DNA of 64,000 bases, from contig CAVOKF010000004.1 of the NCBI GenBank assembly GCA_963696385.1, positions 1,056,001 through 1,120,000 of the forward strand, written 5' to 3'. This DNA comes from an uncultured delta proteobacterium (GTDB lineage: Bacteria; Myxococcota_A; Polyangia; Polyangiales; Polyangiaceae). Below the pieces are notes generated by a model. That model saw only the letters and a list, made by a program, of their open reading frames with translations. It searched no databases and was not told the origin of the DNA. Position numbers and translations under genes: made by a program. This document shows positions 1 through 64,000 of the stretch, piece after piece; within the stretch, counting starts at the first letter, position 1; every line of letters starts with the position of its first letter.

Positions 1-645
1 CGCGATCGATGCGCGCGCCGCGTGGACCGCTTTTTCGCGAGTCAGCCCGAGCTGGCCGACGAGTACCTCGACCACCCGTACTTCGAGGTCCGCACGGTCG
101 CTGCGAAGTACGCGAGCGTCTTCCGGCTGCCGGTCCTGCTCCACGACGCCGAGCCGGAGGTCCGGGCCATCGCCGTGTTGCGCCTTCCGGAGCGACAGGC
201 GGCGCAGCTACGCCGCGAGCCGGACCGCCGCGTGCGCCTGGCCGTGGCGAGCCGCATAGCGGGCGCTCTGCTGCTCGAGATGCTTTCCGACGAGGACTAC
301 GCGGTGCGGGCCATGGTCGTTCGGCGGCTGCCGGCGGCCAGCCTCATTCTCGCCGTGGACGACCCGGAGCCTGAAGTGCGACGGTGGGTCGCGCGTCGTA
401 TCCCCGAGGAGCAGCTCGGGTACCTCGCGACCGACACGGAGCCGCTCGTGCGTCTCGAGGTCGCGCGTCGGCTTGCCCCCGAGCTTCTCCAGGGGCTCGC
501 GAAGGACGAGGATTTGCGCGTCCGCTTCACGGTCGCGGAGCGGATCGAGGCCAAGCATCTGTCGCTCTTGGCTTTCGACCGGGACGAAGCCGTTCGCCAG
601 GCGGTGCATCGGCGACTCTGCGAAGGCCAATCGGAGGAACAATAG
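1..645 (+). CDS. nif-associated leucine-rich-repeat-variant (LRV) 4Fe-4S protein, 5'-truncated by window edge
   Basis: Open frame from base 1 (RDRCARRVDRFF...), ~24-aa repeats 'D.E.EVR..VA.RL', directly upstream of nifZ-nifT. Confidence 0.85.
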   Translation, partial: RDRCARRVDRFFASQPELADEYLDHPYFEVRTVAAKYASVFRLPVLLHDAEPEVRAIAVLRLPERQAAQLRREPDRRVRLAVASRIAGALLLEMLSDEDYAVRAMVVRRLPAASLILAVDDPEPEVRRWVARRIPEEQLGYLATDTEPLVRLEVARRLAPELLQGLAKDEDLRVRFTVAERIEAKHLSLLAFDRDEAVRQAVHRRLCEGQSEEQ

Positions 646-647
646 TC

Positions 648-977
648 ATGGGACTCGGCAAAGAAGAAGAGGTCGAGATACGGGCGAACCCCCTGTTTAT
701 GCCGGGGACCAAGGTCGTATCGATCCGGTACGTGAAGAACGACGGCACGTTCGCCGGGCGCGACGTGGGCGAAGTTCTCGTGCGAAAGGGAGATGTCGGG
801 TACGTCCGGGACATCGGGACGTTTCTTCAGCGCTATTACATTTACGCCGTGGAGTTCATCGAAACGGGCGTGGTCGTAGGGATGCGAGGGCGGGAATTGG
901 AAGCCCTGGATGCGACCGGCAAACCGATCAAGCGACCGAAAACCACTCGCGTCGTCGAGGAGATTGAACCGCAATGA
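648..977 (+). CDS. nifZ: NifZ P-cluster maturation protein
   Basis: KNDGTFAG...VRKGDVGYVRDIGTFLQ..YIYAVEF...VVGMR..EL signature; ATG at 648. Confidence 0.92.
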   Translation: MGLGKEEEVEIRANPLFMPGTKVVSIRYVKNDGTFAGRDVGEVLVRKGDVGYVRDIGTFLQRYYIYAVEFIETGVVVGMRGRELEALDATGKPIKRPKTTRVVEEIEPQ

Positions 978-1195
978 AAGTCCTCATTCGCAGGTCGGCA
1001 GCGGGACTGTCGGCGTACGTTCCCAAGAAGGATCTGGAAGAGGCGATCGTCGCCGTCGAGCACGAGGGCTTGTGGGGCGGGTGGGTCCGTCTGAAGAACG
1101 GGTGGACGCTCGACCTACCCGTGATGGCGCCGGAGACGCGGCTGCCCATCACCGTGAATGCCAAAAAACGCGGTGCAGAACCCGAGGAATCGTAA
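974..1195 (+). CDS. nifT: NifT/FixU
   Basis: MKVLIR...SAYVPKKDLEE...WGG...L.NGW...LPITV; ATGA overlap with nifZ. Confidence 0.93.
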   Translation: MKVLIRRSAAGLSAYVPKKDLEEAIVAVEHEGLWGGWVRLKNGWTLDLPVMAPETRLPITVNAKKRGAEPEES

Positions 1196-1234
1196 ACCCG
1201 TACCGGCGAGGCAGGATGGCACGTACCGAGTGTA

Positions 1235-1249
1235 CGGCATCGCGCCTGC
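1235..1249 (+). promoter_or_regulatory. possible sigma54 -24/-12 promoter for iscA-nifS
   Basis: CGGCATCGCGCCTGC (GG-N10-GC) 30 bp before ATG; no exact UAS seen. Confidence 0.4.
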
Positions 1250-1278
1250 GCGGGTGCTTCTCAACGTGGAGTGGTCAA

Positions 1279-1671
1279 ATGGCGGCGAGCAAAATCAGCA
1301 TTGAAGGCGCGGGTTCGGTGATCATCAGTGAAGGGGCGGAGAAGTTCATGCGACGCATGACCCGCTTCGGTGGGCTGGGCCCTGGCGCCGGCTTTCGACT
1401 CGTCGTCAGCCCCGGGGGCTGCTCGGGACTGAGCGCCGAGTTCAGCATCGAGCAAGCGGCAAAACTCGGGGACGAGACGCTCGCGCTCAACGGGCTGCCC
1501 GTCTTTGTGCCTCCGCACAGCGCGAAGCTCTTGGCGGGCGTGACCATCGACTTCGTCGACACGCCGACGCAACAAGGGCTCACGTTCTACAATCCGAATG
1601 CGTCTTCGTCGTGCTCGGACAGTGCACGGCCCGCGGTCGTCCAGTTGTCCGAGCTGGTCACGCGCCCGTGA
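1279..1671 (+). CDS. HesB/IscA-family A-type Fe-S carrier (non-canonical C-terminal Cys motif)
   Basis: FRLVVSPGGCSG...VTIDFVDT...GLTFYNPNA; only one C-terminal Cys. Confidence 0.85.
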   Translation: MAASKISIEGAGSVIISEGAEKFMRRMTRFGGLGPGAGFRLVVSPGGCSGLSAEFSIEQAAKLGDETLALNGLPVFVPPHSAKLLAGVTIDFVDTPTQQGLTFYNPNASSSCSDSARPAVVQLSELVTRP

Positions 1672-1708
1672 AGCGCTTCCCCGAAGAAAGGCGGCTTTTG
1701 CGCGAACC

Positions 1709-2875
1709 ATGAAGACGGTTTACCTCGACAACAACGCGACTACGCGAGTCGACCCCGACGTCGTCCTAGCGATGCTTCCATTCTTCACGGAGCAGTATGG
1801 CAACCCGTCGTCGATCCACGCATTCGGCGCGTCGGTCGGCGGCGCGATCAACGGGGCTCGCCGTAGCGTTCAAGCGCTCCTGGGCGCCCAATTCGACCAC
1901 GAGATTGTGTTCACCTCGGGTGGAACCGAGTCCGACAGCACCGCACTCCTCTCGGCCCTCGAAACGGCTGACGGGCGCAACGAGATTGTGACCACCGCCG
2001 TCGAGCATCCGGCCATCCTCGCCCTCTGCAAGCACCTCAGCGACACGCGGGGCGTGAAGGTCGTGCTCGTGCCAGTCGATTCCGCCGGTCGTCTCGACCT
2101 CGACGCCTATCGGAAGGCGCTCGGTCCCCAAACGGCCATCGCCTCCGTCATGTGGGCGAACAACGAGACGGGAACGTTGTTTCCTATTCCGCTGCTGGCC
2201 GAGTGGGCCCACGAAGCGGGGGCCTTGTTCCACACGGACGCCGTGCAGGCGGTCGGCAAAGTCGCCATTTCTTTGAAGAGCACGCAGATCGACATGCTCT
2301 CGCTGTCCGGCCACAAGTTTCACGGCCCCAAGGGCGTCGGAGCCCTCTTCGTCCGGCGTGGAACACGGCTCCGGCCCATGCTGCGCGGCGGTCACCAGGA
2401 ACGCGCGCGGCGCGCGGGAACGGAAAACACCGCCAGCATCGTGGGGCTTGGCAAAGCCGCCGAGCTCGCCGCAGAAAGACTGCAAGGCGAGCAGACCCGC
2501 GTGCGTGCGCTGCGCGACCGACTGGAGACGGCTCTGCTCGCCCGCATCGCCGGCACTCTCAGCGTGGGCGACCGAGAGCACCGGCTGCCCAATACGTCCA
2601 ACGTCGCGTTCGAGTTTCTCGAAAGCGAAGCACTCCTCGTCCACCTGAGTCGCGCCGGAATTGCGGCTTCCTCGGGTTCCGCCTGCACGTCGGGTTCGAT
2701 GGAGCCGTCGCACGTGCTCCGGGCCATGAACGTCCCCTTTACGGCGGCTCACGGCGCCGTTCGGTTCTCCTTTTCACGGGACAACGACGACGCGGACGTC
2801 GACCGCGTGCTCGAAGTGATGCCCGGCATCGTTGAAACGCTGCGCGAAGGATCTTCCATCGGGACGGACGGGTGA
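1709..2875 (+). CDS. nifS: Cysteine desulfurase NifS
   Basis: YLDNNATT, WANNETG, HTDAVQA, SGHKFHGPKG (PLP Lys), SSGSACTSGSMEPSHVL. Confidence 0.95.
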   Translation: MKTVYLDNNATTRVDPDVVLAMLPFFTEQYGNPSSIHAFGASVGGAINGARRSVQALLGAQFDHEIVFTSGGTESDSTALLSALETADGRNEIVTTAVEHPAILALCKHLSDTRGVKVVLVPVDSAGRLDLDAYRKALGPQTAIASVMWANNETGTLFPIPLLAEWAHEAGALFHTDAVQAVGKVAISLKSTQIDMLSLSGHKFHGPKGVGALFVRRGTRLRPMLRGGHQERARRAGTENTASIVGLGKAAELAAERLQGEQTRVRALRDRLETALLARIAGTLSVGDREHRLPNTSNVAFEFLESEALLVHLSRAGIAASSGSACTSGSMEPSHVLRAMNVPFTAAHGAVRFSFSRDNDDADVDRVLEVMPGIVETLREGSSIGTDG

Positions 2876-2942
2876 GACCGTTCCGCCGTCGTTGCCCGCT
2901 TCCCCGTGAGGCCGCCACTCCCTTTGTTCTGGGGCGGTGTAC

Positions 2943-3308
2943 TTAGGTCCCCGTCAAGCGGCCCTTGGTGTACTTGCCGCGCTCTTTGGGGTGTTCGTTT
3001 TCGTAGGCCTCGAGACTCTCGGAGGCAATCTCCAGTTCAATCGTGCCTTCTCCGGTCACGCGGGCTTGGCACCCGAGTCGAGACGTTGCCCGTACGTCGA
3101 ATGCCTTGTCGAGCGCATCGGACTCCTCGTTCTGCTCGGCGCTGAGCAGCTCGGCCCCTCGCGCAACGTACACGTGGCAGGTGGAACAGGCGCACGCGCC
3201 GCCGCAGGCGCTGCCTACGGGAGCGCGTGCCTTCGTCGCAGCGTCGAGCACGGACGTGCCAGCGCCGACGGTCACCTCGCCGAAGCCCGCAAAGCGAATC
3301 GTCGCCAT
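2943..3308 (-). CDS. fdx: ISC-type 2Fe-2S ferredoxin
   Basis: ACGGACACSTCHVYV...SRLGCQ; last gene of isc/hsc run. Confidence 0.92.
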   Translation of the reverse strand: MATIRFAGFGEVTVGAGTSVLDAATKARAPVGSACGGACACSTCHVYVARGAELLSAEQNEESDALDKAFDVRATSRLGCQARVTGEGTIELEIASESLEAYENEHPKERGKYTKGRLTGT

Positions 3309-5221
3309 CAGCCGAGCTCTTGCGGGTGTGGGCCGTGGGCGTACTCGACGCCCTTGGCGTGCTCGACAGTCCGCGCGATCGCGTCCACGCGCTGACCCCC
3401 AATCGCGCGGGCCATCGCGCGATTCATTCGCCGCGCGGCGAACGCCTTGGTGGCTTCATCCAGCGCATCGATGCTGGCCTGAATGAGCGACGGCTGCTCG
3501 CCGCGCGAGGCTTGCTCGAGTTTCGCGTACGCCCGCTCGATCCTCTCCCTCTCTGCAACGTCGAGCAGGTCCGCATCGGAGTCGATTGCCTTCTGCGTCG
3601 CCAGGAGAATTCGAGCCGCCTCCACGCGATTCTCCGCCAGTCGCCGCCGGTTCAAGTCCTCCTCGCCGTGGTCGAGCGCCTCGGTGAGCATCCGTTCGAC
3701 GGTCGCGTCGTCGAGCCCGTAAGTGGGTCGGACCGTGACCTTCTGCTCGATGCCGGTCGTCGATTCCTTCGCGTGCACGCCGAGAAGACCGTCCGCGTCG
3801 ACCTGGAATTTGACTTCGAGGCGCGCCATTCCGGCGGCCATCGGCGGGATCCCTTTCAGGGTGATGCGCGCGAGACTTCGGCTGTCCGCGACGAGTTCGC
3901 GTTCGCCCTGGACCACGTGAATATCGAACCCGGTCTGGTTGTCTTCTTGCGTCGTGTAGGTGGCGCGAGCGGCGCAGGGGATCGACGAGTTGCGCGCCAG
4001 GATCTTATCGACGACGCCGCCTCCCACTTCGATTCCGAGCGATAGGGGGATCACGTCGAGCAGGAGCACGTCTTCCCGCCGCCTCGGGCCCGCCAACAGA
4101 TCCGCCTGGACGGCGGCGCCGAGCGCCACGACGCGGTCCGGGTCGATGTCGGCGAGCGGTTCTTTGCCGAAAAGCGCCCCCACATACCGTCTCACGAGCG
4201 GAACACGCGTCGCCCCACCCACGAGGATGACCCCATCGAGATCCTTCGGCGCCAACCCCGCGTCCTTCAGCGCGCGGCGACAGGCCACCCCCGTGCGCTC
4301 GAGAAGCGGGCCGATCAGCTCTTCGAACCCCCGGCGATGGACCACGACACGCCCGTGGCCGGCGACTTCGACTTCCACTTCGTCCTGGGTCGTCAGTTCG
4401 TGCTTGACCTTGCGCGCCTGGTCGAGGACCCATCGAACGAGTTGCGGCGTCTGCCGGGCAGAATCCAGCCCGACTTTCTCGAGAAGGTGGTGAGCGATGG
4501 CGCGATCCATGTCGTCGCCTCCAAGCTGGCTGTCGCCGCCGGTCGATCGCACCTGAAAGACGCCGTCGTCCAGCACAAGCACCGTGACGTCGAACGTCCC
4601 GCCGCCCAAGTCGTAGACCGCGAAGGTGCCATTCTGTTTCTTCTCGAGGCCGTACGCCAGAGCGGCTGCCGTCGGCTCGTTCAGGAGCCGCAACACGGTG
4701 AGCCCCGCAAGCCGTGCCGCGTCTTTGGTGGCCTGGCGCTGCGCGTCGTCGAAGTAGGCGGGCACGGTGATGACCGCGCCCCCGACGTTCTGAAGCTCGT
4801 CCTCGGCGAGGGCCTTGAGAGCGCGGAGAATTTCCGCGCTGACTTCGACGGGCGTGACCACTCGCCCGTCCGCAACCCGGAATCGGACCGTGTTCGACTG
4901 ACCCGGCTTGGGAGCGACAAATTCGTAGGGGCCGAGGCGCCGCGTTTCAGCGTCGTCGTTGCCGCGGCCCATCATTCGCTTCACGCTCACGATCGCGTCG
5001 CGCGGATGGTGGCTCGCAAATTCCGCCGCGAGACGCCCGACGATCACGTCACCGGCGGGCAAGTACGCGACGACGCTTGGAAGGAGGACGACCGAATCGC
5101 AATCGGCGATGGCGACGGGCCGCTCGTTCGTCACGTGGGCGACCAGCGAATGGGTCGTTCCCAGATCGATTCCGATCGGCCGCGGGGGCGCTTTGGGATC
5201 GAAGATCTCGAGCAATGCCAT
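3308..5221 (-). CDS. hscA: Fe-S chaperone HscA (Hsp70 family)
   Basis: [36 protein letters not shown]-terminal FAARRMNRA; between hscB and fdx. Confidence 0.95.
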
Positions 5222-5306
5222 TGGAACACCATCGCGGGGGATCCGCGCTCTGCCAGGTTTGTCGTCCGGTCTCTCGCCTCGCTCGAGCCTGCCGGCTCCA
5301 AGCCGA

Positions 5307-5816
5307 CTACGTAAGCTCGTCTTCGATGGCGCCTACTTCGTCCAGAAAGCGCCGGTAGAATCTCAACTTGCCGAGTTTGCCGACGAGGGGCTCGCATAGC
5401 CCGCTGGCGAGGCCGTCGCAGAGCTCTCGCTCCGTTTTGGTCCAGCGCGCCCGGACACCCTCGGCGAGGCTCGAAACCGCCTGTCGATCACGCGCGTCTT
5501 TCGCGTTCGACAGGGCTTCGCGCTGCTCGAGCATCTCCATGAGAAACTCCGGCTCGGGATTCGGCTCGCGGTCGTCGCCAAGGGCGATCCCGCTCAACGC
5601 AAGGAGGGCCTCGGCGCGCCGGAGCGGGTCGCGAACGATTCGCCACGCCTCGTTCACCTCGACCGCTCTGGCGAGCGCCTCTCGCCTCACGCCGGCGGTG
5701 GTCGCGAGGTGGCGGTCGGGGTGAAGCACCCGCGACAGCTCGCGATGGGTCTTTTCGAGCGCCCGCATGTCCACATCGTAGCGGCGAGCAATGCCGAGGG
5801 TCGCGAATGGGTCCAT
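5307..5816 (-). CDS. hscB: Co-chaperone HscB
   Basis: J-domain HPD motif, [23 protein letters not shown]. Confidence 0.92.
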
Positions 5817-5831
5817 AGCGAGCGTGTCTCC

Positions 5832-6230
5832 TCACACGGTAAACGAATTGCCGCAGCCGCAGCTGCTCTTCTCGTTCGGGTTGGCGAACTTGAACCCCTG
5901 ATGCATCAGCGTCTGTTCCCACACGAGCTCCGACCCGTTCAAATAGAGGAGGCTCTTTGGGTCGACGAGGACGCGCACATGGCTTCCGTCAGTCGCCACG
6001 CAATCGAGCACGTGGTCGCGCTCGTGCGGGGGGCCGTCGTGGTACTCGATCACGTACGAAAAGCCGGAACAGCCCCCTCCGCGAATCCCGACCCGCAGAC
6101 TTCCCTCCGGGGTGTGGCGCTTCTGCATCTGGCGAGCAATGACGTCGACCGCCGGTTGCGAAACGGAAATGCCGGGCAGCTTCGAGTCCGGGCCCCGCAC
6201 GTGCCCAGGCGCCTCGACGACGGATTCCAT
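5832..6230 (-). CDS. iscA: IscA A-type Fe-S carrier
   Basis: GGGCSGFSY...NPNEKSSCGCGNSF; start may be GTG 6239. Confidence 0.93.
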   Translation of the reverse strand: MESVVEAPGHVRGPDSKLPGISVSQPAVDVIARQMQKRHTPEGSLRVGIRGGGCSGFSYVIEYHDGPPHERDHVLDCVATDGSHVRVLVDPKSLLYLNGSELVWEQTLMHQGFKFANPNEKSSCGCGNSFTV

Positions 6231-6235
6231 GGCGT

Positions 6236-6655
6236 TCACTCGCCGACGCGGGCGACATCCGCGATGGCCACGCGCTCCGACTGTTTTTTGCGGTAGTCCG
6301 CGATGGCGCTCTTGATCGCGTCTTCGGCGAGCACCGAGCAGTGAATTTTCACCGGGGGCAAGTTCAGTTCGTCCACGATCGCCGAATTCTTGATGCTCGC
6401 GGCCTCGTCCACCGTCTTGCCCTTGATCCACTCGGTGGCGAGCGACGAGCTCGCGATGGCCGATCCGCAGCCGAACGTCTTGAACTTCGCGTCTTCGATG
6501 ACGCCTTGCTCGTTCACCTTGATCTGCAATCGCATCACGTCACCGCAGGCGGGCGCCCCGACGAGCCCCGTGCCGACGCTGGGATCGGCCTTGTCGAGCG
6601 TCCCGACGTTGCGCGGATTCTCGTAATGCTCGATGACTTTCTCGCTGTATGACAT
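6236..6655 (-). CDS. iscU: Fe-S scaffold IscU
   Basis: YSEKVIEHYENPRNVG, PACGD, FGCGSAIASSS, LPPVKIHCSVLAEDA; single domain, not three-domain NifU. Confidence 0.96.
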   Translation of the reverse strand: MSYSEKVIEHYENPRNVGTLDKADPSVGTGLVGAPACGDVMRLQIKVNEQGVIEDAKFKTFGCGSAIASSSLATEWIKGKTVDEAASIKNSAIVDELNLPPVKIHCSVLAEDAIKSAIADYRKKQSERVAIADVARVGE

Positions 6656-6714
6656 GGCTCGACCCTTTGTGGCTGAGATTCTTCGCCTCGCACGCAATTC
6701 AAATGGGCGACTCA

Positions 6715-7458
6715 TCAGGTGCAGTCGCTCGCGGCGCCCGTGTAATTCTTGACGCGCTCGCCTTCGGTGGCGCCGAGAATCTTGGCGAGCCACGGCGGGG
6801 GCGACTTGGCAAGCACGCGCTGCAAGTCGGTCAGAATCGCTCGCGCCGGACCGCCGTCGGGAACGGGAAGCAAATGAATGTCCGCCTTGATCACTTTGGC
6901 GGCCGCGGGGCCACCGATCGAGACGATGTAGAGAACTCGGCAGTCTCGAATGAGGTCGACGCGAAAGGCGTTCTTGTCGCCCGAAGCATCGGCTTGTGCG
7001 GCGGACCGGATGTCGATCAGGCGAATCTCGGAAGCCGACACCTGGTAGACGAGATAGAAACAGGCCGACCCGAAGTGGCCGTTCAACTCTTCGCCGCGGT
7101 TCGATGCCATGGCGACGCGAACCGACCGCGGCATGTCTCCATCTGTGTAGGCCTCGATGATCCGTGCGTCGTCTTTGCCGGCTTCTCCCCAGAGAATCCG
7201 CACGGCCTCTTTGAACGCCGCCATGTCGGCGGTGCGGTATTGTTCGCTCCCGTCCTCTTCGCCATCGAGATTGTACGAACCACCGAACGACGCTTTGAGG
7301 TTCGCCACCGTGACCCGGCTCAAGGCCGCTTCGTCAAGCTCGTCGCCGAGGCACGTGTGCAAGGCATCAATCAGGCTCGGCAGAGGAACGTCGTGCAAAG
7401 CCTTTGCGGCAAACGCAATTCTCAAGGCGACGTCGTTGGTAATGGCTGCTTCGGGCAT
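6715..7458 (-). CDS. NafY/NifY-family FeMo-cofactor chaperone
   Basis: N-terminal VALRIAFAAKAL domain plus NifX-like domain (GHFGS, SIGGPAAAKVI, PPPWLAK). Confidence 0.85.
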   Translation of the reverse strand: MPEAAITNDVALRIAFAAKALHDVPLPSLIDALHTCLGDELDEAALSRVTVANLKASFGGSYNLDGEEDGSEQYRTADMAAFKEAVRILWGEAGKDDARIIEAYTDGDMPRSVRVAMASNRGEELNGHFGSACFYLVYQVSASEIRLIDIRSAAQADASGDKNAFRVDLIRDCRVLYIVSIGGPAAAKVIKADIHLLPVPDGGPARAILTDLQRVLAKSPPPWLAKILGATEGERVKNYTGAASDCT

Positions 7459-7536
7459 GATTCCGATCCTCCTCTTCCGATGCGCATCGGGTCTTCGAGT
7501 CGCTTCTCGCTAGGTCGAAGCCGGTCGTGTCATTTT

Positions 7537-7731
7537 TCAGGCGGGCACGCAGGTGTCGGCCACCGGACAGACCGCGGCGCATTGCGCGGTGTCGAAGTGG
7601 CCTTCGCACTCGGTGCATAGTTTCGGGTTAATGACGTACATTTCGTTCTTGAGCGAGATCGCAGCATTGGGGCATTCGAACTCGCACGCACCGCACACGG
7701 TGCACTGGGATGCGACAATCTTGTAGGCCAT
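7537..7731 (-). CDS. fdxN: nif ferredoxin FdxN (2x4Fe-4S)
   Basis: [12 protein letters not shown]...[18 protein letters not shown]. Confidence 0.9.
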
Positions 7732-7742
7732 GGGAAACCTTC

Positions 7743-8075
7743 TCAGTCCTTGTGTTGTAGAGCGGTGAGCCTTACGAACGGCGGTGGTTGGGGGACCTTT
7801 TCTTTGACCGCGTCCTTGTGAACTTTGAACACGCGCTGGTCGATGGGCGACCGAGCGACGAAGTCGTCATAGGCCATTTGCAGGTGGGCGCGGCAGCGCT
7901 CGCGCACCAGGCCCTCGCCCAGCCCGGCCAACGGCTCCTTGGCGAGGTACTCGCCCATGCGTCGAAGAATGTGCAGACGCGCGACGTTGACGACGCCGAC
8001 TTCGAAGGGCACATCGAGGTAGACAAAGATCTCTTCGGCAGACGAGAGCCGGCGCAGGTCATCGAGTACACTCAT
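7743..8075 (-). CDS. nifW: NifW
   Basis: LSSAEEIF...[12 protein letters not shown]...AYDDF...RVFKVHK. Confidence 0.92.
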
Positions 8076-8118
8076 CTTCGTCTCTTCTCCGTTGGAACTC
8101 GGTTGCGGTCGCGGCCGG

Positions 8119-8439
8119 TCAGCCGAACGATTTGCCGCAGGCGCAGCTCGACGTTGCATTCGGATTGATAAATGTGAATCCGGCGCCTTCGGCGCTGACG
8201 AGGAAATCCACCGTCACCCCCTGGAGAAGGGGCGCGCTGGACGCGTCGACAAATACTTTGATCTCGCCCTTTTCGACGGTCACGTCGCCGGGCAGCGGCT
8301 CGGCGACGAGCCCCATCATGTATTTGTTGCCGGCGCAGCCCCCCGTCTCCACCATGAGGCGGAGGCCCTGGACGGGTGCGTTGGAACCGGCGATTGCCGT
8401 ACGAATGGCGTTTGCAGCGCTGTCGGTGATTTCGATCAA
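8119..8439 (-). CDS. nif-associated IscA/HesB
   Basis: GGCAG...NPNATSSCACGKSFG; TTG start after AGGAGA RBS. Confidence 0.9.
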   Translation of the reverse strand: MIEITDSAANAIRTAIAGSNAPVQGLRLMVETGGCAGNKYMMGLVAEPLPGDVTVEKGEIKVFVDASSAPLLQGVTVDFLVSAEGAGFTFINPNATSSCACGKSFG

Positions 8440-8493
8440 GGCATTCTCCTTTCGCCCCGCCGCCTACGATTGGGGCGACGTGACGGCCCTATC

Positions 8494-8508
8494 GCAACGG
8501 ACGTGCCG
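8494..8508 (-). promoter_or_regulatory. sigma54 promoter of leftward iscA-nifW-fdxN-nafY-isc/hsc run
   Basis: Minus strand CGGCACGTCCGTTGC. Confidence 0.8.
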
Positions 8509-8581
8509 GCGACGAAGAGCGTGAGTTCATCCACGATTTGCGCGCGATACGGCTCTCCGGCGCACGTCGCGTTTATGCCAA

Positions 8582-8597
8582 TGTACGTTTTGCGACA
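8582..8597. promoter_or_regulatory. NifA UAS
   Basis: TGT-ACGTTTTGCG-ACA. Confidence 0.75.
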
Positions 8598-8699
8598 CGA
8601 CGAAAAGGACGCACCGGTGCGGGACTTGGCCACGGGCCACCGTCGCCCCCAGACGTGACCCTCCGGCAAGGCGGCGAACTTCACGAGCCCTGTCGCTTT

Positions 8700-9778
<1,079 letters not shown>

Positions 9779-9785
9779 AGCGCAT

Positions 9786-9828
9786 GACCGAACCCCTCGC
9801 CGGCGCCCCGCGGCCCGGCGAGGCGGTC
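9786..9828 (+). terminator. GC-rich stem-loop after nifH (terminator or mRNA stabiliser)
   Basis: CCTCGCCGG (9795-9803)/CCGGCGAGG (9815-9823) plus outer GACCG/CGGTC; weak U-tract. Confidence 0.55.
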
Positions 9829-9873
9829 GGCATCTTCTGACTCTCACGTTCGGCTTGTTCGGCTTGTTCGGTT

Positions 9874-9889
9874 TGTCGCAGTCGCGACA
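9874..9889. promoter_or_regulatory. NifA UAS
   Basis: TGT-CGCAGTCGCG-ACA. Confidence 0.75.
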
Positions 9890-9962
9890 GCGCTCGGGAG
9901 AGCCCAGGGCGCGCTCTTCGTCCACCAAGGAATATTCGCACAAACCGTGAACGAGAGACGGA

Positions 9963-9977
9963 TGGCACAGTCCATGC
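9963..9977 (+). promoter_or_regulatory. sigma54 promoter of nifX operon
   Basis: TGGCACAGTCCATGC. Confidence 0.75.
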
Positions 9978-10008
9978 GACCGACACGATAGACCCCGGAC
10001 TTCGGACC

Positions 10009-10488
10009 ATGGCCACAACAGTACGACAGCTACGGCTCATCGACGGCGGCACCCGCAACGCCGCCGTCCCGACGAAGACGGGTGCCGGTCCGCGCGTCCG
10101 CGTCGCGATCGCGAGCCGGGACGGCAAGGCGCTCAACGCGCACTTCGGGTTCGCCGAGAAGTTGATGGTCTACGACGTGACTCCGCGAACCCATCGTCTG
10201 GTGCAAGTGGTCACGTCCGTGGCCGACGACTCCCGGTCCCGTACGGCCGAGAGCGAAGACGACGCGATTGGACCCAAGGTGGCCGCGCTCGCCGGTTGCG
10301 ACCTCTTGTTCGTTCTCGCCATCGGACCGCCCGCGGCGGCCAAGGTCATTCGGGCGAACATTCATCCCATCAAGGTAAAAGACCCGGAAGAGATTGAGAC
10401 AGTCATTGCGCGCGTTCAAACGATGATGAACGGCGAGCCGCCGTCGTGGCTTCGGAGAGCTCTCGCCGAGAGTCGGGCACAACCATGA
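10009..10488 (+). CDS. nifX: NifX
   Basis: RVAIAS...NAHFG...LAIGPPAAAKVIRANIHPIK...PPSWLRRA. Confidence 0.92.
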   Translation: MATTVRQLRLIDGGTRNAAVPTKTGAGPRVRVAIASRDGKALNAHFGFAEKLMVYDVTPRTHRLVQVVTSVADDSRSRTAESEDDAIGPKVAALAGCDLLFVLAIGPPAAAKVIRANIHPIKVKDPEEIETVIARVQTMMNGEPPSWLRRALAESRAQP

Positions 10489-10513
10489 CATTCAAGAAGA
10501 AGGCAGACTGACC

Positions 10514-10990
10514 ATGACTACCCAAGACGTGCTCTCCCTACCGCAGAACGAGGCCCAGACCGCTTCGCCCTTCCTCGGGTCGCTGGCCCGCCTGGTTCGC
10601 TCCGAAGACACCTTCGGGGCCTGGGACAAGAAGCGCGACGTCGACCTTCTAGCGCCATTTATTGTGACGAAAGAAGCGCGCCGTACCCTTCCGATCATTG
10701 GAGACCCCGACCCCGACGTTCTGCATCGCGTCGAGCAGTTCTATCAAGCTGTGGGCCTGGCGATCGAGCACAAGATCGGCCTCATGGCGTGCCCGATGAT
10801 GAAGATGAGCCACGAGGGGTTCGGGCGCGTGATTCTCACTGTCGGGAGCCTGGTGGCCTTCGCGAAGAGCCTGCGCGACGTACACCGTTTCGGCTTCGAG
10901 AGTCTCGAAGCCCTGGCCCGTGAAGGGGACAAGGCCGTGGACCAGGCCATTGCTACCGTGAACACCTATCCGGACGTTGCGCGGGCCTAA
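10514..10990 (+). CDS. NifX-associated protein (DUF269)
   Basis: IIGDPDPD...MSHEGFGR...LRDVHRFGFESL. Confidence 0.9.
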   Translation: MTTQDVLSLPQNEAQTASPFLGSLARLVRSEDTFGAWDKKRDVDLLAPFIVTKEARRTLPIIGDPDPDVLHRVEQFYQAVGLAIEHKIGLMACPMMKMSHEGFGRVILTVGSLVAFAKSLRDVHRFGFESLEALAREGDKAVDQAIATVNTYPDVARA

Positions 10991-11019
10991 AAGGACCGTC
11001 CACTGTCGAGGAGACCGCC

Positions 11020-11229
11020 GTGAGCGAACTCGAAGTCCTCAAAGCAGAAATCAAGAAGCTGTCCCCGAAGGCCATGCAGCTCAAGATGGATCTGCACGAC
11101 CTATCGGAGGAGCTGCCCCAGAACTGGCAGTCGATTCCCGACATCGCCAAGGCGGCCTACGATGCGTTCGCGCAGCTCGACGCCAAACGGGCAGAGCTCA
11201 AGGCCCTCGAAGTCCAAGTCGCGCCATAA
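11020..11229 (+). CDS. nif-associated Rop-like protein (DUF683/CCE_0567 family)
   Basis: KMDLHDLSEELP..W..I...A. Confidence 0.88.
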   Translation: MSELEVLKAEIKKLSPKAMQLKMDLHDLSEELPQNWQSIPDIAKAAYDAFAQLDAKRAELKALEVQVAP

Positions 11230-11245
11230 GCTGGAGAATCAGACG

Positions 11246-11539
11246 ATGAACTCCATCACGCGCGACGGGCGCTCCTGGACACCGGAATATCTGCACGCGA
11301 TCAATGCGCAAGTCTGCATCGGGTGCGGCCGGTGTTTCAAGGTGTGCGGGCGACACGTAATGACGCTCAAGGGGGTGGGCGACGAGGGCCAGCTCGTGTC
11401 GCTCGACGAAGACGACGAAGACATCGAGCGCAAGGTGATGGCCATGGATGACGCGGGTGCATGCATCGGGTGCGGAGCGTGTGCGCGAGTCTGTCCAACG
11501 AATTGTCAGACACACGGCACCGAGCGCGCCGCCGAATGA
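11246..11539 (+). CDS. fdxB: nif-specific ferredoxin III
   Basis: TRDG..WTPEY...CIGCGRCFKVC...CIGCGACARVCP. Confidence 0.92.
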   Translation: MNSITRDGRSWTPEYLHAINAQVCIGCGRCFKVCGRHVMTLKGVGDEGQLVSLDEDDEDIERKVMAMDDAGACIGCGACARVCPTNCQTHGTERAAE

Positions 11540-11587
11540 CCGTCGGCCCAGGGGGACGAGGCAACAAGGACCGAACAGGACGGCAAG

Positions 11588-12214
11588 ATGCAAAGCGCGG
11601 ACGTATACGGATGGTCGATGAGCGGGGGGCCGCAATCGGCCTGTGACCGCTTCGACGCCCACGTTGTGGCTTCCACGCTCAGCTTGGCCATGCTGGAAAG
11701 CGCGGGGGAGCGACGATCGCTGGCCGCCGCGATGGGTCTGGAGTCGGCCACAGTGACCCGCCTGGTGGGCGCGACGTTCCCGCATGCGCGCGACGTCTTC
11801 GCTCGGCTCGAGACGACCGACCCGGTCGTCGTCGCCCCGGACGAAGCTTGCCTGCGCCAGCTTCTCGTTCGGTGCACCACCCATGGTAGTCCATTCCAAG
11901 AACAGCTGGCGTCGATCGTCGCCCGCCGCGCCCAGCGCCCCAACCACCTGTGGCAGGACCTCGGCTTGCGCAATCGGCGCGAGCTCTCGTGGTTGATGGA
12001 CCGCCACTTCGAGTGGCTTGCCGCGCGCAATGCGCGCGACATGAAGTGGAAGAAGTTTCTGTACCGTACCATCTGTCGCGACGGCAGCTTCCCGATCTGC
12101 ACAGCGCCGAGCTGCGCCGCATGCTCGGATTTCGACGGCTGCTTCGGCGACGAGAGCGGCGAGAGCTTGCTCGCCGTCGTTCGCCGGGAGGCCGAGGGCT
12201 CGGCGGTCCGCTAA
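11588..12214 (+). CDS. nifQ: NifQ molybdenum donor
   Basis: NHLWQDLGL...MKWKKFLYR..C....ICTAPSCAACSDFDGCFG. Confidence 0.93.
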   Translation: MQSADVYGWSMSGGPQSACDRFDAHVVASTLSLAMLESAGERRSLAAAMGLESATVTRLVGATFPHARDVFARLETTDPVVVAPDEACLRQLLVRCTTHGSPFQEQLASIVARRAQRPNHLWQDLGLRNRRELSWLMDRHFEWLAARNARDMKWKKFLYRTICRDGSFPICTAPSCAACSDFDGCFGDESGESLLAVVRREAEGSAVR

Positions 12215-12384
12215 CCCGGCCGATTTCTTCTTGCGTCTCGGACGCAGCCTACGAAATTGGAGATGCAACGCCCTTTCGTCGAGACGATGATCGGCGCCGT
12301 TCCGCGTTTTCGGCTCCTGGAGAGAGCAGGCGCGGCTCGGACGAAAGATTCGAAGGCGCTCGATTTTGCCTCTGGCTGAAGTCT

Positions 12385-13485
12385 TCAAGCGACGAGCGCG
12401 ACGCTCTTGACCAGGGCGTGAACGACGAGCCCCGGTGCAAGCTCCAGCACATCGCGCGAGCGCCTCGTGATTCGCGCCAAGAGGGGGGTCTCCAAAGTCC
12501 CGACGGCAAGGCGAATGTTCACCCGGTCGGGACCGTCATCTTGCAGATCCACGATGCGCGCCGCGAGGACGTTGAGAATGCTGGTGCGGCCCGGTGGTTC
12601 ACGCGCAAGGCTGACGTCGCGGGCGAGCACGCGGACACGAACGTGCGCACCGTTCGGTCGATCGACCCGCCCGATCCAGAGCGACACGTCGCCGAACACC
12701 ACTCGGGTGAGCTGATCCGTCTCGTCGTATTCTGCCACCTCCGCGCCAATCACCACGCCACTCTCGTCGAATCGTGCGATCGGAAGGTCGAGCCGCGCGA
12801 GCATGTCCGCGGTGGGTCCGCTCGCGACGGCGCGACCGCTCTCGAGAAGCACGAAATGGTCGGCGAGCCGAGCAACCTCTTCGAGCGCGTGGCTGACGTA
12901 GATGATAGGAATCGACAGTCCATCGCGGAGCCGTTCCAGGTACGGGAGGAGCTCCGCTTTGCGGGCCAGATCTTGAGAAGCCAGCGGCTCGTCCATGAGC
13001 AAGAGCCGGGGGCCCGCGAGCAGAGATCGCGCGATGGCCACGCGCTGCCCCTCGCCACCGGAAAGGTGCGACGACGACCGATCAAGCAGGTGTCCAATGC
13101 CGAGAAGTTCGACCACGGACTGAACGTTGGCGAGGGCCCGGGCCCCGCCGCGTTTGCGACCGTAGGCGAGATTGCCTCGGACCGAGAGGTGGCGAAAAAG
13201 GCTCGGGTCTTGGAATACGTATCCCACGGCACGTTCGTGCGTCGGCACGAACACCCCGCGGTCATCGTCTTGCCAACAATCGTCGCCCACATGAACGGCG
13301 CCACTCGCACGCTCGAGTCCCGCGAGCACACGCAGGCACGTGGTCTTGCCCGAGCCGGAGGGCCCGAACAATGCCGTGATTCCACCGCCAGGCAGATCCA
13401 ACGCGACGCTAAGCCGAAAGCTGCCAAGCGAGAGGTCAAATGTCGCCCGAACGCGGCGGGATTCAGAACGGTCTTGGCTTGGCAC
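12385..13485 (-). CDS. modC: Molybdate ABC transporter ATPase
   Basis: GPSGSGKT, LSGGE, LLMDEP, C-terminal TOBE (ARITRRS..LEL.PG..V.ALVKSVAL). Confidence 0.92.
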   Translation of the reverse strand: MPSQDRSESRRVRATFDLSLGSFRLSVALDLPGGGITALFGPSGSGKTTCLRVLAGLERASGAVHVGDDCWQDDDRGVFVPTHERAVGYVFQDPSLFRHLSVRGNLAYGRKRGGARALANVQSVVELLGIGHLLDRSSSHLSGGEGQRVAIARSLLAGPRLLLMDEPLASQDLARKAELLPYLERLRDGLSIPIIYVSHALEEVARLADHFVLLESGRAVASGPTADMLARLDLPIARFDESGVVIGAEVAEYDETDQLTRVVFGDVSLWIGRVDRPNGAHVRVRVLARDVSLAREPPGRTSILNVLAARIVDLQDDGPDRVNIRLAVGTLETPLLARITRRSRDVLELAPGLVVHALVKSVALVA

Positions 13486-13532
13486 GGAAACGAGTGCAAC
13501 GCGAAAAGGACGAGGAGCGAGAAGGCCACCAG
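13485..13532 (-). pseudogene. possible 3' remnant of modB
   Basis: LVAFSLLVLFALHSF resembles the last ModB helix and lies immediately before modC. Confidence 0.45.
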
Positions 13533-13559
13533 GCGACCCGTCGGGTCACGAACATCTTC

Positions 13560-13850
13560 TCAACCAAACTTGAACATGACTCCGTAGCCGCCGCGAGGGT
13601 AGCTCCATTCGACCTCGCCGCTGGGACCGCAGAGGACGCGGCAGGTTCCGCATTCAAGGCATCCGTCGACGCTGATCTCCACTTGCCCGGCGTCGTTGAC
13701 GTCGTAACAGCCCGCGGGGCAGGCCTTGGTCAGCGAGAGAAGTGCCTTGGACGGCTTGGCGTGTGGCTTTACTTTGATGTGAGGCCGGGCTGCGTCGACC
13801 TGATAGCGGTTCTGGAAAAGCTTCTGCTCAATCTTGACCGGAGTTGTCAT
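13560..13850 (-). CDS. fixX: Ferredoxin-like FixX
   Basis: KLFQNRY.VD..RPHI...CPAGCY...[13 protein letters not shown]...[12 protein letters not shown]. Confidence 0.93.
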
Positions 13851-15151
13851 CGCCATACCCTCGCCAGTTTGAACGCATCCCCGAGAAGTCCAGTCATTGT
13901 TCGCCCCTTGCGAAAGGATGACACGATCTCCCTTTCTTTCGTTAGCTTGTCCGTGCCGTCGACGCGAAACCATGTCTGCGAGGCTTGGCTCATCAGCCTC
14001 GGATACAAGTCGACCATGTGCCGGTTGCGGTGCATGAAGTTGGGCATGTCCTTGTACTTTTTCATGTCCTTCATCACGAACGTGGCGTCGAGGCGCCGCT
14101 TGTATTCGGCCAGGTTGGCGCTCGTGCATGCGGCTCCACGCCGATGAAGCTCGATGACGGTTTCGGCCGCGACGCACCCGGTCGTCATGGCCAGGTTCGA
14201 CCCCTCGCGGTGAAGGCCATTGACGAAGTGCCCGGAATCGCCCACGACAATCCAGCCGTCGCCGTACAGCTTGGGAATCGCGCGGTAGCCGCCCTCCGGA
14301 ATCAGATGCGCCGAGTACTCCTTGATTTCCGAACCAGTCAGCAGCGGCTTGAGGCTCGGATGGCTCTTGAATTTCTCGAGGAGCGCATAGGGTGTGATGC
14401 CCTTTTCCGCGAAGTCGGACACGAGACACCCGATCCCGACCGAAAGCGACTCTTTGTTCGTGTAAATGAATCCCATGCCGACCATTCCGTCGGTCACGGT
14501 GCCCATGGCTTCGATGACAACGCCTTCGTTGTCTTTCAGGTTGAAGCGATGGTCGATGACCTCTTGCGGCAAGAAGTGCATCTCTTTGACGGCCAAGGCC
14601 ACCGTTTCCGGTTTGAGCTCGGGGCGCAGTCCTGACCGTTGACCCACGAGGCCGTTGACTCCGTCGCCCAGGACGACGACGTTCGCAAGCAGGGGTCCGC
14701 CTTCGCGATCGGTCGTGACGCCGATGACCCGCCCGGAGGCGTCCTTGACGAGATCCGTCACCGTGGTCTCGCAAATGAGTGCTGCTCCAGCTTGGCGCAC
14801 GCGGCGACTGAACCACTTGTCGAAGGGGGCTCGAATGATCGTGTAGCGATTCGGCCGCTCCTCGTTGAAGTCTTCGGACCGGTAGTGCATGCCCATGTGC
14901 GAAGAGTCGTCGAGCATCCAGAGTCGCTGTTCAATCACGTGGCGTTCAAGCGGCGCGTCTTCGCGAAAATCCGGGATGATTTTTTCGAGCGCGTCCGCGT
15001 AGAGAATGGCCCCTTGGACATTCTTCGATCCGGGGTACTCCCCTCGTTCGAGCTGCAGGACGTTCAGCCCCGCTTTGGCCATCGTGTAGGCGGCGGCATT
15101 GCCCGCCGGCCCGGCGCCTACCACGATGGCGTCGAAGCGTTCACTTTCCAT
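13847..15151 (-). CDS. fixC: FixC ETF-quinone oxidoreductase
   Basis: [49 protein letters not shown]. Confidence 0.95.
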
Positions 15152-15166
15152 GGGCGTTCTCCTGGG

Positions 15167-16261
15167 TCATCCCGCCAAGCGCACCGCCGAAAGGCGTTTG
15201 CGAAAGGCTTCCGTCAGTGCGGGGAGCAAGTGCACCGCGTCTGCCACGATGCCGACGTGGGCGAAGTCGAAGATGGGGGCGTTCGGGTCCGTGTTGATGG
15301 CCACGATGAGGTCGGCCCCCTCGACCCCCACGCGATGTTGGACGGCGCCGGAGATGCCGGCAGCGACGTACAATTTGGGGCGAATCGTCTTACCTGTTTG
15401 ACCGATCTGCCGTTCTGCGGGGATCCACCCCTTTTGCATGACCGGCCGGCTGCCGCCGTGTTCCGCCCGAAGGACGGCCGCCAGGTCCTTCACCAGGCGG
15501 AAGTTCTCGGGCGATTTCAGGCCAAGCCCTCCGGCGACGACGATGTCCGCGTACGCGAGCTCGACCTGATCCGACGCGTGGTCGGGGATGAAGGAAAGAA
15601 CCTTGGTGACGATCGATTCCTCCGGCATGTCGACCGCAAGCTCGACGATCTGGCCCCTGCGTCCCGGCGTTCGCTGGGGCATCGAAAGGACGCGGGGCCG
15701 GACCGTGGCCATTTGCGGGCGGTAGTTCAACGTGAGAATCGTGCACAGGAGCGAGCCACCGAACGTGGGGCGCGTCGCGGCCAACGAACGTTCGTCGTCG
15801 ATGGCCAGGGCCGTGCAGTCCGCGGTCAATCCGGTCAGCAGGGTTGTCGCGACGGAGCCAGCCAAATCGCGTCCGAGTGTGGTAGCACCGAGAAGCAAGA
15901 TCTCCGGCTTATACGCGTGGACCAGCTCGGTCATGGCCTTGGTGAAAGGCTCATTGCGGTAGTCGGCCAGCACGGGGTCCGTCACGAGGTACATCACGTC
16001 AGCGCCGTGCTCGAAGCCTTCGTTGGCGGCGTGCAAAAGGCCGGAGCGGCTCGAGCCCAAGACAACACCCGCCAGCTCCACCCCCAGCTTGTCGGCGAGC
16101 TTTCGGCCCTCACCGAGCAGTTCGAGAGAGACAGGGTGGATTGCCTGCCGTTCGTACTCGACGAAGACCCAAACGTGCCGATAGACCTTCAGGTGCTCGG
16201 GAAGCTCCTTCTTCTTGGAGGCGCGTCCGCTGGCGGCCGCTTTCGCAGGAGCTTGCGTCAT
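15167..16261 (-). CDS. fixB: FixB ETF alpha subunit
   Basis: [48 protein letters not shown] 16261. Confidence 0.95.
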
Positions 16262-16278
16262 GGGTGACGGGTGCTTGA

Positions 16279-16293
16279 GCAACGTTCGTTCCA
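16279..16293 (-). promoter_or_regulatory. sigma54 promoter abutting fixB
   Basis: Minus strand TGGAACGAACGTTGC, 17 nt before the ATG. Confidence 0.7.
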
Positions 16294-16441
16294 GCCCTGG
16301 CGTCAGGCCGACCCCGGTGAATTCCGCGGAGTGCCGAACCGTCCCCTTTTGCAGCCAAGCCCCGAGCCTCGTGAGGTTTCGGACCACGCGGGGTGCACCG
16401 GAGGGCCCTCGTCCGCTCAAGCGGTGGCCCGATCGCCGGAT

Positions 16442-16479
16442 TGTTGGACACCGCACACGGTCTTGTCGATCATCCGACA
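16442..16479. promoter_or_regulatory. two tandem NifA UAS between divergent promoters
   Basis: TGT-TGGACACCGC-ACA (16442-57) and TGT-CGATCATCCG-ACA (16464-79). Confidence 0.78.
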
Positions 16480-16527
16480 ACTCGCGTTTTGGGCGTCGCA
16501 TTCCCGGCCAAAGGCCCGGCTTTGCCC

Positions 16528-16542
16528 TGGTACGCGAGTTGC
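16528..16542 (+). promoter_or_regulatory. sigma54 promoter of SIR2-like gene
   Basis: TGGTACGCGAGTTGC. Confidence 0.75.
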
Positions 16543-16654
16543 TGGGTCGAGAGCGCGCCGCTCCATCCGCTTCCCGAAGGGGGCCAGGGGGCGCGCATGC
16601 GTGATGACGCGACTCGTGTTCCAAAGCCCCGCTTTCTCGAAAGGAAGAAAAGAC

Positions 16655-17545
16655 GTGACCCTAGCCGCCCCCACCGTGGAGCCGCTTTCCTGGACCGCGA
16701 TCGAGCCCCACCCGGACAGTTGGTTTCGGGAAGTCAGCGAGGGCCTACGCGCGGGAAGGTTGGCTCCGTATCTGGGTCCGGGAGTCATCGAACTTGCGCG
16801 CGCCTCCGTCCCATCGACGCAAGAGGCGCTCGCGGCGTTTTTGGGAGGCAAGGTCGCGCTGCCGCGCCGCGCGCGGGGTAACCTCGGGGCGGCCGCCCAA
16901 TACATCGAAAGCCACCGGCACAGGAGCGTGGTCGTTCAATTGATGGCGGAGGCCTTCGCCGTGCCGGTGTCGCCTCTTGCCATTCATCGGTACCTCGCCG
17001 AGCTGCCGCTGCCCCTCGTCGTCGACACCTGGTACGACGGCGCGATGCGCGCGGCCTTGGCGGGCCGGGCTAATTGGGGCGAAATTCAGGGCGTTCGCCG
17101 CTCGGGACTCGGCGGGGATCCGTACTACGCGACGTACGACGCAACCGGAGTGGCGTGCCCGATCGAGGTGGCAGACGGGTGGAAAACGGTTCTCTATAAG
17201 CCGCATGGTGCGAGCACGCCGGCGAAAAACTTCTTGGTCTCGGACTCGGACTACGTAGAAGTTTTGACCGAGATCGATATTCAGACCCCCATTCCTGAAG
17301 TGGTCAAGACGCGGCGTTCTCGCGTTGGCTTCGTGTTTCTCGGTTGTCGCCTCAACGACCAAACTTTGCGCTGCTACGCTCGTCAGCTGCTCAAGCGATC
17401 GGGCGAACGCCACTTCATCGTGATCGAGCCGGGTGTCGCAACCAGAAACGAGCGGCGTTTCATCAGCGAGCACGGCCTGATGGCGCTCGTGAGCCCGTTG
17501 GCCGCCGCCCTCGATCAGTTGACGGCCTTTCCGCGTGCGGCTTGA
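16655..17545 (+). CDS. nif-associated SIR2-like (SIR2_2) protein
   Basis: PYLGPG, VVDTWYD, LYKPHG, VSDSDY, FVFLGCR; GTG after AAGGAAG. Confidence 0.85.
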
Positions 17546-17662
17546 CCCCTTGTCAGTTGATGACTGAGGCTTGGCTGGCTTGGACATGGGGGAGGCAACG
17601 CGACCCGGAATGGCCCTTGCTTGGGTAGCTCGCATGGTTCCGACTGCAACCGCCGGTATGCC

Positions 17663-18181
17663 ATGAAACTGAGCGCCGACGTTCGGCTGCCGTTTGGGCG
17701 TGAAACCGTATACGTCGCGTATCGCGACGAGATGGGCAAGGTGCTCGAATTTTTGCCGAGCGTTCGGGCCGTCGACCTGAAAGCGCGACGTGAGGACGCG
17801 TTGGGGGTGCATCTGGTCCGCGAGTGGCACGGAGGAGGGGAGGTTCCCGCCGCCGTTCGCGGGATCGTGACCGAGTCCATGCTTGCGTGGGACGACTACG
17901 CGACTTGGGACGCGACGTCGTACTCCTGTGACTGGCAGATCGAATCGCGCAGCTTCCCGGACGCTCTTCGCTGCCGCGGCCGCACGTCATTCGTCGACGA
18001 GGGCGCAGGACAAACTCTCCTTGCCCTCCGCGGCACTATCGAGGTGCAGGCCCGCAGGCTCCCTGGAGTCCCGCCATTTCTGGCGGTTTCCGTGGCTCGT
18101 TCGGTGGAGGAGTTCTTGGTGGACAAAATTGAATCGAACGTGCGGCACGCGGTCGGCTGGTTCGAGAGGAATCGACCATGA
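17663..18181 (+). CDS. START/SRPBCC-fold-like hypothetical protein
   Basis: Good codon usage; VYVAYRDE...EWHGGGEVP...LAWDDYATW pattern. Confidence 0.55.
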   Translation: MKLSADVRLPFGRETVYVAYRDEMGKVLEFLPSVRAVDLKARREDALGVHLVREWHGGGEVPAAVRGIVTESMLAWDDYATWDATSYSCDWQIESRSFPDALRCRGRTSFVDEGAGQTLLALRGTIEVQARRLPGVPPFLAVSVARSVEEFLVDKIESNVRHAVGWFERNRP

Positions 18182-19182
18182 ACGCCCCGCCTCGCTCGAC
18201 CGGCTCCGGCGAGAGCCACGTTCTGCCGGTCCGTCTGCGGGAACTCCAATCGAAGTTTGAGGATCATGTCATCCTTGCGGTGCAAGGTTGGAATAAGCAC
18301 ATTGTCGACGAGACCCAACTCGAGGGCATGAGCGCGTACGCGAAGGCCGACGCCCGGGCCAAAGCCAGAGCGGAGGGCCTCGACGGATTCCTGCTCACGC
18401 TGGACTCTGCGAGTTACGATGCCGTGATGCGGGGCGCTGACGACCGCGCGCTCCGGCACGAAATGTACGAGGCCTATGCGACCCGCGCCTCCGATCGCGG
18501 ACCCCGGGCCTACCGGTTCGACAACGGCCCGATCATCGAGAACATCTTGGCCTTCCGTCACCAGGAGGCCACCCGGCTCGGCTTTCCGAACTATGCGGAG
18601 TGGTTGCTGCAAACGGAGGTGGGCGGGACGGCAGACGACGTGGAGCGCCTTCTGCTCGAGCTCAATGCGAAGGTGCGCGGGCGTGCCCAGGCCGAGCTAC
18701 ACGAGGTGTGGGCGTTCGCCAAGGCGGAGCACGGATTGAAGGGATTTCGCCCCTGGGATCTTCGGTATTACACAGAAAGGCTGGAACGAACGAAGCACGG
18801 TGTCGCTGACGTTCAGACAGGTGAATCGTTGCCCGGCACGATCCGCGGGCAGCCGATCTCCGGCGGCTCGTGCGATGTCGCGCTGACGCGGCTTTATGAG
18901 ATCGAAGCGGCGCTCTTCGATCTGCGAGTGCACCGCGACTATGTCCCCGCCGAGAAGGCATCTCGGCTACGCTCGCACGTCTTGGACACGCTGGCCCAGG
19001 CCCGTCGAGAGGTTAGCCTGCTGCCGCCGCCCCCGTGGGACCGGTTCGCCAGTAGCTTCGGGGTCGGCTTTGGCAACCGCTCGGCGCCCACCTGGGTCAT
19101 GGGCCTTTTTCTGCAATCCGGGCACGCCGACGATCCCGTCGGACGATTTAACGAGGGCGCTGGCGGGCTTACCAATGGCTAG
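18178..19182 (+). CDS. Internally deleted oligopeptidase A (M3) homologue lacking HEXXH
   Basis: EAYATRASD..DNGPII..LGFPNYAE..PWD..YY, then a jump to EAALFDLRVH..DRFASSF. Confidence 0.75.
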   Translation: MNAPPRSTGSGESHVLPVRLRELQSKFEDHVILAVQGWNKHIVDETQLEGMSAYAKADARAKARAEGLDGFLLTLDSASYDAVMRGADDRALRHEMYEAYATRASDRGPRAYRFDNGPIIENILAFRHQEATRLGFPNYAEWLLQTEVGGTADDVERLLLELNAKVRGRAQAELHEVWAFAKAEHGLKGFRPWDLRYYTERLERTKHGVADVQTGESLPGTIRGQPISGGSCDVALTRLYEIEAALFDLRVHRDYVPAEKASRLRSHVLDTLAQARREVSLLPPPPWDRFASSFGVGFGNRSAPTWVMGLFLQSGHADDPVGRFNEGAGGLTNG

Positions 19183-19253
19183 CCGGAACCGCGACGATGC
19201 GCTCTCGCCATCATGCGCCCCGCATTCGGCGTACGGACATTCCGTGTGAAGTT

Positions 19254-19269
19254 TGTCGGAACTGCGACA
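19254..19269. promoter_or_regulatory. NifA UAS
   Basis: TGT-CGGAACTGCG-ACA. Confidence 0.72.
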
Positions 19270-19311
19270 CGAGGCATGAACGAAGAGAGCGGATTCTCGC
19301 CGGCTGGGCTG

Positions 19312-19326
19312 TGGCACGTATCTCGC
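19312..19326 (+). promoter_or_regulatory. sigma54 promoter
   Basis: TGGCACGTATCTCGC. Confidence 0.72.
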
Positions 19327-19340
19327 TACGAGTCTAAACG

Positions 19341-19748
19341 ATGGCGCCCAATTCGATGACAAGCGACACGCTTTCCCTCTCGCCCTCGGCATCGCCCTCG
19401 AACTCGCCCGCCGTAACGGCCGCAGCGGAACAATTCATGCGGCGCATGGTGCGGTTCGGGGGCGCCGGCGCCGGCTTTCGACTCGTGGTGAGTCTCGGTG
19501 GGTGTTCGGGGTTGGGTTCGGAGTTCAGTCTCGAATCCGGGCCGAGGCCGGGCGACCGCGTTCTCGAGGTGAACGGCCTGAAGATTTTTCTCCCCGCCCA
19601 AAGTTACGAGCTTCTCGATGGGGTCACCATCGACTTCGCCGACACGCGAATACAAACGGGGTTGACCTTTCTGCATGCGAAGGCGAGTGGCGGATGCCAG
19701 ACGAGCAGCGCGCCCAAGTTGGTGCAGCTCGCGCCGCTCCGCTCCTGA
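19341..19748 (+). CDS. HesB/IscA-like protein, paralogue of 1279-1671
   Basis: Shares FMRRM.RFGG.GAGFRLVVS.GGCSGL..EFS and GVTIDF.DT with the first copy. Confidence 0.85.
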   Translation: MAPNSMTSDTLSLSPSASPSNSPAVTAAAEQFMRRMVRFGGAGAGFRLVVSLGGCSGLGSEFSLESGPRPGDRVLEVNGLKIFLPAQSYELLDGVTIDFADTRIQTGLTFLHAKASGGCQTSSAPKLVQLAPLRS

Positions 19749-19804
19749 CCGCGGACGGTGGATGGGCGCATGCTGCTGCGAGGCCAGCCTCGGACACGAA
19801 CCCC

Positions 19805-20218
19805 ATGGCGGCGATGGAATTGAAAACGGCGGAGGTGCCCAACCCGCACTTTGCCCGGATAGGCGGCGCGCCCGTCGTTCGTCTCCTTGTGGAGTCGTTC
19901 TATCGCCGGATGGACACGTTGCCCGAGGCGGCCGGTATCCGTGCGATGCACGCCGAGGATCTCACCGAGATTAAATTCGTGCTCCAGCTCTATCTCGTGG
20001 AGTGGCTGGGCGGTCCGAAGGACTACAGTCAGCGTCGCGGTCCCCCGAGACTGCGCGCGCGGCACTCGATGTTCCCCATCGGCGTCGCGGAGCGCGACGC
20101 ATGGATGCTGTGCATGCGCGGCGCGCTCGACGAGGTCGTCGCGGACGCGGAGCTCCGGAATCAGCTCGAGAACGCGTTCTTGCGGACCGCGAACGCGATC
20201 GTGAACACGCGCCCCTGA
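19805..20218 (+). CDS. Group II truncated haemoglobin
   Basis: IGG...LVESFY, WLGGP.DY...G.PRLRARH..FPIG..ERDAWM.CM. Confidence 0.92.
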   Translation: MAAMELKTAEVPNPHFARIGGAPVVRLLVESFYRRMDTLPEAAGIRAMHAEDLTEIKFVLQLYLVEWLGGPKDYSQRRGPPRLRARHSMFPIGVAERDAWMLCMRGALDEVVADAELRNQLENAFLRTANAIVNTRP

Positions 20219-20344
20219 GTGAGACCGTCAGCCCTCCTCCCGCGTGGAGCAGGTCCCAAAGTGGCGTAGACGCGTAAGAAAGGCCCACGTGATTCACGCG
20301 GCATCGGGTTTCTGGCTCCAGGGCGCTTTCCTACGCAGGCAATC

Positions 20345-20359
20345 CGGCACGGTTCGTGC
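20345..20359 (+). promoter_or_regulatory. sigma54 promoter
   Basis: CGGCACGGTTCGTGC upstream of AGGAG RBS. Confidence 0.65.
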
Positions 20360-20395
20360 TGAGCCGGATCGAACGAACAGGAGCGCGAATCCGAT

Positions 20396-21304
20396 ATGGC
20401 CAACGTAACATTCTCTTCTCCGGTGATGGCGCGGGACATCACCGTCTATGCCGTCGCGGGGGATCGCGGAACCATCCTCGCACTCGCCAAGGAGCACAAG
20501 ATTCCCATCCCTTTCGATTGCCAGGACGGCGAGTGCGGATCCTGTCTCGTCGAAATCAAGCACCTATCGGTCGGCGCGCGGTACGGCATCGCACTCACCG
20601 AGAAGGAGAAGGAACTCCTCCGGCAACTCGGCAGGATTAGCCGGGAAGAGATCAAGGACGCCGAGGTCAACGACATGCCGCCGCGGTTCCGACTGGCGTG
20701 CCAGTGCTTCGTTCGAAACGAGGATATTATCGTGTCCTTCGAGGGGGATACGACGCTGCCCCCCAAGGGGCCGGCTCTCTCGATCGCCGCGGCCGTTTAC
20801 CGGGGCGGCGTCTCGATCCGAACGCTGGAGGAGTTCTTGAGCTATGCGGTCAAAGTCGAGGAGGACGCGGCTATCCACTTCGAACGCCTCGCAGAGGCAA
20901 TGGATGCTTGCGGCAATCGGGATGTGGCCGTGCTGTTTCGCCAACTCGGTGGGTATTCTCGCCTCCATCTCGAAGAGGCCAAAGCGAAGTCCGTGGCGCA
21001 CGGAGTCGTGGTGACCCTTCCTGCCAACTCCGCATGGCCCGATCACGAGACACCGGAGCGTACGGCGTTCTGGGCGGGGCACCCCTCGCGCTCGCGGCTC
21101 GACGCGCTCAAGGCCGCGCTCCAAGGCGAGCGGCGCGGCTTCGAATTCTATTTTGCCGTCGCCGGGACCACGACGGATGCGGGCATCCGTGCCGTGGCCA
21201 AAGAGTTCGTCAAAGAAGAAACGGAACACGTCGATACGCTCAAACAGTGGATCGCGAAAGAAGAAGCCTCGCTGCGAGCGCCGTTCGAGGGCGTCACCTC
21301 ATGA
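20396..21304 (+). CDS. FeSII (Shethna II)-like 2Fe-2S ferredoxin fused to rubrerythrin/ferritin-like domain
   Basis: FSSP.M, AVAG.R.T.L, IPF.CQDG.CGSCLV, LTEKEK, DMPP.FRLACQ match FeSII motifs from recall; C-terminus has VEEDAA..F, GERRGFEFY, EETEH di-iron motifs. Confidence 0.82.
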   Translation: MANVTFSSPVMARDITVYAVAGDRGTILALAKEHKIPIPFDCQDGECGSCLVEIKHLSVGARYGIALTEKEKELLRQLGRISREEIKDAEVNDMPPRFRLACQCFVRNEDIIVSFEGDTTLPPKGPALSIAAAVYRGGVSIRTLEEFLSYAVKVEEDAAIHFERLAEAMDACGNRDVAVLFRQLGGYSRLHLEEAKAKSVAHGVVVTLPANSAWPDHETPERTAFWAGHPSRSRLDALKAALQGERRGFEFYFAVAGTTTDAGIRAVAKEFVKEETEHVDTLKQWIAKEEASLRAPFEGVTS

Positions 21305-21332
21305 TGCGGGCGGAGGCGAAGGAAAAGTCGCG

Positions 21333-21788
21333 ATGAACGACGTGAACACCTTTCTGGCGCACGCCATCCAACTCGAACGCGACGCGGCGCGGCGTTTCGA
21401 AGACTTGTCGCATTCGATGCAAACCGCCGGCAACCGTGAGGTCGAAGCGCTCTTTCGTCGCCTCGGGGAGTTTTCGAGGCTACACCTCCAGACGGCCCTG
21501 GCGCGCGGCGGCTTCCGGAGCCTGCCGGAGATTTCACCGGCCGAATTTCAGTGGCCCGACGGCGTCACACCCGAAGCGGCGGGGTGGCAAGGTGTCGACG
21601 CCGGGCTCGACGTGCACGGCGCGTTGCAGGTCGCGCTCGAAGGCGAGCGCAGCGGCCACGCCTACTACGAGGCGATTGCCCACACCTCGGACGATCCCGA
21701 AGTGGCCACGATGGCGCTCTCGTTCGCGGAGGAAGAGGCGCAACATGTCTCCGAACTGGAGCGCTGGGTCGCACGTTTTTCGCCCTGA
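21333..21788 (+). CDS. Rubrerythrin/ferritin-like di-iron protein
   Basis: LERDAARRF, SRLH, GERSGHAYY, EEEAQH; paralogous to the C-domain of the upstream gene. Confidence 0.85.
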   Translation: MNDVNTFLAHAIQLERDAARRFEDLSHSMQTAGNREVEALFRRLGEFSRLHLQTALARGGFRSLPEISPAEFQWPDGVTPEAAGWQGVDAGLDVHGALQVALEGERSGHAYYEAIAHTSDDPEVATMALSFAEEEAQHVSELERWVARFSP

Positions 21789-21908
21789 CACCGCGGTCCG
21801 AAAAATGTCGTACGCTCAGTGTTCGCGGCTCCGGCGCTCGGCGCAGCGCTGGCGAATGTTCGTTTGTCATTTGCAGTTGGGCGATCAGCCCAGCACGCGA
21901 GGCTCGCC

Positions 21909-22115
21909 ATGACGGACCATGTGTACAAGATTGAAGAGTTCGTGGGATCGTCTCCGATTGGACAAGATGAGGCGATTCGAAACGCGATCAAGCGGGCGGC
22001 CGAGACGCTGCACCGTCTTCGATGGTTCGAGGTGACGGAAACTCGGGGCCAGATCACGGACGGCCGTATCGTGCATTGGCAAGTTACGGTGCGCGTGGGT
22101 TCGACGCTCGAATAG
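21909..22115 (+). CDS. Dodecin (flavin-binding)
   Basis: [11 protein letters not shown]...AI.RA.ETL..LRWFEV.ETRG...WQV. Confidence 0.92.
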
Positions 22116-22188
22116 TGCCTTCTCACGGCGACCCGCCCGATGAGATCGAGCGGGGGGCGCGTCACGGCCTTCATTGCCCGCCGTCCCG

Positions 22189-22331
22189 TGTCGCGACACC
22201 GACAAGACCTGGAACGAACGACATCGCTCCAGCCGGAAGTTGCCTCTCGTCACTTATGGACCGGCGCCAGAGCTCGGTCGGCGCCTTCTTCGATCTCATC
22301 GTCGACGAACGCCCTTGTCAGGAACCGTACA
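22189..22331. promoter_or_regulatory. two NifA UAS
   Basis: TGT-CGCGACACCG-ACA (22189-204) and TGT-CAGGAACCGT-ACA (22316-331). Confidence 0.7.
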
Positions 22332-22401
22332 GGGTCGCAAACCTCGCAAAGGCAACGCCGTCGACGCGACGAATGCAGCGGTAAAACAAGGCACTCCTGG
22401 C

Positions 22402-22416
22402 TGGCACGGGCGTTGC
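22402..22416 (+). promoter_or_regulatory. sigma54 promoter, consensus match
   Basis: TGGCACGGGCGTTGC. Confidence 0.88.
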
Positions 22417-22438
22417 GCTCAGGATGGGATGGAGCACG

Positions 22439-22783
22439 ATGGACGCCCCCGCAGCACTCGAATTACCGGTCGTTTTCCGACACCATGCGTTTTGCTGCTT
22501 TCAGCAACGCCCGCCGGGGCACCCACGCGGGAGCTGCTCCGGCCTGGGTGCCGGCCCGCTCTGGGAGCGCCTCAGCGGACAACTGCAAGCAAAGGGGCTC
22601 GCCGACGCTTCGCTGGTCGCGACGGGCTGCCTCGGCTTTTGCGGGGCCGGTCCGCTCATGGTCGTGTACCCCGCCGGGGTCTGGTACCAGCCGCGAACGC
22701 CCGCCGACATCGACGAGATCGTGCAGTCGCATTTCGTCGAGGGCAAACCGGTCGAGAGGCTCATCGTCGTGCTGAAGGGCTAG
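22439..22783 (+). CDS. Thioredoxin-like 2Fe-2S ferredoxin (FeSI/Shethna I-like)
   Basis: C.QQRPPGHPRGSC...TGCLGFC..GP..VVYP.GVWY. Confidence 0.88.
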   Translation: MDAPAALELPVVFRHHAFCCFQQRPPGHPRGSCSGLGAGPLWERLSGQLQAKGLADASLVATGCLGFCGAGPLMVVYPAGVWYQPRTPADIDEIVQSHFVEGKPVERLIVVLKG

Positions 22784-22802
22784 CGCACGCGAAGGAGACC
22801 CA

Positions 22803-23795
22803 TTGCAGGTGATCCCTCTTGCTCTGCCCCGGCCGTGGCTCGACGCTCCCGCAGCCGTGCACTTGACGGGCGACCGGCTGCTTCGCATCGAAGGAAGTGG
22901 CAGTCGGCGCTGGCTCAACGCGATGCTGACCGCGGACCTTCGCACGGCGGCTCCCGGCGTCGCACGCTACGCCCTGTTGCTCTGCGCAACCGGCGGGATT
23001 GTCAGCGACGCCTGGGTCGTCGAGCACGCTGTCGGGGAGCCCGAACGACTGACGCTCGTCCTGCCCGAAGCGTGCGCGGAGCGCGCCGCGAGGGAGCTGA
23101 CGAGATTCGTGGTCAATGAGGAGATTGCCCTGACTTTCGACGACGACGTCCGCGTCGTCTCCCTGCAAGGCCCCCGCGGCCGCGACCTGCTCGACATCGA
23201 CGGTCCGGTGGCCGTTGCAAACGCCTACCCTTGCGCCCGGCTGGGTCCGCAGGGACTCGACGTGTGGGTTCGAGCGCCGCAGGTCGACCTCGCGATGGCA
23301 CTCCTGTCGGCGAGCGCGTCCCGGCTCGGCGGCGGGGCGATGAACGCCATCGAATGGTGCTCGGCTCGAGTCGCACTCGGGGTTCCGCAGGCCGGAACCG
23401 ACTTCAACGAGACCACGTCCCCGCACGAGGCGGGGATCGAGGCGCGCGCCATCTCGTTCACCAAGGGCTGCTATTTGGGCCAGCAAACCGTGGCCAGGCA
23501 ACATCGCCGTGGTGGGCTCACGCAACGGCTCGTCCAGCTGGACGTCGAAGGCCCCCAGGGGGTCGAAAAAGGCTCGGGGGTGCGTGGCCCAAGTGGCGAA
23601 GAGGTGGGCCGCGTCACGTCGGTGGCCTCGGCGAGCGACGAGGGCAGCAGCGCTTTGGCGCTCGTCTACCTGACTGCGCCCTTCGCACAGGTCGGCGCTC
23701 GCGTGATGGTGGGTGAACGGCAAGCTCAGGTCCGAAGCATCGTGGGCCGGCTCGGGACTGCCGCGCCACCACACCACGCGACGGCAGGATGGTGA
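22803..23795 (+). CDS. YgfZ/GcvT-family folate-dependent Fe-S maturation factor
   Basis: AISFTKGCYLGQQ motif; start uncertain. Confidence 0.85.
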   Translation: MQVIPLALPRPWLDAPAAVHLTGDRLLRIEGSGSRRWLNAMLTADLRTAAPGVARYALLLCATGGIVSDAWVVEHAVGEPERLTLVLPEACAERAARELTRFVVNEEIALTFDDDVRVVSLQGPRGRDLLDIDGPVAVANAYPCARLGPQGLDVWVRAPQVDLAMALLSASASRLGGGAMNAIEWCSARVALGVPQAGTDFNETTSPHEAGIEARAISFTKGCYLGQQTVARQHRRGGLTQRLVQLDVEGPQGVEKGSGVRGPSGEEVGRVTSVASASDEGSSALALVYLTAPFAQVGARVMVGERQAQVRSIVGRLGTAAPPHHATAGW

Positions 23796-23985
23796 TCTGC
23801 CGCTTTGCGTCCGGCTTCTCCGGAGCCCGAGCCCTCCATCGCATCTTCGTCGCTTGCTGCCATGGGCAACGATATGGCGACAAGTGCTTTCCGGGCACTC
23901 AGGCCGTCCATCATGGGATTACGTTGCGTCGACGACGAGAGTTCGCGCCGCGAATACTTGGGGCGCGGAAACGTTTCGGCAACAC

Positions 23986-23999
23986 TTGATTAACATCAA
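23986..23999. promoter_or_regulatory. FNR/FixK box upstream of nifA
   Basis: Perfect TTGAT-TAAC-ATCAA in an AT-rich patch. Confidence 0.85.
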
Positions 24000-24126
24000 A
24001 GGTAGTCTTCGCACGCTTTTCAGTTATGGGCCGATTTTTACTCGGCGGACGATTGCGAGGCGGCCCAGCGGGTGTAACGTGATTGGGTGACACGGAAACG
24101 GCAACCGTGGAACTGAGCGCAGCCGA

Positions 24127-25923
24127 TTGATGCGATCCTCGACCCTTTCGCCCGTTCCTTCCTATTCGGATGGCGAAGCCGTGCCGGATTCCGATGAGCG
24201 AGCTGAGCCCGGCTCTGCGAACTCGGAGATCGCGCTCTACGGTGTCTATGAGATCTCCAAAGTGCTCAACGAGCCAGGACGCCTGGAGGTCACACTCGGA
24301 AAGGTGGTCCATCTGCTGTCGAGCTTTCTCGACATGCGACATGGCTTGATCGCTCTTCTCGGGGAGCGCGGCGATCCGGAGATTGTCGTGGGAAGCGGAT
24401 GGAGCGAGGCCACGGCAAAGCGGTATTTCGATCGCCTGCCCGAGCGCGCCATCGGACAGATTGTCGTCACGCAGATGCCTCTCGTCGTCCCCAACATGAG
24501 GGACGAGGCGCTCTTCGAAGGGTGGGACTTCTCGGGCGACCGGGATGTGGCCGGCGACATTGCGTTCATCGGGGTCCCCATCAAGGACCGGGGAGAGGTG
24601 GTGGGGACGCTCACGATCGATCGAGAACTGGGGCCGCAGCGAGCCGTCCCGCTCGATGACGATGTGCGTTTCCTCGCGATGGTCGCGAACCTCGTCGGGC
24701 AGACGGTTCGCCTCCAGCGTATGATTGCTCGCGATCGCGAACGGCTCATGGTCGAGCGAGCGCGTCTCGAGAAGAGCGTCGAGCGGAAGACGTCGCCGGA
24801 CGAGAGCCACGCGCTCGGCGACATTTTCGGTGGGAGCAAGGCTCTCCATGCCGTCGTCGAGAAGGTGCGCATCGTTGCCCGGAGCAACTCGACGGTTCTT
24901 TTGCGAGGCGAGTCCGGCACGGGCAAGGAACTCTTCGCTCGCGCCGTCCACGATCTGTCGCCACGCCGCGATCGGGCGTTCGTGTCGGTCAACTGCGCCG
25001 CGTTGCCTGAGGCCGTGCTCGAGTCCGAGCTTTTCGGGCACGAGAAGGGAGCGTTTACGGGGGCGGCTTCGCAGCGCAAGGGGCGCTTCGAACTCGCCGA
25101 CGGCGGCACGTTGTTTTTGGACGAGATCGGAGAGATCTCACCTGCTTTTCAGGCCAAACTCCTTCGGGTGCTCCAAGAGGGGGAATTCGAGCGCGTCGGA
25201 GGGACGACGACGCTGAAAGTCAACGTGCGCCTCGTCGCGGCCACCAATCGCAATCTCGAGGAAGCGGTAAGTCAGCGCGAGTTTCGCGCCGACCTCTACT
25301 ACCGGATCAGCGTCGTGCCCATCTTCCTGCCGCCGCTGAGGGACCGGCCCAGCGATATCCCGCCGCTCGCCGAAGAATTTCTTCGGCGGTTCAACGAGGA
25401 GCACGCCACGGGACTCACCCTCGGGGCCGGTGCGATTTCCGTGCTCACGTCGTGTTCGTTTCCCGGCAACGTGCGTGAGCTCGAGAACTGCGTGCGTCGC
25501 ACCGCAACGCTCGCGGCAGGAACCACCCTGGTCGCGGACGACTTCGCCTGCAAGCACGACGAGTGCTTGTCGGCCGTCCTGTGGAAAAAGCCGATGCAGC
25601 CGCCCGACGTCGGCTTTGTCCCGTTGCCGATTACTCGTGCGCGAAGCGTTGCGCACGGCAGCGTGTCCGCGCCGGCGGGCCCGGGCTGCCAACCATCCGC
25701 CTCACCTGAGGGTGAATCCGAATCCGTCACGATCTCGCTGTCAGGGTCGGATCGTCCGGCGCCGGTCGCCCAGGGGGCCAACAAGAGCGATCGAGATCGA
25801 CTCATCGAGGCCATGGAATCCGCAGGCTGGGTTCAAGCGAAGGCGGCGCGTCTTCTTGGAATCAGTCCGCGACAGATCGGCTATGCGCTGCGCAAGTACG
25901 ACATCGAAATCAAGAGGTTTTGA
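24127..25923 (+). CDS. nifA: NifA sigma54 activator (GAF-AAA-HTH, Cys-linker type)
   Basis: [15 protein letters not shown]-x11-C-x19-C-x4-[19 protein letters not shown]; true start may be downstream (GTG 24181). Confidence 0.96.
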
Positions 25924-25967
25924 AAGCCACGCGCAGCGATGCCTACGCGTGTCTCGTCAGCAAGCCC

Positions 25968-26720
25968 TCAAGACTCGAGCGACGTCACGCGATACTCGAC
26001 CGCGTCGTCGAAAATGCGTGTTCCGCCGCCTTCGGCGACGATTTGCATGAGCCTCTCGGGATCTCGGACGACGACCCCGGCGAGGTAATTCACGCCGAAA
26101 TCCGACCATTCGGACATCCAAGGAACGCTCGGACCGAGAAGCACCACAGTGGCTTTTCGGCTGAGATCCAGCAGGCGCGGCATGGTTTTGTTCGCGATCG
26201 CGCTTGCCGTCACAAAGACCCAGTCCGCCTTCGGAAGTACGGTTTCAGCCGCCGTGTCCGGCAGCGTGCCGGGGGTCGCGCGCCGTTCGATGCAGATGTA
26301 CCGGAATCCCGCCCACAGCATATCGAGGCCTGGATAGCGCCCGATGACCACGACCTCGGCGCCGTCCAGTCGGGGAGCGAAGTGCGCGAACACGCGCAAG
26401 TGAGCGGGCGCTTGCGCGACGATGGCTTGCGACCGCGCCATGCAACGATTGTCCGGGTCGTTGACCACGGCATTGATCGCGGCGCAGCCGACGGCCGCTT
26501 CGCAGGGATCGAAGCTTCGAACCCAAGGAGCGACTTCGGCGACCGGGCGACCGGCGAGCGTTCCAGGGAATGCGAGGGTCCGCGGCGGATCGACGGGGCT
26601 AAAGCAGAGGCCCGATTCGCGTACTTCGGCCACGCTCCAGTTCAAGCCGAGGAGCACGCGTCGGAGCGGCTGGGTAGAGCGCGCTCGGTCGACGAGCAGG
26701 TCGTAAAGGTCCCAAGGCAC
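25968..26720 (-). CDS. DUF364 (Rossmann-like) protein
   Basis: GCAAINA, VVVIG, VFVTASAIANKTMPRLL, VLLGPSVP. Confidence 0.8.
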   Translation of the reverse strand: MPWDLYDLLVDRARSTQPLRRVLLGLNWSVAEVRESGLCFSPVDPPRTLAFPGTLAGRPVAEVAPWVRSFDPCEAAVGCAAINAVVNDPDNRCMARSQAIVAQAPAHLRVFAHFAPRLDGAEVVVIGRYPGLDMLWAGFRYICIERRATPGTLPDTAAETVLPKADWVFVTASAIANKTMPRLLDLSRKATVVLLGPSVPWMSEWSDFGVNYLAGVVVRDPERLMQIVAEGGGTRIFDDAVEYRVTSLES

Positions 26721-26724
26721 CGAC

Positions 26725-27289
26725 TCAGCCCACTCGTGCGCTCACGCGGTCGCCCCCCCTCGCGATCTCGCCCCACCAGTTTTTGAGAACCCAGAGATGG
26801 GCGTCGAGCATCGTTGCCATTCCGTCGCGCAAGGATAGCCAGTTGTGGACCATCCCGCGAGGCACGGCGGTCAGGACCGGGCAGCCACTGAATGTGGCCC
26901 GTGCCAGCTCCCGTCTGAGCCCGTGTCCACGTCCTTCCTCTTTACCGAAGCGTGAGACGAAAATGAGAATCCGCGTCGGAGTCAATCGCGGCTCGAATTC
27001 GGCCGGCCGCGTGCCGGAGCGCAGTCGGGTTCAGCGCACAGTCCTCCGCCCCCCGTCCGAGGTCTCGACAAATCGAGAACGTCTCGCCCGTGGCGACGTC
27101 GCGCAACATCCTCGGCGCGTTGGGCCCGCATCCCGGGCTGCCCCGCGGAAGCTGAATGACTCCCCCCAATCGAACGCCTTCGGTCGCAAGGTCACGTGCG
27201 AATACGAGCAGGAGCTCGTCCACCGCGACGCCCACGTCGTAAACCACGGCGGCGAGCTTACGCGGGTCCATCGTCACTGCGTCGTCCAT
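26725..27289 (-). pseudogene. DUF2478-family protein with +1 frameshift near 26968
   Basis: GVRLGGVIQ..ICRDLGRGA..CALNP in one frame; IFVSRFGKEE..G.GLR..PVLTAVP in the next. Confidence 0.75.
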
Positions 27290-27640
27290 CTCTCTCTCCG
27301 CTCCCCCGGTTCGTACAGTCACCGACACAACGACGGCCGCTCGGCGGTCTTGTCCGCCTCTGTGGCGTTCGCAAGCGCCGCGCCAGATCCCGGGCACCCG
27401 CTCGCCGGCTCGGCCTGGACACCGCACACCCGTGTGCGAGCTCACTCATTTCCCTCATCGCGGCTCACGGCCCATCGCGGCTCAACCCGCCGGGGTGCTT
27501 CTCTTAGGCCTCGCAGCCGGAGGCCGGGCTGCACGTGCGCCGGCCCTGCGGTCGAATGGAGGGTCGGAAATGTTACAAAAAGCCGTGTCGCAATTGTTGC
27601 TTTTGCGACCTGCGAGCGCAGGGAGCCGCGTTCGTTCGCG

Positions 27641-27695
27641 ACCTTAGAAGGCCTAAATCGTCCGTGCCTCTAGGAGCCACCTTACAAGGCCTAAA
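27641..27695. repeat. 17-bp direct repeat x2, candidate operator
   Basis: ACCTTAGAAGGCCTAAA (27641-57) and ACCTTACAAGGCCTAAA (27679-95). Confidence 0.65.
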
Positions 27696-27892
27696 AGGAA
27701 ACCAGGTCATGTTCTACGTAAGGCCGATTTCGCGCGAGCTTGCCGCCCGCGCAACGGACAATTGAGCCGTTTCCTTCGGGACGGTGTCCGTGCCGAGTCT
27801 CGACGGATACCGCGGCCACGCATCCCCGAAAGTGTTTCTTTTTAGTTCCCATTAAGGCCTGACTGTTGCACACGGGTGCTACCACCTCACCG

Positions 27893-28837
27893 ATGAAGCG
27901 CGCTCGGCCCCCTCTGTCACCTCAGGACGTTCATCGCGGGGAGGCCCTGCTCACCACAACGGAGGTGGCGGGGCTTCTGCGCGTTCACCCGAAGCATATC
28001 TACCGACTGCTGCGCAGGGGCCTCCCGGGGCACCGCGTCGGCGGCGAATGGAGGTTCTTCTCCGAAGAGGTTCTGCGATGGTCGGGTGCCCCGCCCGCGC
28101 CGAGGCGGCCCGGGCGTCGTGCCGACCCCGTGCCACGAACGGAGGTGCTTCGTTCGGATCCCGCGCCGCTCGTTGCGGCCAACGGCGATCTCGTGGTGGA
28201 GTACCTCCTGTCGCGGCTGACGGCCACGGGTCTCCTTTTGTTCGGTCATGTGCAGGCCGATCGGAGTGAGGGGCTCGAGCTCTTGAAGCAAGGCAAGGTC
28301 CTTGCTGCCGGCTGTCATGGAAACGAGATCCCCGGCGAGCTCGCCAATCAGCGTTTGGCCTTCATCCATCTCGTCGATCGCCAAGTGGGCCTGGCTGTGC
28401 GTCGGGGCCTGCGCGTACGCAGTCTGCGCACCCTGGGACGCCTCAGGCTGGCGAGCCGCCCGCGAACAGCGGGCGTACGTGTCCGCTTCGACCACGAGCT
28501 CCGCCGGCTGGGTGTCGACCCGGATGCGGCGCACGCGGGCGCCGTCGTTTTGCCTTCGCATCGTGAGGTCGTGTGCGCTGTCGCCCGGGGCGAGGCCGAC
28601 GTCGGTCTCGCTTCGCTCGCGTGGAGCGGTCGCGTCGGGTTGGACTGCCTGCCGCTCTGCCGCGAGCCGTACGGCCTTCTCGTGCGCGCGAGCCTGCTTG
28701 GCGACCCTCGCGTGGTTCGACTTTGCGAGGTCGCGCAGGACTCCGTGTTTCGCCGCGAGGTCGGCACAACCCCCGGATACGACGCCCGATTAACGGGCAC
28801 CATTTCCTATCTGTCACCCACGAAGAGCCCATCATGA
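27893..28837 (+). CDS. Excisionase-type HTH plus periplasmic-binding-fold regulator
   Basis: LLTTTEVAGLLRVHPKHIYRL...RVGGEWRF; SHREV..AVARGEADVG, EPYGLLV. Confidence 0.85.
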   Translation: MKRARPPLSPQDVHRGEALLTTTEVAGLLRVHPKHIYRLLRRGLPGHRVGGEWRFFSEEVLRWSGAPPAPRRPGRRADPVPRTEVLRSDPAPLVAANGDLVVEYLLSRLTATGLLLFGHVQADRSEGLELLKQGKVLAAGCHGNEIPGELANQRLAFIHLVDRQVGLAVRRGLRVRSLRTLGRLRLASRPRTAGVRVRFDHELRRLGVDPDAAHAGAVVLPSHREVVCAVARGEADVGLASLAWSGRVGLDCLPLCREPYGLLVRASLLGDPRVVRLCEVAQDSVFRREVGTTPGYDARLTGTISYLSPTKSPS

Positions 28838-30486
28838 AGAATGCGACGACACGATCGGTGGTCCAAAGAGTGCGCGCGCGCGGCTTCGGCGTTCTCGTCG
28901 GCGCGCTCCTTGCCACGGCGGCCGTGTACGCGTGCTCGAGCAGCACCACGAGCCCGGCCGCCTCAACGGGCAACGACTCGGGTGCGGAGGCGGCGAGCGC
29001 GAGCGATAGCGGCGGCGCAGACGTCGGCAGTGACTCCACCACTCTGCCGGTGAACGATTCGGGCGCTTCGCTCGATAGCGAGTCGGGTTCGATCGCGCAG
29101 AGCGGCAGCGACAGCGCTGGCAGCGACAGCGCTAGCAGCAGCTCCAACTGCAATCAGGATGGTGGATCGCTGCCTTTGTGCAGCAGTTTGCCAGGCACCC
29201 TCGTGTACATCCAGTCGGCCGACACGCAGGAGACTGTGCTCGACATCGTGGGTCGCGAGCTCCGCGACAGCGCAAACATCACGCTCGCCTTCGAGCTCAC
29301 CGGGTCGTGCACCGTCGTGCCGGACCTTTACCAGGCGACCCCGTTCCCGACGAACACGAACCTGCTCTACATCCCTTCGACGGCGGAGTGCCCAACGTGG
29401 ACGAGCTCGGATCCCGAGCTCACGTGCGTGACGAGCGCGAGCGACACCACCCCGATCGACCTTGGCATTGCGGCGCTTTTTCCCGCCAGCTGCGACGACG
29501 GTCCGCCGCCGGCGGGTATCGGCACCTTCATCGGGCCCATCCAGGCGTACACGTTCGTCGTTCCGACGGCGGAGTTTCAAACCCAGACCGCCATCTCGGC
29601 CGAGGAGGCCTACTACGCATTCGGCGACGGCCTGAACAACCCGGTCACTTGGAATGGCAACGCCGAGTGGAACGTGCCATCGCAGTTCTACCTCCGCCCC
29701 TCCAGCAAAAGCACGTTGGTCTCTACCGCCCTCAACATCGGCCTCACGCCGACGCAGATGACGCTCGCGACCGCGGACGGCGGGACGTCGGACGGGCGGC
29801 AACTCTTGGCGAGCTCGACCGATGTCGTCACTGCGGTGGCGGCTGCAACGAGCCCCCAGGCCATCGGCATTCTGGGATCGGAGGTGTACGACGGCGACCG
29901 TGGCAAGGGAATCAACGTCCTGGCCTTCAGTGGCTTCGGGCAAACCAACCAGTATTTCCCCGACTCGACGACGACATCGTTCGACAAGCAGAACATCCGC
30001 AACGGAAACTACACCCTTTGGTCGCCCGCGGTCCTCATTGCCCCGGTCAGCGCCGACGCGGGAGTTCCGTCCAACCCGACCGTGAAGTACCTCACTGATG
30101 TCATTCTCGGGAACCCGGGCGCAACGCCGCCCGGCGGGTTCGTGGACGGCGGAGAGCCGATCGACGGGCTCGGAGCGACCGTGAGTGCCGGGCTCACGCC
30201 AGACTGCGCGATGCAAGTCCAAAGGTCCGCCGACGGGGCGCCTGTGACCTCGTACACCCCACCGGCGCCCTGCACGTGCTACTTCCTGAGCAAAGTTCCG
30301 AGCGCGGCGGCACTTCCGGCGAGCTGCGTGGCGTGCTCCGCCAGCACCCCCTGTGCGACCGGGAGCTGTTTCAACGGCTACTGCGAAGTCACGCCGCCCC
30401 CTGCCGTCACCGCGACGCAGATCACCAAGACGGGCCTGGTGTTCCCGACGACCGCCGACGGCGGCCTTGCGCCACTCAATCCCTAG
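28834..30486 (+). CDS. Lipoprotein with PstS/PBP-like fold
   Basis: Lipobox AVYAC, S/D/G-rich linker, RPSSKST, QAIGILG, FDKQNIRNGNYTLW, Cys-rich tail. Confidence 0.65.
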   Translation: MKNATTRSVVQRVRARGFGVLVGALLATAAVYACSSSTTSPAASTGNDSGAEAASASDSGGADVGSDSTTLPVNDSGASLDSESGSIAQSGSDSAGSDSASSSSNCNQDGGSLPLCSSLPGTLVYIQSADTQETVLDIVGRELRDSANITLAFELTGSCTVVPDLYQATPFPTNTNLLYIPSTAECPTWTSSDPELTCVTSASDTTPIDLGIAALFPASCDDGPPPAGIGTFIGPIQAYTFVVPTAEFQTQTAISAEEAYYAFGDGLNNPVTWNGNAEWNVPSQFYLRPSSKSTLVSTALNIGLTPTQMTLATADGGTSDGRQLLASSTDVVTAVAAATSPQAIGILGSEVYDGDRGKGINVLAFSGFGQTNQYFPDSTTTSFDKQNIRNGNYTLWSPAVLIAPVSADAGVPSNPTVKYLTDVILGNPGATPPGGFVDGGEPIDGLGATVSAGLTPDCAMQVQRSADGAPVTSYTPPAPCTCYFLSKVPSAAALPASCVACSASTPCATGSCFNGYCEVTPPPAVTATQITKTGLVFPTTADGGLAPLNP

Positions 30487-30496
30487 AGCCCCGAAC

Positions 30497-31906
30497 GTGT
30501 TGGCTCCCCTCGTCGGCCAGCCTGTTCGGCGCTCTAGGATACCGCAACGCATCACCTTCGGCGCCCTGGCGGTGGCGACGCTCACCCCGAACGCCCGCGC
30601 CGAGGACACCCAGCAGGCTCCTGTGCCCTCGACGGCATCGCTTCCGCCGGGCGACCCGCTCCAAGCCGAGGTCGCACGGCAGGGGGCTGCCATCGACGAG
30701 CTGCGAGCGCTGCTCGACACGGAAAGACGCGAGGCCGACAACGCGGGCGTGCACGTTTCCGGTTTCGTCCAGGCCGATTGGGTCATTCACGACCAGGAAT
30801 CGCAGAACGAGATCAACGGCTCGGGCGAGCCTCTCAACGAGGACCGCTTCACGCTGCGTCGCGGGCACGTGCGCGTCGACGCCGAGAAAGGGCTGGTGCT
30901 CGGCTCCCTCGAAATCGACGCGAACACCACGAGCGGGCCCCAAGTCCGGCCCATCGACGCCGAAGTATCGCTTCGCTGGCCCGAAAAGCCCGACGGCCGC
31001 CTGCCGTCGCTCATGGCCACGATCGGCTTGATGCGCATCCCGTTCGGCTACGAGGTGCAGGAGCTCGATTGGGTGCGTCCGTTTCTCGAGCGGGCAACCA
31101 TGCTTCAAGCGCTCTTCCCGGGCGAGTTCGATCTTGGGATGCGCTTCAAGGTGAAATACCGTTTTGTCGATTGGGCGCTTGCCGTCATGAACGGCAACCC
31201 GATCGGCGACAAGGTATTTCCCGATCTCGACCCCGTTCAGGCGAAAGACATGGTCGGCCGCCTCGGTGTAGATTTCAAGATCGCGCCGGGGGTCCGCTTT
31301 CAGGCCGGCGTCTCCGCCGATACCGGGACTGGCTTCCATGCGGGGACGCCGGCCACGAAGAGCCAGCTGGTCTGGCAGGACCAGAACGGCGACGGGGTAG
31401 TCCAGCCGAACGAGATCACGGCCATCGGGGGAGCGCCCGCGACCCCCTCGCAGATGTTCCATCGATTCGCCCTTGGTGGAGACGCGCGTCTCGTCGTACG
31501 CCTCGCTGCGCTCGGTGACCTGTCGTTTCGCGGCGAGGCGCTCGACGCACTCAACCTCGATCGCGGGCTCGAGGTCGCCGATCCGATCGGCGCCGGTCAC
31601 AACTTGCGCGAGATGGGGTACGCCGGGGGCGTGACGCAGGAGATCACGCGATGGGCGATGATCGGTGTGCGCCATGATCTCTACAATCCGGACGCCGACG
31701 CGAGCGAAAATCGCGCAGCCAACCTCGTCCCGATCAACCGCTCGTACTCGACCCTCGCACTGATGGGAATGCTTCGTTACGGCGCGGGACAGCGTCTCCT
31801 GCTCGAATACGACATCATCCGGAACCCTCTTGGCATCGGAGCCAACGGCGTACCGACGACGCTCGCGGACAACGCCTTGACTCTACGAGGGCAGTTGGTG
31901 TTCTGA
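30497..31906 (+). CDS. Outer-membrane porin (OprO/OprP-like)
   Basis: Signal peptide, coiled coil, SGFVQAD..FTLRRG..IPFGYE..ERA, terminal Phe (RGQLVF). Confidence 0.7.
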   Translation: MLAPLVGQPVRRSRIPQRITFGALAVATLTPNARAEDTQQAPVPSTASLPPGDPLQAEVARQGAAIDELRALLDTERREADNAGVHVSGFVQADWVIHDQESQNEINGSGEPLNEDRFTLRRGHVRVDAEKGLVLGSLEIDANTTSGPQVRPIDAEVSLRWPEKPDGRLPSLMATIGLMRIPFGYEVQELDWVRPFLERATMLQALFPGEFDLGMRFKVKYRFVDWALAVMNGNPIGDKVFPDLDPVQAKDMVGRLGVDFKIAPGVRFQAGVSADTGTGFHAGTPATKSQLVWQDQNGDGVVQPNEITAIGGAPATPSQMFHRFALGGDARLVVRLAALGDLSFRGEALDALNLDRGLEVADPIGAGHNLREMGYAGGVTQEITRWAMIGVRHDLYNPDADASENRAANLVPINRSYSTLALMGMLRYGAGQRLLLEYDIIRNPLGIGANGVPTTLADNALTLRGQLVF

Positions 31907-32809
31907 TGCAGGCTCCGGTCTTCGTTCTCGGATGCGCCCTGACGGCTTGGCTTGCCGCGGCGTGCTTGAGCGGCGTGCGAGCGGACACGGGCTCCGACGC
32001 CATCCTGCAGATCCCGGGTGCACAGTTCGTTCGAGGGGCCCTGCCGCAAGGATCGGCGACCGGACCGGGCGTCGCGCAGATCTCGCTCATGAACAACAAC
32101 ATCTGGCCGGGCCTCGTAAACGACCCCCTTCAAGGCGCGCTCGACCCGACAGCCACGGCAGCTGCCGTGGGGCTGCAGGGCGACGTGGGCTACTGGATGG
32201 TGGTCGCAGGAACCCCCAGCGTCACGACCCCCAACGACCCGAGCTACGCCGCCACGCTGCAATTCTCGGATGGGATCGTCCTCGGCAACCACACGCTCGT
32301 CGTGTGCGCCGCGGATGACAACGGGAACTTCGGTACCCCGAAAACTCAGGTCCTCGTTGCCGAGCCCTCGCCGCTCAACCCGCCGGCCACCGGCGATTCT
32401 CGTCGTCACCCTGACGTGGGACACCGAATCGAATCTCGACCTGCACGTTGTCGATCCGGCGGGGCTCGACATCTACTGGGGCAACCCGTCCTCGGAGCCG
32501 CCGTTCTCGTTCGACCAGACCGAGGGGGGCAGCTACGGCTATATCGACTACGACTCGAACGCGGACTGCGTCATCGACGGGTTGCGCAGCGAGGACGCGA
32601 TCTGGCCCAATCCCCCGCCGAGCGGGCCGTACACGGTGCGCGTCGACACGCCCTCGCTGTGTGGCCAGCCCATCGCCAACTGGAAGGTGCGCGTGGTTCT
32701 CGAGGGCACCCCGATCGCTCAGGCGAGCGGGGTTGCCGTGGGCGCCGACACGATGGGATCGCACGGGGCCGGCTCGGGTGTGCTCGCGCTCCAATTCAAT
32801 GTGCCGTGA
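31906..32809 (+). CDS. Lipoprotein with YfaP-like domain; +1 frameshift near 32397
   Basis: Lipobox LAAAC; LVVTLTWDTESNLDLHVVDP continues in the +1 frame; stop overlaps next ATG (TGATG). Confidence 0.7.
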
Positions 32810-35239
32810 TGGGTCGCCCGCGGTTCTGGCGACTCGGGTTCGCGGTCTTGCTCGTCGCAGCCCAAGCGCTCGCTCGGGAGGGGTCGGGGCCGACGCCCGT
32901 CGGCGACGGGGGGGGGGATGCCGTCCTGGTGACGAAGCCGCCCAAGCTCCTCACGTTCAATCGGCCGGAGTATCCGGGCGGAGAGACCCGATCGGCCGAG
33001 GTCGTCCTTGCGATCACCCTCGGCATCGACGGGAGGGTCCGCGACGTGTCGGTGCTCCAGTCGGGCGGAGCGCGCTTCGACACCGCGGCCGTGGAGGCGG
33101 CATGGCGCCTCCTGTTCGAGCCGGGGCAAGCCAACGGGCGCCCGACGGCCGTAAAGATTCGGACCTCCTACTTCTTCCACCCTCCACTCGCGCCAACCCG
33201 ACCGACGACGCCCACTGGGTCGGTGCCGGCGGGAATTCCGGCCCCGGCCGGCGTGTCGCCTCAGAACGTCGTTGTCCACGGTGTGCCCCGAAGACACGAC
33301 GTCACCGACGTCACCGTCTCCGCGGCCGAGGCGAGCAAGGTGGCCGGCACGCAGGGCGATCCGATCAAGGTCCTCGAGAACCTCCCGGGACTGGCGCGCC
33401 CCTCGTTCGGATCGGGACAGCTCATCGTGTGGGGATCGGCTCCCACCGAGACGCGCACGTACGTCGATGGCGTCGAGATCCCCGCACTATTTCATGGCAA
33501 CGAACTGCGGTCCACGGTCAACGGCGATCTGGTGCGCGACGTCACTCTTACGCCGGGAGCCTACGGGGCGGACTACGGCCGCGCGATCGGCGGAATGGTC
33601 CGCGTCGAGACGAAGGACCTCCCCCCGAGCGGGGTCCACGGTTATGCCTCGGCCGACACGCTGGACGGATCCGGTATGGTGACGGCGGCGATCGGCGATC
33701 GCGTGCGCGTCGGAGCGGCGGCGCGCTACGGGTGGCTCGATAGCGTGCTGCGGGCCGTCGGCGCCCCGAATGTGGACGAGTTCTTCCCGATTCCGCGCTA
33801 CGAAGACACCCAGGTCAAGATACAGGTCGCGCTAAGGCCGCGCGAATCGCTCGACCTCGTCTTTCTCGGCTCACACGACGACCTCTTCGAAGCGATTCCT
33901 GATTCGGATCCGGCGCATGCCCGCAGCGAGACCACGGCCACGGATTACCAGCGGTTCTATCTGCATTACCGTCGTCTTCTGGGCGACGGTGCGAGCATAG
34001 ATGCCGTCCCCTTCGTCGGACACGACACCTCCGACCTCAACGCGACCTTCGGAGCCAATCCCGCAACGCTCGACGAGACGACCTGGCGCTGGGGCTTGCG
34101 TTCCTCCTACCGTTCGCGTGTCGCGGGTCCCGTGACGCTCACCTTCGGGCTCGAACTCGACGGGTCGGCCGCACAGGTCTTCCGGAACGGCTCGATGCTC
34201 ATTCCGCCCCGCGAAGGCGACATCACGGTGTTCGGGCAACCCCCGGGAGCCGGCACCAGCGCCGACGCATGGACGGCCGGCGTCATCGACGTCGCGCCGT
34301 ATGTCGTCGTGGGACTCGATCTCGGCCCACTGTCGGTCTCGCCCGGCATCCGCGTCGACGGTTTTCTTCTGCAAACGAGTCGACAGACGCCGGAGGTCGG
34401 CGCGACCCCATCGATCGGCTTCGAGCAGCTTCGGGGCGAAGTCGAGCCCCGCATGTCGGCGCTTCTGCGGGTCACGTCGCGGCTGTCGGTCCGCGGCGCG
34501 GCGGGCGTGTATTCGCAGCCCCCGGATCCGGCCGACCTCAGCGCCGTCTTCGGCAACCCGACGCTCGGTCCCGAGACCGCCGAGCACGCTTCGCTCGGAC
34601 AGGTGCTTCGCGTGACTTCGTCGCTCACGCTGGAGACAACCGGCTTTTCCAAGTGGATGACGCGCCTCGCCGTCCGAAACCCTTCGCCCACTCCCATGCT
34701 CGCCGAGGCTCTCCTTCAAGAAGGCATCGGCCGGGCGTATGGGGTACAGACGCTTCTGCGCCAGGCGCCTTGGCACGGGTTTTTCGGCTGGGTGTCGTAC
34801 ACCCTCTCGCGAAGCGAGCGACGAGACACGCCGGGGTCCCATTGGCGGCTTCTCGACTACGACCAGCCCCATGTGCTCACCGTGGTGGCGAACAAAGAGC
34901 TGCGAGCATGGACCGTCGGCTTGCGGTTCCGCTACGCGACGGGCCTGCCGCGTACTCCCGTCATCGGCGCATTCTACGACGTGAAGGACGATTTGTATCA
35001 GCCGATCTTCGGGCCCCAGAATTCCATCCGCCTGCCCGACTTCTGGCAGCTCGATCTGCGGGTCGACCGCAGTTTCCTGTTCGGCAAGAGCGCGAAGCTC
35101 CTCGTCTATGCCGAGGGACTGAACGTGACCGATCACACGAACGGCGAGGAGTACATCTACAGCATCGACTACGCGCGACGTGCGACCATTTCCTGGGCTG
35201 CCCGCGCTCGCGGTGGTCGGAGCGAGGATCGATTTATGA
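32809..35239 (+). CDS. TonB-dependent receptor with N-terminal TonB-C domain; +1 frameshift near 35190
   Basis: Plug (GDPIKVLENLPG, YGADYGRAIGG), barrel (DYDQPH, QLDLRVD); end PGLPALAVVGARIDL* in the +1 frame overlaps next ATG. Confidence 0.85.
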
Positions 35240-36141
35240 AACGCCGGGCGCTGCTTGTCGTTGGGGCACTCGTCTTCACGGCGAGGTGCGTTCCGCCCCT
35301 CGGCCCCGGCGACTCGCTCATCACGTCGACACGCATTCTTGCCGTCCGCGCCGACCCCGCCGAGGCCGATCCGGGCTCCCGCGTGACCTTCACCGCGCTG
35401 GTCGCCGGTCCGGGCGGAACCGACAGCGGCGCCCCCATGACGTGGGACTTCTGCACCGCCCCGAAGCCACTGACCGAGAACAACGTCGTTTCGAACGCCT
35501 GCCTGGGCTCGTCCTCACTCGTCGCCGCCGGCGCTGGGCCCAGCATGACCGCCACGACCCCCAGCGACGGTTGCTCCATCTTTGGCCCAAGCACTTCGTC
35601 TGCGGGGGGCCGCCCCGTCGATCCGGACGCCACGGGCGGATACTACCAGCCCCTTCGCGCCGACCTCGCGGGCGCAGACAGCGCATTCGAGCTTGCCCGC
35701 ATCCATTGCGATCTGGCGAACGCATCCGCGACGGCAGCGAGCGCGTTCGCGGCGGCGTACGATTTGAATCAGAACCCCGAGCTCTCTCCTCTGACCGCGA
35801 CCGTCGACGGCATGCCGATCGCGCTGACTACGGTTGCCGCCGGGGCGCGTGTGTTGCTCGAAGCGAGCTGGCCAGCTGCATCCGTCGAAACTTTCGCCTA
35901 CTTCGATCCGGTGTCGCAAACGGTCACCAGTCAGCGCGAGTCGATGCAGGTCGCCTGGTACACGAGCGGCGGCACGCTCGATACCGAATCCACGGGGCGT
36001 TCCTCGGACGACCCGGCGACGGCGAGCGCCAACGGGTGGGACGCGCCGGGGGCAGAAGGCACGGTCCACCTGTGGATCGTGCTCCGCGATAGCCGGGGTG
36101 GCGTCGACTTCGCGGCGTATGACGTGGTCGTTGTGGACTGA
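35236..36141 (+). CDS. Lipoprotein partner of TonB receptor
   Basis: MKRRALL..ARC signal; RILAVRADP.EA.PG; LWIVLRDSRGGVD. Confidence 0.75.
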   Translation: MKRRALLVVGALVFTARCVPPLGPGDSLITSTRILAVRADPAEADPGSRVTFTALVAGPGGTDSGAPMTWDFCTAPKPLTENNVVSNACLGSSSLVAAGAGPSMTATTPSDGCSIFGPSTSSAGGRPVDPDATGGYYQPLRADLAGADSAFELARIHCDLANASATAASAFAAAYDLNQNPELSPLTATVDGMPIALTTVAAGARVLLEASWPAASVETFAYFDPVSQTVTSQRESMQVAWYTSGGTLDTESTGRSSDDPATASANGWDAPGAEGTVHLWIVLRDSRGGVDFAAYDVVVVD

Positions 36142-36153
36142 GCGGGGCAAGTC

Positions 36154-36708
36154 ATGCCGAACCCCGCGTCTTCGCTACTTCGCGATCCCCGGCAACTACC
36201 TGTTCACATCCCGTCAAGCGTGAACCCGATGGGCAAGGTCGGCGCCACCGAGTACGCGTATGCCGAGGCGGCTGCACCGGCACCGCTCCGTTACTCGACG
36301 GGTCTGAGCGGTTTCACGTCGAAGGCGACGCTCGCGGTCGAGAACTTCAACCCCACCACGTCCCTGTTCGATACCGTTCCGACGGGGAGCGCGTCGAGAG
36401 ACCAAGGTCTGGGGGTGGACCTGCTGTTTCAGTCTCCGCGGGTCGTCGCGCTCGCCGAGGGATACCTGCGACACGTCGAACCGGAGGGGTCTGGCGCCGA
36501 ATACACGTCCGTCGGTGCCTTCGCTCAGGCCGGCGTTCTGGTTTATCGCCGCGCGATCGATGCTGCGGTTCGCCTCTCGTGGGCGGACGTCAACCTCCTC
36601 CGCGTAGAGGGCCAGACCCACCAGACGTCCCAGCGGGCCACTGTGCAGAAGTCGACCTCCAACGATGACGCTTCGGATACGGCCCGACGGATCCCTTGGC
36701 ACGGTTGA
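36154..36708 (+). pseudogene. Fragment of a second porin-like gene
   Basis: Beta-strand pattern (GVDLLFQ..AEGYLR..GAFAQAG); no signal peptide, ragged ends. Confidence 0.4.
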
Positions 36709-36806
36709 GGCGGACCCTGATCACGCGTCCCGAGCGGCGCTGACGAAGTCGAAGGAGAGTCCGCGTCGTGGCTGACGCCGGTTTGTGTCATTGTGCTCGC
36801 TCTGAA

Positions 36807-37514
36807 GTGCAACGCATAACGTCCACGCACACCAGCCGGGACTTCGAGACCGAGCTTCGCGAGCTGCGAGCCCACCTGCTGGCGATGGGCGCTCGGTGCG
36901 AACGAATCGTCGGGCTGGCGTTCGAGGCTTTTCGGCGAGGAGATCCCGAGCTCCCCGGAACCTTGGAGTCTCTTGACGCCCAAATCGATCGCGATGAGGT
37001 CGAGATTCATGCGCTCATCCTGCGGATCCTCGCGCTGAGGCAGCCCGTCGCCGGCGATCTGCGCTTCCTGGCAACCGCGCTGCGGCTCATCACGGATCTC
37101 GAGCGCATCGGCGACGAGGCGGTCAACATCGGCGAGCGCACCGTGAAGCGGGACGGCGGTGCGCACCAGCTCGTCGACGGTGAACTCACCTCGATGGCGA
37201 CGGCCGCGCTGAACATGCTGCATGACGCGCTCGACGCGTTCGTGCGGTGGGACGACGAGGTCGCCGACCCCGTCCTCGGCTGCGACGATGGAGTCGACCA
37301 GGGTTGTGCGACCATCATGTCCGCGATGACCGCGCACATGTCCGAGCACCCGGGCGAGGTGCTGGCCGGACTGCGCGTGATACGGGTGGCCAAGTACCTG
37401 GAGCGCATTGCCGACCATGCGACCAACGTCGCGGAGGAGGTCATTTTCATGGTTCGAGCGGACGATGTGCGTCACGGGCAGTGGCAATCCTTGGCGGGCC
37501 CGAGACATCGATGA
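36807..37514 (+). CDS. phoU: Phosphate signalling protein PhoU
   Basis: LRQPVAGDLR, TDLERIGDEAVNI, KYLERIADHATNVAEEVIFMV. Confidence 0.95.
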   Translation: MQRITSTHTSRDFETELRELRAHLLAMGARCERIVGLAFEAFRRGDPELPGTLESLDAQIDRDEVEIHALILRILALRQPVAGDLRFLATALRLITDLERIGDEAVNIGERTVKRDGGAHQLVDGELTSMATAALNMLHDALDAFVRWDDEVADPVLGCDDGVDQGCATIMSAMTAHMSEHPGEVLAGLRVIRVAKYLERIADHATNVAEEVIFMVRADDVRHGQWQSLAGPRHR

Positions 37515-37974
37515 TCGGAAACGTCAGCTGATCGAGCGCATCGCGCTTGGCGCCGCGCTCGGCGGGGTCATCGGCTACGAGCGTGACCGGCATCGTCGGC
37601 CCGTTGGCCTGCGCACGCATCTCATTGTCGCGATGGCCGCGGCCACATTTACGGTCCTATCGGCACAGTTCGTGTACCGGCAGCACTACGGCAAGGACGA
37701 CCTCGTCGAAGTCGACACGGCGCGCATTGCGGCGTCCGTGGTTTCGGCGGTCGGATTCCTTGCGGGTGGCGCCATCCTGCGGACGGGGATCACGGTGCAA
37801 GGCCTCACCACGGCGGCAGGTCTATGGCTGGTCACGGCCATCGGCATGTGCGCCGGCGCGGGCATGTTTGTCGTGAGCATCCATGTTTGTCGTGAGCATC
37901 GCCGTGGGCCACGAAGCAAGCGGCGAAACGGCGTCGCGCGCGCCCGACGCTTACCCGTAAACATGAGCCTCTGA
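37511..37974 (+). pseudogene. MgtC/SapB-family membrane protein, disrupted
   Basis: IGYER..VGLRTH..GFLAGGAI..GLTTAAGLW; ATG 37511 out of frame; 19-bp tandem duplication at 37863-37900. Confidence 0.8.
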
Positions 37975-38143
37975 GTCTAAAGCCGTTGACGAGAAGCGGG
38001 GCCATTTGGCGTTTTGCCTTTGGCCGTTGGCAATCCGCAAGCGACTGAACTCGAATGGTTCGAGCTCTGACCGCTCGCCCGCCCCGCGCCGGCGCCTTCC
38101 CGCCAGGGAACGCGCTGTGCATGTTGCCCGGAGAGCCGGGGAG

Positions 38144-38986
38144 ATGAGCCAGAACGCGGATACCGGTGCGCCCATCCCCGCGTCGCCTCCCGGCGACGAA
38201 CGCCACGACCTGCACGCCGAGGTCCAGCGGCTCCGGCGTGCGCAGCGCACGGCCCAGAGGACGATCCGGGAACTCAGGGCCGCCGTCGCCGCGCGAGACG
38301 AGTTCATCGCGATCGTGAGCCGCGAGCTGCGTAACCCGATGGGAGCCATCGTTGTCAGCGCGAGCCACATGATTTACAAGGCGGGGCGCGAGCCAGATGT
38401 GCCAGCTTGGCTCGCGCCTCGCCTTTTGACGCTCGAACGCCAGACACGCAGCTTCGTCCGCCGCGCGACGACGCTCATGGACGTCTCCCGCCTCGCGACC
38501 GGAAACCTGCGCCTCGACCGGGACGTCGTCAGCCTGAGCGACGTCGTGAGCAACGTGGCACGCGAGCTCGCCACCGAGGCCGAGCACGCCGGATGCGACC
38601 TGCGCCTGTCCATCGAGCCGAACGTGGTCGGGACCTGGGATCGGGTCGCGCTCGAACAGATCACGATGGACCTGATGTCGAACGCCATCAAGTACGGTGC
38701 CGACCGCCCGGTGGAAACTTCCGTCACGTCCACAGGCGAGGACGCGACGATCGAGGTCCGCGATCACGGCGCGGGCATCTCCGAAGTCGACCGGTCCCGC
38801 ATCTTCGAGCCCTTCGAGCGCGCGGTCGTCCCGCGCCGGTCGAAGCCGGGCTTCGGTCTCGGGCTATGGATCACGCGGCAGCTCGTGATCGCCCACCGAG
38901 GCGAAATGGCGGTAGAGAGCCAGTCGGGGATCGGTTCGGTCTTCACGGTGAGCCTTCCGCGGGCGATACAGAAGCTTCCCCGATGA
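38144..38986 (+). CDS. Histidine-kinase-like protein with His-to-Arg in H-box
   Basis: SRELRNPM; NAIKY, DHGAG, GFGLGL boxes intact. Confidence 0.85.
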   Translation: MSQNADTGAPIPASPPGDERHDLHAEVQRLRRAQRTAQRTIRELRAAVAARDEFIAIVSRELRNPMGAIVVSASHMIYKAGREPDVPAWLAPRLLTLERQTRSFVRRATTLMDVSRLATGNLRLDRDVVSLSDVVSNVARELATEAEHAGCDLRLSIEPNVVGTWDRVALEQITMDLMSNAIKYGADRPVETSVTSTGEDATIEVRDHGAGISEVDRSRIFEPFERAVVPRRSKPGFGLGLWITRQLVIAHRGEMAVESQSGIGSVFTVSLPRAIQKLPR

Positions 38987-40500
38987 GCTCACACGAATTC
39001 GTCCCGCACCTCGCCAGGTTCACCAGCGGCATCCCAGGTCTCGACCGGGTCCTCACCGGCGGCTTCTTCACCGGCGGCGTTTACATCGTCGAAGGGGCGC
39101 CGGGGGCGGGCAAGACGATCCTCGCCAACCAGATCGCCTTCCATCGCGCGAAAGACGGCCAGCGAGTCCTCTACATCACGCTGCTCGCCGAGTCGCATGC
39201 GCGCCTCTTGCAGCACATGCAGGATCTGTCCTTCTTCGACGCAGGGGCGATCCCCGATCGGCTCACGTACCTGAGCGGGTTCCGCGTGCTCGAGCAGGGA
39301 GGGTTGCAGGCGCTCCTCGATCTGCTTCGCAAGGAGCTGCTCGGGCAGAACGCGAACGTGGTCGTCCTCGACGGTTTCGCCGCGGTGGGGGAGTCCGCGG
39401 AGACGGATCGCGAATTCAAAAAATTCGTGCACGAGCTTCAGGTGCAAGCCGGGCTCGGAACGTGCACATTCTTTCTGCTCTCGAGTGGCACAAGCGGCGA
39501 GGGATCCGTCCAGCCGGTCCACACGATGGTGGATGGGCTGGTCCGCCTGAGCGACCGGATCTTCGGAGTCCGCGCGCAACGCGAGCTTCAGGTGCAGAAG
39601 TTCCGAGGCAGTCGTTACCTGCGGGGCTTGCATTCGTTCGAGATCGGCGACGACGGAATCCGCGTTTATCCGCGTCTCGAGTCCTCCTCGGTCGCGTCCG
39701 GCGTGAAGAACGGTTCGAGCCGGCTGGCCATCGGCTTCCCGCGGCTCGACGCGATGATCGGCGGCGGACTGCACAGCACGTCGACCACCATGATCCTGGG
39801 CCCCAGCGGCGTCGGCAAGACAGTCGTCGGCTATCGCTTCCTCGCATGCTCTACGGCCCAAGAGAAGGGGCTGCTCTTCTCCTTCTACGAGACGCCGGAG
39901 CGGGTGCTGGCCAAGACGCAAGGCGTCGGGATCGACCTCGCCCCCGGGTATCAGCGCGGCGACGTCGAGCTCGTCTGGCAATCGCCGGTCGAAAGCACGC
40001 TCGACGCCGTCGGCTGGCGCATCCTCGAGTCTGTCGATCGGCTCGGCGCAAAGCGCCTCTTCGTCGACGGCTTCAACGCGCTGGAAAGCGCTTCGAGCCA
40101 CCCGGAGCGCGTCCCTCAGTTCTTCGCAGCGCTCGGGCGTGAGCTGCGAGCGCGCGGGGTCACGACGGTGTACGCGGCCGAGCTGCATCAGATCTTCTCG
40201 CCCGAGATCGCCGCCCCGCTGCGTGGGCTCTCCCCGCTCATCGAGAACCTGCTGCTCATGCGTTTCGTCGAGCTGCGCGCACGGCTGCGCCGGACGCTGT
40301 CGGTCATCAAGCTGCGCGACTCGGAGTTCGACCCTGCCATCTGCGAGTTCTGCCTCACCAGCCACGGCCTGGACGTCGTGGACTCGCTCGACGGAACGGA
40401 AGAACTCATGACGGGCGTGGCGCACGAGACGCCCCGCCCGCGATCGCGGAAACCCCCAAACCAACGGGGCCGAACCAAGCCGAAGAGAAGGCGGGGATGA
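38983..40500 (+). CDS. KaiC-like double-domain ATPase
   Basis: GAPGAGKT and GPSGVGKT Walker A; KFRG / KLRD arginine-finger motifs. Confidence 0.9.
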   Translation: MSSHEFVPHLARFTSGIPGLDRVLTGGFFTGGVYIVEGAPGAGKTILANQIAFHRAKDGQRVLYITLLAESHARLLQHMQDLSFFDAGAIPDRLTYLSGFRVLEQGGLQALLDLLRKELLGQNANVVVLDGFAAVGESAETDREFKKFVHELQVQAGLGTCTFFLLSSGTSGEGSVQPVHTMVDGLVRLSDRIFGVRAQRELQVQKFRGSRYLRGLHSFEIGDDGIRVYPRLESSSVASGVKNGSSRLAIGFPRLDAMIGGGLHSTSTTMILGPSGVGKTVVGYRFLACSTAQEKGLLFSFYETPERVLAKTQGVGIDLAPGYQRGDVELVWQSPVESTLDAVGWRILESVDRLGAKRLFVDGFNALESASSHPERVPQFFAALGRELRARGVTTVYAAELHQIFSPEIAAPLRGLSPLIENLLLMRFVELRARLRRTLSVIKLRDSEFDPAICEFCLTSHGLDVVDSLDGTEELMTGVAHETPRPRSRKPPNQRGRTKPKRRRG

Positions 40501-40859
40501 AGACGATCGTCATCGTCGATGACGAGTTCGGTCTGGCGGACGTGCTTGCCGGAACGCTGTCCGATATGGGGTTTAGTGTGTTCACCGCCATCAACGGCAG
40601 GCAGGGCCTCGAGGTCATGGCGGAGCATCCGCCGGACGTGGTGCTTCTCGATTATATGATGCCGCTGCTGGATGGCCCGGGAGTCCTCAAGGCTATGCGT
40701 GCGGACCCGAAGCTCGCCGGCGTCCCGGTCATCATGACGAGCGGCGTGCCGGAGTCGGTGGTGCGCGAGCGGTGTCCGGGGTACGTCGCATTCCTGCGCA
40801 AGCCGTTCGATTTCCAAGCGCTTCTGAAGGCGGTGGACCGGGCGACGGCCGGGCCGTAA
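40497..40859 (+). CDS. Single-domain response regulator
   Basis: IVDDE, LLDYMMP, FLRKPF. Confidence 0.92.
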   Translation: MKTIVIVDDEFGLADVLAGTLSDMGFSVFTAINGRQGLEVMAEHPPDVVLLDYMMPLLDGPGVLKAMRADPKLAGVPVIMTSGVPESVVRERCPGYVAFLRKPFDFQALLKAVDRATAGP

Positions 40860-41243
40860 ATCGGGATGCGCAGATTCTCTCGTCCGCAGTAAGCGCGTCG
40901 GCGTGCCCGCAGTAAGAATCGCGGACGCGACCAAGACACTTGCCACGGGCGACGTCGAGACCGCGCGGTTCGATTCTCAATGGACCGCGAGGCTCGTCCA
41001 CGTGACCGCTCCCGACGGCTTCAGGATCTCGGTGGTCGGTGCGCCTTACGCGGCGAGTTTTCGTGTTCCGATCGCATGGACCAGCGAAGCTCTTTTCAAA
41101 ATCGGCGCTGCCAGAATCGGTGACACAAATGACGGAAATCAACCTTTGGGGGCGTGGCCCCCCGGTCGGCTCTGCGGTATGGGGCGCGCCTGGTCCGGTC
41201 CGCTTGCGCGAACGGCTTGGCGAACTGCTCAATTCTCGGAGCG

Positions 41244-41276
41244 AATCGCCGCCTAATCACCGCTTAATCACCGCTG
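41244..41276. repeat. three 11-bp direct repeats
   Basis: AATCGCCGCCT AATCACCGCTT AATCACCGCTG. Confidence 0.6.
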
Positions 41277-41746
41277 GCGTCGCGGCGGATAGGTCGGGCC
41301 CATCCTCGCGTAACGCGCCATCCCTCACGACGCAACGAGATGCGGGGCGAGGCAAGTTGACTTCGGTTGCAGCGGGAAATGGATGGCGCGGGATTTCGAG
41401 GCCCGCCTGGCAATGACTCTCCCGATGCGGCGAGGGCGAAATCTCGCGCGACTGACGAACTAACCGGAGAGCTTCTCTACGTTCAGATCACGACGAGCAC
41501 ATGGCGGCGCGCCGCGGCCGTTTGGGAACGTGACCGCGCCGGCTGAGGCCTTGGACGTGGACGTGCCGGTCGCTGCGCAAGCGCTCGAATGGGTGCCCAT
41601 CACAGTCACGACGAAGCGCAGGCACTTCGATTTGAGTCAGCAAACGGCCCCGGGGTGGCAATGGATCCGGCCCTCGTGATTTCGCGCCGATTCGCGAAGT
41701 AGCACGGGACGCTTTCGTCCATGGGCCTCGGCTACGCTACGCGCGA

Positions 41747-42505
41747 GTGAACGGTCTTCCCGACGGCGCACGCAGAGCCCTCGAGCGCGCTCGCGCCGAG
41801 AAACTCAGCTTTTCGGTCGACCTGCTCAAGGCCGCCGATGGGCGCCTCATCGCGGTGCTCGGCGAAGCGCACGTGAAGCTCGCGAAAGCCGCCGCGATCG
41901 GAGAGGAGGTCATCGGCCAGTTCGAGTTGCGCGGAGTCGAGACGTTCCAGCGAAGGCAGATCGTCGGCGGCCGCGCCCTCGGCGCCGTCATCACGGCACC
42001 GAGAACCCTGCTCCGTGTGCTCTCGCTCGGCGCGGTCCGGGGGAGCACGATCACCGACGCGAAGCATCTTTCCTCCGGCTACACGGTAGAACTCGAACGC
42101 ACGAAGCGTGTGCCCTTCGGGCTCCACGTCGCCGCGCTCTACATGACCGCGTTCTTAGTCGTTGCCTTTCTTGCGTTACTCGCTCCCTTGTTGATGCTCG
42201 TCGCTCCTTCTTTGGCGACCGCGATCACACTACTCGCGCGCCTCTTTCAGATACATCTCCTCACGCTGAGCCTCGCGCTCTTTCTTCGAAGGCATTCGTG
42301 GAGCTGGGTGGTTCATCCCTTCCTCGGCATCCTCACCCTTCGCGACGAGCTCATGGCCGAGGGGACCGTTCGCATGCTCGACGACCATCCGACGGTCCCG
42401 GCGGCCGTCGTGGTGATGGGGCGGGCGCATGTTTCGGGGTACACGCGGATCCTCGTCGAGCGCTACGGGTTCGCGCGCGATGAGGCTCGGGATCAAACGG
42501 GCTGA
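41747..42505 (+). CDS. TraB/GumN-like membrane protein
   Basis: VLGEAHV...RDE.MA...VVVMGRAHV.G with TM insert. Confidence 0.55.
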   Translation: MNGLPDGARRALERARAEKLSFSVDLLKAADGRLIAVLGEAHVKLAKAAAIGEEVIGQFELRGVETFQRRQIVGGRALGAVITAPRTLLRVLSLGAVRGSTITDAKHLSSGYTVELERTKRVPFGLHVAALYMTAFLVVAFLALLAPLLMLVAPSLATAITLLARLFQIHLLTLSLALFLRRHSWSWVVHPFLGILTLRDELMAEGTVRMLDDHPTVPAAVVVMGRAHVSGYTRILVERYGFARDEARDQTG

Positions 42506-42794
42506 ATCCGAGGAGGTGCTCGGCCGCGATCCACTTGGCCGGCCCCCGGCTTGACCTCGCGTCCTGGCTACTTCGCCGATCCGCCGAAAATTCGCTGCGC
42601 AGCGCTATGTTCGCGCACCATGTTCGCCATCGTGACCGCGCTCGCCGCCGCAGCGGTCGACCTGTTTCGCTCGCGACGGTACAGCGCCTCAGGACCGCGC
42701 CTCCGCAGCGCGCTTGGCGGCGTCGATGCGAGGAAACGTGCGGGGTCGCGTCGATCTGCCCAAGATTCGTTCGTCGCGAGGGTAGGAGGTCAAA

Positions 42795-43385
42795 ATGTCT
42801 GCATCAGTGCTCTACATGTCTATGTCTCTCGACGGGTACATCGCAGGTCCGAACGACAGCCGGGACAATCCCGGGGGCGACGACTTCATGCGGCTGCACG
42901 CTTGGTACGGGTTCGGTCCGAACGGTCCGAAGGGGGGGCCGCCGAGAGGTCAAGGTCAGCATTTCTTAAACGAAATCAACGCGACCGGCGCGGTCCTCGC
43001 GGGTCGGCGTACCGTGGAGCAGGTCGATCACTGGGGCGGTGACCATCACGCCGGCGTCCGGATCTTCGTGCCCAGCCATCGGCCGCCCGGCTCTTCCGTC
43101 ACGAAGTATCCGTTGGTGACGTATGTGGCCGACGGGATCGCCAGCGCGATGGCACAGGCGAAGGCCGCCGCGGGGAGCCGGAACGTGTTGGTGCATGGCG
43201 CGTACACGGCGCAACGGGCGCTCGAGGCTGGTCTGTTGGACGAGTTGCAGATCCATCATATCCCGGTGCTGTTCGGTCGTGGCCTTCGGCAGTTTGATGT
43301 GTTGCCCTCGCGCATCGAACTCGAGGTCGTTCGGGTGATCGACACCCCGGAGGCAACACACATCCGCTACCGCGTCCGTCGATAG
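42795..43385 (+). CDS. DHFR/RibD C-terminal-domain protein
   Basis: MSMSLDGYIAGP, GRRT, GLLDEL..IPVLFG; AGGAGG RBS. Confidence 0.9.
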   Translation: MSASVLYMSMSLDGYIAGPNDSRDNPGGDDFMRLHAWYGFGPNGPKGGPPRGQGQHFLNEINATGAVLAGRRTVEQVDHWGGDHHAGVRIFVPSHRPPGSSVTKYPLVTYVADGIASAMAQAKAAAGSRNVLVHGAYTAQRALEAGLLDELQIHHIPVLFGRGLRQFDVLPSRIELEVVRVIDTPEATHIRYRVRR

Positions 43386-43578
43386 GAGCCGTCTGATTCA
43401 GAGACGGGTGCGTCGCAAGTGCCTCGACCACATCCTGGTGCTTGACGACCGGCCCCATGGCCCTGCGAACCGGCACCGCATCGCCGTGAGCAGCGCCCGA
43501 TCTCGACGTCAAGCGGGAGCCGATGAACTGGAGCCAGAGTCCGCGATGAGTCTCGTGGCGAAAACGAACGGCTGACGG

Positions 43579-44688
43579 CTATGCCGCCGATTGCCTTGGT
43601 AGGTCGATGGTGAACACGCAACCTATGCCGGGCAAGTCGCGAACGCGAAGGTCTCCCTTCATCGCCTGGATGGCTTTTAGGCAAATGGACAGTCCGAGGC
43701 CAAGACCGCTGCGATCGGTTCCACGCTGCGCGAATGGTTTGAACAGCTCATCGACCTTCCCTGGCGGCAGGCCCCCACACTCGTCCGCAACCTCGATGAC
43801 AACGCGCTCCGCGGTCGAGCGGGTGGTAAGTGAGACGTGGCCCTTTTTCGGCGTGAACTTGAAGGCGTTGTGAAGCAGGTTGGCAACGGCCGCAGAGAGG
43901 ATCTGTCGATCTGCCTGGACGATGACACTCCGCTCGACCGAACGGACGGTGAAGTGAATCTCTCTTGATTGGGCCTGCATCGAGCCACTGATCTCGACCT
44001 CTTCGAGGAGGTCAGCCACCGCAATGGGCTCAGGGGTCGGGATGTCCGCGTCCAGGCGCACGTCCGCAAGTGAGCGGTCGATGAGCCGTTGAAGGCCCAT
44101 CAGGCTCCGAGCCAGCAGCATGCTCGTGGCGCCACCGGGAGCCACGATACCCTTCTTGATACTGTCAAATGAGAGCATTGCCGAATTGATCTGATTTCGA
44201 AGCTCGTGCGCGAGAACGCCGAGCCGCTCGACTCCTTCGTCGCGGATCGTTCGTTCGCGCTGGGTCGCGTCGTCTCGGATCGAGCGCTCGTGCTCCTGGG
44301 AATATTCTGTCACCGCGCCGGCAATCGCATCGTCAAGGCAAAGGTTCAGCGTACGAAACTCTTCCGTCGATACGGCGGCGTTCTGTTCCACCGCCAGTTC
44401 CGTGATCACCTGGCAGAGGTCACCGTAGTCGTGAACGACCTGCGCCACCGTAAAGCCGCGGTGCAAAAGCGTACTCCCATGCTGTCGGGCAGTCGTCGTG
44501 ATGGAATCGTGATTGACTTCTCGGCTCGACACCGCGAGACGCAGGGCGTCCACGAGTTGGTTCAAGAACACCGGGAGCCCCACGGTCAGCTCGACTTCGG
44601 TCGCTACGGGGGCGCTTCGCTGGGCCACGCGCTTCCGGGCTCGAGCCAGAGTCGCTTCGGAGTTGGCCAATAGAAACTCGTACAGCAT
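43579..44688 (-). CDS. Sensor histidine kinase
   Basis: VAQVVHDYGDLCQ N-domain, LAHELRN, NAFKF, DECGG, GLGLGL. Confidence 0.9.
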   Translation of the reverse strand: MLYEFLLANSEATLARARKRVAQRSAPVATEVELTVGLPVFLNQLVDALRLAVSSREVNHDSITTTARQHGSTLLHRGFTVAQVVHDYGDLCQVITELAVEQNAAVSTEEFRTLNLCLDDAIAGAVTEYSQEHERSIRDDATQRERTIRDEGVERLGVLAHELRNQINSAMLSFDSIKKGIVAPGGATSMLLARSLMGLQRLIDRSLADVRLDADIPTPEPIAVADLLEEVEISGSMQAQSREIHFTVRSVERSVIVQADRQILSAAVANLLHNAFKFTPKKGHVSLTTRSTAERVVIEVADECGGLPPGKVDELFKPFAQRGTDRSGLGLGLSICLKAIQAMKGDLRVRDLPGIGCVFTIDLPRQSAA

Positions 44689-44885
44689 CGCGCGACACTA
44701 CACCGTCCAGCGGGGTCCGAAGCACAGTTCGTGCCGCAGCTTTACTGGGCGGGACGTCCCGGTCCCCTCGTTGGGTGGCCACCGACTTTTGCAATCTGCC
44801 TTGAAACTTTGGCTGAATGCCTGGGTGGCTCGGCAATTCGCTCCGTCGCCTGTCAACAAGTCAAGCTTCAATTTTCACGCCGTGC

Positions 44886-44900
44886 AGGCACGAACGTTGC
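44886..44900 (+). promoter_or_regulatory. possible sigma54 promoter of kai operon
   Basis: AGGCACGAACGTTGC. Confidence 0.5.
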
Positions 44901-44975
44901 GTAGCCACCTGCCGCGTGGGAACTGGCGGCACGATGGGCGCCACGCACTGTGCACCGATTAGCCATGGCGCTTCG

Positions 44976-45351
44976 ATGACAAAGACCAAGCCCGCCGAGC
45001 AATCGCAGTCCAAGGCGTCGAACGAGCTCGGCAAGGCCCGAACGGGCATCGCAGACCTCGACGAATTGACTTCGGGAGGGCTGCCTCGCGGTCGTCCTAC
45101 GCTGGTCTGCGGCAGTGCTGGCGATCAGCGTTTGCAAGTCGCGAGGCACGGCGCACTCGAACCAGATCCGAGAGTTTGTCATCAGCGCTCGAGGCCTTAC
45201 GCTGGTCAGCGCGTATCGCGCCGCCGATGGCCTCGTCACCGGGTCCGCGCGGGAGGCGCAGCAGCGGCACGACCAGGCCAACGGCGGAGGGGTCCACCAC
45301 AACGGCGGCCGCCACCCCGAAACTCCGGCCGACGCCCAAGGGTCCCCATGA
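44976..45351 (+). pseudogene. kaiC: kaiC with most of the gene deleted
   Basis: TGIADLDELTSGGLPRGRPTLVCGSAG joined near 45120 to KSRGTAHSNQIREF...TGSAREAQ. Confidence 0.85.
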
Positions 45352-45443
45352 GCGGTACGGCCAAGAAGATCATCGGCGATCTCTCGAACTTCGAACGTGT
45401 GCTGGTCGGTCTCGAGCTGACGGCCTACCCGGTGCAGCGATGA
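45348..45443 (+). pseudogene. kaiB: kaiB remnant (start plus C-terminus)
   Basis: MSGTA-KKIIGDLSNFERVLVGLEL; ATGA overlaps on both sides. Confidence 0.75.
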
Positions 45444-47518
45444 TTGCCTCGGCGCGCGCCCTTTCGGCCGAGACGGCCACGATCGACCCCGAGTATGTGC
45501 TGCGACTCTTCGTCTCTGGTTTCACGCCACGCTCGCAACGGGCCATCTGCAGCTTGAAGCACATCTGCGAGCGATACCTGACAGGCCGTTATCGGATCGA
45601 AGTCGTCGATCTGTACCAGTCGCCGGGCCTCGCGCGCGGCGAACAGATCCTCGCCACCCCGACGCTTCTGAGGCTTTTGCCCATGCCGCGGCGACGAATC
45701 ATCGGGGACCTCGCTCAAGTGGACAAGGTTCTGCACGCTCTCGACATCCCGGGGGAGAAGATGGCGAAAATCGTCGCAGCGCGCGCGGCGCCCGCTAGGG
45801 CGCCTAGGGCGCGCCGGTCGCTGCGCGCCCGACTGGACGAGGCCGAGCAGTCCCTCGCGGCGATCCGTGCCGGCGAAGTGGACGCCGTCGTGGTCGGAGG
45901 TCCTTCGGGCGATCGTATCTACACGCTCGAGGGGGCCGAGCACGGCTACCGAGTCTTGATGGAAGCGATGAGCGAGGGCGTCGCGACGGTCACCCAGCAG
46001 GGGATCGTCACGTATTGCAACGTGCGATTCGCAGCGATCCTCGGTGCCCGGTTGGAATTGACCATCGGAAACCCCATCGCCCGATTCCTTCCGGAAGGGG
46101 GCTGGGGTGAGCTTAAGGCACTCCTCGTCGCCGGAACCGAAGGCCGCGGCGAGAGCGAGCTCTGGCTGAAGGCGCCGTGCGCCAACGCGCCGGCCCTCGT
46201 GAGACTGGCGGTGGTGGCCATGAGGTTGGATGGGGCCCTCACGCACTGTCTAGTGATGACCGACTTGACTGAGCAGCGCCGGCAGGCCGTTGCGATCGCA
46301 GCGGAGCGGGCGCAAATGCAGGCACGCCTGCTGCTGGTCGACCGCATGTCGTCGCTCGGAACGCTGGCGGCCGGCGTGGCTCACGAGATCAACAACCCAC
46401 TCGCGTACGTTGTCACGAGCCTCGAGCTGATGAAGAGCCGCTTGCAGGACGCTACCGCGGCGACGCAAGGGGTGGGGAGCGAGCCGACCGAGTGGCTGCG
46501 GCGCCAGTTGGCCCGCGCGTCCGAGGGGGTGGAGCGCGTGCGCCTCATCGTGCGCGATCTGAAGGCATTCTCGCGACCCGACGAAGAGACGATGGGCGTC
46601 GTGGATCCGCGGCGAGCGCTGGATACATCGATCGCGCTGGCTTCGAACGAGATCAGTCACCGAGCGAGGCTCGTGAGAGACTACGACGCCCTCCCCAAGG
46701 TGTGGGCCAACGAGGCACACCTCGGGCAACTGTTTCTGCATCTGCTGCTCAATGCCGCCCAGGCGATTGCGCCGGGTGCTGCCGCCGACAACGAGATTCG
46801 TGTCTCCGGCCGCACCGATTGCGAGGGCCGCGCGGTCATCGAGGTCCGCGACACGGGCTCGGGGATCGATACCGCTCATCTGAACCTCGTCTTCGATCCG
46901 TTCTTCACCACCAAGCCCCAGCACGAAGGCACGGGGCTCGGGCTCTCGTTTTGCCACTCCATCGTCGCCTCGCTCGATGGACAGATCACCGTGAAAAGCG
47001 AGCGCGGCGAAGGAAGCGTCTTCCGCGTCCTTCTTCCCGGCATCGCGCTCGCGACCTCGACCGCCCCTTCGTTCACCGAGCCGACGCCGGCGGTCGTGCA
47101 GCCTCTTGCCAATCGCCGTGGCCAGATCCTCGTGATTGACGACGAGCCAGACATCTGCCTTGCGCTGGAGGAGGCTCTGCAGAGGTCTCATGACGTCGTC
47201 ACGACGACCGAGGCGGTTCGAGCGCTCGACTTGCTCGCCGCGGGCCAGCGCTTCCACCTTATCCTTTGTGACGTCCGGATGCCAAGGATGACGGGGCTCG
47301 ATTTCTACGCCCGGCTAACTGCCCTGGACCCCTCACAAGCCCGCCGGGTTGTTCTGATGAGCGGCGCTTTCTCGCGGCGCCCTGGCGATCCGGCTCTGGC
47401 GCTTCCGGCCCCCGTCCTCGAGAAGCCGTTCGGCGTGGACCGGGTCCTCTCGCTGCTTCACGAATCGATGCGGACCGAGCTGTCCGCGTCCCGCGCCCCA
47501 AAAGGGGACGTAGTTTAG
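45440..47518 (+). CDS. KaiB domain in frame with PAS-HisKA-HATPase-REC hybrid kinase
   Basis: YVLRLFVSG.TPRS..ILATPTL..RRIIGDL; AHEINNP, PFFTTK, GTGLGL, CDVRMP; internal ATG 45761 has an RBS. Confidence 0.85.
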   Translation: MIASARALSAETATIDPEYVLRLFVSGFTPRSQRAICSLKHICERYLTGRYRIEVVDLYQSPGLARGEQILATPTLLRLLPMPRRRIIGDLAQVDKVLHALDIPGEKMAKIVAARAAPARAPRARRSLRARLDEAEQSLAAIRAGEVDAVVVGGPSGDRIYTLEGAEHGYRVLMEAMSEGVATVTQQGIVTYCNVRFAAILGARLELTIGNPIARFLPEGGWGELKALLVAGTEGRGESELWLKAPCANAPALVRLAVVAMRLDGALTHCLVMTDLTEQRRQAVAIAAERAQMQARLLLVDRMSSLGTLAAGVAHEINNPLAYVVTSLELMKSRLQDATAATQGVGSEPTEWLRRQLARASEGVERVRLIVRDLKAFSRPDEETMGVVDPRRALDTSIALASNEISHRARLVRDYDALPKVWANEAHLGQLFLHLLLNAAQAIAPGAAADNEIRVSGRTDCEGRAVIEVRDTGSGIDTAHLNLVFDPFFTTKPQHEGTGLGLSFCHSIVASLDGQITVKSERGEGSVFRVLLPGIALATSTAPSFTEPTPAVVQPLANRRGQILVIDDEPDICLALEEALQRSHDVVTTTEAVRALDLLAAGQRFHLILCDVRMPRMTGLDFYARLTALDPSQARRVVLMSGAFSRRPGDPALALPAPVLEKPFGVDRVLSLLHESMRTELSASRAPKGDVV

Positions 47519-47672
47519 CCCCCGGTCCGCGAGGGGGGGGGTCTCCCGCTTGGGCGGCTATCGGCGGCGCCGCTGACCCTGCCGGCCGTCGACAGACTCG
47601 TTCATGGAACTTGCGTTACGTCACGCAGGCGCACGGCCAAATCGTGCACGTCGAGATCTCACGCACGGTGCA

Positions 47673-48203
47673 CTAGCCGGCGCGCAGTTGCCGGGCGTCC
47701 CGTACCGCGTGTACGGCGACAACAAGAGCCTCGGCCGGGACCGAGGTCTCACCCTGCTTGCTTGTGCTCTCGCCGACCCGGGCTGCTGCATCTTGAATGC
47801 AGGGAAAGGATTTGCGCGGATACGTAAGCTGCGCGGCGAGTGAAACGCTCGCAACGACCGCGCGGACCGCCGCGGCTCGGAAACCGGCGCCTTCGAAGGC
47901 CACGACGGAAAAGGCGAGCGGTAGCTTTCGAAGCCACGTTGCGCTCAGCGCGCGTGCCTCGCTGGACGGCAGCGGAGTGCTGTCGCCGACGACCATGAAC
48001 AGCCGCGCCGAGTGGCCCGTGGCGTCTTGCAGCGCGAGGAGTACGCGGCCCAGCCAATCGATGGCGTGCAGTCTCGTCTCGCCGCACCAAACCACGATGG
48101 CGACTCGGCGCCACGCCGCAACCACGTGGTCGATGTCGCTTTCCAGAATTCGGGGGGCCTCTTCGTCGGTCACGGGACCTCGAAAAGCGAAGGCTGCACG
48201 CAC
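47673..48203 (-). CDS. Hypothetical protein
   Basis: EARA...VAFEGAGFRAAAVRAV motif, coding-like composition; start uncertain. Confidence 0.5.
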   Translation of the reverse strand: MRAAFAFRGPVTDEEAPRILESDIDHVVAAWRRVAIVVWCGETRLHAIDWLGRVLLALQDATGHSARLFMVVGDSTPLPSSEARALSATWLRKLPLAFSVVAFEGAGFRAAAVRAVVASVSLAAQLTYPRKSFPCIQDAAARVGESTSKQGETSVPAEALVVAVHAVRDARQLRAG

Positions 48204-48853
48204 AAGACAGCGAGGTCGCGCCTAAGAAGCCCGGGGCACACAGACCGCGTCCGTGCTCTGGCGCCTAGAAACGCCGTGATCGCGACGGGGAGCCCCGCGG
48301 ACGGATGCGATTCGCCTCCGGTCGAAACGTGGATGCCTCCCCACCAGAGCGCCTCCTTCATGTGTCGATCGTTGCGGTTCAGGCTTCGCGGCGTCGCGAG
48401 TTCATCAGGGACCGAGCCGCGCTGCCATCTGAAGCCCACGGCACGGGCTAGCGTGCGGACGGATGCCGTCCGCTGCAAGGGGAGATCTCCGAAAACACGC
48501 TGACGTTCAGAGGGCCACACGCGGGGAGATGTCGGGAGCCGAGCCGAAGCCTCGGTCCGGGTGTGCCAACGGTCCAAAACGACGGGTGTAGCGCGCCGGC
48601 ACGAATATCCGGCCACCGTTACGACGGCCTCGTCCGCAAGGCATGCCAGAGCGATTGCGGCGCACTCGACAGCCGCGCCTCGACGGCAGCGTTGTCGGCT
48701 GAATCTCGATTGGGAAGATGCAGTGAGGTGAGGAGAGGGCTTCTCGCTTGAATTTCGTCATCCGATGCGAGTCGCGCGCTCGAATGAGGACGTTGAGGAG
48801 GGTCTCGAACGTTACGATGACGTCCCCGCTTCGGCTGAAGCATGGCCTGCCTG

Positions 48854-49417
48854 TCATCGTGGCCGAATGGATGATCGCGGGAACGACCCTCGAGCCGTTC
48901 CTTCCTCGTGCGAGCACCCGTCGCTCTTGCCTTCCGCGTAATGTGTAGTCTCAGGCTGCATAGGCCTGCGACCAGAGTGCGCCAGACGATGCACGGTCGC
49001 GCGCGACACCCGAAAACCGGCCGCGGCGAGCAAGTCTTGCCCGGCGCTCAGCATGTCGTCGGCATCGACGGCTTCCTCGAATTGCTCGTCCGAAATCGAG
49101 TCCAGCGCCCCGCACGCATACGCTCGGGCCATGGCCATCGTCCGGTTGCCCGTGCCTTCACGCTTGAGCGTTCGCGCCGCGTTCAAGACGCGGACAATCG
49201 TTCGCTGTTTCGTGTCGCCGTCAGCCTTCACGGCGAGATAGGCGCGGTACATGCGGCCGACTCTCTCGACCTGATGAGCAGTCGCATCGCCCGCCTCGAG
49301 CGCCTCGACATAGCTGGCGACCACCTCTCGGAGCCAGCGGGCCTGCTGCAATACGATGCCATCCGCGAGGGCGGGCGAGCTCAGGGACGAGACGTTCAGC
49401 GAGGATTTGGTGGCCAT
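48854..49417 (-). CDS. Hypothetical protein
   Basis: ATG (MATKSS) after ACAGGA; helical composition. Confidence 0.45.
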   Translation of the reverse strand: MATKSSLNVSSLSSPALADGIVLQQARWLREVVASYVEALEAGDATAHQVERVGRMYRAYLAVKADGDTKQRTIVRVLNAARTLKREGTGNRTMAMARAYACGALDSISDEQFEEAVDADDMLSAGQDLLAAAGFRVSRATVHRLAHSGRRPMQPETTHYAEGKSDGCSHEEGTARGSFPRSSIRPR

Positions 49418-49829
49418 CGGTGGATTCGTCCTGTGATGTCGAAAGCTTAAAGAGTAGCGGACGAAAGCCTCTCGTTCAGCCCCATTTGTCGACCATCGAA
49501 AGCGCCTGCACGGCATTTTTTCCCACTGGCTGTGCGTCTCGAATGGGTCCGAGTTGGCGATTCAATGCGCCGGATCGCGAAAGGCGCTTTGGGCAGATCC
49601 GGGCGCGACTCGCGCTCCGCATGCGAACGTCGTTCGGCTGTCCGTCGTCCAAGGTTGGGGCCTCCTGCTTCTCGCCTTAGCCGCCGTCCGATCGTGTCAG
49701 GTCACCTCGGATCAGGTACTGGCAGCCCGTTTCATCCGTGAACGTCTCCGTGATTCCGACGGTTCCCATCGACGTCGAGACCGTCACCGACGTGAACACC
49801 CAAGGAACGCAGGGCCTGCTGCTGGCGGG

Positions 49830-50046
49830 CAGCATTTGCGGCACGGCGATTACGCCGGGCATGGGCCGCCCTTCGCGCACCCGTTCGTGCGCCTTTCCGA
49901 TCAGCGTGGCGACGTCGTGAGTCAACAGGATCCGTCGCTCGGATGCCGCTCTCTCCAGCACAGCGTCATCGGTTGCCCCGCGCATTCCTAGGTCCTGCAC
50001 GCGTACAACATCCGCCGCCGGAAGGCGGCGCAGGACACCGTCGAAG
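49830..50046 (-). pseudogene. DUF5615 PIN-like protein fragment
   Basis: DVVRVQDLG..GATDDAVLERAA.E.RILLTHD...PMPGVI; both ends missing. Confidence 0.7.
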
Positions 50047-50174
50047 GACAGGACCTCGTCTTCCCCGGCCCGTCGCTGGAAGTCCGCTACGGCACTATCG
50101 GATCCGGCCCACGTCAGCTGTGAACCGTTCGGCCTGCGGTGCGCTATCCCGTGCGGCCGTCATCCGCTGCCGAG

Positions 50175-53100
50175 TCATTTGAAGCCCTTTGCCACGATGC
50201 CGAACAGCGTCGAAATCCAAGACGAGAACTGCGGATACTGCGCAGCGAGAAGGCTGGCCATCGGGAAGAGGCCCCAGACGACGATTCGGCGCCCCAGCGC
50301 CCAGTCCCAGGTCACAACCCCGGCCTTCGTCCCCGCAATCGCGCTGATGACCGGATCGCGATCGAGCGCGATGTAGATGCCGAAGATCGCGAGTACCATC
50401 GCGGCGACCGAGACGAAAATGAGGCTCGCGATCAGTCGCTGCGGCTGCACGAAATAGACGGACGTCATGAGGACGCCGAGAACGCTGCCGACGATGAGAG
50501 GCGGAACGAACAGGCGGAAGTGCCGTACGTAGCGTGGAACGAACACCGCGACGAGCGTTGCGGCGAGCGCGTCGGCCAGGCGGCGCACCTCCTCCGAGAA
50601 CCCGTCTCTATCCGCCCAAGCCTGCGCCGATGCGTCGAGAAGGCGGCTTACGAGCTCGGCCCGGTCTGCTCTTCCCTCGAGGGCGTCCGGCGCGCAACGC
50701 GTCCCTGCCTCGCACCGTAGCTCCCTCCGCAGGACTTCGGCGCAAGCTTCGGCCTGGTCACGAAAGGAGCCGTGAGCCGCTGCGAGCGCGCCTAGAGCCT
50801 CCACCGGCCAGGCAAGGTCGACGACCTCGCTGCCCGACAGGCCTACCTGCGCCGTCAGCGACCGAGCCAACGCCGGCGGTAGGCCGGCCATCGCCGCTAG
50901 GACCGGCGAGTGAGCCAAGCGCTGAAGCAGCCGGCGGAGGACGGCCCAGGTCGCGAGGAGACGGGCGAAATTGCCGGTAATCGGAAGGATCGTCAGACAA
51001 GCGAACCCGACGACGAGCGTGTTGCGCCACCCTCGCTCGAAGGTCTGGGGCGGCTTGATGAGCAGGGCGATCAGGATGCACCCCGCCGTGAAGGCGTGCA
51101 CGGCGACGGGAACCAATGGAAACGAAGCCCATGGGTTGCGGATCACGCGGAGCAGGCGCTGCTCGACTTCGGCCAACCCCGTGCGATCGTCGCTGCCGAG
51201 CCGTTCGCCGAGGGCCAGCGCTATGGGAGGCGTCACGCCTCGGAAGAGCGCTCGCCTGGAGACGCCGAAGGCGTGCATATCCAGAAACCGCAGCCGAACG
51301 CGCCAACACCAGAGGCCAAGGCCGAGGATGGTCAGCCCGATGAGTCCAGCGACGACCGGAGAGCCACCGCTCATGAGATTCAACGTCGCCTCGCTCTGCG
51401 GGCCGCAGCCCAGGCCCAAGGCGATGATCGACGCCAGGGTGGCCGACCCCGCGAGCAGCGCGGCGCCCCAGGCCGACGGATCCTGCGGTCGCCATTGGGC
51501 GGCCACCGTCCAGGCGTTGATGCCTAAACTCAGCGCGACAAGGGCGATGCTGAGCACCGCGTTGCCCCAGCTCGGGCTGTCCCCCTCTCGTGCAAACCTT
51601 GCGGTGATCAATAGGATTGTCGGAGACGCGGCTACGGTCAAAAGTGCCGCGGTGACGACCGTATCGTCCGCCCGCAAGTCGGCATACTGGCACGGCTCGA
51701 CCATCGCCCAGAGCGGGCCTCGATGACGAAGAAATCCCACCCGCTCTTGTGCGCGGGCGAATCGACGTGCGACCACGTCTCCCAGCCACGGCGCCTCCAC
51801 GAGGAGGAAAATGACAAAGAACGCGGCGCCGAAAAACCCCGTTACAAACGACCAGCTCACTGGAGTGGTAGGGCATGGGCGTCGCGGACAGCTGGCTGGG
51901 TCGACCGGTTCCCCCCCGATCCGGTCGGCGTCGATCTGCCAGAACGCGCCGTTTCCGATGAGCGAGATCCGCACGGCCGGAGGCGGCGCCGGGTCCCCAA
52001 GAAGGGTTCGCGCCGCGTTGAAGACACTCCCGACCATCTCGTTCTTGAGCGACGTAGAGTGGTTATCGATGGCGGGGGGCACAGAATGGGCGACCAGCAT
52101 CCCGTTCAGGAATGGCGCATAATCCGGCGTCAGGTACCGGACATCGGTGCTTAGCGTGAAGAGCCGCACGTCAGGGAATTCGGAGCGAATACGCTGCGCG
52201 AGAAAGACGACATCGAGCGCGTCGGTCGCGAGGATACCGATGAATCGCACATGCCTGGCGCTGAGACCACGCAGCACTTCGGCGAGGGCGAGATCGTGAG
52301 CGACGCCGGCGTTCTTCGAAAGCGCCGTGTCGGACGTGCCCTGAGCGAGCGGAGCGCCGTCGGGAGGCGCTGCACCGCTCGTGTCGCCGGTGCTGTCGAC
52401 TGGGTCAGAGTTCGGGGTGCGAATCGGAGCCAAGCTCGGGGGAAACTTGAGCTCGAGGAACTTCGGCTCCCTCTCCGCGCCGGCGGACCCGTAGCTCGTG
52501 AGGCTTTCGGTGAGCAGCGCGATGTTGGGATCCCTGCCAGCTTCGCAGTGCCCGCCCCGCTGGCACAAAAAGAGACGCATCGCCGTCAAGAGGTCCGGGT
52601 CCTGAGGCGTGACTGGCGAGTACGACACGCGGCCCTCTCCGTCGGAGGCGCCCGCCGCGATCCCTTTGACGGTGCTCGCGACGTCCGGGCTGGTCGCCGT
52701 CCCCGAAGCCACCGCAAATCGCCTGGTTCGGGGGGTCGCGTGTTTGCGGATGGCCGCAGCCAGAGACGCCGCAGTACCGGAGAACGTCGGTCCCACGATG
52801 CGGTACTCGTCGCCTCCTTGCTTCGACGGCCACCAGGCCGCGAAATCGTCAACGAGGGTCAGCGCCCTCTCGAACTGCCTTTCTTGAAGCCCCCAGGTGG
52901 GCGTCTCACCCACGAGGAGCACGACAATGGCGTACGACGTTGCGGGATCGGTCTGCGGGCGATAGACCAAGACGCCCGGCTGCGTCCCCCAGCAACGACG
53001 CTGCCCGTGCGTCGTGGCGCGGCGTCCCGGCCACGGCAACCAGCCGCGGTCGCGAAGATACGACGAGCCACCGCTCGGGAAAGCGACGGCCTCCTGAACG

Positions 53101-53477
53101 CCCTCGACGACGGCATCGTAGTAGTCCGGGTATCCCGACTCGACCGGATCCGGCACGAGCGCGATCAAGTGCCTTAGCGGAGGCGCCTGCGCGTTGCCTT
53201 CGCCACGCCCCGACACCGGGGCCACGGACGGCGTTGAGTAAAGAGCTTGGTAGCGCAAGAGGGCTCGCGTTCCCGCAGCACACGGATCCTCCGCGGCCGG
53301 CGACTGCCCGTTCGTCTGGGTCTCGACGGCCGGTGCAGCGGCGCGCGTTTCGGCCGCTGGCGGTTGACCATCTACAGCCGCAGCCGCTGTGCGCGCCAAC
53401 AGTCGAGATCCCGCTGGCGCCTGCGCCACCGCCAAGAGGGCCCCGACCCAGGAAACGAGCGAACTGAACCCCCTCAT
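50175..53477 (-). CDS. Large signal-peptide, multi-TM hypothetical protein
   Basis: ~1100 aa; extracytoplasmic N-half (IALVPDP, LVGETPTWG, GPTFSG) and about 10 hydrophobic helices. Confidence 0.75.
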   Translation of the reverse strand: MRGFSSLVSWVGALLAVAQAPAGSRLLARTAAAAVDGQPPAAETRAAAPAVETQTNGQSPAAEDPCAAGTRALLRYQALYSTPSVAPVSGRGEGNAQAPPLRHLIALVPDPVESGYPDYYDAVVEGVQEAVAFPSGGSSYLRDRGWLPWPGRRATTHGQRRCWGTQPGVLVYRPQTDPATSYAIVVLLVGETPTWGLQERQFERALTLVDDFAAWWPSKQGGDEYRIVGPTFSGTAASLAAAIRKHATPRTRRFAVASGTATSPDVASTVKGIAAGASDGEGRVSYSPVTPQDPDLLTAMRLFLCQRGGHCEAGRDPNIALLTESLTSYGSAGAEREPKFLELKFPPSLAPIRTPNSDPVDSTGDTSGAAPPDGAPLAQGTSDTALSKNAGVAHDLALAEVLRGLSARHVRFIGILATDALDVVFLAQRIRSEFPDVRLFTLSTDVRYLTPDYAPFLNGMLVAHSVPPAIDNHSTSLKNEMVGSVFNAARTLLGDPAPPPAVRISLIGNGAFWQIDADRIGGEPVDPASCPRRPCPTTPVSWSFVTGFFGAAFFVIFLLVEAPWLGDVVARRFARAQERVGFLRHRGPLWAMVEPCQYADLRADDTVVTAALLTVAASPTILLITARFAREGDSPSWGNAVLSIALVALSLGINAWTVAAQWRPQDPSAWGAALLAGSATLASIIALGLGCGPQSEATLNLMSGGSPVVAGLIGLTILGLGLWCWRVRLRFLDMHAFGVSRRALFRGVTPPIALALGERLGSDDRTGLAEVEQRLLRVIRNPWASFPLVPVAVHAFTAGCILIALLIKPPQTFERGWRNTLVVGFACLTILPITGNFARLLATWAVLRRLLQRLAHSPVLAAMAGLPPALARSLTAQVGLSGSEVVDLAWPVEALGALAAAHGSFRDQAEACAEVLRRELRCEAGTRCAPDALEGRADRAELVSRLLDASAQAWADRDGFSEEVRRLADALAATLVAVFVPRYVRHFRLFVPPLIVGSVLGVLMTSVYFVQPQRLIASLIFVSVAAMVLAIFGIYIALDRDPVISAIAGTKAGVVTWDWALGRRIVVWGLFPMASLLAAQYPQFSSWISTLFGIVAKGFK

Positions 53478-53586
53478 CGTCTCTTCCTCGCAATCCGGAA
53501 ACGACACTCACAAGCAGTGACTCGAATCGTGATGGAAGCTCATGCTGGGGTCGTGAGCTCGGCCGCGGACAACCGCCACGCGCGTG

Positions 53587-54672
53587 TCAGCCATTCGCCT
53601 CGGGAATCTTGAAACCGACGTAAGTGCCGCCACTGACGCCCATGAGCGCAAGCAGCGTGTCGCTGAATTGCGGCATGGAGAGGTCGCGCCATACGTCTAC
53701 GATGAACAGCGTGGCGAGGATCGCCGTCCAGACCAGGATTTGCATTCGGTGAAGGGTCGGGCCATTGTCGTCGTTGAGAAGGTCCGCAAGAAAAGTGCTG
53801 TGCGAATATCGGAGCTTTTTGACTCGCTCACCGACAGGCGTAATCGCCCCGATTCCTTGCTCTTCGGGACGTGCTTGTGCGGCTGGCGGAGTCTTCGTGA
53901 GATTCTCCGCGAGAGCGGAGTCCTGCGCAGAGCCGACGAGCTTCGCCCCCATCGCGGTCGCCGCGGCTATGCCCATGAGGGCGAGGCACTGGGGCGTCAC
54001 CGTGTCGGCCGACCCCGTCACCGTCCAGATAAGCAAAAAGGAGCAGACGACGAGCGCGGTCCACACAAACATCTGGAGCCGCCCGAGACTGAGGGATGTC
54101 CTCGGCCCCGCATCGAGGAGCATTCCCGCCTTGATCCCGAACCAGGAAGCAATTCCAAAAAAGAAAAGCAAAAAAATGCTGAGGACTCTCGCCAACCACG
54201 AGCTGCTGAAGTGGAGACGGATCGGATCGGGCGCACTCACGGTGGCCCCGTCGGGAGAGCCCGCGGCGATCGTGACGGCACGGTTCGACAGGACGGGGCC
54301 TAGGAGCCGACGCCAGGCGGCGTCATTCTCCGACGTCCTGTTGAGGGCAAAGAGAAACGTGTGCTCTTGGTCGAGCGCGCGACGAACGCTGATGCCTTTA
54401 ATCTCGTTGTTGTCGAGGAAGATTGCGAGCGGCTGCGGGGGTGGAGATGAAAAAGTGACCGCGAGGTCGTCGCCCAGACGGACGTCGACCGTCATCGGGT
54501 TGTCGTTGACCGCGGTCTGATTGATCGCGAGAATCCTCAGCGCAGGGGGTAAAACGGCAACGGCGCCCGCCCCCTGGGACTGGGCGAACGCAGATCTTGC
54601 GATAACGAAGGACAAGCTGCACGAGAGCACCCATACCCACCCGACTCGCGCATAGGTTTTGCCAATCCGCAT
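53587..54672 (-). CDS. Membrane protein with duplicated R.Q..VWT/LALMG module
   Basis: SLGRLQMFVWT..LALMGI and TLHRMQILVWT..LALMGV. Confidence 0.7.
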   Translation of the reverse strand: MRIGKTYARVGWVWVLSCSLSFVIARSAFAQSQGAGAVAVLPPALRILAINQTAVNDNPMTVDVRLGDDLAVTFSSPPPQPLAIFLDNNEIKGISVRRALDQEHTFLFALNRTSENDAAWRRLLGPVLSNRAVTIAAGSPDGATVSAPDPIRLHFSSSWLARVLSIFLLFFFGIASWFGIKAGMLLDAGPRTSLSLGRLQMFVWTALVVCSFLLIWTVTGSADTVTPQCLALMGIAAATAMGAKLVGSAQDSALAENLTKTPPAAQARPEEQGIGAITPVGERVKKLRYSHSTFLADLLNDDNGPTLHRMQILVWTAILATLFIVDVWRDLSMPQFSDTLLALMGVSGGTYVGFKIPEANG

Positions 54673-54947
54673 TCGTCGCCCCTTCTACCGGCCTCTCAAG
54701 GTCGTCTTGCGACTACCAACGCCACTGGCCGCATAGCCGGTGTTCCCTCGGTAGGTCCATTTCACGCGATTGCATGCCCGTACGACGCGATTCAATGCGC
54801 AGCCCTCTTGTTGCGGCTGCCCGATGTCATCGGTGCGCCGAATACGCAGGGAGCCGATCGAAGACGAGCTTTTCGACGAAGTGGGAGAGGCCGTACAATG
54901 GCTCATTCGGAAAGAGAAGCCGCGGCAACCAACCGCATATGTTTCCG

Positions 54948-55688
54948 TCACGCGTTGGGCTGAGCGACCGGCGGAGGAATCAGAAATGCCAGCAGGTCGT
55001 TCTGCGCGTTGATTGCGGGGTTGACCAGGCTGCGATCAATACTCGCGCCATCTCGCGGAAACATGTATTGCCATAGAAGAACGGGTGCGCCCAGATCCGG
55101 TTTTGGAGCGACGAGCGCGTTATTCCAAGCCACAGGCTCTGCCTCGGTCAGGAGAGGGTGCGACATCCAAAGCCCGCTGCAAGGCACTCCGTGGGCCAGA
55201 GCCCGCGCCAATGCCGTCCAGGTCGCCGCGTCGCCCGGAAGACCGTAGACACATGGCAATAAGTCAACGTTCTTGCTTGCTTGGGCCAGACCGTCGACCC
55301 AACCGGTATAGTAATCTGTCGAAAGGCGTGACTGGCCGCTCCCCTCGACGTCGAGAAAGATGAAAAATTTGCCGCCTTGGTCCACAAGGTAACTCTCGCC
55401 AAACGTGTCGATCACGTCAGACGCATTGGCTAGTCCGTCGCGTTGACCGGCCGCAACTCCGCCGCCCACGTTGTTCGTCTGGCGTGCAATGGGCAAGACC
55501 CGTATGTTGTGAGCCGCCAAAACTGCGTCTTCGACGCGATGGCGGTACTCGACATCCCCGACGGTCTGGGGCGTCGAGAAGTACCTACCCCAAAATGCTG
55601 GGGCCACCCCGAGGACAGCCGTAGCGGATGTGATGAGGGCCTCGGTAACCGGGTATGCCGTGTCGGCACCCACCGTTCGATCGGGCAT
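54948..55688 (-). CDS. DUF1906/GH25-like glycoside hydrolase
   Basis: GADT, FWGRYF, IFLDVE, PCVYG, LWQY, IDRS. Confidence 0.75.
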   Translation of the reverse strand: MPDRTVGADTAYPVTEALITSATAVLGVAPAFWGRYFSTPQTVGDVEYRHRVEDAVLAAHNIRVLPIARQTNNVGGGVAAGQRDGLANASDVIDTFGESYLVDQGGKFFIFLDVEGSGQSRLSTDYYTGWVDGLAQASKNVDLLPCVYGLPGDAATWTALARALAHGVPCSGLWMSHPLLTEAEPVAWNNALVAPKPDLGAPVLLWQYMFPRDGASIDRSLVNPAINAQNDLLAFLIPPPVAQPNA

Positions 55689-55969
55689 AGCGTTTTGCCT
55701 CCCCGCTCATTGCAAAGCATTCGGTCGCGCCGTTGTCAACGCCTGCTGCGACGCGTGGTCGCGGCATCCGGCAGTGGCTCGGCCTCTGGCCGGGGGGGCA
55801 GCCCACTTTTCTGCTTCCCGGATGGCCTAGTTTCGGACCGCCGCGGTTTGTTTGTGCGGGCTTCTGGTGGCTGCGCCTGTCGACTGAACGACTGTCGGCG
55901 GTGGAATACGGCCTCCGGCACTGCAACGCGCGTGCAATTGCCTGCAATCGACCTGAGTGACGAGTATCA

Positions 55970-56069
55970 CTAGTACCCCGATTCCATGAAACGGAGGGGT
56001 GAGACCACCCGATCCCGTCGGGAATATCGCGGAAAACGACCCTTCCATTCCGCGGAATCGAGGTACTAG
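55970..56069. mobile_element. 100-bp MITE, copy 1
   Basis: CTAGTACCCCGATTCC...GGAATCGAGGTACTAG terminal inverted repeats (1 mismatch); identical to 61866-61965. Confidence 0.85.
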
Positions 56070-56104
56070 ATTCCGCAGAGAAGCGGGAGTGAAACCAAGC
56101 CAAG

Positions 56105-56288
56105 GGCCAACCCGTCATCTCGCTGGATACGAAGAAAAAGGACCTGATCGGCGACTTTCACAACGAGGGCCAGGAGTGGCAGCGTGCGGGGTCGCCCGAG
56201 CCGGTGCGCGTTCACGACTTCATCGATCCCGAGCTCGGCAAGGCGATTCCCTATGGGGTGTACGACGTGGCCCGCAACGAAGGCTGGG
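56105..56288 (+). mobile_element. ISAzo13-family transposase fragment
   Basis: GQPVISLDTKKKDLIGDF...VRVHDFIDPELGKAIPYGVYD...NEGW. Confidence 0.82.
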
Positions 56289-56613
56289 CGCCCTACCGGG
56301 TTCTCCGGGGCGGCTACTTCTACTACACCGCGGCGTCCTTGCTTCCCCCGTACCGCAGCTACAGCTTCCCCTCGTACCGCTACTTGCTACTAGCCCATCG
56401 GCTTTCGTTGCGCCAGGACGCCGTGATGACACGTTGTGCCGCGTTCTTCGACTGACGGTTAGCGGTGTCTCTGGCGCCTACGGCCGCTTCACGAAGCGTC
56501 ATGGCGGACCCCCTGGAGTAGGTCACGCAGTCGCCTGGCCCGTAGACCCAAGCCGTGATCCACAGCGCCATCTCCATCAGCGAGCCTGACGGGGACCCGC
56601 TTGTTGGCTCGGA

Positions 56614-56943
56614 TCAGACAACCGCGTCTTTGATGGCCTTCACCGGCCTGGCGCGAACGCCCTTGCTGGCGGGCTTCGCGGCGAACTTCTGCTTCTCTTT
56701 CGTGAACGGGTTGATGCCTTCCCGTGCGGGTCGGGCGGGCTTCTTGACCACCACGAACTTGGCGAATCCGGGCAGCACGAAGATGCCGGTTTTCTTGAGT
56801 TCCCGGTGACCCACTTCGACGAGCGTTTCGATCACCTGCTTGACCTGCTTGCGCGAGATTTCCTCGCCGCCCGCCTCTGTCACGGCTTGCAGGATTGCGC
56901 TTTTCGAAAGGGGTTTCTTCGCCGCGGTCGTCGCTTTGGCCAT
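56614..56943 (-). CDS. HU/IHF-family DNA-binding protein
   Basis: LPGFAKF...PAREGINPFT...FAAKPA. Confidence 0.92.
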   Translation of the reverse strand: MAKATTAAKKPLSKSAILQAVTEAGGEEISRKQVKQVIETLVEVGHRELKKTGIFVLPGFAKFVVVKKPARPAREGINPFTKEKQKFAAKPASKGVRARPVKAIKDAVV

Positions 56944-57753
56944 GGTTCGGGTCTCCTGAGCTGCGTAGAAAGCGCCTTCGCGGTTTTCTCGTCAACACAA
57001 ACACCGAAAAAAAGCGCCGTTTTCCCCTTCGGCGGTCATTTCGCACGCCACAAGATCGGGCCCATTCGCGACGGGTGCTCGCGCCGCGTCAACCGGCGCC
57101 GCTCGAACGGAGCGGCCTTTGACACCTCTCGGACGAGCCTTACAGTGTGGGACGAGGCTGGCGGGGACGATGCGCGTCCCCCCCTGCGCCGGTCCTGCCG
57201 GCCTCGCCTTTTTTGTTACGGCATCGGTGACGAGGCGCTTTTCGAAGGGGCCGACGCGGACCGGACGAGATACTCGAGCCACGGGGCGAGGGTCAAAGCC
57301 GAGCGCCCCTTGGCGAGAATCTCGACGCCTCCGTCTTTGACCCGATGGTGCTGGTAGTGCGCGCGGGCGTTGCCCATGAAGCGCATCAGATCATCGGCGT
57401 CGGGGCGGGATACGGGGAAAATCTCGCGGTACTCATCCATCCGCGGTCGAAGACTGGGCGGGCACCACGATGCGGGGCCGAAATACATCCGCCAGGTATC
57501 GCCGTGCTCGCGGGCAATGAGCACGTCGAGAAAGGGCAATCGCTCGACCATGGGGCCGAAGGATACCATCGGCGCCAGGTGGCCAAAAGGCTCGGCCGGG
57601 GTCCATTCGTTCGACGGCGACGTGCGGCGGGGTCGAGCGGTGCGCGCGTCCCGACGGCTCGGGCGCCGCGTTCGCCGGTCCCCCGCGCCGCGGTGCGATC
57701 CCGGGTTCATTCGCGCCGACGACCTCGGTCCCAGGGACCGAGTCGCTTGTCCA

Positions 57754-58143
57754 TCAGAACCAGTCCCGTCCGAAGCGGTCCTCCGTCAACGTTGCGGCCA
57801 GCATGAAGCCATGCCGCTCGTAGAACGGCCGCGCTTGGTAATCGGCCGTTTCGAGTCGCAGCTTGTGACATCCGAGAGCCGCGCACCGCCGCTCGAACTC
57901 CTCGAGCAACTGCGAGCCGACTCGCGTGCGTGCGTGGTCGATCTTCACGAGCAGTTGGTTGAGCTCTCCCACTCCGCCGATCGCGACGCCGCACGCAACC
58001 CCCACGGGGATTCCACGCGTGGCGACGAGCACAATCTCTCGCCGCGACCACGCGATGCCGATCGGCGCATCGTGAGGCGGCCATTCCACGTTCATGAACT
58101 CGGCAGCGGCGGTCGCCGTCCAATCGGAGATCTGAAGATCCAA
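57754..58143 (-). CDS. GNAT acetyltransferase
   Basis: VGSQLL..FE......CHKLRLET..QARPFYERHGF; start uncertain. Confidence 0.8.
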   Translation of the reverse strand: MDLQISDWTATAAAEFMNVEWPPHDAPIGIAWSRREIVLVATRGIPVGVACGVAIGGVGELNQLLVKIDHARTRVGSQLLEEFERRCAALGCHKLRLETADYQARPFYERHGFMLAATLTEDRFGRDWF

Positions 58144-58696
58144 GCGAGAGCCACGCTAGCGCCGCCCCGCGGCCGCGTCCGCCTCGCCGTACCATTGGAT
58201 CTTGACCGCGCGCGGCGCGGGCGACAGGATGGCCCGTGTCCACTTTGCCGCCGCGCGCGATCGACCCAGGCGCGCAACTTTCGTTGCATCGGGCCGACGA
58301 GGCGGTCATGCCCATCCACGACTCCGCATTCCGCTTGGCGGTCGACCTGCTTCGCGGCACCGTCCTCGAGTTTACGGACGGACTTCGGCGTCACTGGAAG
58401 GCCGATCGCAACGGCCTCTACTGGCGCACGGACGGGAAAGCTGCACCCATCCTGGAAGGATGTGCCGCCGACGTTGCCATCGAGGTGCTCAAGCGGTGGC
58501 CCGAGCGGATAGAGGGCAAGTAGCCCGATCCCGTTGTTATTCCGCGTTCAGAACCGTCAGAGCCGATACACCTCGTCGGCCGCACCGTACGCTGCGTGGT
58601 CTTTGACGGGTACGCGTGCGAAGGGGGCGAAGCCGAGACCCGTGAGCACCTGTCGGCGGGCCTTTGACGTTAGTTAGCGTAGGTGCGTCAGTTCTC

Positions 58697-59290
58697 CTAC
58701 CTCCAGCGGGTCAGCGGCGTATCGCCGCGAACGTAAAGGGGATGCCGTGGTTTCTTACCCTTGGTTGTGCCAAGGCACCAGATCGCTCGGTCTGCAAAAA
58801 CGGCGTCGACTGCCCCGGCGCGGTGCCTATAGAGTCCGCGTGCGCCCCACGCCGCGACCACCGTAGTTGCGCGCTGGACCGCGCTCGCCAAGTGCTGGTC
58901 GTTCAAGGGCCCGATCGGGTCCCGAGCGATCTCGAGGCGACGAGGATCGTGCGTTCGGAGTGCGAACAGGTTGCACACCTCGAGCCGACCGAAACCCCAG
59001 CTTCGCCCGAAGGCCATACAGCGTCTCAAGGTCGGGTCGTCGATCGCGGCGTCCGCCCTGCTCGGATTGAGCATAACAAATAGGATCGTTCCGCTCGCCG
59101 AGGCGCTCAGGGTTCGCCAGAGGAGATATCGATAGGCCCCTTTGATGACGGCGCCGTGCCCGGCTGGTCCCGCGGGGACCGAATGTGTATCGGTGCGTCG
59201 CTGTGTCGTAAAGACGGGGTCGAGACCTGAAACCGTAAGCGGGGCGCGAGGAGAGACGGCGGACTTGGCAACTGGGGTCGGCCTCCTCAC
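58697..59290 (-). CDS. DUF1643-family protein
   Basis: YRYLLWR, FVMLNPSRAD..DDPTLRRC, NLFA.R, AWG, PRHPLY; real start probably near 59160. Confidence 0.85.
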   Translation of the reverse strand: MRRPTPVAKSAVSPRAPLTVSGLDPVFTTQRRTDTHSVPAGPAGHGAVIKGAYRYLLWRTLSASASGTILFVMLNPSRADAAIDDPTLRRCMAFGRSWGFGRLEVCNLFALRTHDPRRLEIARDPIGPLNDQHLASAVQRATTVVAAWGARGLYRHRAGAVDAVFADRAIWCLGTTKGKKPRHPLYVRGDTPLTRWR

Positions 59291-59964
59291 GATCGGGGCA
59301 GCCTAGCGCCACGGCGAAAGCGCGAGAGGGCGTTGACCCCGCACCCGCCGCCGACGTCCTCGGCACAAACTCCGAGGCGAAGCTGCCGCGCATTTGGACG
59401 CACACCTCGCTCGGCTTGCGACGCGGCACGGCGTCAGGCGGCTGGGCGTTGGTGAGAAGTACCGTACCGGCGGGGTACTCGAGGAGATTCGCCGAAGACG
59501 GTGTCCGTATCGGTGCGCCCCTTGGCCCGAACGAGGGCACACGTCGCCCCAAGGCTCGAAGTCAGCCACGTCGGTCTTTTTGAGGAGGTTCCCGTCCATC
59601 CGCTTCTTGTCGAAGTGGATGGTGATGACCGTGCGCCGCCCGGCGGTCTCCGCCACGGACGCAGTTTCATCGCTCTTGATCCCCTAACGCGCCGCGTCTG
59701 ACGCAGGGGGGGCAGGAATTGCTGACCACCTGGTGAATCATCACCAGGGTAATCTCTGACCCGATCGGGGCATAATAGTTAGTTATTTCCATTACTTCAT
59801 TAGTGCTCGAGGATCCGGCACACGGCTGGCGCGCGGGTTGCCATAGAGGGTTTCCATGATCCAACGCCTCCGGTCCTTAACCCCGCAGGTCACGGAGATC
59901 GTCCTGCGGCTATCCGTGCAGGATGCATGAACGGCCCCACGCAACTACGTGCGTGGAAGACTGG

Positions 59965-60147
59965 AAGTGGCGGGATCGACGGCCGACCACCTTCGGCGTA
60001 CATCGCGTCGAACACCGGCGACAGCTTCGCCAAGGCCTCGTCGGCAAGCTTCTTGATCGCCCCCAACGGGTGCGCCTGCGGCACCTGCGTCTCGGCGGGC
60101 GACATCAGCATCAACATCGACGACTGCTTCTTGTCCTCGCCTCGCAT
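59965..60147 (-). mobile_element. IS5/IS1182-like transposase N-terminal fragment
   Basis: MRGED..Q..M...VP..HPL..IK......LSP.FDAMY...GRPSIPP then lost. Confidence 0.82.
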
Positions 60148-60289
60148 CGTGAGCCGCAACGTAAGTTCCCTGCGGCAGATCTCGATCCCCTGCTCGTTTC
60201 TTTTCTTTCTCTCGCCACCATGGCGGGCGAGTGCCTCCAGTGCCGAGGGCGGTGACGGCCATCGACGGGGTATGGTCTTTCACAAGATC

Positions 60290-61000
60290 ATGTCATCCCC
60301 CAAGCGTCTCGCGAGGATCGCCGGTGTCCTCTACCTGTTCGTCGGCATCTTCGGCGGCTTCGCAGAGGGGTTCGTGGACCCCAAGATGTACGTCGCGGGC
60401 AACGCGACGGCCACGGCGGGGAACGTCGTTGCGAGCCCGGGACTCGTCCGCATGAGCGTCGTCGCTCATCTGCTCGACGGGACGTTCTTCGTGTTCCTGG
60501 CGATGGCGCTCTACGTCCTGCTTGAGCACGTCAACAAGAACGTGGCGAGGGCGATGCTGGTCCTGGTCGCGCTCGCCACCGGCATCATCTGCCTCAATGC
60601 GGTCTTCCAGTTCGAGGGCTTGCGGGTCGCAACCGACAGCTCCTACGCGACCGCCTTTGGCACGGCGGGATCGAACGCCCTGGTGCTGCTCTTGCTCGAC
60701 ACCCAGCACTACGGCACGCTCAGCGCGCAGGTCTTCTTTGGCCTATGGCTCGTTCCGATAGGGTATCTCGCCTATAGATCGGCGCTGTTCCCAAGGTGGC
60801 TTGGCGCTCTGCTCATCGTGGGGGGCGTCTGCTACCTCGTGGACCTGCTCGCGGCGTTCCTGGTCCCCGCCTTCGGCCAGCAGATTCACGCCTTCGTGGT
60901 CATCCCGTGCGCAGTCGCCGAGATCTCGATGGTCGTGTACCTGCTCGTGGTTGGCGTGAAGACCGTGAAGCCAGACAAGCAAATCCCTGCCGCGACGTGA
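60290..61000 (+). CDS. DUF4386 membrane protein
   Basis: ARIAGVLYL, FFGLWL..GYL.YRS..FPRWLG. Confidence 0.85.
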   Translation: MSSPKRLARIAGVLYLFVGIFGGFAEGFVDPKMYVAGNATATAGNVVASPGLVRMSVVAHLLDGTFFVFLAMALYVLLEHVNKNVARAMLVLVALATGIICLNAVFQFEGLRVATDSSYATAFGTAGSNALVLLLLDTQHYGTLSAQVFFGLWLVPIGYLAYRSALFPRWLGALLIVGGVCYLVDLLAAFLVPAFGQQIHAFVVIPCAVAEISMVVYLLVVGVKTVKPDKQIPAAT

Positions 61001-61008
61001 ACGCAGGA

Positions 61009-61030
61009 GGCTTTTTCAGCAGCCTGCTAG
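61009..61030 (-). mobile_element. probable IS terminal inverted repeat
   Basis: Minus strand CTAGCAGGCTGCTGAAAAAGCC resembles IS5/IS1182-type ends. Confidence 0.5.
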
Positions 61031-61040
61031 AAGCTAGAAG

Positions 61041-61256
61041 CTACAGGTCCTGCTGCTGGAGTCCGGTTTGCTTCGCAATCTTCGCCAGCATCACCGCCCC
61101 GATCTCATCGCCGCCGTGAAAGGCAAACGTAACCGGCGGCCAACCCGGACGCGCCAGTCGCCGATATGATCCCCGCTGCCGCGCCACCGTCCACCCAATC
61201 GGGAGCAACGCGGCGAGAACCCGGTCCGCACGCGTTGCCGGCCACTCGGCGCCCAA
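61041..61256 (-). CDS. hicA: HicA-family toxin (GSH replaced by GSY)
   Basis: VLAAL..IGW...RQRGSY...FAFH...EIG..ML.KIAK.TGL. Confidence 0.85.
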   Translation of the reverse strand: MGAEWPATRADRVLAALLPIGWTVARQRGSYRRLARPGWPPVTFAFHGGDEIGAVMLAKIAKQTGLQQQDL

Positions 61257-61257
61257 G

Positions 61258-61476
61258 TCAGGCGGCCTCGCGCGTGTCGACTGTCATGCTCAAGAGCGTC
61301 TTGGCGTCGCGCTCTCCGTGTTCGACTTCATCAGCGAGCACGTTGTATGCGAGCGAGAGAGCCTTCGCCAGGGCTTGGTCGCGGCTCTCCCCGTAGACAT
61401 GCACGCCAGCCAGCTCCGGGACGCTGGCGATCCAGCGGCCATCGGTCTCGCGGTCGAATTCGACGGTCAACTTCAC
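61258..61476 (-). CDS. hicB: HicB-family antitoxin (short, no DNA-binding domain)
   Basis: E.DGRWIASVPEL.GV..YG.SR..A. Confidence 0.88.
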   Translation of the reverse strand: MKLTVEFDRETDGRWIASVPELAGVHVYGESRDQALAKALSLAYNVLADEVEHGERDAKTLLSMTVDTREAA

Positions 61477-61865
61477 GACCCAATCCTAGCGCGATCGCTG
61501 TGGAAGCGCGACAGCGCGAAGCACGAGTCGACTCGGGTGCACCAACTCGATCCGGTCGTTTCAACGACGGTCCTCGCTATCGAGTGCGTCGGCCCACGCG
61601 TCGAGGCCGTCGCTGGCAAGCGTGTCATCCTCGGCGCCGCCGACCGCAAGGCGCTTCAGGTCCCAGCGTGCGGGGTCGGGGCTCCAAGCTCGGGATCCCC
61701 CGCTCACGAAGAAAAGGAAGAGAGCCCTGGCTCAAGGACTTGACGGTCGTTCCATATCAGGGGCGTTCGCTGTCGCTGAAATGGCAAATCGAATTGAGCG
61801 CGCCCGTCAGCAGTGATGGTCGGGAAGAGGTGAGCGCCGACACGCGCGAAGTCGACGTGATGGCA

Positions 61866-61965
61866 CTAGTACCCCGATTCCATGAAACGGAGGGGTGAGA
61901 CCACCCGATCCCGTCGGGAATATCGCGGAAAACGACCCTTCCATTCCGCGGAATCGAGGTACTAG
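61866..61965. mobile_element. 100-bp MITE, copy 2
   Basis: Identical to 55970-56069, same orientation. Confidence 0.85.
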
Positions 61966-62095
61966 TTGATGTCGCCGGCACCGTTTTGGCCGCCGGGCGC
62001 GGTCGACGGACCAAGTCGATTCGCCGCTGCAGTAACAACAGATGCCCCAAAGGGATCTTACTTTAGGCTGGGCCAGTGGTTGTAGATGCTGGAGG

Positions 62096-62518
62096 TCAGG
62101 CGCCCGCCGATCGCTCGATGAGGTCGAATCGGTTGCCGTAGAGATCCTCGAAGACGGCCACGGTGCCGTACGCCTCCTTCGTCGGCGGGCGCACGAACGT
62201 CACGCCTCGCGCGACGAGGTCGCGGTAGTCCCGCCAGAACTGATCCGTCTCAAAGAAGATGAAGACTCGGCCACCGGTCTGGTTTCCCACGCGGGTGATC
62301 TGCTCTGCCGAGACGGCCCGCGCGAGCAAAATGCCCGCACCTGTCGATCCCAGCGGACCCACGCGGACCCACCGTTTGCCGCCCCCGAGGTCCGTGTCTT
62401 CGAGTCGCTCGAAGCCGAGCTTGTCGACGTAGAACGCGAGGGCTTCGTCGTAATCGCGAACGACCACCGAGAATTGCGCGACGTGCTGGGGTATGGCGTT
62501 GCTGCTTGGATCGGTCAC
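62096..62518 (-). CDS. VOC/glyoxalase protein
   Basis: VRDYDEALAFY..KLGF...GNQTGGRVF...YGTVAVFEDLYGN. Confidence 0.9.
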   Translation of the reverse strand: MTDPSSNAIPQHVAQFSVVVRDYDEALAFYVDKLGFERLEDTDLGGGKRWVRVGPLGSTGAGILLARAVSAEQITRVGNQTGGRVFIFFETDQFWRDYRDLVARGVTFVRPPTKEAYGTVAVFEDLYGNRFDLIERSAGA

Positions 62519-62962
62519 CCGCGCCGGGCTGCCTCGATGGTCGCAATGTCGATCTTCCTCATCGACATCATCGCCGCGAAGGCACGCTTCGCCTCCGCGC
62601 CGCCCGCTGCCAGGGCTTCCATCAGCGTACCAGGCGTGATCTGCCAAGAGAGCCCCCACCGGTCCTTGCACCAACCACAGGCGCTCTCCTGCCCGCCGTT
62701 GCCGACGATCGCGTTCCAGTAGCGGTCCGTCTCCTTCTGATCTTCGGTGGAGACCTGGAAGGAGAAAGCCTCGCTGTGCTTGAACTGCGGGCCGCCGTTG
62801 AGACCGAGACACGGGATCCCCAGGACGGTGAACTCCACGGTCAGCACGTCGCCTTCCTTGCCTCCCGGATACTCACCCGGTGCCCTGCGAACCGCGCGCA
62901 CTTCGCTGTTGGGGAACGTGGCGGCATAGAAGCGTGCCGCCTCTTCGGCGTCCTTGTCGAAC
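62515..62962 (-). pseudogene. PhnB-like VOC protein lacking its start
   Basis: FDKDAEEAARFY, LNGGP.F..SEAFSF, CGWCKDRWGLSWQI; RBS GGAGAGGGA runs straight into TTCGAC with no start codon. Confidence 0.7.
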
Positions 62963-62972
62963 TCCCTCTCCG

Positions 62973-63464
62973 CTAGGCGGCCTCGCGCAGCGTCTTCTCG
63001 AGCTGGGCGAGCAACCCTCGCCAACCGTCTTCGCGGAGCTTCGCGCCGTCGGAGCGTTCGAAGAAGGCCGCTTGCTCAGTGAAGAGCAGGCGCGTCCCTC
63101 CGTCCGCAGCGGACAGCTCCACCGTGGCCAGCGACGTCGACATGCGGTAGTCGCCAATGAGCATGGAGTACGCGAAGACGATGCGCCGGTTAGGCACGAT
63201 GTCGAGGTAGACGGTGTCGTTGCCCATCTTCGTGCCGGCGGGCGGTGCTCCCGCGGGACCACCGGCGAACGTAAAGCGGCTCTTTTCGCGACCGCCGACG
63301 CGAAAGTCGGCGGTGTACTCCTCGGAGGTAAATCCCTTCCCATCCATGAACCACCGACGCTTGAGCGCTGGGTCAGCGAAGGCCGCGAAGACACGCGCAG
63401 GCGGAGCGGGGTAGGTGCGTTCGATGGCGAAGGTGCTGTGCACGACGTGCTGTTCGTCTTTCAT
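62973..63464 (-). CDS. SRPBCC/AHSA1 protein
   Basis: IERTYPAPPARVFAAF...DFRVGG...RIVFAY...GW..LL. Confidence 0.9.
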   Translation of the reverse strand: MKDEQHVVHSTFAIERTYPAPPARVFAAFADPALKRRWFMDGKGFTSEEYTADFRVGGREKSRFTFAGGPAGAPPAGTKMGNDTVYLDIVPNRRIVFAYSMLIGDYRMSTSLATVELSAADGGTRLLFTEQAAFFERSDGAKLREDGWRGLLAQLEKTLREAA

Positions 63465-63829
63465 GGCTTCGTCCTCTTCTTGGGGTTGGGTGCTGACCGT
63501 TTCGAGTTGTCGTCTTCCGCGAGCAGCTCGCCTAGGCGGTCGAGCCGGCGCTCCCAAAGCGTGCGGCGCTCCGCGATCCAGCGTTCCGCGAGCTTCAAAC
63601 CGTCGGGCTCCAGGCGACAGGTCCGAACGCGACCAACCTTCTTGCTTCGCACGACCCCGCTCTCTTCGAGGACTTGGAGATGCTGGACGATCGCAGCCAG
63701 GGTCACGTCGAACGGCTGCGCCAGATCGCTGACGGACATGGGTCCCGCGCTGAGACGCTCCACAAGCGCCCTCCGCATGGGCTCGGCGAGCGCATGGAAG
63801 ACGCGGCCGACCGCGGCATGGTTTAGCAT
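63461..63829 (-). CDS. ArsR-family regulator
   Basis: FHALAEPMRR...SVSDLA...QHLQVLEESG..S.KVGRVR. Confidence 0.92.
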   Translation of the reverse strand: MLNHAAVGRVFHALAEPMRRALVERLSAGPMSVSDLAQPFDVTLAAIVQHLQVLEESGVVRSKKVGRVRTCRLEPDGLKLAERWIAERRTLWERRLDRLGELLAEDDNSKRSAPNPKKRTKP

Positions 63830-64000
63830 CGGATTGACTATGTGATCGCGCTCGTCAATTGTCAAGCGGTCGCTAAAGTGTAGTCCGGTGCGTTTGGCGG
63901 AGCTTGTTCGTGCCCGCATGCACCTGGCAGCGGGGATCGGAGACTGCGCCGAACATTCACTCGTGACGACGCCGACTCCACGGCGTCTCAGGTGGTTTCT

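What the first reader, a model, noticed from the sequence alone, without database searches (positions are those of the whole stretch)
1..27289. Proteobacterial-type, microaerobic-style nif island in an apparent myxobacterial (Polyangiales-like) genome
Seen: nifH, nifA with Cys linker, fixBCX, nifQ/W/X/Z/T, LRV, DUF269, DUF683 and fdxB/N. Known: this accessory set and the NifH motifs ([31 protein letters not shown]) typify alpha/beta-proteobacterial diazotrophs, not the Geobacter/Anaeromyxobacter type. Inference: flanking and interspersed genes (TonB-C-fused receptor, DSG-rich lipoproteins, isc/hsc, START-like ORF) look myxobacterial. That would make this a horizontally acquired, ameliorated island in a possibly O2-tolerant diazotrophic myxobacterium.
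Basis: partly seen in the sequence, partly recalled or inferred. Interest (0 to 1): 0.85.

Follow-up and report, generated by a model that had tools for sequence, protein, structure and literature searches.

The report
Borrowed nitrogen-fixation genes in a myxobacterium
An uncultured soil and peat myxobacterium related to Sorangium carries a complete nitrogen-fixation gene set taken from alphaproteobacteria, rebuilt with some of its own genes and apparently switched on in nature, so this group of aerobic decomposers may fix nitrogen.

Summary

**What is there.** Window 1-27445 is the right-hand 60% of a 46-kb nif/fix regulon (C4:1037500-1083450). nifV, nifH1DKENX and nifB lie just upstream of the window.

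**Host.** The host is a Polyangiales-type myxobacterium. A 16S gene on the same contig is 91% identical to Sorangium and 77% to alphaproteobacteria. RpoB is 83% versus 60-62%.

**Origin of the nif genes.**
- NifD is 85% identical to Roseomonas and Gluconacetobacter.
- In a NifD+NifK tree, nine myxobacterial sequences form one clade (92/95). It is sister to those Acetobacterales (99/98) and nested in alphaproteobacteria.
- Distribution is patchy: 10 of 401 genomes sampled in the order, 5 of 31 in the genus, 1 of 19 in Sorangium's genus.
- Composition is not deviant.

**Signs of function.**
- Twelve sigma-54 sites paired with a NifA binding motif sit in front of the operons, against 0.33 expected.
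- The nifE frameshift is an assembly error.
- Contigs from a metatranscriptome cover nifHDKENXB.

**New points.**
- nifH is duplicated (910 bp, 99.45% identical).
- fixA is separated from fixBCX.
- Full-length nifU is missing. A NifA-promoted second copy of the host's own iscU-iscA-hscBA-fdx operon stands in the island instead.

MAG surveys have already noted such nitrogenases in Myxococcota in passing. N2 fixation itself is untested.

The parts
1..645 (+). LRV2, a leucine-rich-repeat-variant Fe-S protein. Its 5' end lies upstream of the window, after nifB.
   Evidence: Pfam LRV 1.3e-19 and LRV_FeS. 60% identical to the Roseomonas nif locus.
690..1195 (+). nifZ (690-977) and nifT (974-1195).
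   Evidence: PF04319 1.5e-29 and PF06988 1.3e-27. TIGR02934 at 106.8 bits, cut-off 41.
1598..2875 (+). nifS cysteine desulfurase.
   Evidence: TIGR03402 at 586.6 bits, cut-off 530.75. 72-73% identical to Roseomonas and Gluconacetobacter.
2943..6649 (-). nif-linked second copy of the host ISC machinery: iscU 6236-6649, iscA 5832-6170, hscB 5307-5816, hscA 3308-5221, 2Fe-2S fdx 2943-3308.
   Evidence: NCBIfam IscU 229 bits (cut-off 192) and HscA 795 bits (cut-off 709). 58-91% identical to the housekeeping operon at C5:1438878-1443764. The HscA copy nests in the genus clade, and the four nif-side copies form one clade at 100/98.
6715..8439 (-). iscA_nif (HesB) 8119-8439, nifW 7743-8159, 4Fe-4S ferredoxin 7537-7731, NafY/NifX-like protein 6715-7458. 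They lie upstream of, and on the same strand as, the ISC copy.
   Evidence: Gaps between the nine genes are at most 86 bp, read from the coordinates.
8440..8869 (.). Divergent promoter region. A sigma-54 site at 8508 (minus strand, for iscA_nif-nifW...hscA-fdx) and one at 8803 (plus strand, for nifH2) share two TGT-N10-ACA motifs.
8870..9778 (+). nifH2, the second copy of the nitrogenase Fe protein gene.
   Evidence: TIGR01287 at 451 bits. 910 bp at 99.45% identity to nifH1 at C4:1046378-1047287, coding sequence only.
9963..12214 (+). Sigma-54 site plus UAS at 9963, then nifX2 10009-10488, DUF269 10514-10990, DUF683 11020-11229, fdxN 11255-11539 and nifQ 11588-12214.
   Evidence: nifX2 is 59% identical to nifX1, which follows nifN.
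12385..16270 (-). fixB 15167-16270, fixC 13847-15151, fixX 13560-13850 and modC 12385-13485. fixA is elsewhere.
   Evidence: Sigma-54 site at 16293 with two UAS motifs. 78-80% identical to Sorangium.
16528..17545 (+). SIR2_2-domain gene (start near 16604) with its own sigma-54 site and UAS. A conserved nif-cluster gene, not an insertion.
   Evidence: PF13289 1.1e-18. Found after nifT in Sorangium (65%) and in G365 (60%), and in 19 of 78 proteobacterial nif loci.
18178..19182 (+). Fragment of an M3 oligopeptidase (residues 157-353 of a 680-residue model). A likely gene remnant.
19312..23795 (+). Putative O2-protection and Fe-S repair genes behind two sigma-54/UAS promoters (19312, 22402): iscA-like 19341-19748, truncated globin 19850-20218, Fer2-rubrerythrin 20396-21304, a second rubrerythrin-like ORF 21153-21788, dodecin 21819-22115, thioredoxin-like 2Fe-2S ferredoxin 22424-22783, YgfZ 22803-23795.
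   Evidence: The globin is 60-62% identical to betaproteobacterial nif loci and Fer2-Rbr 65% to a Burkholderiaceae locus.
24127..25923 (+). nifA: GAF domain, sigma-54 AAA+ domain, Cys-motif linker and HTH_8.
   Evidence: TIGR01817 at 725 bits, cut-off 528.85. C-X11-C-X19-C-X4-C read.
25968..27445 (-). DUF364 (25968-26720) and DUF2478 (26725-27445, split into two frames in this assembly). Right end of the nif region.
   Evidence: DUF2478 reads in one frame in G365. The split in G000 was not checked against reads.
27866..36141 (+). Host block next to the island: HTH plus molybdate-binding-like regulator 27866-28837, lipoprotein with D/S/G-rich linker about 28834-30486, ORF 30353-31906, and a receptor with a fused TonB C-terminal domain 31906-36141.
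   Evidence: The block is present in nif-less G199 and G417, and lies next to nif in G365.

Best explanation
**What it is.** This is a working Mo-nitrogenase (nif/fix) regulon of alphaproteobacterial descent, sitting in the chromosome of an uncultured Polyangiales myxobacterium.

**Inferred history.**
1. One nif/fix cluster related to those of Acetobacterales entered the Polyangiales.
2. It then spread and was lost patchily within the order.
3. In the sublineage holding this genome it was reshuffled. nifH was duplicated, so there are two nifH promoters. fixA was moved next to nifV. Full-length nifU was lost. A duplicate of the host's own iscU-iscA-hscB-hscA-fdx operon was placed behind a NifA/sigma-54 promoter, together with nifW and a HesB-type iscA.

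**Inferred mechanism.**
- When fixed N and O2 are low, NifA becomes active. Its O2-sensitive-type Cys motif is present.
- NifA binds TGT-N10-ACA sites and drives about 11 sigma-54 promoters.
- FixABCX and FdxN feed electrons to NifH.
- NifS plus the nif-dedicated ISC copy build the Fe-S clusters.
- NifB, NifEN, NifX, NifV and NifQ build FeMo-co.
- The globin, rubrerythrin, dodecin and 2Fe-2S ferredoxin genes, together with the host's cbb3 oxidase, keep O2 away.

**What is shown and what is inferred.** Shown: gene content, host identity, phylogeny, promoter motifs, gene integrity, and presence in RNA-library contigs. Inferred: N2 fixation itself, the regulation, and the role of the ISC copy.

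**My odds.** About 0.9 for an alphaproteobacterial origin in a myxobacterial host. About 0.7 that the organism really fixes N2.
For: **Host.**
- 16S on the same contig: 91% to Sorangium, 77% to alphaproteobacteria.
- RpoB: 83% versus 60-62%.

**Gene set.**
- nifHDKENB, plus V, X, Q, W, Z, T, S, fixABCX and nifA are all present.
- The single frameshift in nifE (L117:15087) is absent from every covering contig of three runs, at depths 76.7 of 76.7, 35 of 35 and 10.8 of 10.8.

**Phylogeny.**
- Careful NifD+NifK tree, 39 rows by 1019 columns.
- The 9 myxobacterial rows form one clade (92/95; 94% of 200 bootstrap trees).
- That clade is sister to Roseomonas + Gluconacetobacter (99/98), inside an alphaproteobacterial clade (99/93 and 100/99).
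- Most of the other nif proteins also hit those two taxa best.

**Distribution of NifD.**
- 10 of 401 genomes in the order sample, G000 included.
- 5 of 31 in the genus.
- 1 of 19 in Sorangium's genus.

**Regulation.** 12 sigma-54 sites paired with a UAS in 57 kb, against 39 in the other 6.80 Mb (0.33 expected). All 12 lie at operon starts.

**Host-derived graft.**
- Two HscA copies occur in exactly 4 of 31 genus genomes: G000, G324, G365 and G409.
- These are the four whose NifD is 93-100% identical. None of the 26 nif-less genomes has two copies.
- The four extra copies form one clade (100/98) inside the genus HscA clade (100/100).
- NifU proper is over its cut-off in 0 of 31 genus genomes. 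It is over the cut-off in Sorangium, G313, G239 and Roseomonas.

**Expression.**
- RNA-library contigs at 99.7% identity or more cover nifV to nifB.
- They give depth 0 over modAB and bfr, where a DNA run of the same study is flat near 33.

**Respiration.** ccoN (cbb3 oxidase) is present at C7:628387-629772, 681 bits against a cut-off of 583.
Against: - No physiological data exist for any Polyangiales strain in the papers I searched.
- The laid runs are contigs, not raw reads. The tool states that they cannot prove transcription or rank genes.
- The RNA run may come from the same campaign as the assembly.
- Monophyly of the myxobacterial NifDK has 92/95 support, which is not decisive. The NifD-only quick tree left these sequences unresolved at the base of the rhizobial/acetobacter clade.
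- G245 (same genus) and G100 (another family) do not sit where the species relationships predict. The history inside the order is therefore more than vertical descent.
- The reference taxa were the 80 best NifD hits, so the named sister group depends on that sample.
- The assembly carries other indels. Five differences from short-read contigs were seen in 20 kb. The DUF2478 split was not checked.
- rpoN, glnB/K and other host-side regulators were not searched.
- No mobile-element signature marks the edges, and no empty site could be found in relatives.
Confidence: 0.8

Rival explanations
1. Assembly or binning artefact: alphaproteobacterial DNA was wrongly joined to, or binned with, a myxobacterial genome.
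For: The genome is a metagenome-type assembly (8 contigs, contamination 2.78%) with residual indel errors. I did not lay reads across the two outer junctions.
Against: - The 16S gene lies on the same 1.17-Mb contig.
- Host-type genes stand inside and beside the region.
- The same nif type lies in a 3.98-Mb contig of G365 next to the same host block.
- It also lies in the complete 12.38-Mb chromosome of a cultured Sorangium.
- GC3 and tetranucleotides match the genome.
Confidence: 0.02
2. Vertical inheritance: the cluster is ancestral to Polyangiales or Myxococcota and was lost many times. Alphaproteobacteria were the recipients, not the donors.
For: - The myxobacterial NifDK form one clade.
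- The NifD-only tree put them as an unresolved grade at the base of the rhizobial/acetobacter group.
- Composition is native-like.
Against: - NifD is 85% identical to Acetobacterales while RpoB is 62%.
- The clade is nested two supported nodes deep within alphaproteobacteria.
- Only 10 of 401, 5 of 31 and 1 of 19 genomes carry it.
- Other family members carry unrelated nif types: G179 at 74%, G352 and G318 at 42-43%.
Confidence: 0.04
3. Several independent acquisitions: each myxobacterial lineage took its cluster separately from related alphaproteobacteria.
For: - Gene order differs strongly between G000, G365 and Sorangium.
- G245 and G100 are misplaced relative to taxonomy.
- The family clearly acquired other nif types independently.
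- Support for monophyly is below the star threshold (92/95).
Against: - One clade appears in 94% of 200 bootstrap trees.
- The clusters share peculiarities. fixA is detached from fixB in G000, G365 and Sorangium, and the SIR2_2 gene follows nifT in G365 and Sorangium.
Confidence: 0.1
4. Decaying relic: the cluster is present but no longer supports N2 fixation.
For: - The assembly shows frameshifts in nifE and DUF2478.
- There is an M3 peptidase remnant.
- nifU is absent.
- fixABCX is split.
Against: - The nifE frameshift is absent from three runs.
- All core genes otherwise have open frames and high family scores.
- The promoter and UAS architecture is kept at 11 operon starts.
- The nifH copies are kept 99.45% identical.
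- RNA-library contigs cover nifHDKENXB.
Confidence: 0.08

Closest known systems
nif/fix regulons of aerobic Alphaproteobacteria without NifL (Acetobacterales such as Gluconacetobacter, and rhizobia), driven by NifA and sigma-54
   Same: - The gene set matches: nifHDKENX-DUF269-DUF683-fdxN-nifQ, nifB-fdx-nifZ-nifT-SIR2_2, nifSVW, fixABCX, LRV and nifA with the Cys motif.
- TGT-N10-ACA motifs sit upstream of -24/-12 promoters.
- Protein identities to Roseomonas and Gluconacetobacter run from about 50% (NifX) to 88% (NifH).
   Different: - The host is a myxobacterium.
- There is no full-length nifU.
- A nif-promoted hscBA-iscUA-fdx copy is present. hscA and hscB were found in 0 of 78 proteobacterial loci, but these reach only 10 kb or less each side of nifD and many are shorter.
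- fixA is detached from fixBCX.
- The order of the modules is reshuffled.
Diazotrophic Anaeromyxobacter, the Myxococcota nitrogen fixers known from culture (PMC11127431, passages read)
   Same: Same phylum, soil habitat, Mo-nitrogenase.
   Different: - Those are facultative anaerobes of another class.
- Here the nif is alphaproteobacterial and comes with fixABCX and O2-protection genes.
- I did not compare directly with an Anaeromyxobacter sequence.
- Two members of the same family (G352, G318) do carry a NifD only 42-43% identical.
Reiterated nifH genes of rhizobia, such as the Rhizobium etli nifH copies kept identical by gene conversion (recalled, no call)
   Same: Two nifH coding sequences are 99.45% identical, with unrelated flanks and separate NifA-type promoters.
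   Different: The second copy here is a stand-alone gene in front of a separately promoted nifX2-nifQ operon.
NifU/NifS versus IscSUA-HscBA-Fdx division of labour in Azotobacter vinelandii (recalled, no call)
   Same: There is a dedicated Fe-S assembly system for nitrogenase beside a housekeeping ISC operon.
   Different: The dedicated scaffold here is not NifU. It is a paralogue of the host's own ISC operon, chaperones included.
Survey notes of Group I nitrogenases in Myxococcota MAGs (bioRxiv 10.1101/2025.11.14.688567, passage read) and of eight nifH-bearing Polyangiales genomes (PMC13479853, passages read)
   Same: The same phenomenon seen at the level of MAG catalogues.
   Different: The passages I read give no account of the donor, the cluster anatomy, the regulation, the ISC graft or expression. 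Their supplements were not opened.

Membership tests
Mo-nitrogenase system (minimal set nifHDKENB) | nifH, nifD and nifK present with family-level scores | tested here: met
   nifH TIGR01287 at 451 bits (cut-off 394). nifD and nifK PF00148 at 335 and 398 bits. Both nifH copies score 435 bits on PF00142.
Mo-nitrogenase system (minimal set nifHDKENB) | nifE, nifN and nifB present and intact | tested here: met
   nifN TIGR01285 at 577 bits and nifB TIGR01290 at 710 bits. nifE is split by one extra base in the assembly, but that base is absent from the contigs of 3 of the 4 runs laid. The fourth run had no cover there.
NifA/sigma-54 regulon of the NifL-less (alpha/beta-proteobacterial) type | NifA with GAF, AAA+ and HTH domains and the interdomain C-X11-C-X19-C-X4-C motif | tested here: met
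   TIGR01817 at 725 bits (cut-off 529). The motif was read. That this motif marks O2-sensitive NifA proteins is recalled, not tested.
NifA/sigma-54 regulon of the NifL-less (alpha/beta-proteobacterial) type | -24/-12 promoters with an upstream TGT-N10-ACA at nif operons | tested here: met
   12 paired sites in 57 kb against 0.33 expected from the rest of the genome.
NifA/sigma-54 regulon of the NifL-less (alpha/beta-proteobacterial) type | rpoN present and nifL absent in the genome | not tested
   No search was made for rpoN or nifL.
FixABCX electron-bifurcating complex | All four subunits present | tested here: met
   fixB, fixC and fixX lie in the window. fixA lies at C4:1043770-1044612, 280 residues without a stop. 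They are split over two operons.
Horizontally acquired gene cluster | Gene tree conflicts with the organism tree, and distribution among relatives is patchy | tested here: met
Horizontally acquired gene cluster | Deviant base composition | tested here: not met
   GC is at the 4.8th percentile, but the tetranucleotide distance is ordinary (27% of windows are as far) and GC3 equals that of the flanks. This fits amelioration or a donor of similar GC.
Mobile genomic island (integrative element) | Integrase, tRNA target, flanking direct repeats, and an empty site in relatives | tested here: not met
   No tRNA gene in C4:1016001-1120000. No edge repeats in the self-comparison. No integrase domain among the ORFs scanned near the edges; the only mobile gene seen is an IS110 transposase about 32 kb to the left. 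The flanks are not syntenic in genus-mates.
Polyangiales (Myxococcota) host | rRNA and core proteins closest to Polyangiales | tested here: met
   16S 91% and RpoB 83% to Sorangium sp. So ce513, which NCBI files under Polyangiaceae. Only five comparison genomes were used.
NifU-dependent nitrogenase Fe-S assembly | Full-length NifU (TIGR02000) in the nif cluster | tested here: not met
   0 of 31 genus genomes are over the cut-off; only IscU-length matches were found. It is present in 4 of 5 comparison genomes.

The most novel reading that the evidence does not exclude
A lineage of aerobic soil and peat myxobacteria is an active, previously overlooked group of diazotrophs. To run a borrowed alphaproteobacterial nitrogenase, it discarded NifU and placed a duplicate of its own IscU-IscA-HscBA-Fdx chaperone machinery under NifA control. 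This would be a new route of nitrogenase Fe-S maturation and an example of how a recipient domesticates a transferred nif cluster.
Probability: 0.4. Interest if true: 0.75.

Novelty: new variant of a known kind. Interest (0 to 1): 0.62.

Why it matters
**Ecology.** Polyangiales are abundant aerobic decomposers and predators in soil, wood and peat, and they are not counted among nitrogen fixers. If they fix N2, budgets and marker-gene surveys that assign alphaproteobacterial-looking nifH reads to Alphaproteobacteria mislabel part of the signal.

**Testability.** The same cluster sits in a cultured strain with a complete genome, Sorangium sp. So ce513. The question can therefore be tested at the bench at once.

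**Engineering.** The replacement of NifU by a NifA-controlled copy of the host's ISC and chaperone operon is a natural experiment. It shows what a foreign host needs in order to run nitrogenase, which bears on efforts to move nif into new organisms.

Tried and rejected
- **Protein Atlas look-up of RpoB for taxonomy.** Taxa were 'not recorded', so it was of no use.
- **First sigma-54 scans.** I had placed the GC of the -12 element one position off, so they found nothing meaningful. One search corrects this.
- **Sigma-54 motifs alone are not enriched.** There are 53 in 57 kb against 44 expected. Only the pairing with a UAS is enriched.
- **Search for an empty integration site.**
  - The left flank (20 kb) hits scattered places in five genus-mates.
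  - The neighbours of the right-flank block in nif-less G417 and G199 map to other contigs of G000.
  - No borders could be fixed this way.
- **Mobile-element marks.** No tRNA genes and no Rfam family in the window or in L117.
- **A nifX remnant after nifN?** An 85-bp similarity suggested one. It is in fact a complete second nifX gene.
- **The 2Fe-2S ferredoxin at 22424-22783 as a Shethna FeSII-type protection protein.** The solved relatives are thioredoxin-like [2Fe-2S] ferredoxins, so I make no FeSII claim.
- **The SIR2_2 gene as a foreign insertion replacing fixA.** Rejected, because it is a conserved nif-cluster gene.
- It failed on a reference with stop codons.
- **Not done.** Complex prediction, structure prediction and the large protein searches were not used.

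Full report
**1. What is in the sequence.**

Coordinates are in the parts list.

The window starts in the middle of the cluster. Searching the whole assembly (6.94 Mb, 8 contigs, 96.4% complete, 2.8% contamination) found all five Oxidored_nitro matches just upstream, at C4:1047623-1053499. It also found two equally strong NifH matches, at C4:1046390-1047205 and at window 8882-9697.

Annotating the 40 kb upstream gives this order:
- modA, modB, Mop-domain pieces;
- an IscS-type desulfurase, LRV1, bacterioferritin;
- fixA and nifV (minus strand);
- nifH1-D-K-E-N-X1, then nifB.

The window then continues:
- LRV2-nifZ-nifT-nifS;
- a nine-gene minus-strand block: iscA_nif, nifW, fdx, NafY-like, iscU, iscA, hscB, hscA, fdx;
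- nifH2;
- nifX2-DUF269-DUF683-fdxN-nifQ;
- fixB-C-X-modC (minus strand);
- a SIR2_2 gene and a peptidase remnant;
- a globin / rubrerythrin / dodecin / ferredoxin / YgfZ group;
- nifA, DUF364 and DUF2478.

The regulon spans about C4:1037500-1083450 (46 kb), of which window 1-27445 is the right part.

**2. Host.**

- The only 16S gene found lies on the same contig, 400 kb away. It is 91% identical to all four 16S copies of Sorangium sp. So ce513 and 77% to two alphaproteobacteria.
- RpoB is 83% identical to Sorangium, 77% to a MAG that turned out to be a member of the same family (G002 = G313), and 60-62% to three alphaproteobacteria.
- NCBI files Sorangium under Polyangiaceae, Polyangiales, Myxococcota.
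- Earlier notes of this scan also call the genome a soil and peat myxobacterium. I checked that independently here.

**3. Where the nif genes come from.**

The best 80 were kept.
- The top hits are Sorangium sp. So ce513 88%, the family-mate MAG 86%, Roseomonas acroporae 85%, Gluconacetobacter azotocaptans 84%, a Hyphomicrobiaceae MAG 84%, then rhizobia at 79-82%.
- NifD is therefore about as close to Acetobacterales as to other myxobacteria, while RpoB differs by 20 points.
- A quick NifD tree of 85 rows placed the myxobacterial sequences in a starred 25-row clade with Acetobacterales, Hyphomicrobiaceae and rhizobia, but left them unresolved. For that tree I dropped L015, a duplicate of G313, and all but one 'Mesorhizobium sp.' row.
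- A careful NifD+NifK tree (39 rows, 1019 columns) resolves nine myxobacterial rows as one clade. Support is 92 ultrafast bootstrap and 95 SH-aLRT, with 94% of 200 bootstrap trees needing a single change.
- That clade is sister to Roseomonas + Gluconacetobacter (99/98). It lies inside a clade with a Rhodospirillaceae MAG, Hyphomicrobiaceae and rhizobia (99/93, 100/99). It was rooted on 16 other proteobacterial sequences.
- Most of the other nif proteins (NifK, E, N, B, Z, T, S, Q, V, LRV2, SIR2_2) also hit those two Acetobacterales best among 78 named loci.

**4. Distribution.**

- In an even sample of the order, 10 of 401 genomes (G000 included) have a NifD match at E <= 1e-30. That is 8 of 190 in the family, 1 of 15 in a second family, and none in the other 22 families sampled.
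- Two of the ten (G352, G318) carry a NifD only 42-43% identical. One (G179, 74%) falls in the other proteobacterial clade. The family has therefore taken up nif more than once.
- In the genus, 5 of 31 genomes have NifD: G000, G324 95%, G409 95%, G365 93%, G245 83%.
- In Sorangium's genus, 1 of 19 has it.
- The genus tallies include two unpublished genomes (G319, G401). Both are negative, so without them the count is 5 of 29.

**5. Composition and borders.**

- The region has 64.2% GC against 65.8 +/- 1.1% for 146 other 46-kb windows (4.8th percentile).
- Its tetranucleotide distance is ordinary: 27% of windows are as far.
- GC3 is 0.79 against 0.78 in the flanks.
- There is no tRNA gene in 104 kb, no edge repeat, and no integrase domain among the ORFs scanned near the edges.
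- The right-hand block is host DNA. It comprises an HTH plus molybdate-binding-like regulator, a lipoprotein with a D/S/G-rich linker, an ORF, and a receptor with a fused TonB C-terminal domain. It occurs in nif-less G199 and G417 and again beside nif in G365.
- The left flank is a variable region with toxin-antitoxin genes and an IS110 transposase, and it shows no synteny.

**6. Rearrangement and host grafts.**

Sorangium has a compact, conventional layout:
- fixBCX-fixA, nifA, nifB-fdx-nifZ-nifT-SIR2_2;
- modCA;
- nifHDKENX-DUF269-DUF683-fdxN-nifQ-iscA-nifU-nifS-nifV-nifW.

G000 and G365 hold largely the same genes in quite different orders.

In G000 the two nifH copies share 910 bp at 99.45% identity (5 mismatches), confined to the coding sequence. 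Each has its own promoter.

The iscU-iscA-hscB-hscA-fdx genes inside the region are a second copy of the host's housekeeping operon at C5:1438878-1443764. Identities are IscU 91%, IscA 75%, HscB 58%, HscA 76% and Fdx 73%. The IscS-type gene upstream is 81% identical.

- Two HscA copies occur in exactly four of 31 genus genomes: G000, G324, G365 and G409. These are the four with the closely related NifD.
- None of the 26 nif-less genomes has two copies, and G245 has one.
- In G409 and G365 the extra copy lies on the nif contig or in the nif region. For G324 the linkage is unknown.
- In an HscA tree the four extra copies form one clade (100/98) inside the genus clade (100/100), with Sorangium and G239 as outgroup.
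- Full-length NifU is over its cut-off in 0 of 31 genus genomes. It is over the cut-off in Sorangium, G313, G239 and Roseomonas. G100, which is 89% complete, has none.
- hscA and hscB were found in 0 of 78 proteobacterial nif loci. Those loci reach at most 10 kb each side of nifD, and many are shorter.

I infer that this sublineage replaced NifU by a nif-dedicated copy of its own ISC and chaperone system.

**7. Regulation.**

- NifA scores 725 bits on the NifA equivalog model and carries C-X11-C-X19-C-X4-C.
- I scanned C4:1036001-1093000 for TGGCAC-N5-TTGCA-like sites (at least 8 of 11 matches, GG and GC fixed). This gives 53 sites against 44 expected, so there is no enrichment of the motif alone.
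- Twelve of the 53 have a TGT-N10-ACA 40-300 bp upstream, against 39 such pairs in the other 6.80 Mb (0.33 expected).
- All twelve lie in front of operon starts: LRV1, nifV (two candidate sites), nifH1, nifB, iscA_nif, nifH2, nifX2, fixB, SIR2_2, iscA3 and the 2Fe-2S ferredoxin.
- The host-derived ISC copy lies downstream of the iscA_nif promoter on the same strand, with gaps of at most 86 bp.

**8. Integrity and expression.**

- nifE is split by a frameshift in the assembly.
- Twenty public runs from 14 studies (soil, peat, wetland) hold part of nifD-nifB. Four of them are RNA libraries.
- I laid the contigs of four runs on L117. The extra base at 15087 is missing in every covering contig of the RNA run X6 (76.7 of 76.7), of X2 (35 of 35) and of X1 (10.8 of 10.8). 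X8 had no cover there.
- Four other indel differences were seen in the 20 kb. The assembly therefore has residual indel errors, and the DUF2478 split may be another one; it was not checked. G365's nifK is split in the same way.
- The RNA run gives word depths of 832 over nifH, 200-335 over nifD and nifK, 20-68 over nifE to nifB, and 58 over nifV.
- It gives 0 over modA-modB and bfr, where the DNA run of the same study is flat at about 33.
- Its contigs differ from the assembly by 1-4 letters in about 1400.
- The tool warns that contigs neither prove transcription nor rank genes, and that the best holders may stem from the source sample. I read this as good but not decisive evidence of expression in nature.

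**9. Oxygen.**

- The cluster has fixABCX, nifW, bacterioferritin, a truncated globin, two rubrerythrin-type ORFs, dodecin, a thioredoxin-like 2Fe-2S ferredoxin and YgfZ. Part of this set sits behind NifA-type promoters.
- The host has a cbb3 oxidase gene. So do 19 of 31 genus genomes, including all five with nif.
- This fits microaerobic fixation, but it is inference.

**10. Literature.**

Five full-text searches found no paper describing an alphaproteobacterial nif cluster in Polyangiales or Sorangium. I saw only passages of the four papers below.
- A 2026 soil survey lists eight potential N-fixing genomes of the order Polyangiales (PMC13479853).
- A PNAS paper mentions Myxococcota fixers and non-fixers only for genome size.
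- The soil metagenome study of Masuda and colleagues treats only Anaeromyxobacteraceae.

The occurrence has therefore been glimpsed in catalogues. The donor, the anatomy, the NifU replacement and the expression evidence appear to be new.

**Verdict.** This is a real, well-supported case of a transferred and domesticated nif regulon. It is ordinary in its biochemistry, unusual in its host, and has one new twist: the ISC graft. Nitrogen fixation itself remains to be shown.

Noticed in passing
window 38006-47518: A KaiC homologue (38407-40500) lies next to a histidine kinase and a response regulator. At 45176-47518 there is a hybrid kinase with an N-terminal KaiB domain followed by PAS, HisKA, HATPase and receiver domains. 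This may be a clock-like KaiBC signalling module in a myxobacterium.
   Followed up: no
window 36768-37514: This PhoU gene has a 97% identical copy on contig C6:53912-54655 and three more paralogues at 54-75%. It points to a recent duplication or a repeated cassette.
   Followed up: no
L117:672, 3031, 5317, 11310, 15087 (C4:1036672-1051087): There are five indel differences between the assembly and short-read contigs in 20 kb, one of which breaks nifE. The assembly needs polishing, and apparent pseudogenes in it should be distrusted. nifK of G365 is split in the same way.
   Followed up: partly
G179, G352, G318 (loci L111-L113): Other members of the same family carry unrelated nitrogenase types. 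G179 has a NifD 74% identical that groups with the other proteobacterial clade. G352 and G318 have a NifD only 42-43% identical. The family has acquired nif at least three times.
   Followed up: partly
window 16604-17545; G001 region 33788-34594; G365 region 37463-38284: A SIR2_2-domain protein is a conserved member of nif clusters. It follows nifT in Sorangium and G365, occurs in 19 of 78 proteobacterial loci, and here has its own NifA-type promoter. Its role in nitrogen fixation is unknown to me.
   Followed up: partly
window 56204-56455, 61041-61476; L116:2233-3588, 9840-12828: The surroundings hold mobile and selfish elements: a transposase fragment, a HicA toxin with a neighbouring small ORF, an IS110 transposase, and ParE and Phd-type toxin-antitoxin genes. 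The nif region sits in a variable part of the chromosome.
   Followed up: no
window 31906-36141: The 1411-residue receptor has a TonB C-terminal domain (residues 363-422) ahead of the plug and barrel. A stretch near residues 150-260 looks like out-of-frame translation. This may be another assembly indel or a true fusion.
   Followed up: no

Follow-up and report, generated by a model that had tools for sequence, protein, structure and literature searches.

A widespread fusion of a FeSII-type [2Fe-2S] domain and a ferritin-like domain in nitrogen-fixing bacteria

Architecture of the fusion protein

A gene located at positions 20396-21304 on the plus strand of the analysed window, a stretch of 64,000 nucleotides of Polyangiaceae DNA, encodes a protein of 302 amino acids (open reading frame translation) in which a FeSII-type [2Fe-2S] domain and a ferritin-like domain are combined in one chain. 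FeSII itself is known, but the fused combination is widespread and unstudied. Its occurrence is almost confined to nitrogen fixers, and the link is strong. On balance, we consider the fusion to be best explained as an oxygen guard of the nif regulon, of the FeSII/FdxD type, that carries a redox-active metal domain, and thus probably as a guard of a second kind.

The FeSII (Shethna protein II)-type domain spans residues 1-118 (20396-20749, plus strand), with the cluster ligands C42, C47, C50 and C102 and the N-loop helices hN1 (69-77) and hN2 (83-91). It is followed by a linker of residues 119-142 (20750-20821, plus strand), which was modelled with low confidence (pLDDT <50) and has conserved positions at T120, P122, P126, A131, A132, G137 and G138. 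Residues 143-302 (20822-21304 including the stop codon, plus strand) form a rubrerythrin/ferritin-like four-helix bundle with helices A (144-171), B (175-201), C (234-258) and D (262-298). The model of the complete protein reached a pTM of 0.49, and the geometry between its domains carries no confidence. A first-pass annotation, made from the sequence alone, had proposed that a FeSII-like domain is joined to a four-helix domain, and this was borne out by the FeSII alignment, the Pfam Rubrerythrin match and the structure matches. Its description of FeSII as a single-domain protein, however, proved too narrow, as the family comprises stand-alone, split and fused forms, the fused form being a large and tightly conserved clade. 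Pfam and NCBIfam scans of the fusion protein detected neither a rubredoxin-type FeS4 domain nor a DNA-binding or signalling domain. A search for longer architectures found no FeSII-type domain at E<=1e-10 in any protein of 530-2000 amino acids, which is weak evidence on this point.

The N-terminal domain belongs to the FeSII family

The N-terminal domain is a true member of the FeSII family, as opposed to a common ferredoxin of the adrenodoxin or plant type. Residues 1-118 align without a gap to residues 1-118 of A. vinelandii FeSII (5ffi_A; E 1.4e-33, 119.5 bits), and since the second-best ferredoxin match had an E-value of 0.006, the similarity goes far beyond chance and beyond generic Fer2 resemblance. 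The FeSII motifs that had been recognised in the sequence, namely FSSPVM (6-11), AVAG (19-22), CQDGECGSCLV (42-52), LTEKE (67-71) and DMPPRFRLACQ (93-103), are all present, each opposite its A. vinelandii counterpart in the gapless alignment. In addition, the top Foldseek matches of the fusion model were all FeSII chains, the best being 9cu1_N, which is FeSII as found in the nitrogenase complex (TM 0.86 on the target, 45% identity). Alignment, Foldseek and the phylogenetic tree thus all place the domain with FeSII, and the grouping with ordinary adrenodoxin-like ferredoxins that the first-pass annotation had named as counter-evidence did not appear.

An N-loop insertion with the helices hN1 and hN2 is a feature of FeSII that is missing in other ferredoxins of the same fold. 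Residues 56-98 of the fusion, which cover this region, align to FeSII without a gap, and helices 69-77 and 83-91 of the model correspond to the published hN1 (69-78) and hN2 (84-91) of Azotobacter FeSII (PMC11754109, section 6). In the fused family, hN1 and the end of hN2 rank with the best conserved segments, with mean column identities of 91% and 95%, respectively, versus 73-86% for the ferritin-like helices. All four cysteine ligands are aligned in the window protein and occur without exception in the 120 fused relatives. Each of these cysteines, as well as D44, K70, E71, R99 and K72 (R72 in A. vinelandii), is found in either 120 or 119 of the 120 fused proteins, and position 76 is R or K (K76 in A. 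vinelandii). The window protein accordingly has the residues of the redox-switch salt bridges D44-K70 and E71-R99, the pairing being predicted from the residues. Where A. vinelandii FeSII contacts NifH through R72, N73 and K76 of hN1 and through E41 and E118, the window protein has K72, E73, R76, D41 and D118, which are conservative replacements except for N73E.

Other contact or dimer residues of the Azotobacter protein are lost in the fused family: K63, which bridges to D204 of NifD, is replaced by Y, S or H, K53 by E, and R92 by N. N92 and E53 are not specific to the fusion, because both also dominate the closest stand-alone forms. The idea that the loss of R92 tracks the fusion was rejected. 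N92 is nearly universal in the fused proteins (119 of 120), but among the 120 best short matches, some of which are fragments of fusions, 103 have it as well and only 5 have R92. The chain of Azotobacter FeSII ends at residue 122, where its free C-terminal carboxylate caps the [4Fe-4S] cluster of NifH, and R92 holds this free C-terminus in the reduced state. The fusion, with N at position 92 and a chain running to residue 302, has no free C-terminus near residue 122. Because the chain continues into the ferritin-like domain, it has no free NifH-capping carboxylate at that position.

The ferritin-like domain and its predicted metal site

The C-terminal domain of the fusion and a stand-alone paralogue encoded by the next gene were each modelled as four long helices. 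Both match Pfam Rubrerythrin (PF02915; 27.8 bits for the fusion and 38.4 bits for the paralogue, with a cut-off of 22.8), as do all 48 of the 48 ferritin-like family members. Their best match in both sequence and fold is 2OH3, a COG1633 protein of Magnetospirillum magnetotacticum that stems from structural genomics and is of unknown function. E-values against 2oh3_A were 2.5e-17 for residues 143-289 of the fusion and 2.2e-20 for the paralogue, while 2OH3 matched the family profile with an E-value of 3.8e-34 and the fold with a Z of 20.4 and an rmsd of 1.9 A over 142 residues. The similarity extends over the full length and includes S-x-x-H, the W..PE loop and EExxH, but 2OH3 is a single-domain protein and has T where the fusion has R189. 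Ranking after 2OH3, the structural neighbours were Dps-like proteins, bacterioferritins and ferritins.

The first metal-site motif reads GGYSRLH in the fusion (185-191) and GEFSRLH in the paralogue (45-51), and the second reads EETEH (274-278) and EEAQH (134-138), respectively. Indeed, an atypical first ligand pair next to a normal EExxH, as the first-pass annotation had described for both proteins, is conserved across 81 C-domains and 48 paralogues, with S, R and H of the S-R-x-H motif being invariant or nearly so. Furthermore, neither the fused domain nor the paralogue shows any variation at E155, H191, E245, Y252, E274, E275 and H278. The candidate metal ligands of the fusion are E155, H191 (with S188 replacing Glu), E245, E274/E275 and H278, and Y252 is near. 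The C-domain is predicted to carry a conserved five-ligand (Glu/His) site for a putative redox-active metal.

Classical rubrerythrin or ferritin-like di-iron proteins, such as TM1526 (1VJX), symerythrin and bacterioferritin, have the same four-helix bundle and Pfam Rubrerythrin assignment, and the second half-site (E...Y...ExxH) is canonical in these proteins and in the fusion. The six-ligand site of classical rubrerythrin (E, ExxH, E, ExxH), however, is not intact, as helix B contains S188-R-L-H191 in the fusion and S48-R-L-H51 in the paralogue; TM1526 (1vjx) has QERIH where the fusion family has SRxH. Since the first ExxH reads SRxH, one bridging carboxylate is missing, and a classical di-iron centre is not assured because Ser replaces the first metal-site Glu.

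A stand-alone paralogue often adjoins the fusion gene

The paralogue of the ferritin-like domain, which the first reading of the sequence had correctly placed after the fusion gene, is encoded at 21333-21788 (plus strand). It comprises 151 amino acids, is 40% identical to residues 136-297 of the fusion, and carries E15, S48-R49-x-H51, E105, Y112 and E134-E135-x-x-H138. Among 80 fusion loci, the paralogue adjoins the fusion gene in 47 (35 downstream, 12 upstream) and lies elsewhere in one, and none was seen within ~6 kb of the fusion gene in 32. One carrier genome (G013) contains no second match at E<=1e-15. An obligatory pairing of fusion and paralogue was therefore rejected: with no paralogue within that distance at 32 of 80 loci and none at that threshold in at least one carrier genome, the hetero-oligomer that had been suggested as a possibility cannot be obligatory. 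At one locus (L016), a hemerythrin gene occupies the place of the paralogue; nothing similar was seen at the other 79 loci.

Distribution and link to nitrogen fixation

The fused family yielded 324 matches in species genomes and more than 1000 protein clusters. Its carriers amount to several hundred species, including methanotrophs, photosynthetic bradyrhizobia, purple bacteria, Burkholderiales, Steroidobacteraceae and Polyangiaceae. We detected nifD (E<=1e-50) in 70 of 79 carrier genomes, and the nine genomes without it were all MAGs, judged by the titles of their records. Within one order, for which 301 genomes were inspected, FeSII-type domains occurred in 31 of 36 nifD-positive versus 0 of 265 nifD-negative genomes. 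Neither of these co-occurrence counts is phylogenetically independent. Stand-alone FeSII was present in 28 of the 31 genomes and the fused form in 3, never both in the same genome, and this alternation among nifD-positive genomes suggests that the two forms share one job. In the tree, the fused proteins form a separate clade (SH-aLRT 97) that is far more uniform in sequence than the stand-alone forms; stand-alone proteins of 121-123 amino acids from Rhodobacterales are placed just outside this clade.

In the genome from which the window derives, the fusion is the sole FeSII-type gene. The window begins 8.5 kb after nifD and contains nifH, nifX, nifQ, nifW, nifT, nifS and fixBC. Across the 80 loci, the query set used returned no nif or fix gene within ~6 kb of the fusion in 54, and a Pfam scan of six loci showed unrelated neighbours in five. 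HesB was found within the same distance in 2 of the 80 loci, YgfZ in 1 and NifA in 11.

Genomic context, predicted regulation and presence in RNA

The window locus is a co-oriented run of genes, and all features described here are on the plus strand. Its first gene encodes a HesB/IscA-type Fe-S assembly protein (19341-19748; Pfam Fe-S_biosyn 5.9e-8, TIGR00049 1e-14). A sigma-54 -24/-12-like element, TGGCACGTATCTCGC (19312-19326), with one mismatch, ends 15 nt before the HesB ATG, and upstream of this promoter lies a NifA-UAS-like TGT-N10-ACA site, TGTCGGAACTGCGACA (19254-19269), a motif that 2.5% of randomly chosen control windows of 200 nt also contain. HesB is followed by a truncated (bacterial-like) globin (19805-20218; Pfam Bac_globin 1.1e-31), the start of which was placed at the in-frame ATG at 19805. 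A weaker sigma-54-like element, CGGCACGGTTCGTGC (20345-20359), is located 37 nt before the ATG of the fusion gene; it retains GG-N10-GC with two mismatches and is not significant alone, and an identical element is present at -44 in the closest relative (L004). Beyond the paralogue, the run continues with a flavin-binding dodecin (21909-22115; Pfam Dodecin 6e-25, NF043052 4.8e-29) and a perfect sigma-54 element, TGGCACGGGCGTTGC (22402-22416), accompanied by two TGT-N10-ACA sites at 22189 and 22316. Further downstream are genes for a thioredoxin-like [2Fe-2S] ferredoxin of the Azotobacter/Clostridium type (22424-22783; NF041613 4.5e-23 and NF041612 3.1e-19, both below the curated cut-offs), a YgfZ/CAF17-like folate-binding Fe-S cluster repair/insertion protein (22803-23795; TIGR03317 3.5e-22, GCV_T 2e-15) and, judged by its domain content (GAF, AAA+ and HTH_8), a NifA-type sigma-54 activator (24127-25923).

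The 200 nt before the fusion gene of the window contain no NifA-UAS-like site, the nearest ones being those at 19254 and at 22189/22316. A scan of the locus for sigma-70 promoters found nothing, and no plus-strand terminator-like site was detected between 19300 and 24300. When 77 fusion loci were considered together, 28 had a sigma-54 element (>=9/10) within 200 nt upstream of the fusion gene, versus 1.4% of the control windows, and 28 had an upstream TGT-N10-ACA site, versus 2.5% of the control windows. This enrichment holds even for fusion genes outside nif clusters. Judged by these predicted upstream sites, the fusion gene appears to belong to sigma-54/NifA-type regulons.

One metatranscriptome contig covers positions 20384-21425, and an RNA contig from a second study covers 20398-20963, demonstrating presence in RNA libraries rather than a level, a strand or a single transcript. 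The libraries containing the fusion derive from soil and peat. No contig of the RNA run extended over 23584-24135, a stretch that was covered in the DNA run.

Discussion

The N-domain of the fusion resembles FeSII of A. vinelandii and A. beijerinckii (5FFI, 8RHO, 8RHP, 9CU0-2, 9IEY) over residues 1-118 without a gap and with 45-47% identity. Common to both are the four Cys ligands, the N-loop with hN1 and hN2, D44-K70, E71-R99 and basic residues at positions 72 and 76, and both come from nitrogen-fixing organisms. Azotobacter FeSII, however, is a protein of 122 residues with a free C-terminus, whereas the fusion adds a ferritin-like domain of 160 residues and lacks K53, K63 and R92. The fusion is known here from sequence and predicted structure. 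A further FeSII-type ferredoxin that resembles the N-domain is FdxD of the alphaproteobacterium R. capsulatus, the gene of which lies upstream of nifHDK. Passages in PMC8777916 and PMC11301756 describe it as fesII-like, NifA-dependent and needed for Mo-nitrogenase under oxygen. FdxD is a stand-alone protein, in contrast to the separate fused clade, and presumably belongs among the Rhodobacterales proteins just outside that clade.

In favour of the fusion being an oxygen guard, we counted the FeSII membership of its N-domain, the conserved hN1 and hN2, the link to nifD, the sigma-54/NifA sites, the presence in RNA, the invariant metal site and the precedent of FdxD. Against it, we counted the lost C-terminal carboxylate, the changes at K63, K53 and R92, the replacement of Glu by Ser, and the non-nif neighbours. 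If the fusion acts as such a guard, oxygen intrusion would oxidise the [2Fe-2S] cluster, and hN1 and hN2 would, by analogy with Azotobacter, bind to both the Fe protein (NifH) and the MoFe protein. In place of the end of the Azotobacter FeSII chain, the 24-residue linker would lead into the ferritin-like bundle, which may be a redox-active partner of the cluster. The metal domain might act in one of two ways: as a trigger, it could react with O2 or H2O2 and pull an electron from the cluster, or, as a local sink, it could remove O2 or H2O2 by using electrons passed from reduced NifH to the cluster. The free paralogue would then be an optional extra copy or partner of the ferritin-like domain, conceivably within a heteromer.

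Rubrerythrin consists of an electron-transfer domain joined to a ferritin-like domain, and a rubrerythrin that protects nitrogenase from H2O2 is known from cyanobacterial heterocysts. The fusion could be a self-contained ferredoxin-rubrerythrin in which the [2Fe-2S] domain replaces the rubredoxin domain as the internal wire to the metal site. It would then be a soluble H2O2 or O2 reductase that clears the cytoplasm of nitrogen-fixing cells and does not dock on nitrogenase. This explanation, the foremost of the alternatives though in our view a doubtful one, would fit the parallel architecture (with a C-terminal rubredoxin domain in rubrerythrin and an N-terminal FeSII-type [2Fe-2S] domain in the fusion), the Pfam matches of the entire ferritin-like family, the heterocyst precedent, the many fusion copies outside nif clusters, and the absence of the Azotobacter-type free C-terminus and of K63, K53 and R92. 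Yet it sits uneasily with an N-domain that is specifically of the FeSII type, N-loop included, and that contributes some of the best conserved parts of the protein with its surface helices hN1 and hN2. It is likewise at odds with the alternation of fused and stand-alone FeSII and with the disrupted six-ligand rubrerythrin site.

A role in iron handling for Fe-S repair, in which the ferritin-like domains would oxidise or hold iron set free from oxygen-damaged clusters and the [2Fe-2S] domain would move electrons for its uptake or release, together with HesB/IscA and YgfZ, strikes us as improbable. The window neighbours, including further isc/nif assembly genes, and the Dps-like, bacterioferritin and ferritin fold neighbours are consistent with it, but the neighbourhood is not conserved at other loci, there is no sign of a cage-forming ferritin or Dps, and the FeSII-specific features would be left unexplained. 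Lastly, it is hardly credible that the protein senses redox state or oxygen and passes the signal on to nif regulation (e.g. NifA) instead of protecting the enzyme. The fusion gene does precede nifA by 2.8 kb in the window, and NifA is near at 11 of 80 loci, but the other 69 loci are without it, a DNA-binding or signalling domain is lacking, and FeSII relatives of known role act on the enzyme itself.

A more far-reaching version of the oxygen-guard proposal, which we consider unlikely, is that the fused form is the main, overlooked version of conformational protection outside Azotobacter, with the ferritin-like domain as its missing oxidant and sink. If this were true, an O2-reactive metal centre, tethered at the place where the C-terminus of FeSII contacts the NifH cluster, would throw the [2Fe-2S] switch immediately on the arrival of oxygen. 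The protected complex would then consume O2 or H2O2 with NifH electrons delivered via the [2Fe-2S] cluster, deoxygenate its immediate vicinity and free itself after the oxygen has disappeared, and the free-standing paralogue would extend or cap the protected nitrogenase assembly.

The fusion bears on the question of how nitrogenase survives bursts of oxygen in aerobic and microaerobic nitrogen fixers besides Azotobacter. According to a passage in PMC11301756, protective activity had, as of 2024, been shown only for Azotobacter, and FeSII is being discussed as a means to support engineered nitrogenase in crop plants (PMC11754109, section 9). The fused form represents a natural experiment on the contribution of a tethered metal domain to the FeSII mechanism, and on what oxidises FeSII first. 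Literature searches for FeSII or Shethna protein with rubrerythrin, ferritin-like and fusion, and for 2OH3, retrieved no description of the fusion, and the main text of Franke et al. 2025 uses none of the words homolog, orthologue and fused. In the protein atlas, the fused family appears only under generic 'rubrerythrin/ferritin family' clusters. In two papers that deal with rubrerythrin, ferredoxin and the NifA regulon, the rubrerythrin named is another gene.

The N-terminal domain belongs to the FeSII family

The first 118 residues of the 302-aa fusion protein and of A. vinelandii FeSII (5ffi_A) aligned without gaps (E 1.4e-33), with the first match to a non-FeSII ferredoxin at E 0.006. The first-pass annotation had claimed a series of FeSII motifs in this region, and each of them indeed lies opposite its FeSII counterpart in the alignment. 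In an AlphaFold2 model computed with 44 family members as input (mean pLDDT 74), helices were predicted at 69-77 and 83-91, the positions of hN1 (69-78) and hN2 (84-91). These helices form the N-loop insertion that distinguishes FeSII from other ferredoxins of the same fold (Franke et al. 2025, PMC11754109). The top Foldseek matches were FeSII chains, the best being 9cu1_N, FeSII in the nitrogenase complex (TM 0.86 on the target, 45% identity). By all sequence and fold criteria tested, except for the free C-terminus, the N-terminal domain is a member of the FeSII family. This family is small and distinct, since the domain drew only 211 proteins at E<=0.001 (10 at E<=1e-30) from 1.84 billion representatives clustered at 50% identity. 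Relatives consisting of the domain alone (115-135 aa) made up 1299 clusters, fragments among them, and a search for longer architectures (at least 530 aa) with a FeSII-type domain found none, which is weak evidence.

The fusion itself is widespread. At E<=1e-5, a word-indexed search matched 1064 protein clusters; in the top 120, lengths were 291-367 aa and identities 75-99%, with Fer2 in all and Rubrerythrin in nearly all. With one genome taken per species, relatives were encoded in 324 of 353 candidate stretches. Among the best 80 of these 324 loci, the closest (86-87% identity) came from Polyangiaceae and MAGs named 'delta proteobacterium', a hint, though no proof, of the lineage of the window itself; the others included Methylocystis, Methylocapsa, Bradyrhizobium, Rhodopseudomonas, Rhodoblastus, Rhodopila, Telmatospirillum and Novosphingobium, as well as Steroidobacteraceae, Derxia, Methyloversatilis, Pelomonas and Ampullimonas. 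Identity across the 80 loci was 71-92% for the N-domain and 51-83% for the C-domain. Annotation pipelines already label both domains. Published work describes FeSII in Azotobacter and proposes that FdxD of R. capsulatus and a ferredoxin of Gluconacetobacter act in an FeSII-like way (PMC11301756, PMC8777916). In the open-access literature searched, we found neither a description of a FeSII-ferritin-like fusion nor a paper that mentions 'FeSII' together with 'ferritin-like'. For nitrogenase research the fusion is of genuine interest, and the mechanism given below is a proposed one.

Fused, split and truncated forms

A quick maximum-likelihood tree (LG+G4, SH-aLRT only, midpoint root) was built from 118 columns of 110 FeSII-type domains, after exclusion of 21 of 131 rows that lacked any one of the four Cys or covered fewer than 100 of 115 positions. 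Many forks were unresolved. All 44 fused N-domains fell inside one clade (SH-aLRT 97), which also took in two fragmentary representatives and three stand-alone Rhodoblastus proteins of 133 aa. Just outside it were 121-123-aa Rhodobacterales-type proteins and one split form, with the more distant stand-alone ferredoxins towards the root. This topology is compatible with a single origin of the fusion, although it does not prove one. Because the 133-aa Rhodoblastus proteins nest within the fused clade, the tree suggests that they lost the C-domain secondarily in a duplicate. Four Rhodoblastus genomes carry, in addition to the fused gene, another of FeSII type, which in one of them (G044) is the split form described next. 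In this split form, seen in one Rhodoblastus MAG (L094), a 116-aa FeSII-type gene lies immediately before a gene for a ferritin-like protein, the two facing nifH. In the window's genome, the fusion is the sole FeSII-type gene.

The fusion family is associated with nitrogen fixation

The window (G+C ~64%) contains a portion of a large nif island. A Pfam scan identified nifT, nifS, a NafY-like gene, nifW, nifH, nifX and nifQ, along with an hscBA-iscU/iscA set, DUF269, DUF683, an fdxN-type ferredoxin, a modC-like ABC ATPase (ABC_tran + TOBE) and fixCB; nifD lies on the same contig, 8.5 kb before the window start. After a SIR2-like ORF and an M3 peptidase fragment comes a co-oriented plus-strand run, in which profile scans identified HesB/IscA (19341-19748), a truncated globin (19805-20218), the fusion gene with its FeSII-type and ferritin-like domains (20396-21304), the paralogue of the ferritin-like domain (21333-21788), a dodecin (21909-22115), a thioredoxin-like [2Fe-2S] ferredoxin (22424-22783), a YgfZ-like protein (22803-23795) and a NifA-type activator (24127-25923).

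Among the 79 genomes behind the 80 best loci, 70 had a nifD match at E<=1e-50 (34 of 40 and 36 of 39 in the two batches) and 63 had nifD above the curated cut-off; the nine without a match are all labelled MAGs. In 301 genomes drawn evenly from the order of Methyloversatilis thermotolerans, 36 had nifD, and the FeSII-type domain occurred in 31 of these versus none of the other 265 (raw counts that ignore shared ancestry). The domain was stand-alone in 28 of the 31 carriers, fused in three and present in both forms in none. The ferritin-like part alone was matched in nine further genomes of this order, three nifD-positive and six nifD-negative, with only 29-35% identity in the latter. Physical linkage was partial: with 18 neighbour proteins from the window's nif island as queries, at least one nif/fix gene lay within ~6 kb in 26 of 80 loci, and a Pfam scan of six loci showed unrelated neighbours in five and nifA plus nifB in one. 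Many nifD-positive genomes of the sampled order carry tandem FeSII-type ferredoxin genes ~2 kb from nifD (for example G217:C17:3550-4273, G180:C12:1405-2104 and G254:C7:1613-2323), with identity to the N-domain of the window at 53-59% for one gene and 33-42% for its partner.

Upstream elements and RNA libraries

Putative sigma-54 elements on the plus strand were located at 19312 before HesB (one mismatch), with a TGT-N10-ACA site at 19254; at 20345, 37 nt before the fusion gene (two mismatches, GG-N10-GC intact); and at 22402 before the thioredoxin-like ferredoxin (perfect), with two TGT-N10-ACA sites. Since two-mismatch sites are common by chance in the window (74 found versus 56 expected), the weight rests on the comparative result. 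In the 200 nt preceding the fusion gene, elements scoring at least 9 of 10 were present in 28 of 77 loci versus 1.4% of controls, and those scoring at least 8 in 54 of 77 versus 11.6% (1540 random windows from the same loci). TGT-N10-ACA occurred upstream in 28 of 77 loci versus 203 of 8000 control windows. Such upstream sites were seen also at loci outside nif clusters, for example L016, L062 and L080.

No plus-strand terminator-like site was found between 19300 and 24300. Contigs from metatranscriptomic run X10 extend over the globin gene, the ferredoxin/YgfZ genes and 20384-21425, a stretch that takes in the entire fusion gene and 93 nt at the start of the paralogue; adapter sequence was present at 20384. 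The stretch 23584-24135 was uncovered by these RNA contigs, and the DNA run of the same study covers everything. An RNA run of a second study (X20) yielded a contig over 20398-20963. These contigs indicate presence in RNA libraries, not level, strand or a single transcript. Another strain (DNA and RNA run) has a 21-nt insertion at 21318/21319, in the 28-nt gap between fusion gene and paralogue.

The C-terminal domain and the paralogue share an atypical candidate metal site

Residues 143-302 form four long helices in the AlphaFold2 model and score above the Pfam Rubrerythrin cut-off. The nearest relative is 2OH3 (E 2.5e-17; fold match TM 0.74), an uncharacterised structural-genomics protein of no known function. 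The 151-aa paralogue is 40% identical to the C-domain; its confident model (pLDDT 86.6) also matched 2OH3 best (Z 20.4, rmsd 1.9 A, 142 residues), followed at Z 15-17.5 by Dps-like proteins, bacterioferritins and symerythrin, scores that helical bundles commonly reach.

Across 81 C-domains and 48 paralogues, the following residues (C-domain/paralogue) showed complete or at least 98% conservation in each group: E155/E15 in helix A, S188-R189-x-H191/S48-R49-x-H51 in helix B, loop residues W214-P215 and P220-E221 (C-domain numbering), E245/E105 and Y252/Y112 in helix C, and E274-E275-x-x-H278/E134-E135-x-x-H138 in helix D. The groups differ in H161 of the C-domain versus R21 of the paralogue. The family profile also matches TM1526 (1vjx, 'putative ferritin-like diiron-carboxylate protein'; E 1.5e-7), and because TM1526 reads QERIH opposite YSRLH of the fusion, Ser occupies the place of the canonical Glu of the first ExxH. 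The atypical first ligand pair noted in the first-pass annotation is therefore correct and represents a family trait, 2OH3 (FSTLH) included. Five of the six classical rubrerythrin ligands are retained as candidate ligands, and E274 or the loop residue E221 might take the place of the sixth; the C-domain belongs to the rubrerythrin/ferritin-like superfamily and is not a classical rubrerythrin.

In a Rhodomicrobium MAG, the paralogue beside the fusion gene (L028:6978-7418, +) has two in-frame stops and represents either a decaying copy or assembly errors. In Methyloversatilis thermotolerans, a hemerythrin gene (L016:7105-7584, +) takes the paralogue's usual place after the fusion gene; a search of the remaining 79 loci showed no counterpart.

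A possible redox partner for the FeSII switch

In Azotobacter FeSII, oxidation of the [2Fe-2S] cluster moves the cluster loop, breaks D44-K70 and frees the N-loop, whereupon hN1 (R72, N73, K76) binds NifH, with hN2 facing the MoFe protein. On the [4Fe-4S] cluster of NifH lie E41, E118 and the terminal carboxylate group of A122; a distance of 12.5 A separates this cluster from the [2Fe-2S] cluster, and FeSII can be re-reduced by reduced NifH. In the fused family, the cluster ligands, D44, K70, E71, R99, K72 and R/K76 were kept in 119-120 of 120 members, and D41 and D118 are conservative replacements of E41 and E118. hN1 and the end of hN2 are among the most conserved segments (mean column identity 91% and 95%); the neighbouring variable loop reaches 60%, and the helices of the ferritin-like domain 73-86%. 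The window's NifH retains the VEDLEL, CAGRG and INFLEE motifs, which, by Azotobacter NifH numbering, would hold the FeSII-contacting residues. The retention of switch and contact residues, hN1/hN2 and NifH motifs, together with the either/or occurrence of stand-alone and fused forms among nifD carriers, argues that the N-domain probably does the job of FeSII.

Whereas Azotobacter FeSII ends on the NifH cluster, the fusion chain continues there, via a linker in which Pro, Ala and Gly positions are conserved, into the putative metal domain. The ferritin-like domain would then serve as redox partner of the [2Fe-2S] cluster, either as trigger or as sink. The domain arrangement in the AlphaFold2 model is not reliable (pTM 0.49). 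Several features speak against the FeSII-type reading: Azotobacter K63 (salt bridge to NifD), K53 and R92 are not kept, the free C-terminal carboxylate is gone, one classical metal ligand is absent from the C-domain, many fusion copies lie away from nif genes, and the paralogue is dispensable in many genomes. A rubrerythrin-style alternative, in which electrons would take the same path without docking on nitrogenase, is the less probable one, and no observation here separates the two readings directly. A FeSII-type switch coupled to a ferritin-like partner is our preferred reading.

Other features of the window

Two copies of nifH, both with a profile score of 451.4 bits, occur in the genome: one (G000:C4:1046390-1047214) adjoins nifD just upstream of the window, and the other (8807-9778) is followed by nifX, not nifDK. 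A SIR2_2-domain ORF (16271-17545, +; 2.2e-18) lies between fixB and the oxygen-protection run, in unusual company for nif genes. Of the 680 positions of the oligopeptidase A model, the ORF at 18178-19182 (+) covers only 157-353, and it looks like a truncated M3 peptidase remnant within the island. Halves of DUF2478 are found on two overlapping minus-strand ORFs (26725-26985, profile 96-159; 26942-27445, profile 1-95), probably a single gene split by a frameshift or assembly error. The Pfam NAD-GH (PF10712) match at 4337-5314 (+), antisense to hscA (3308-5221, -), is most likely a spurious ORF. A KaiBC-type timing or stress module is suggested by two plus-strand ORFs downstream of the island (38407-40500 and 45176-47518), for a KaiC-like ATPase and for a histidine kinase/response-regulator hybrid with a KaiB domain.
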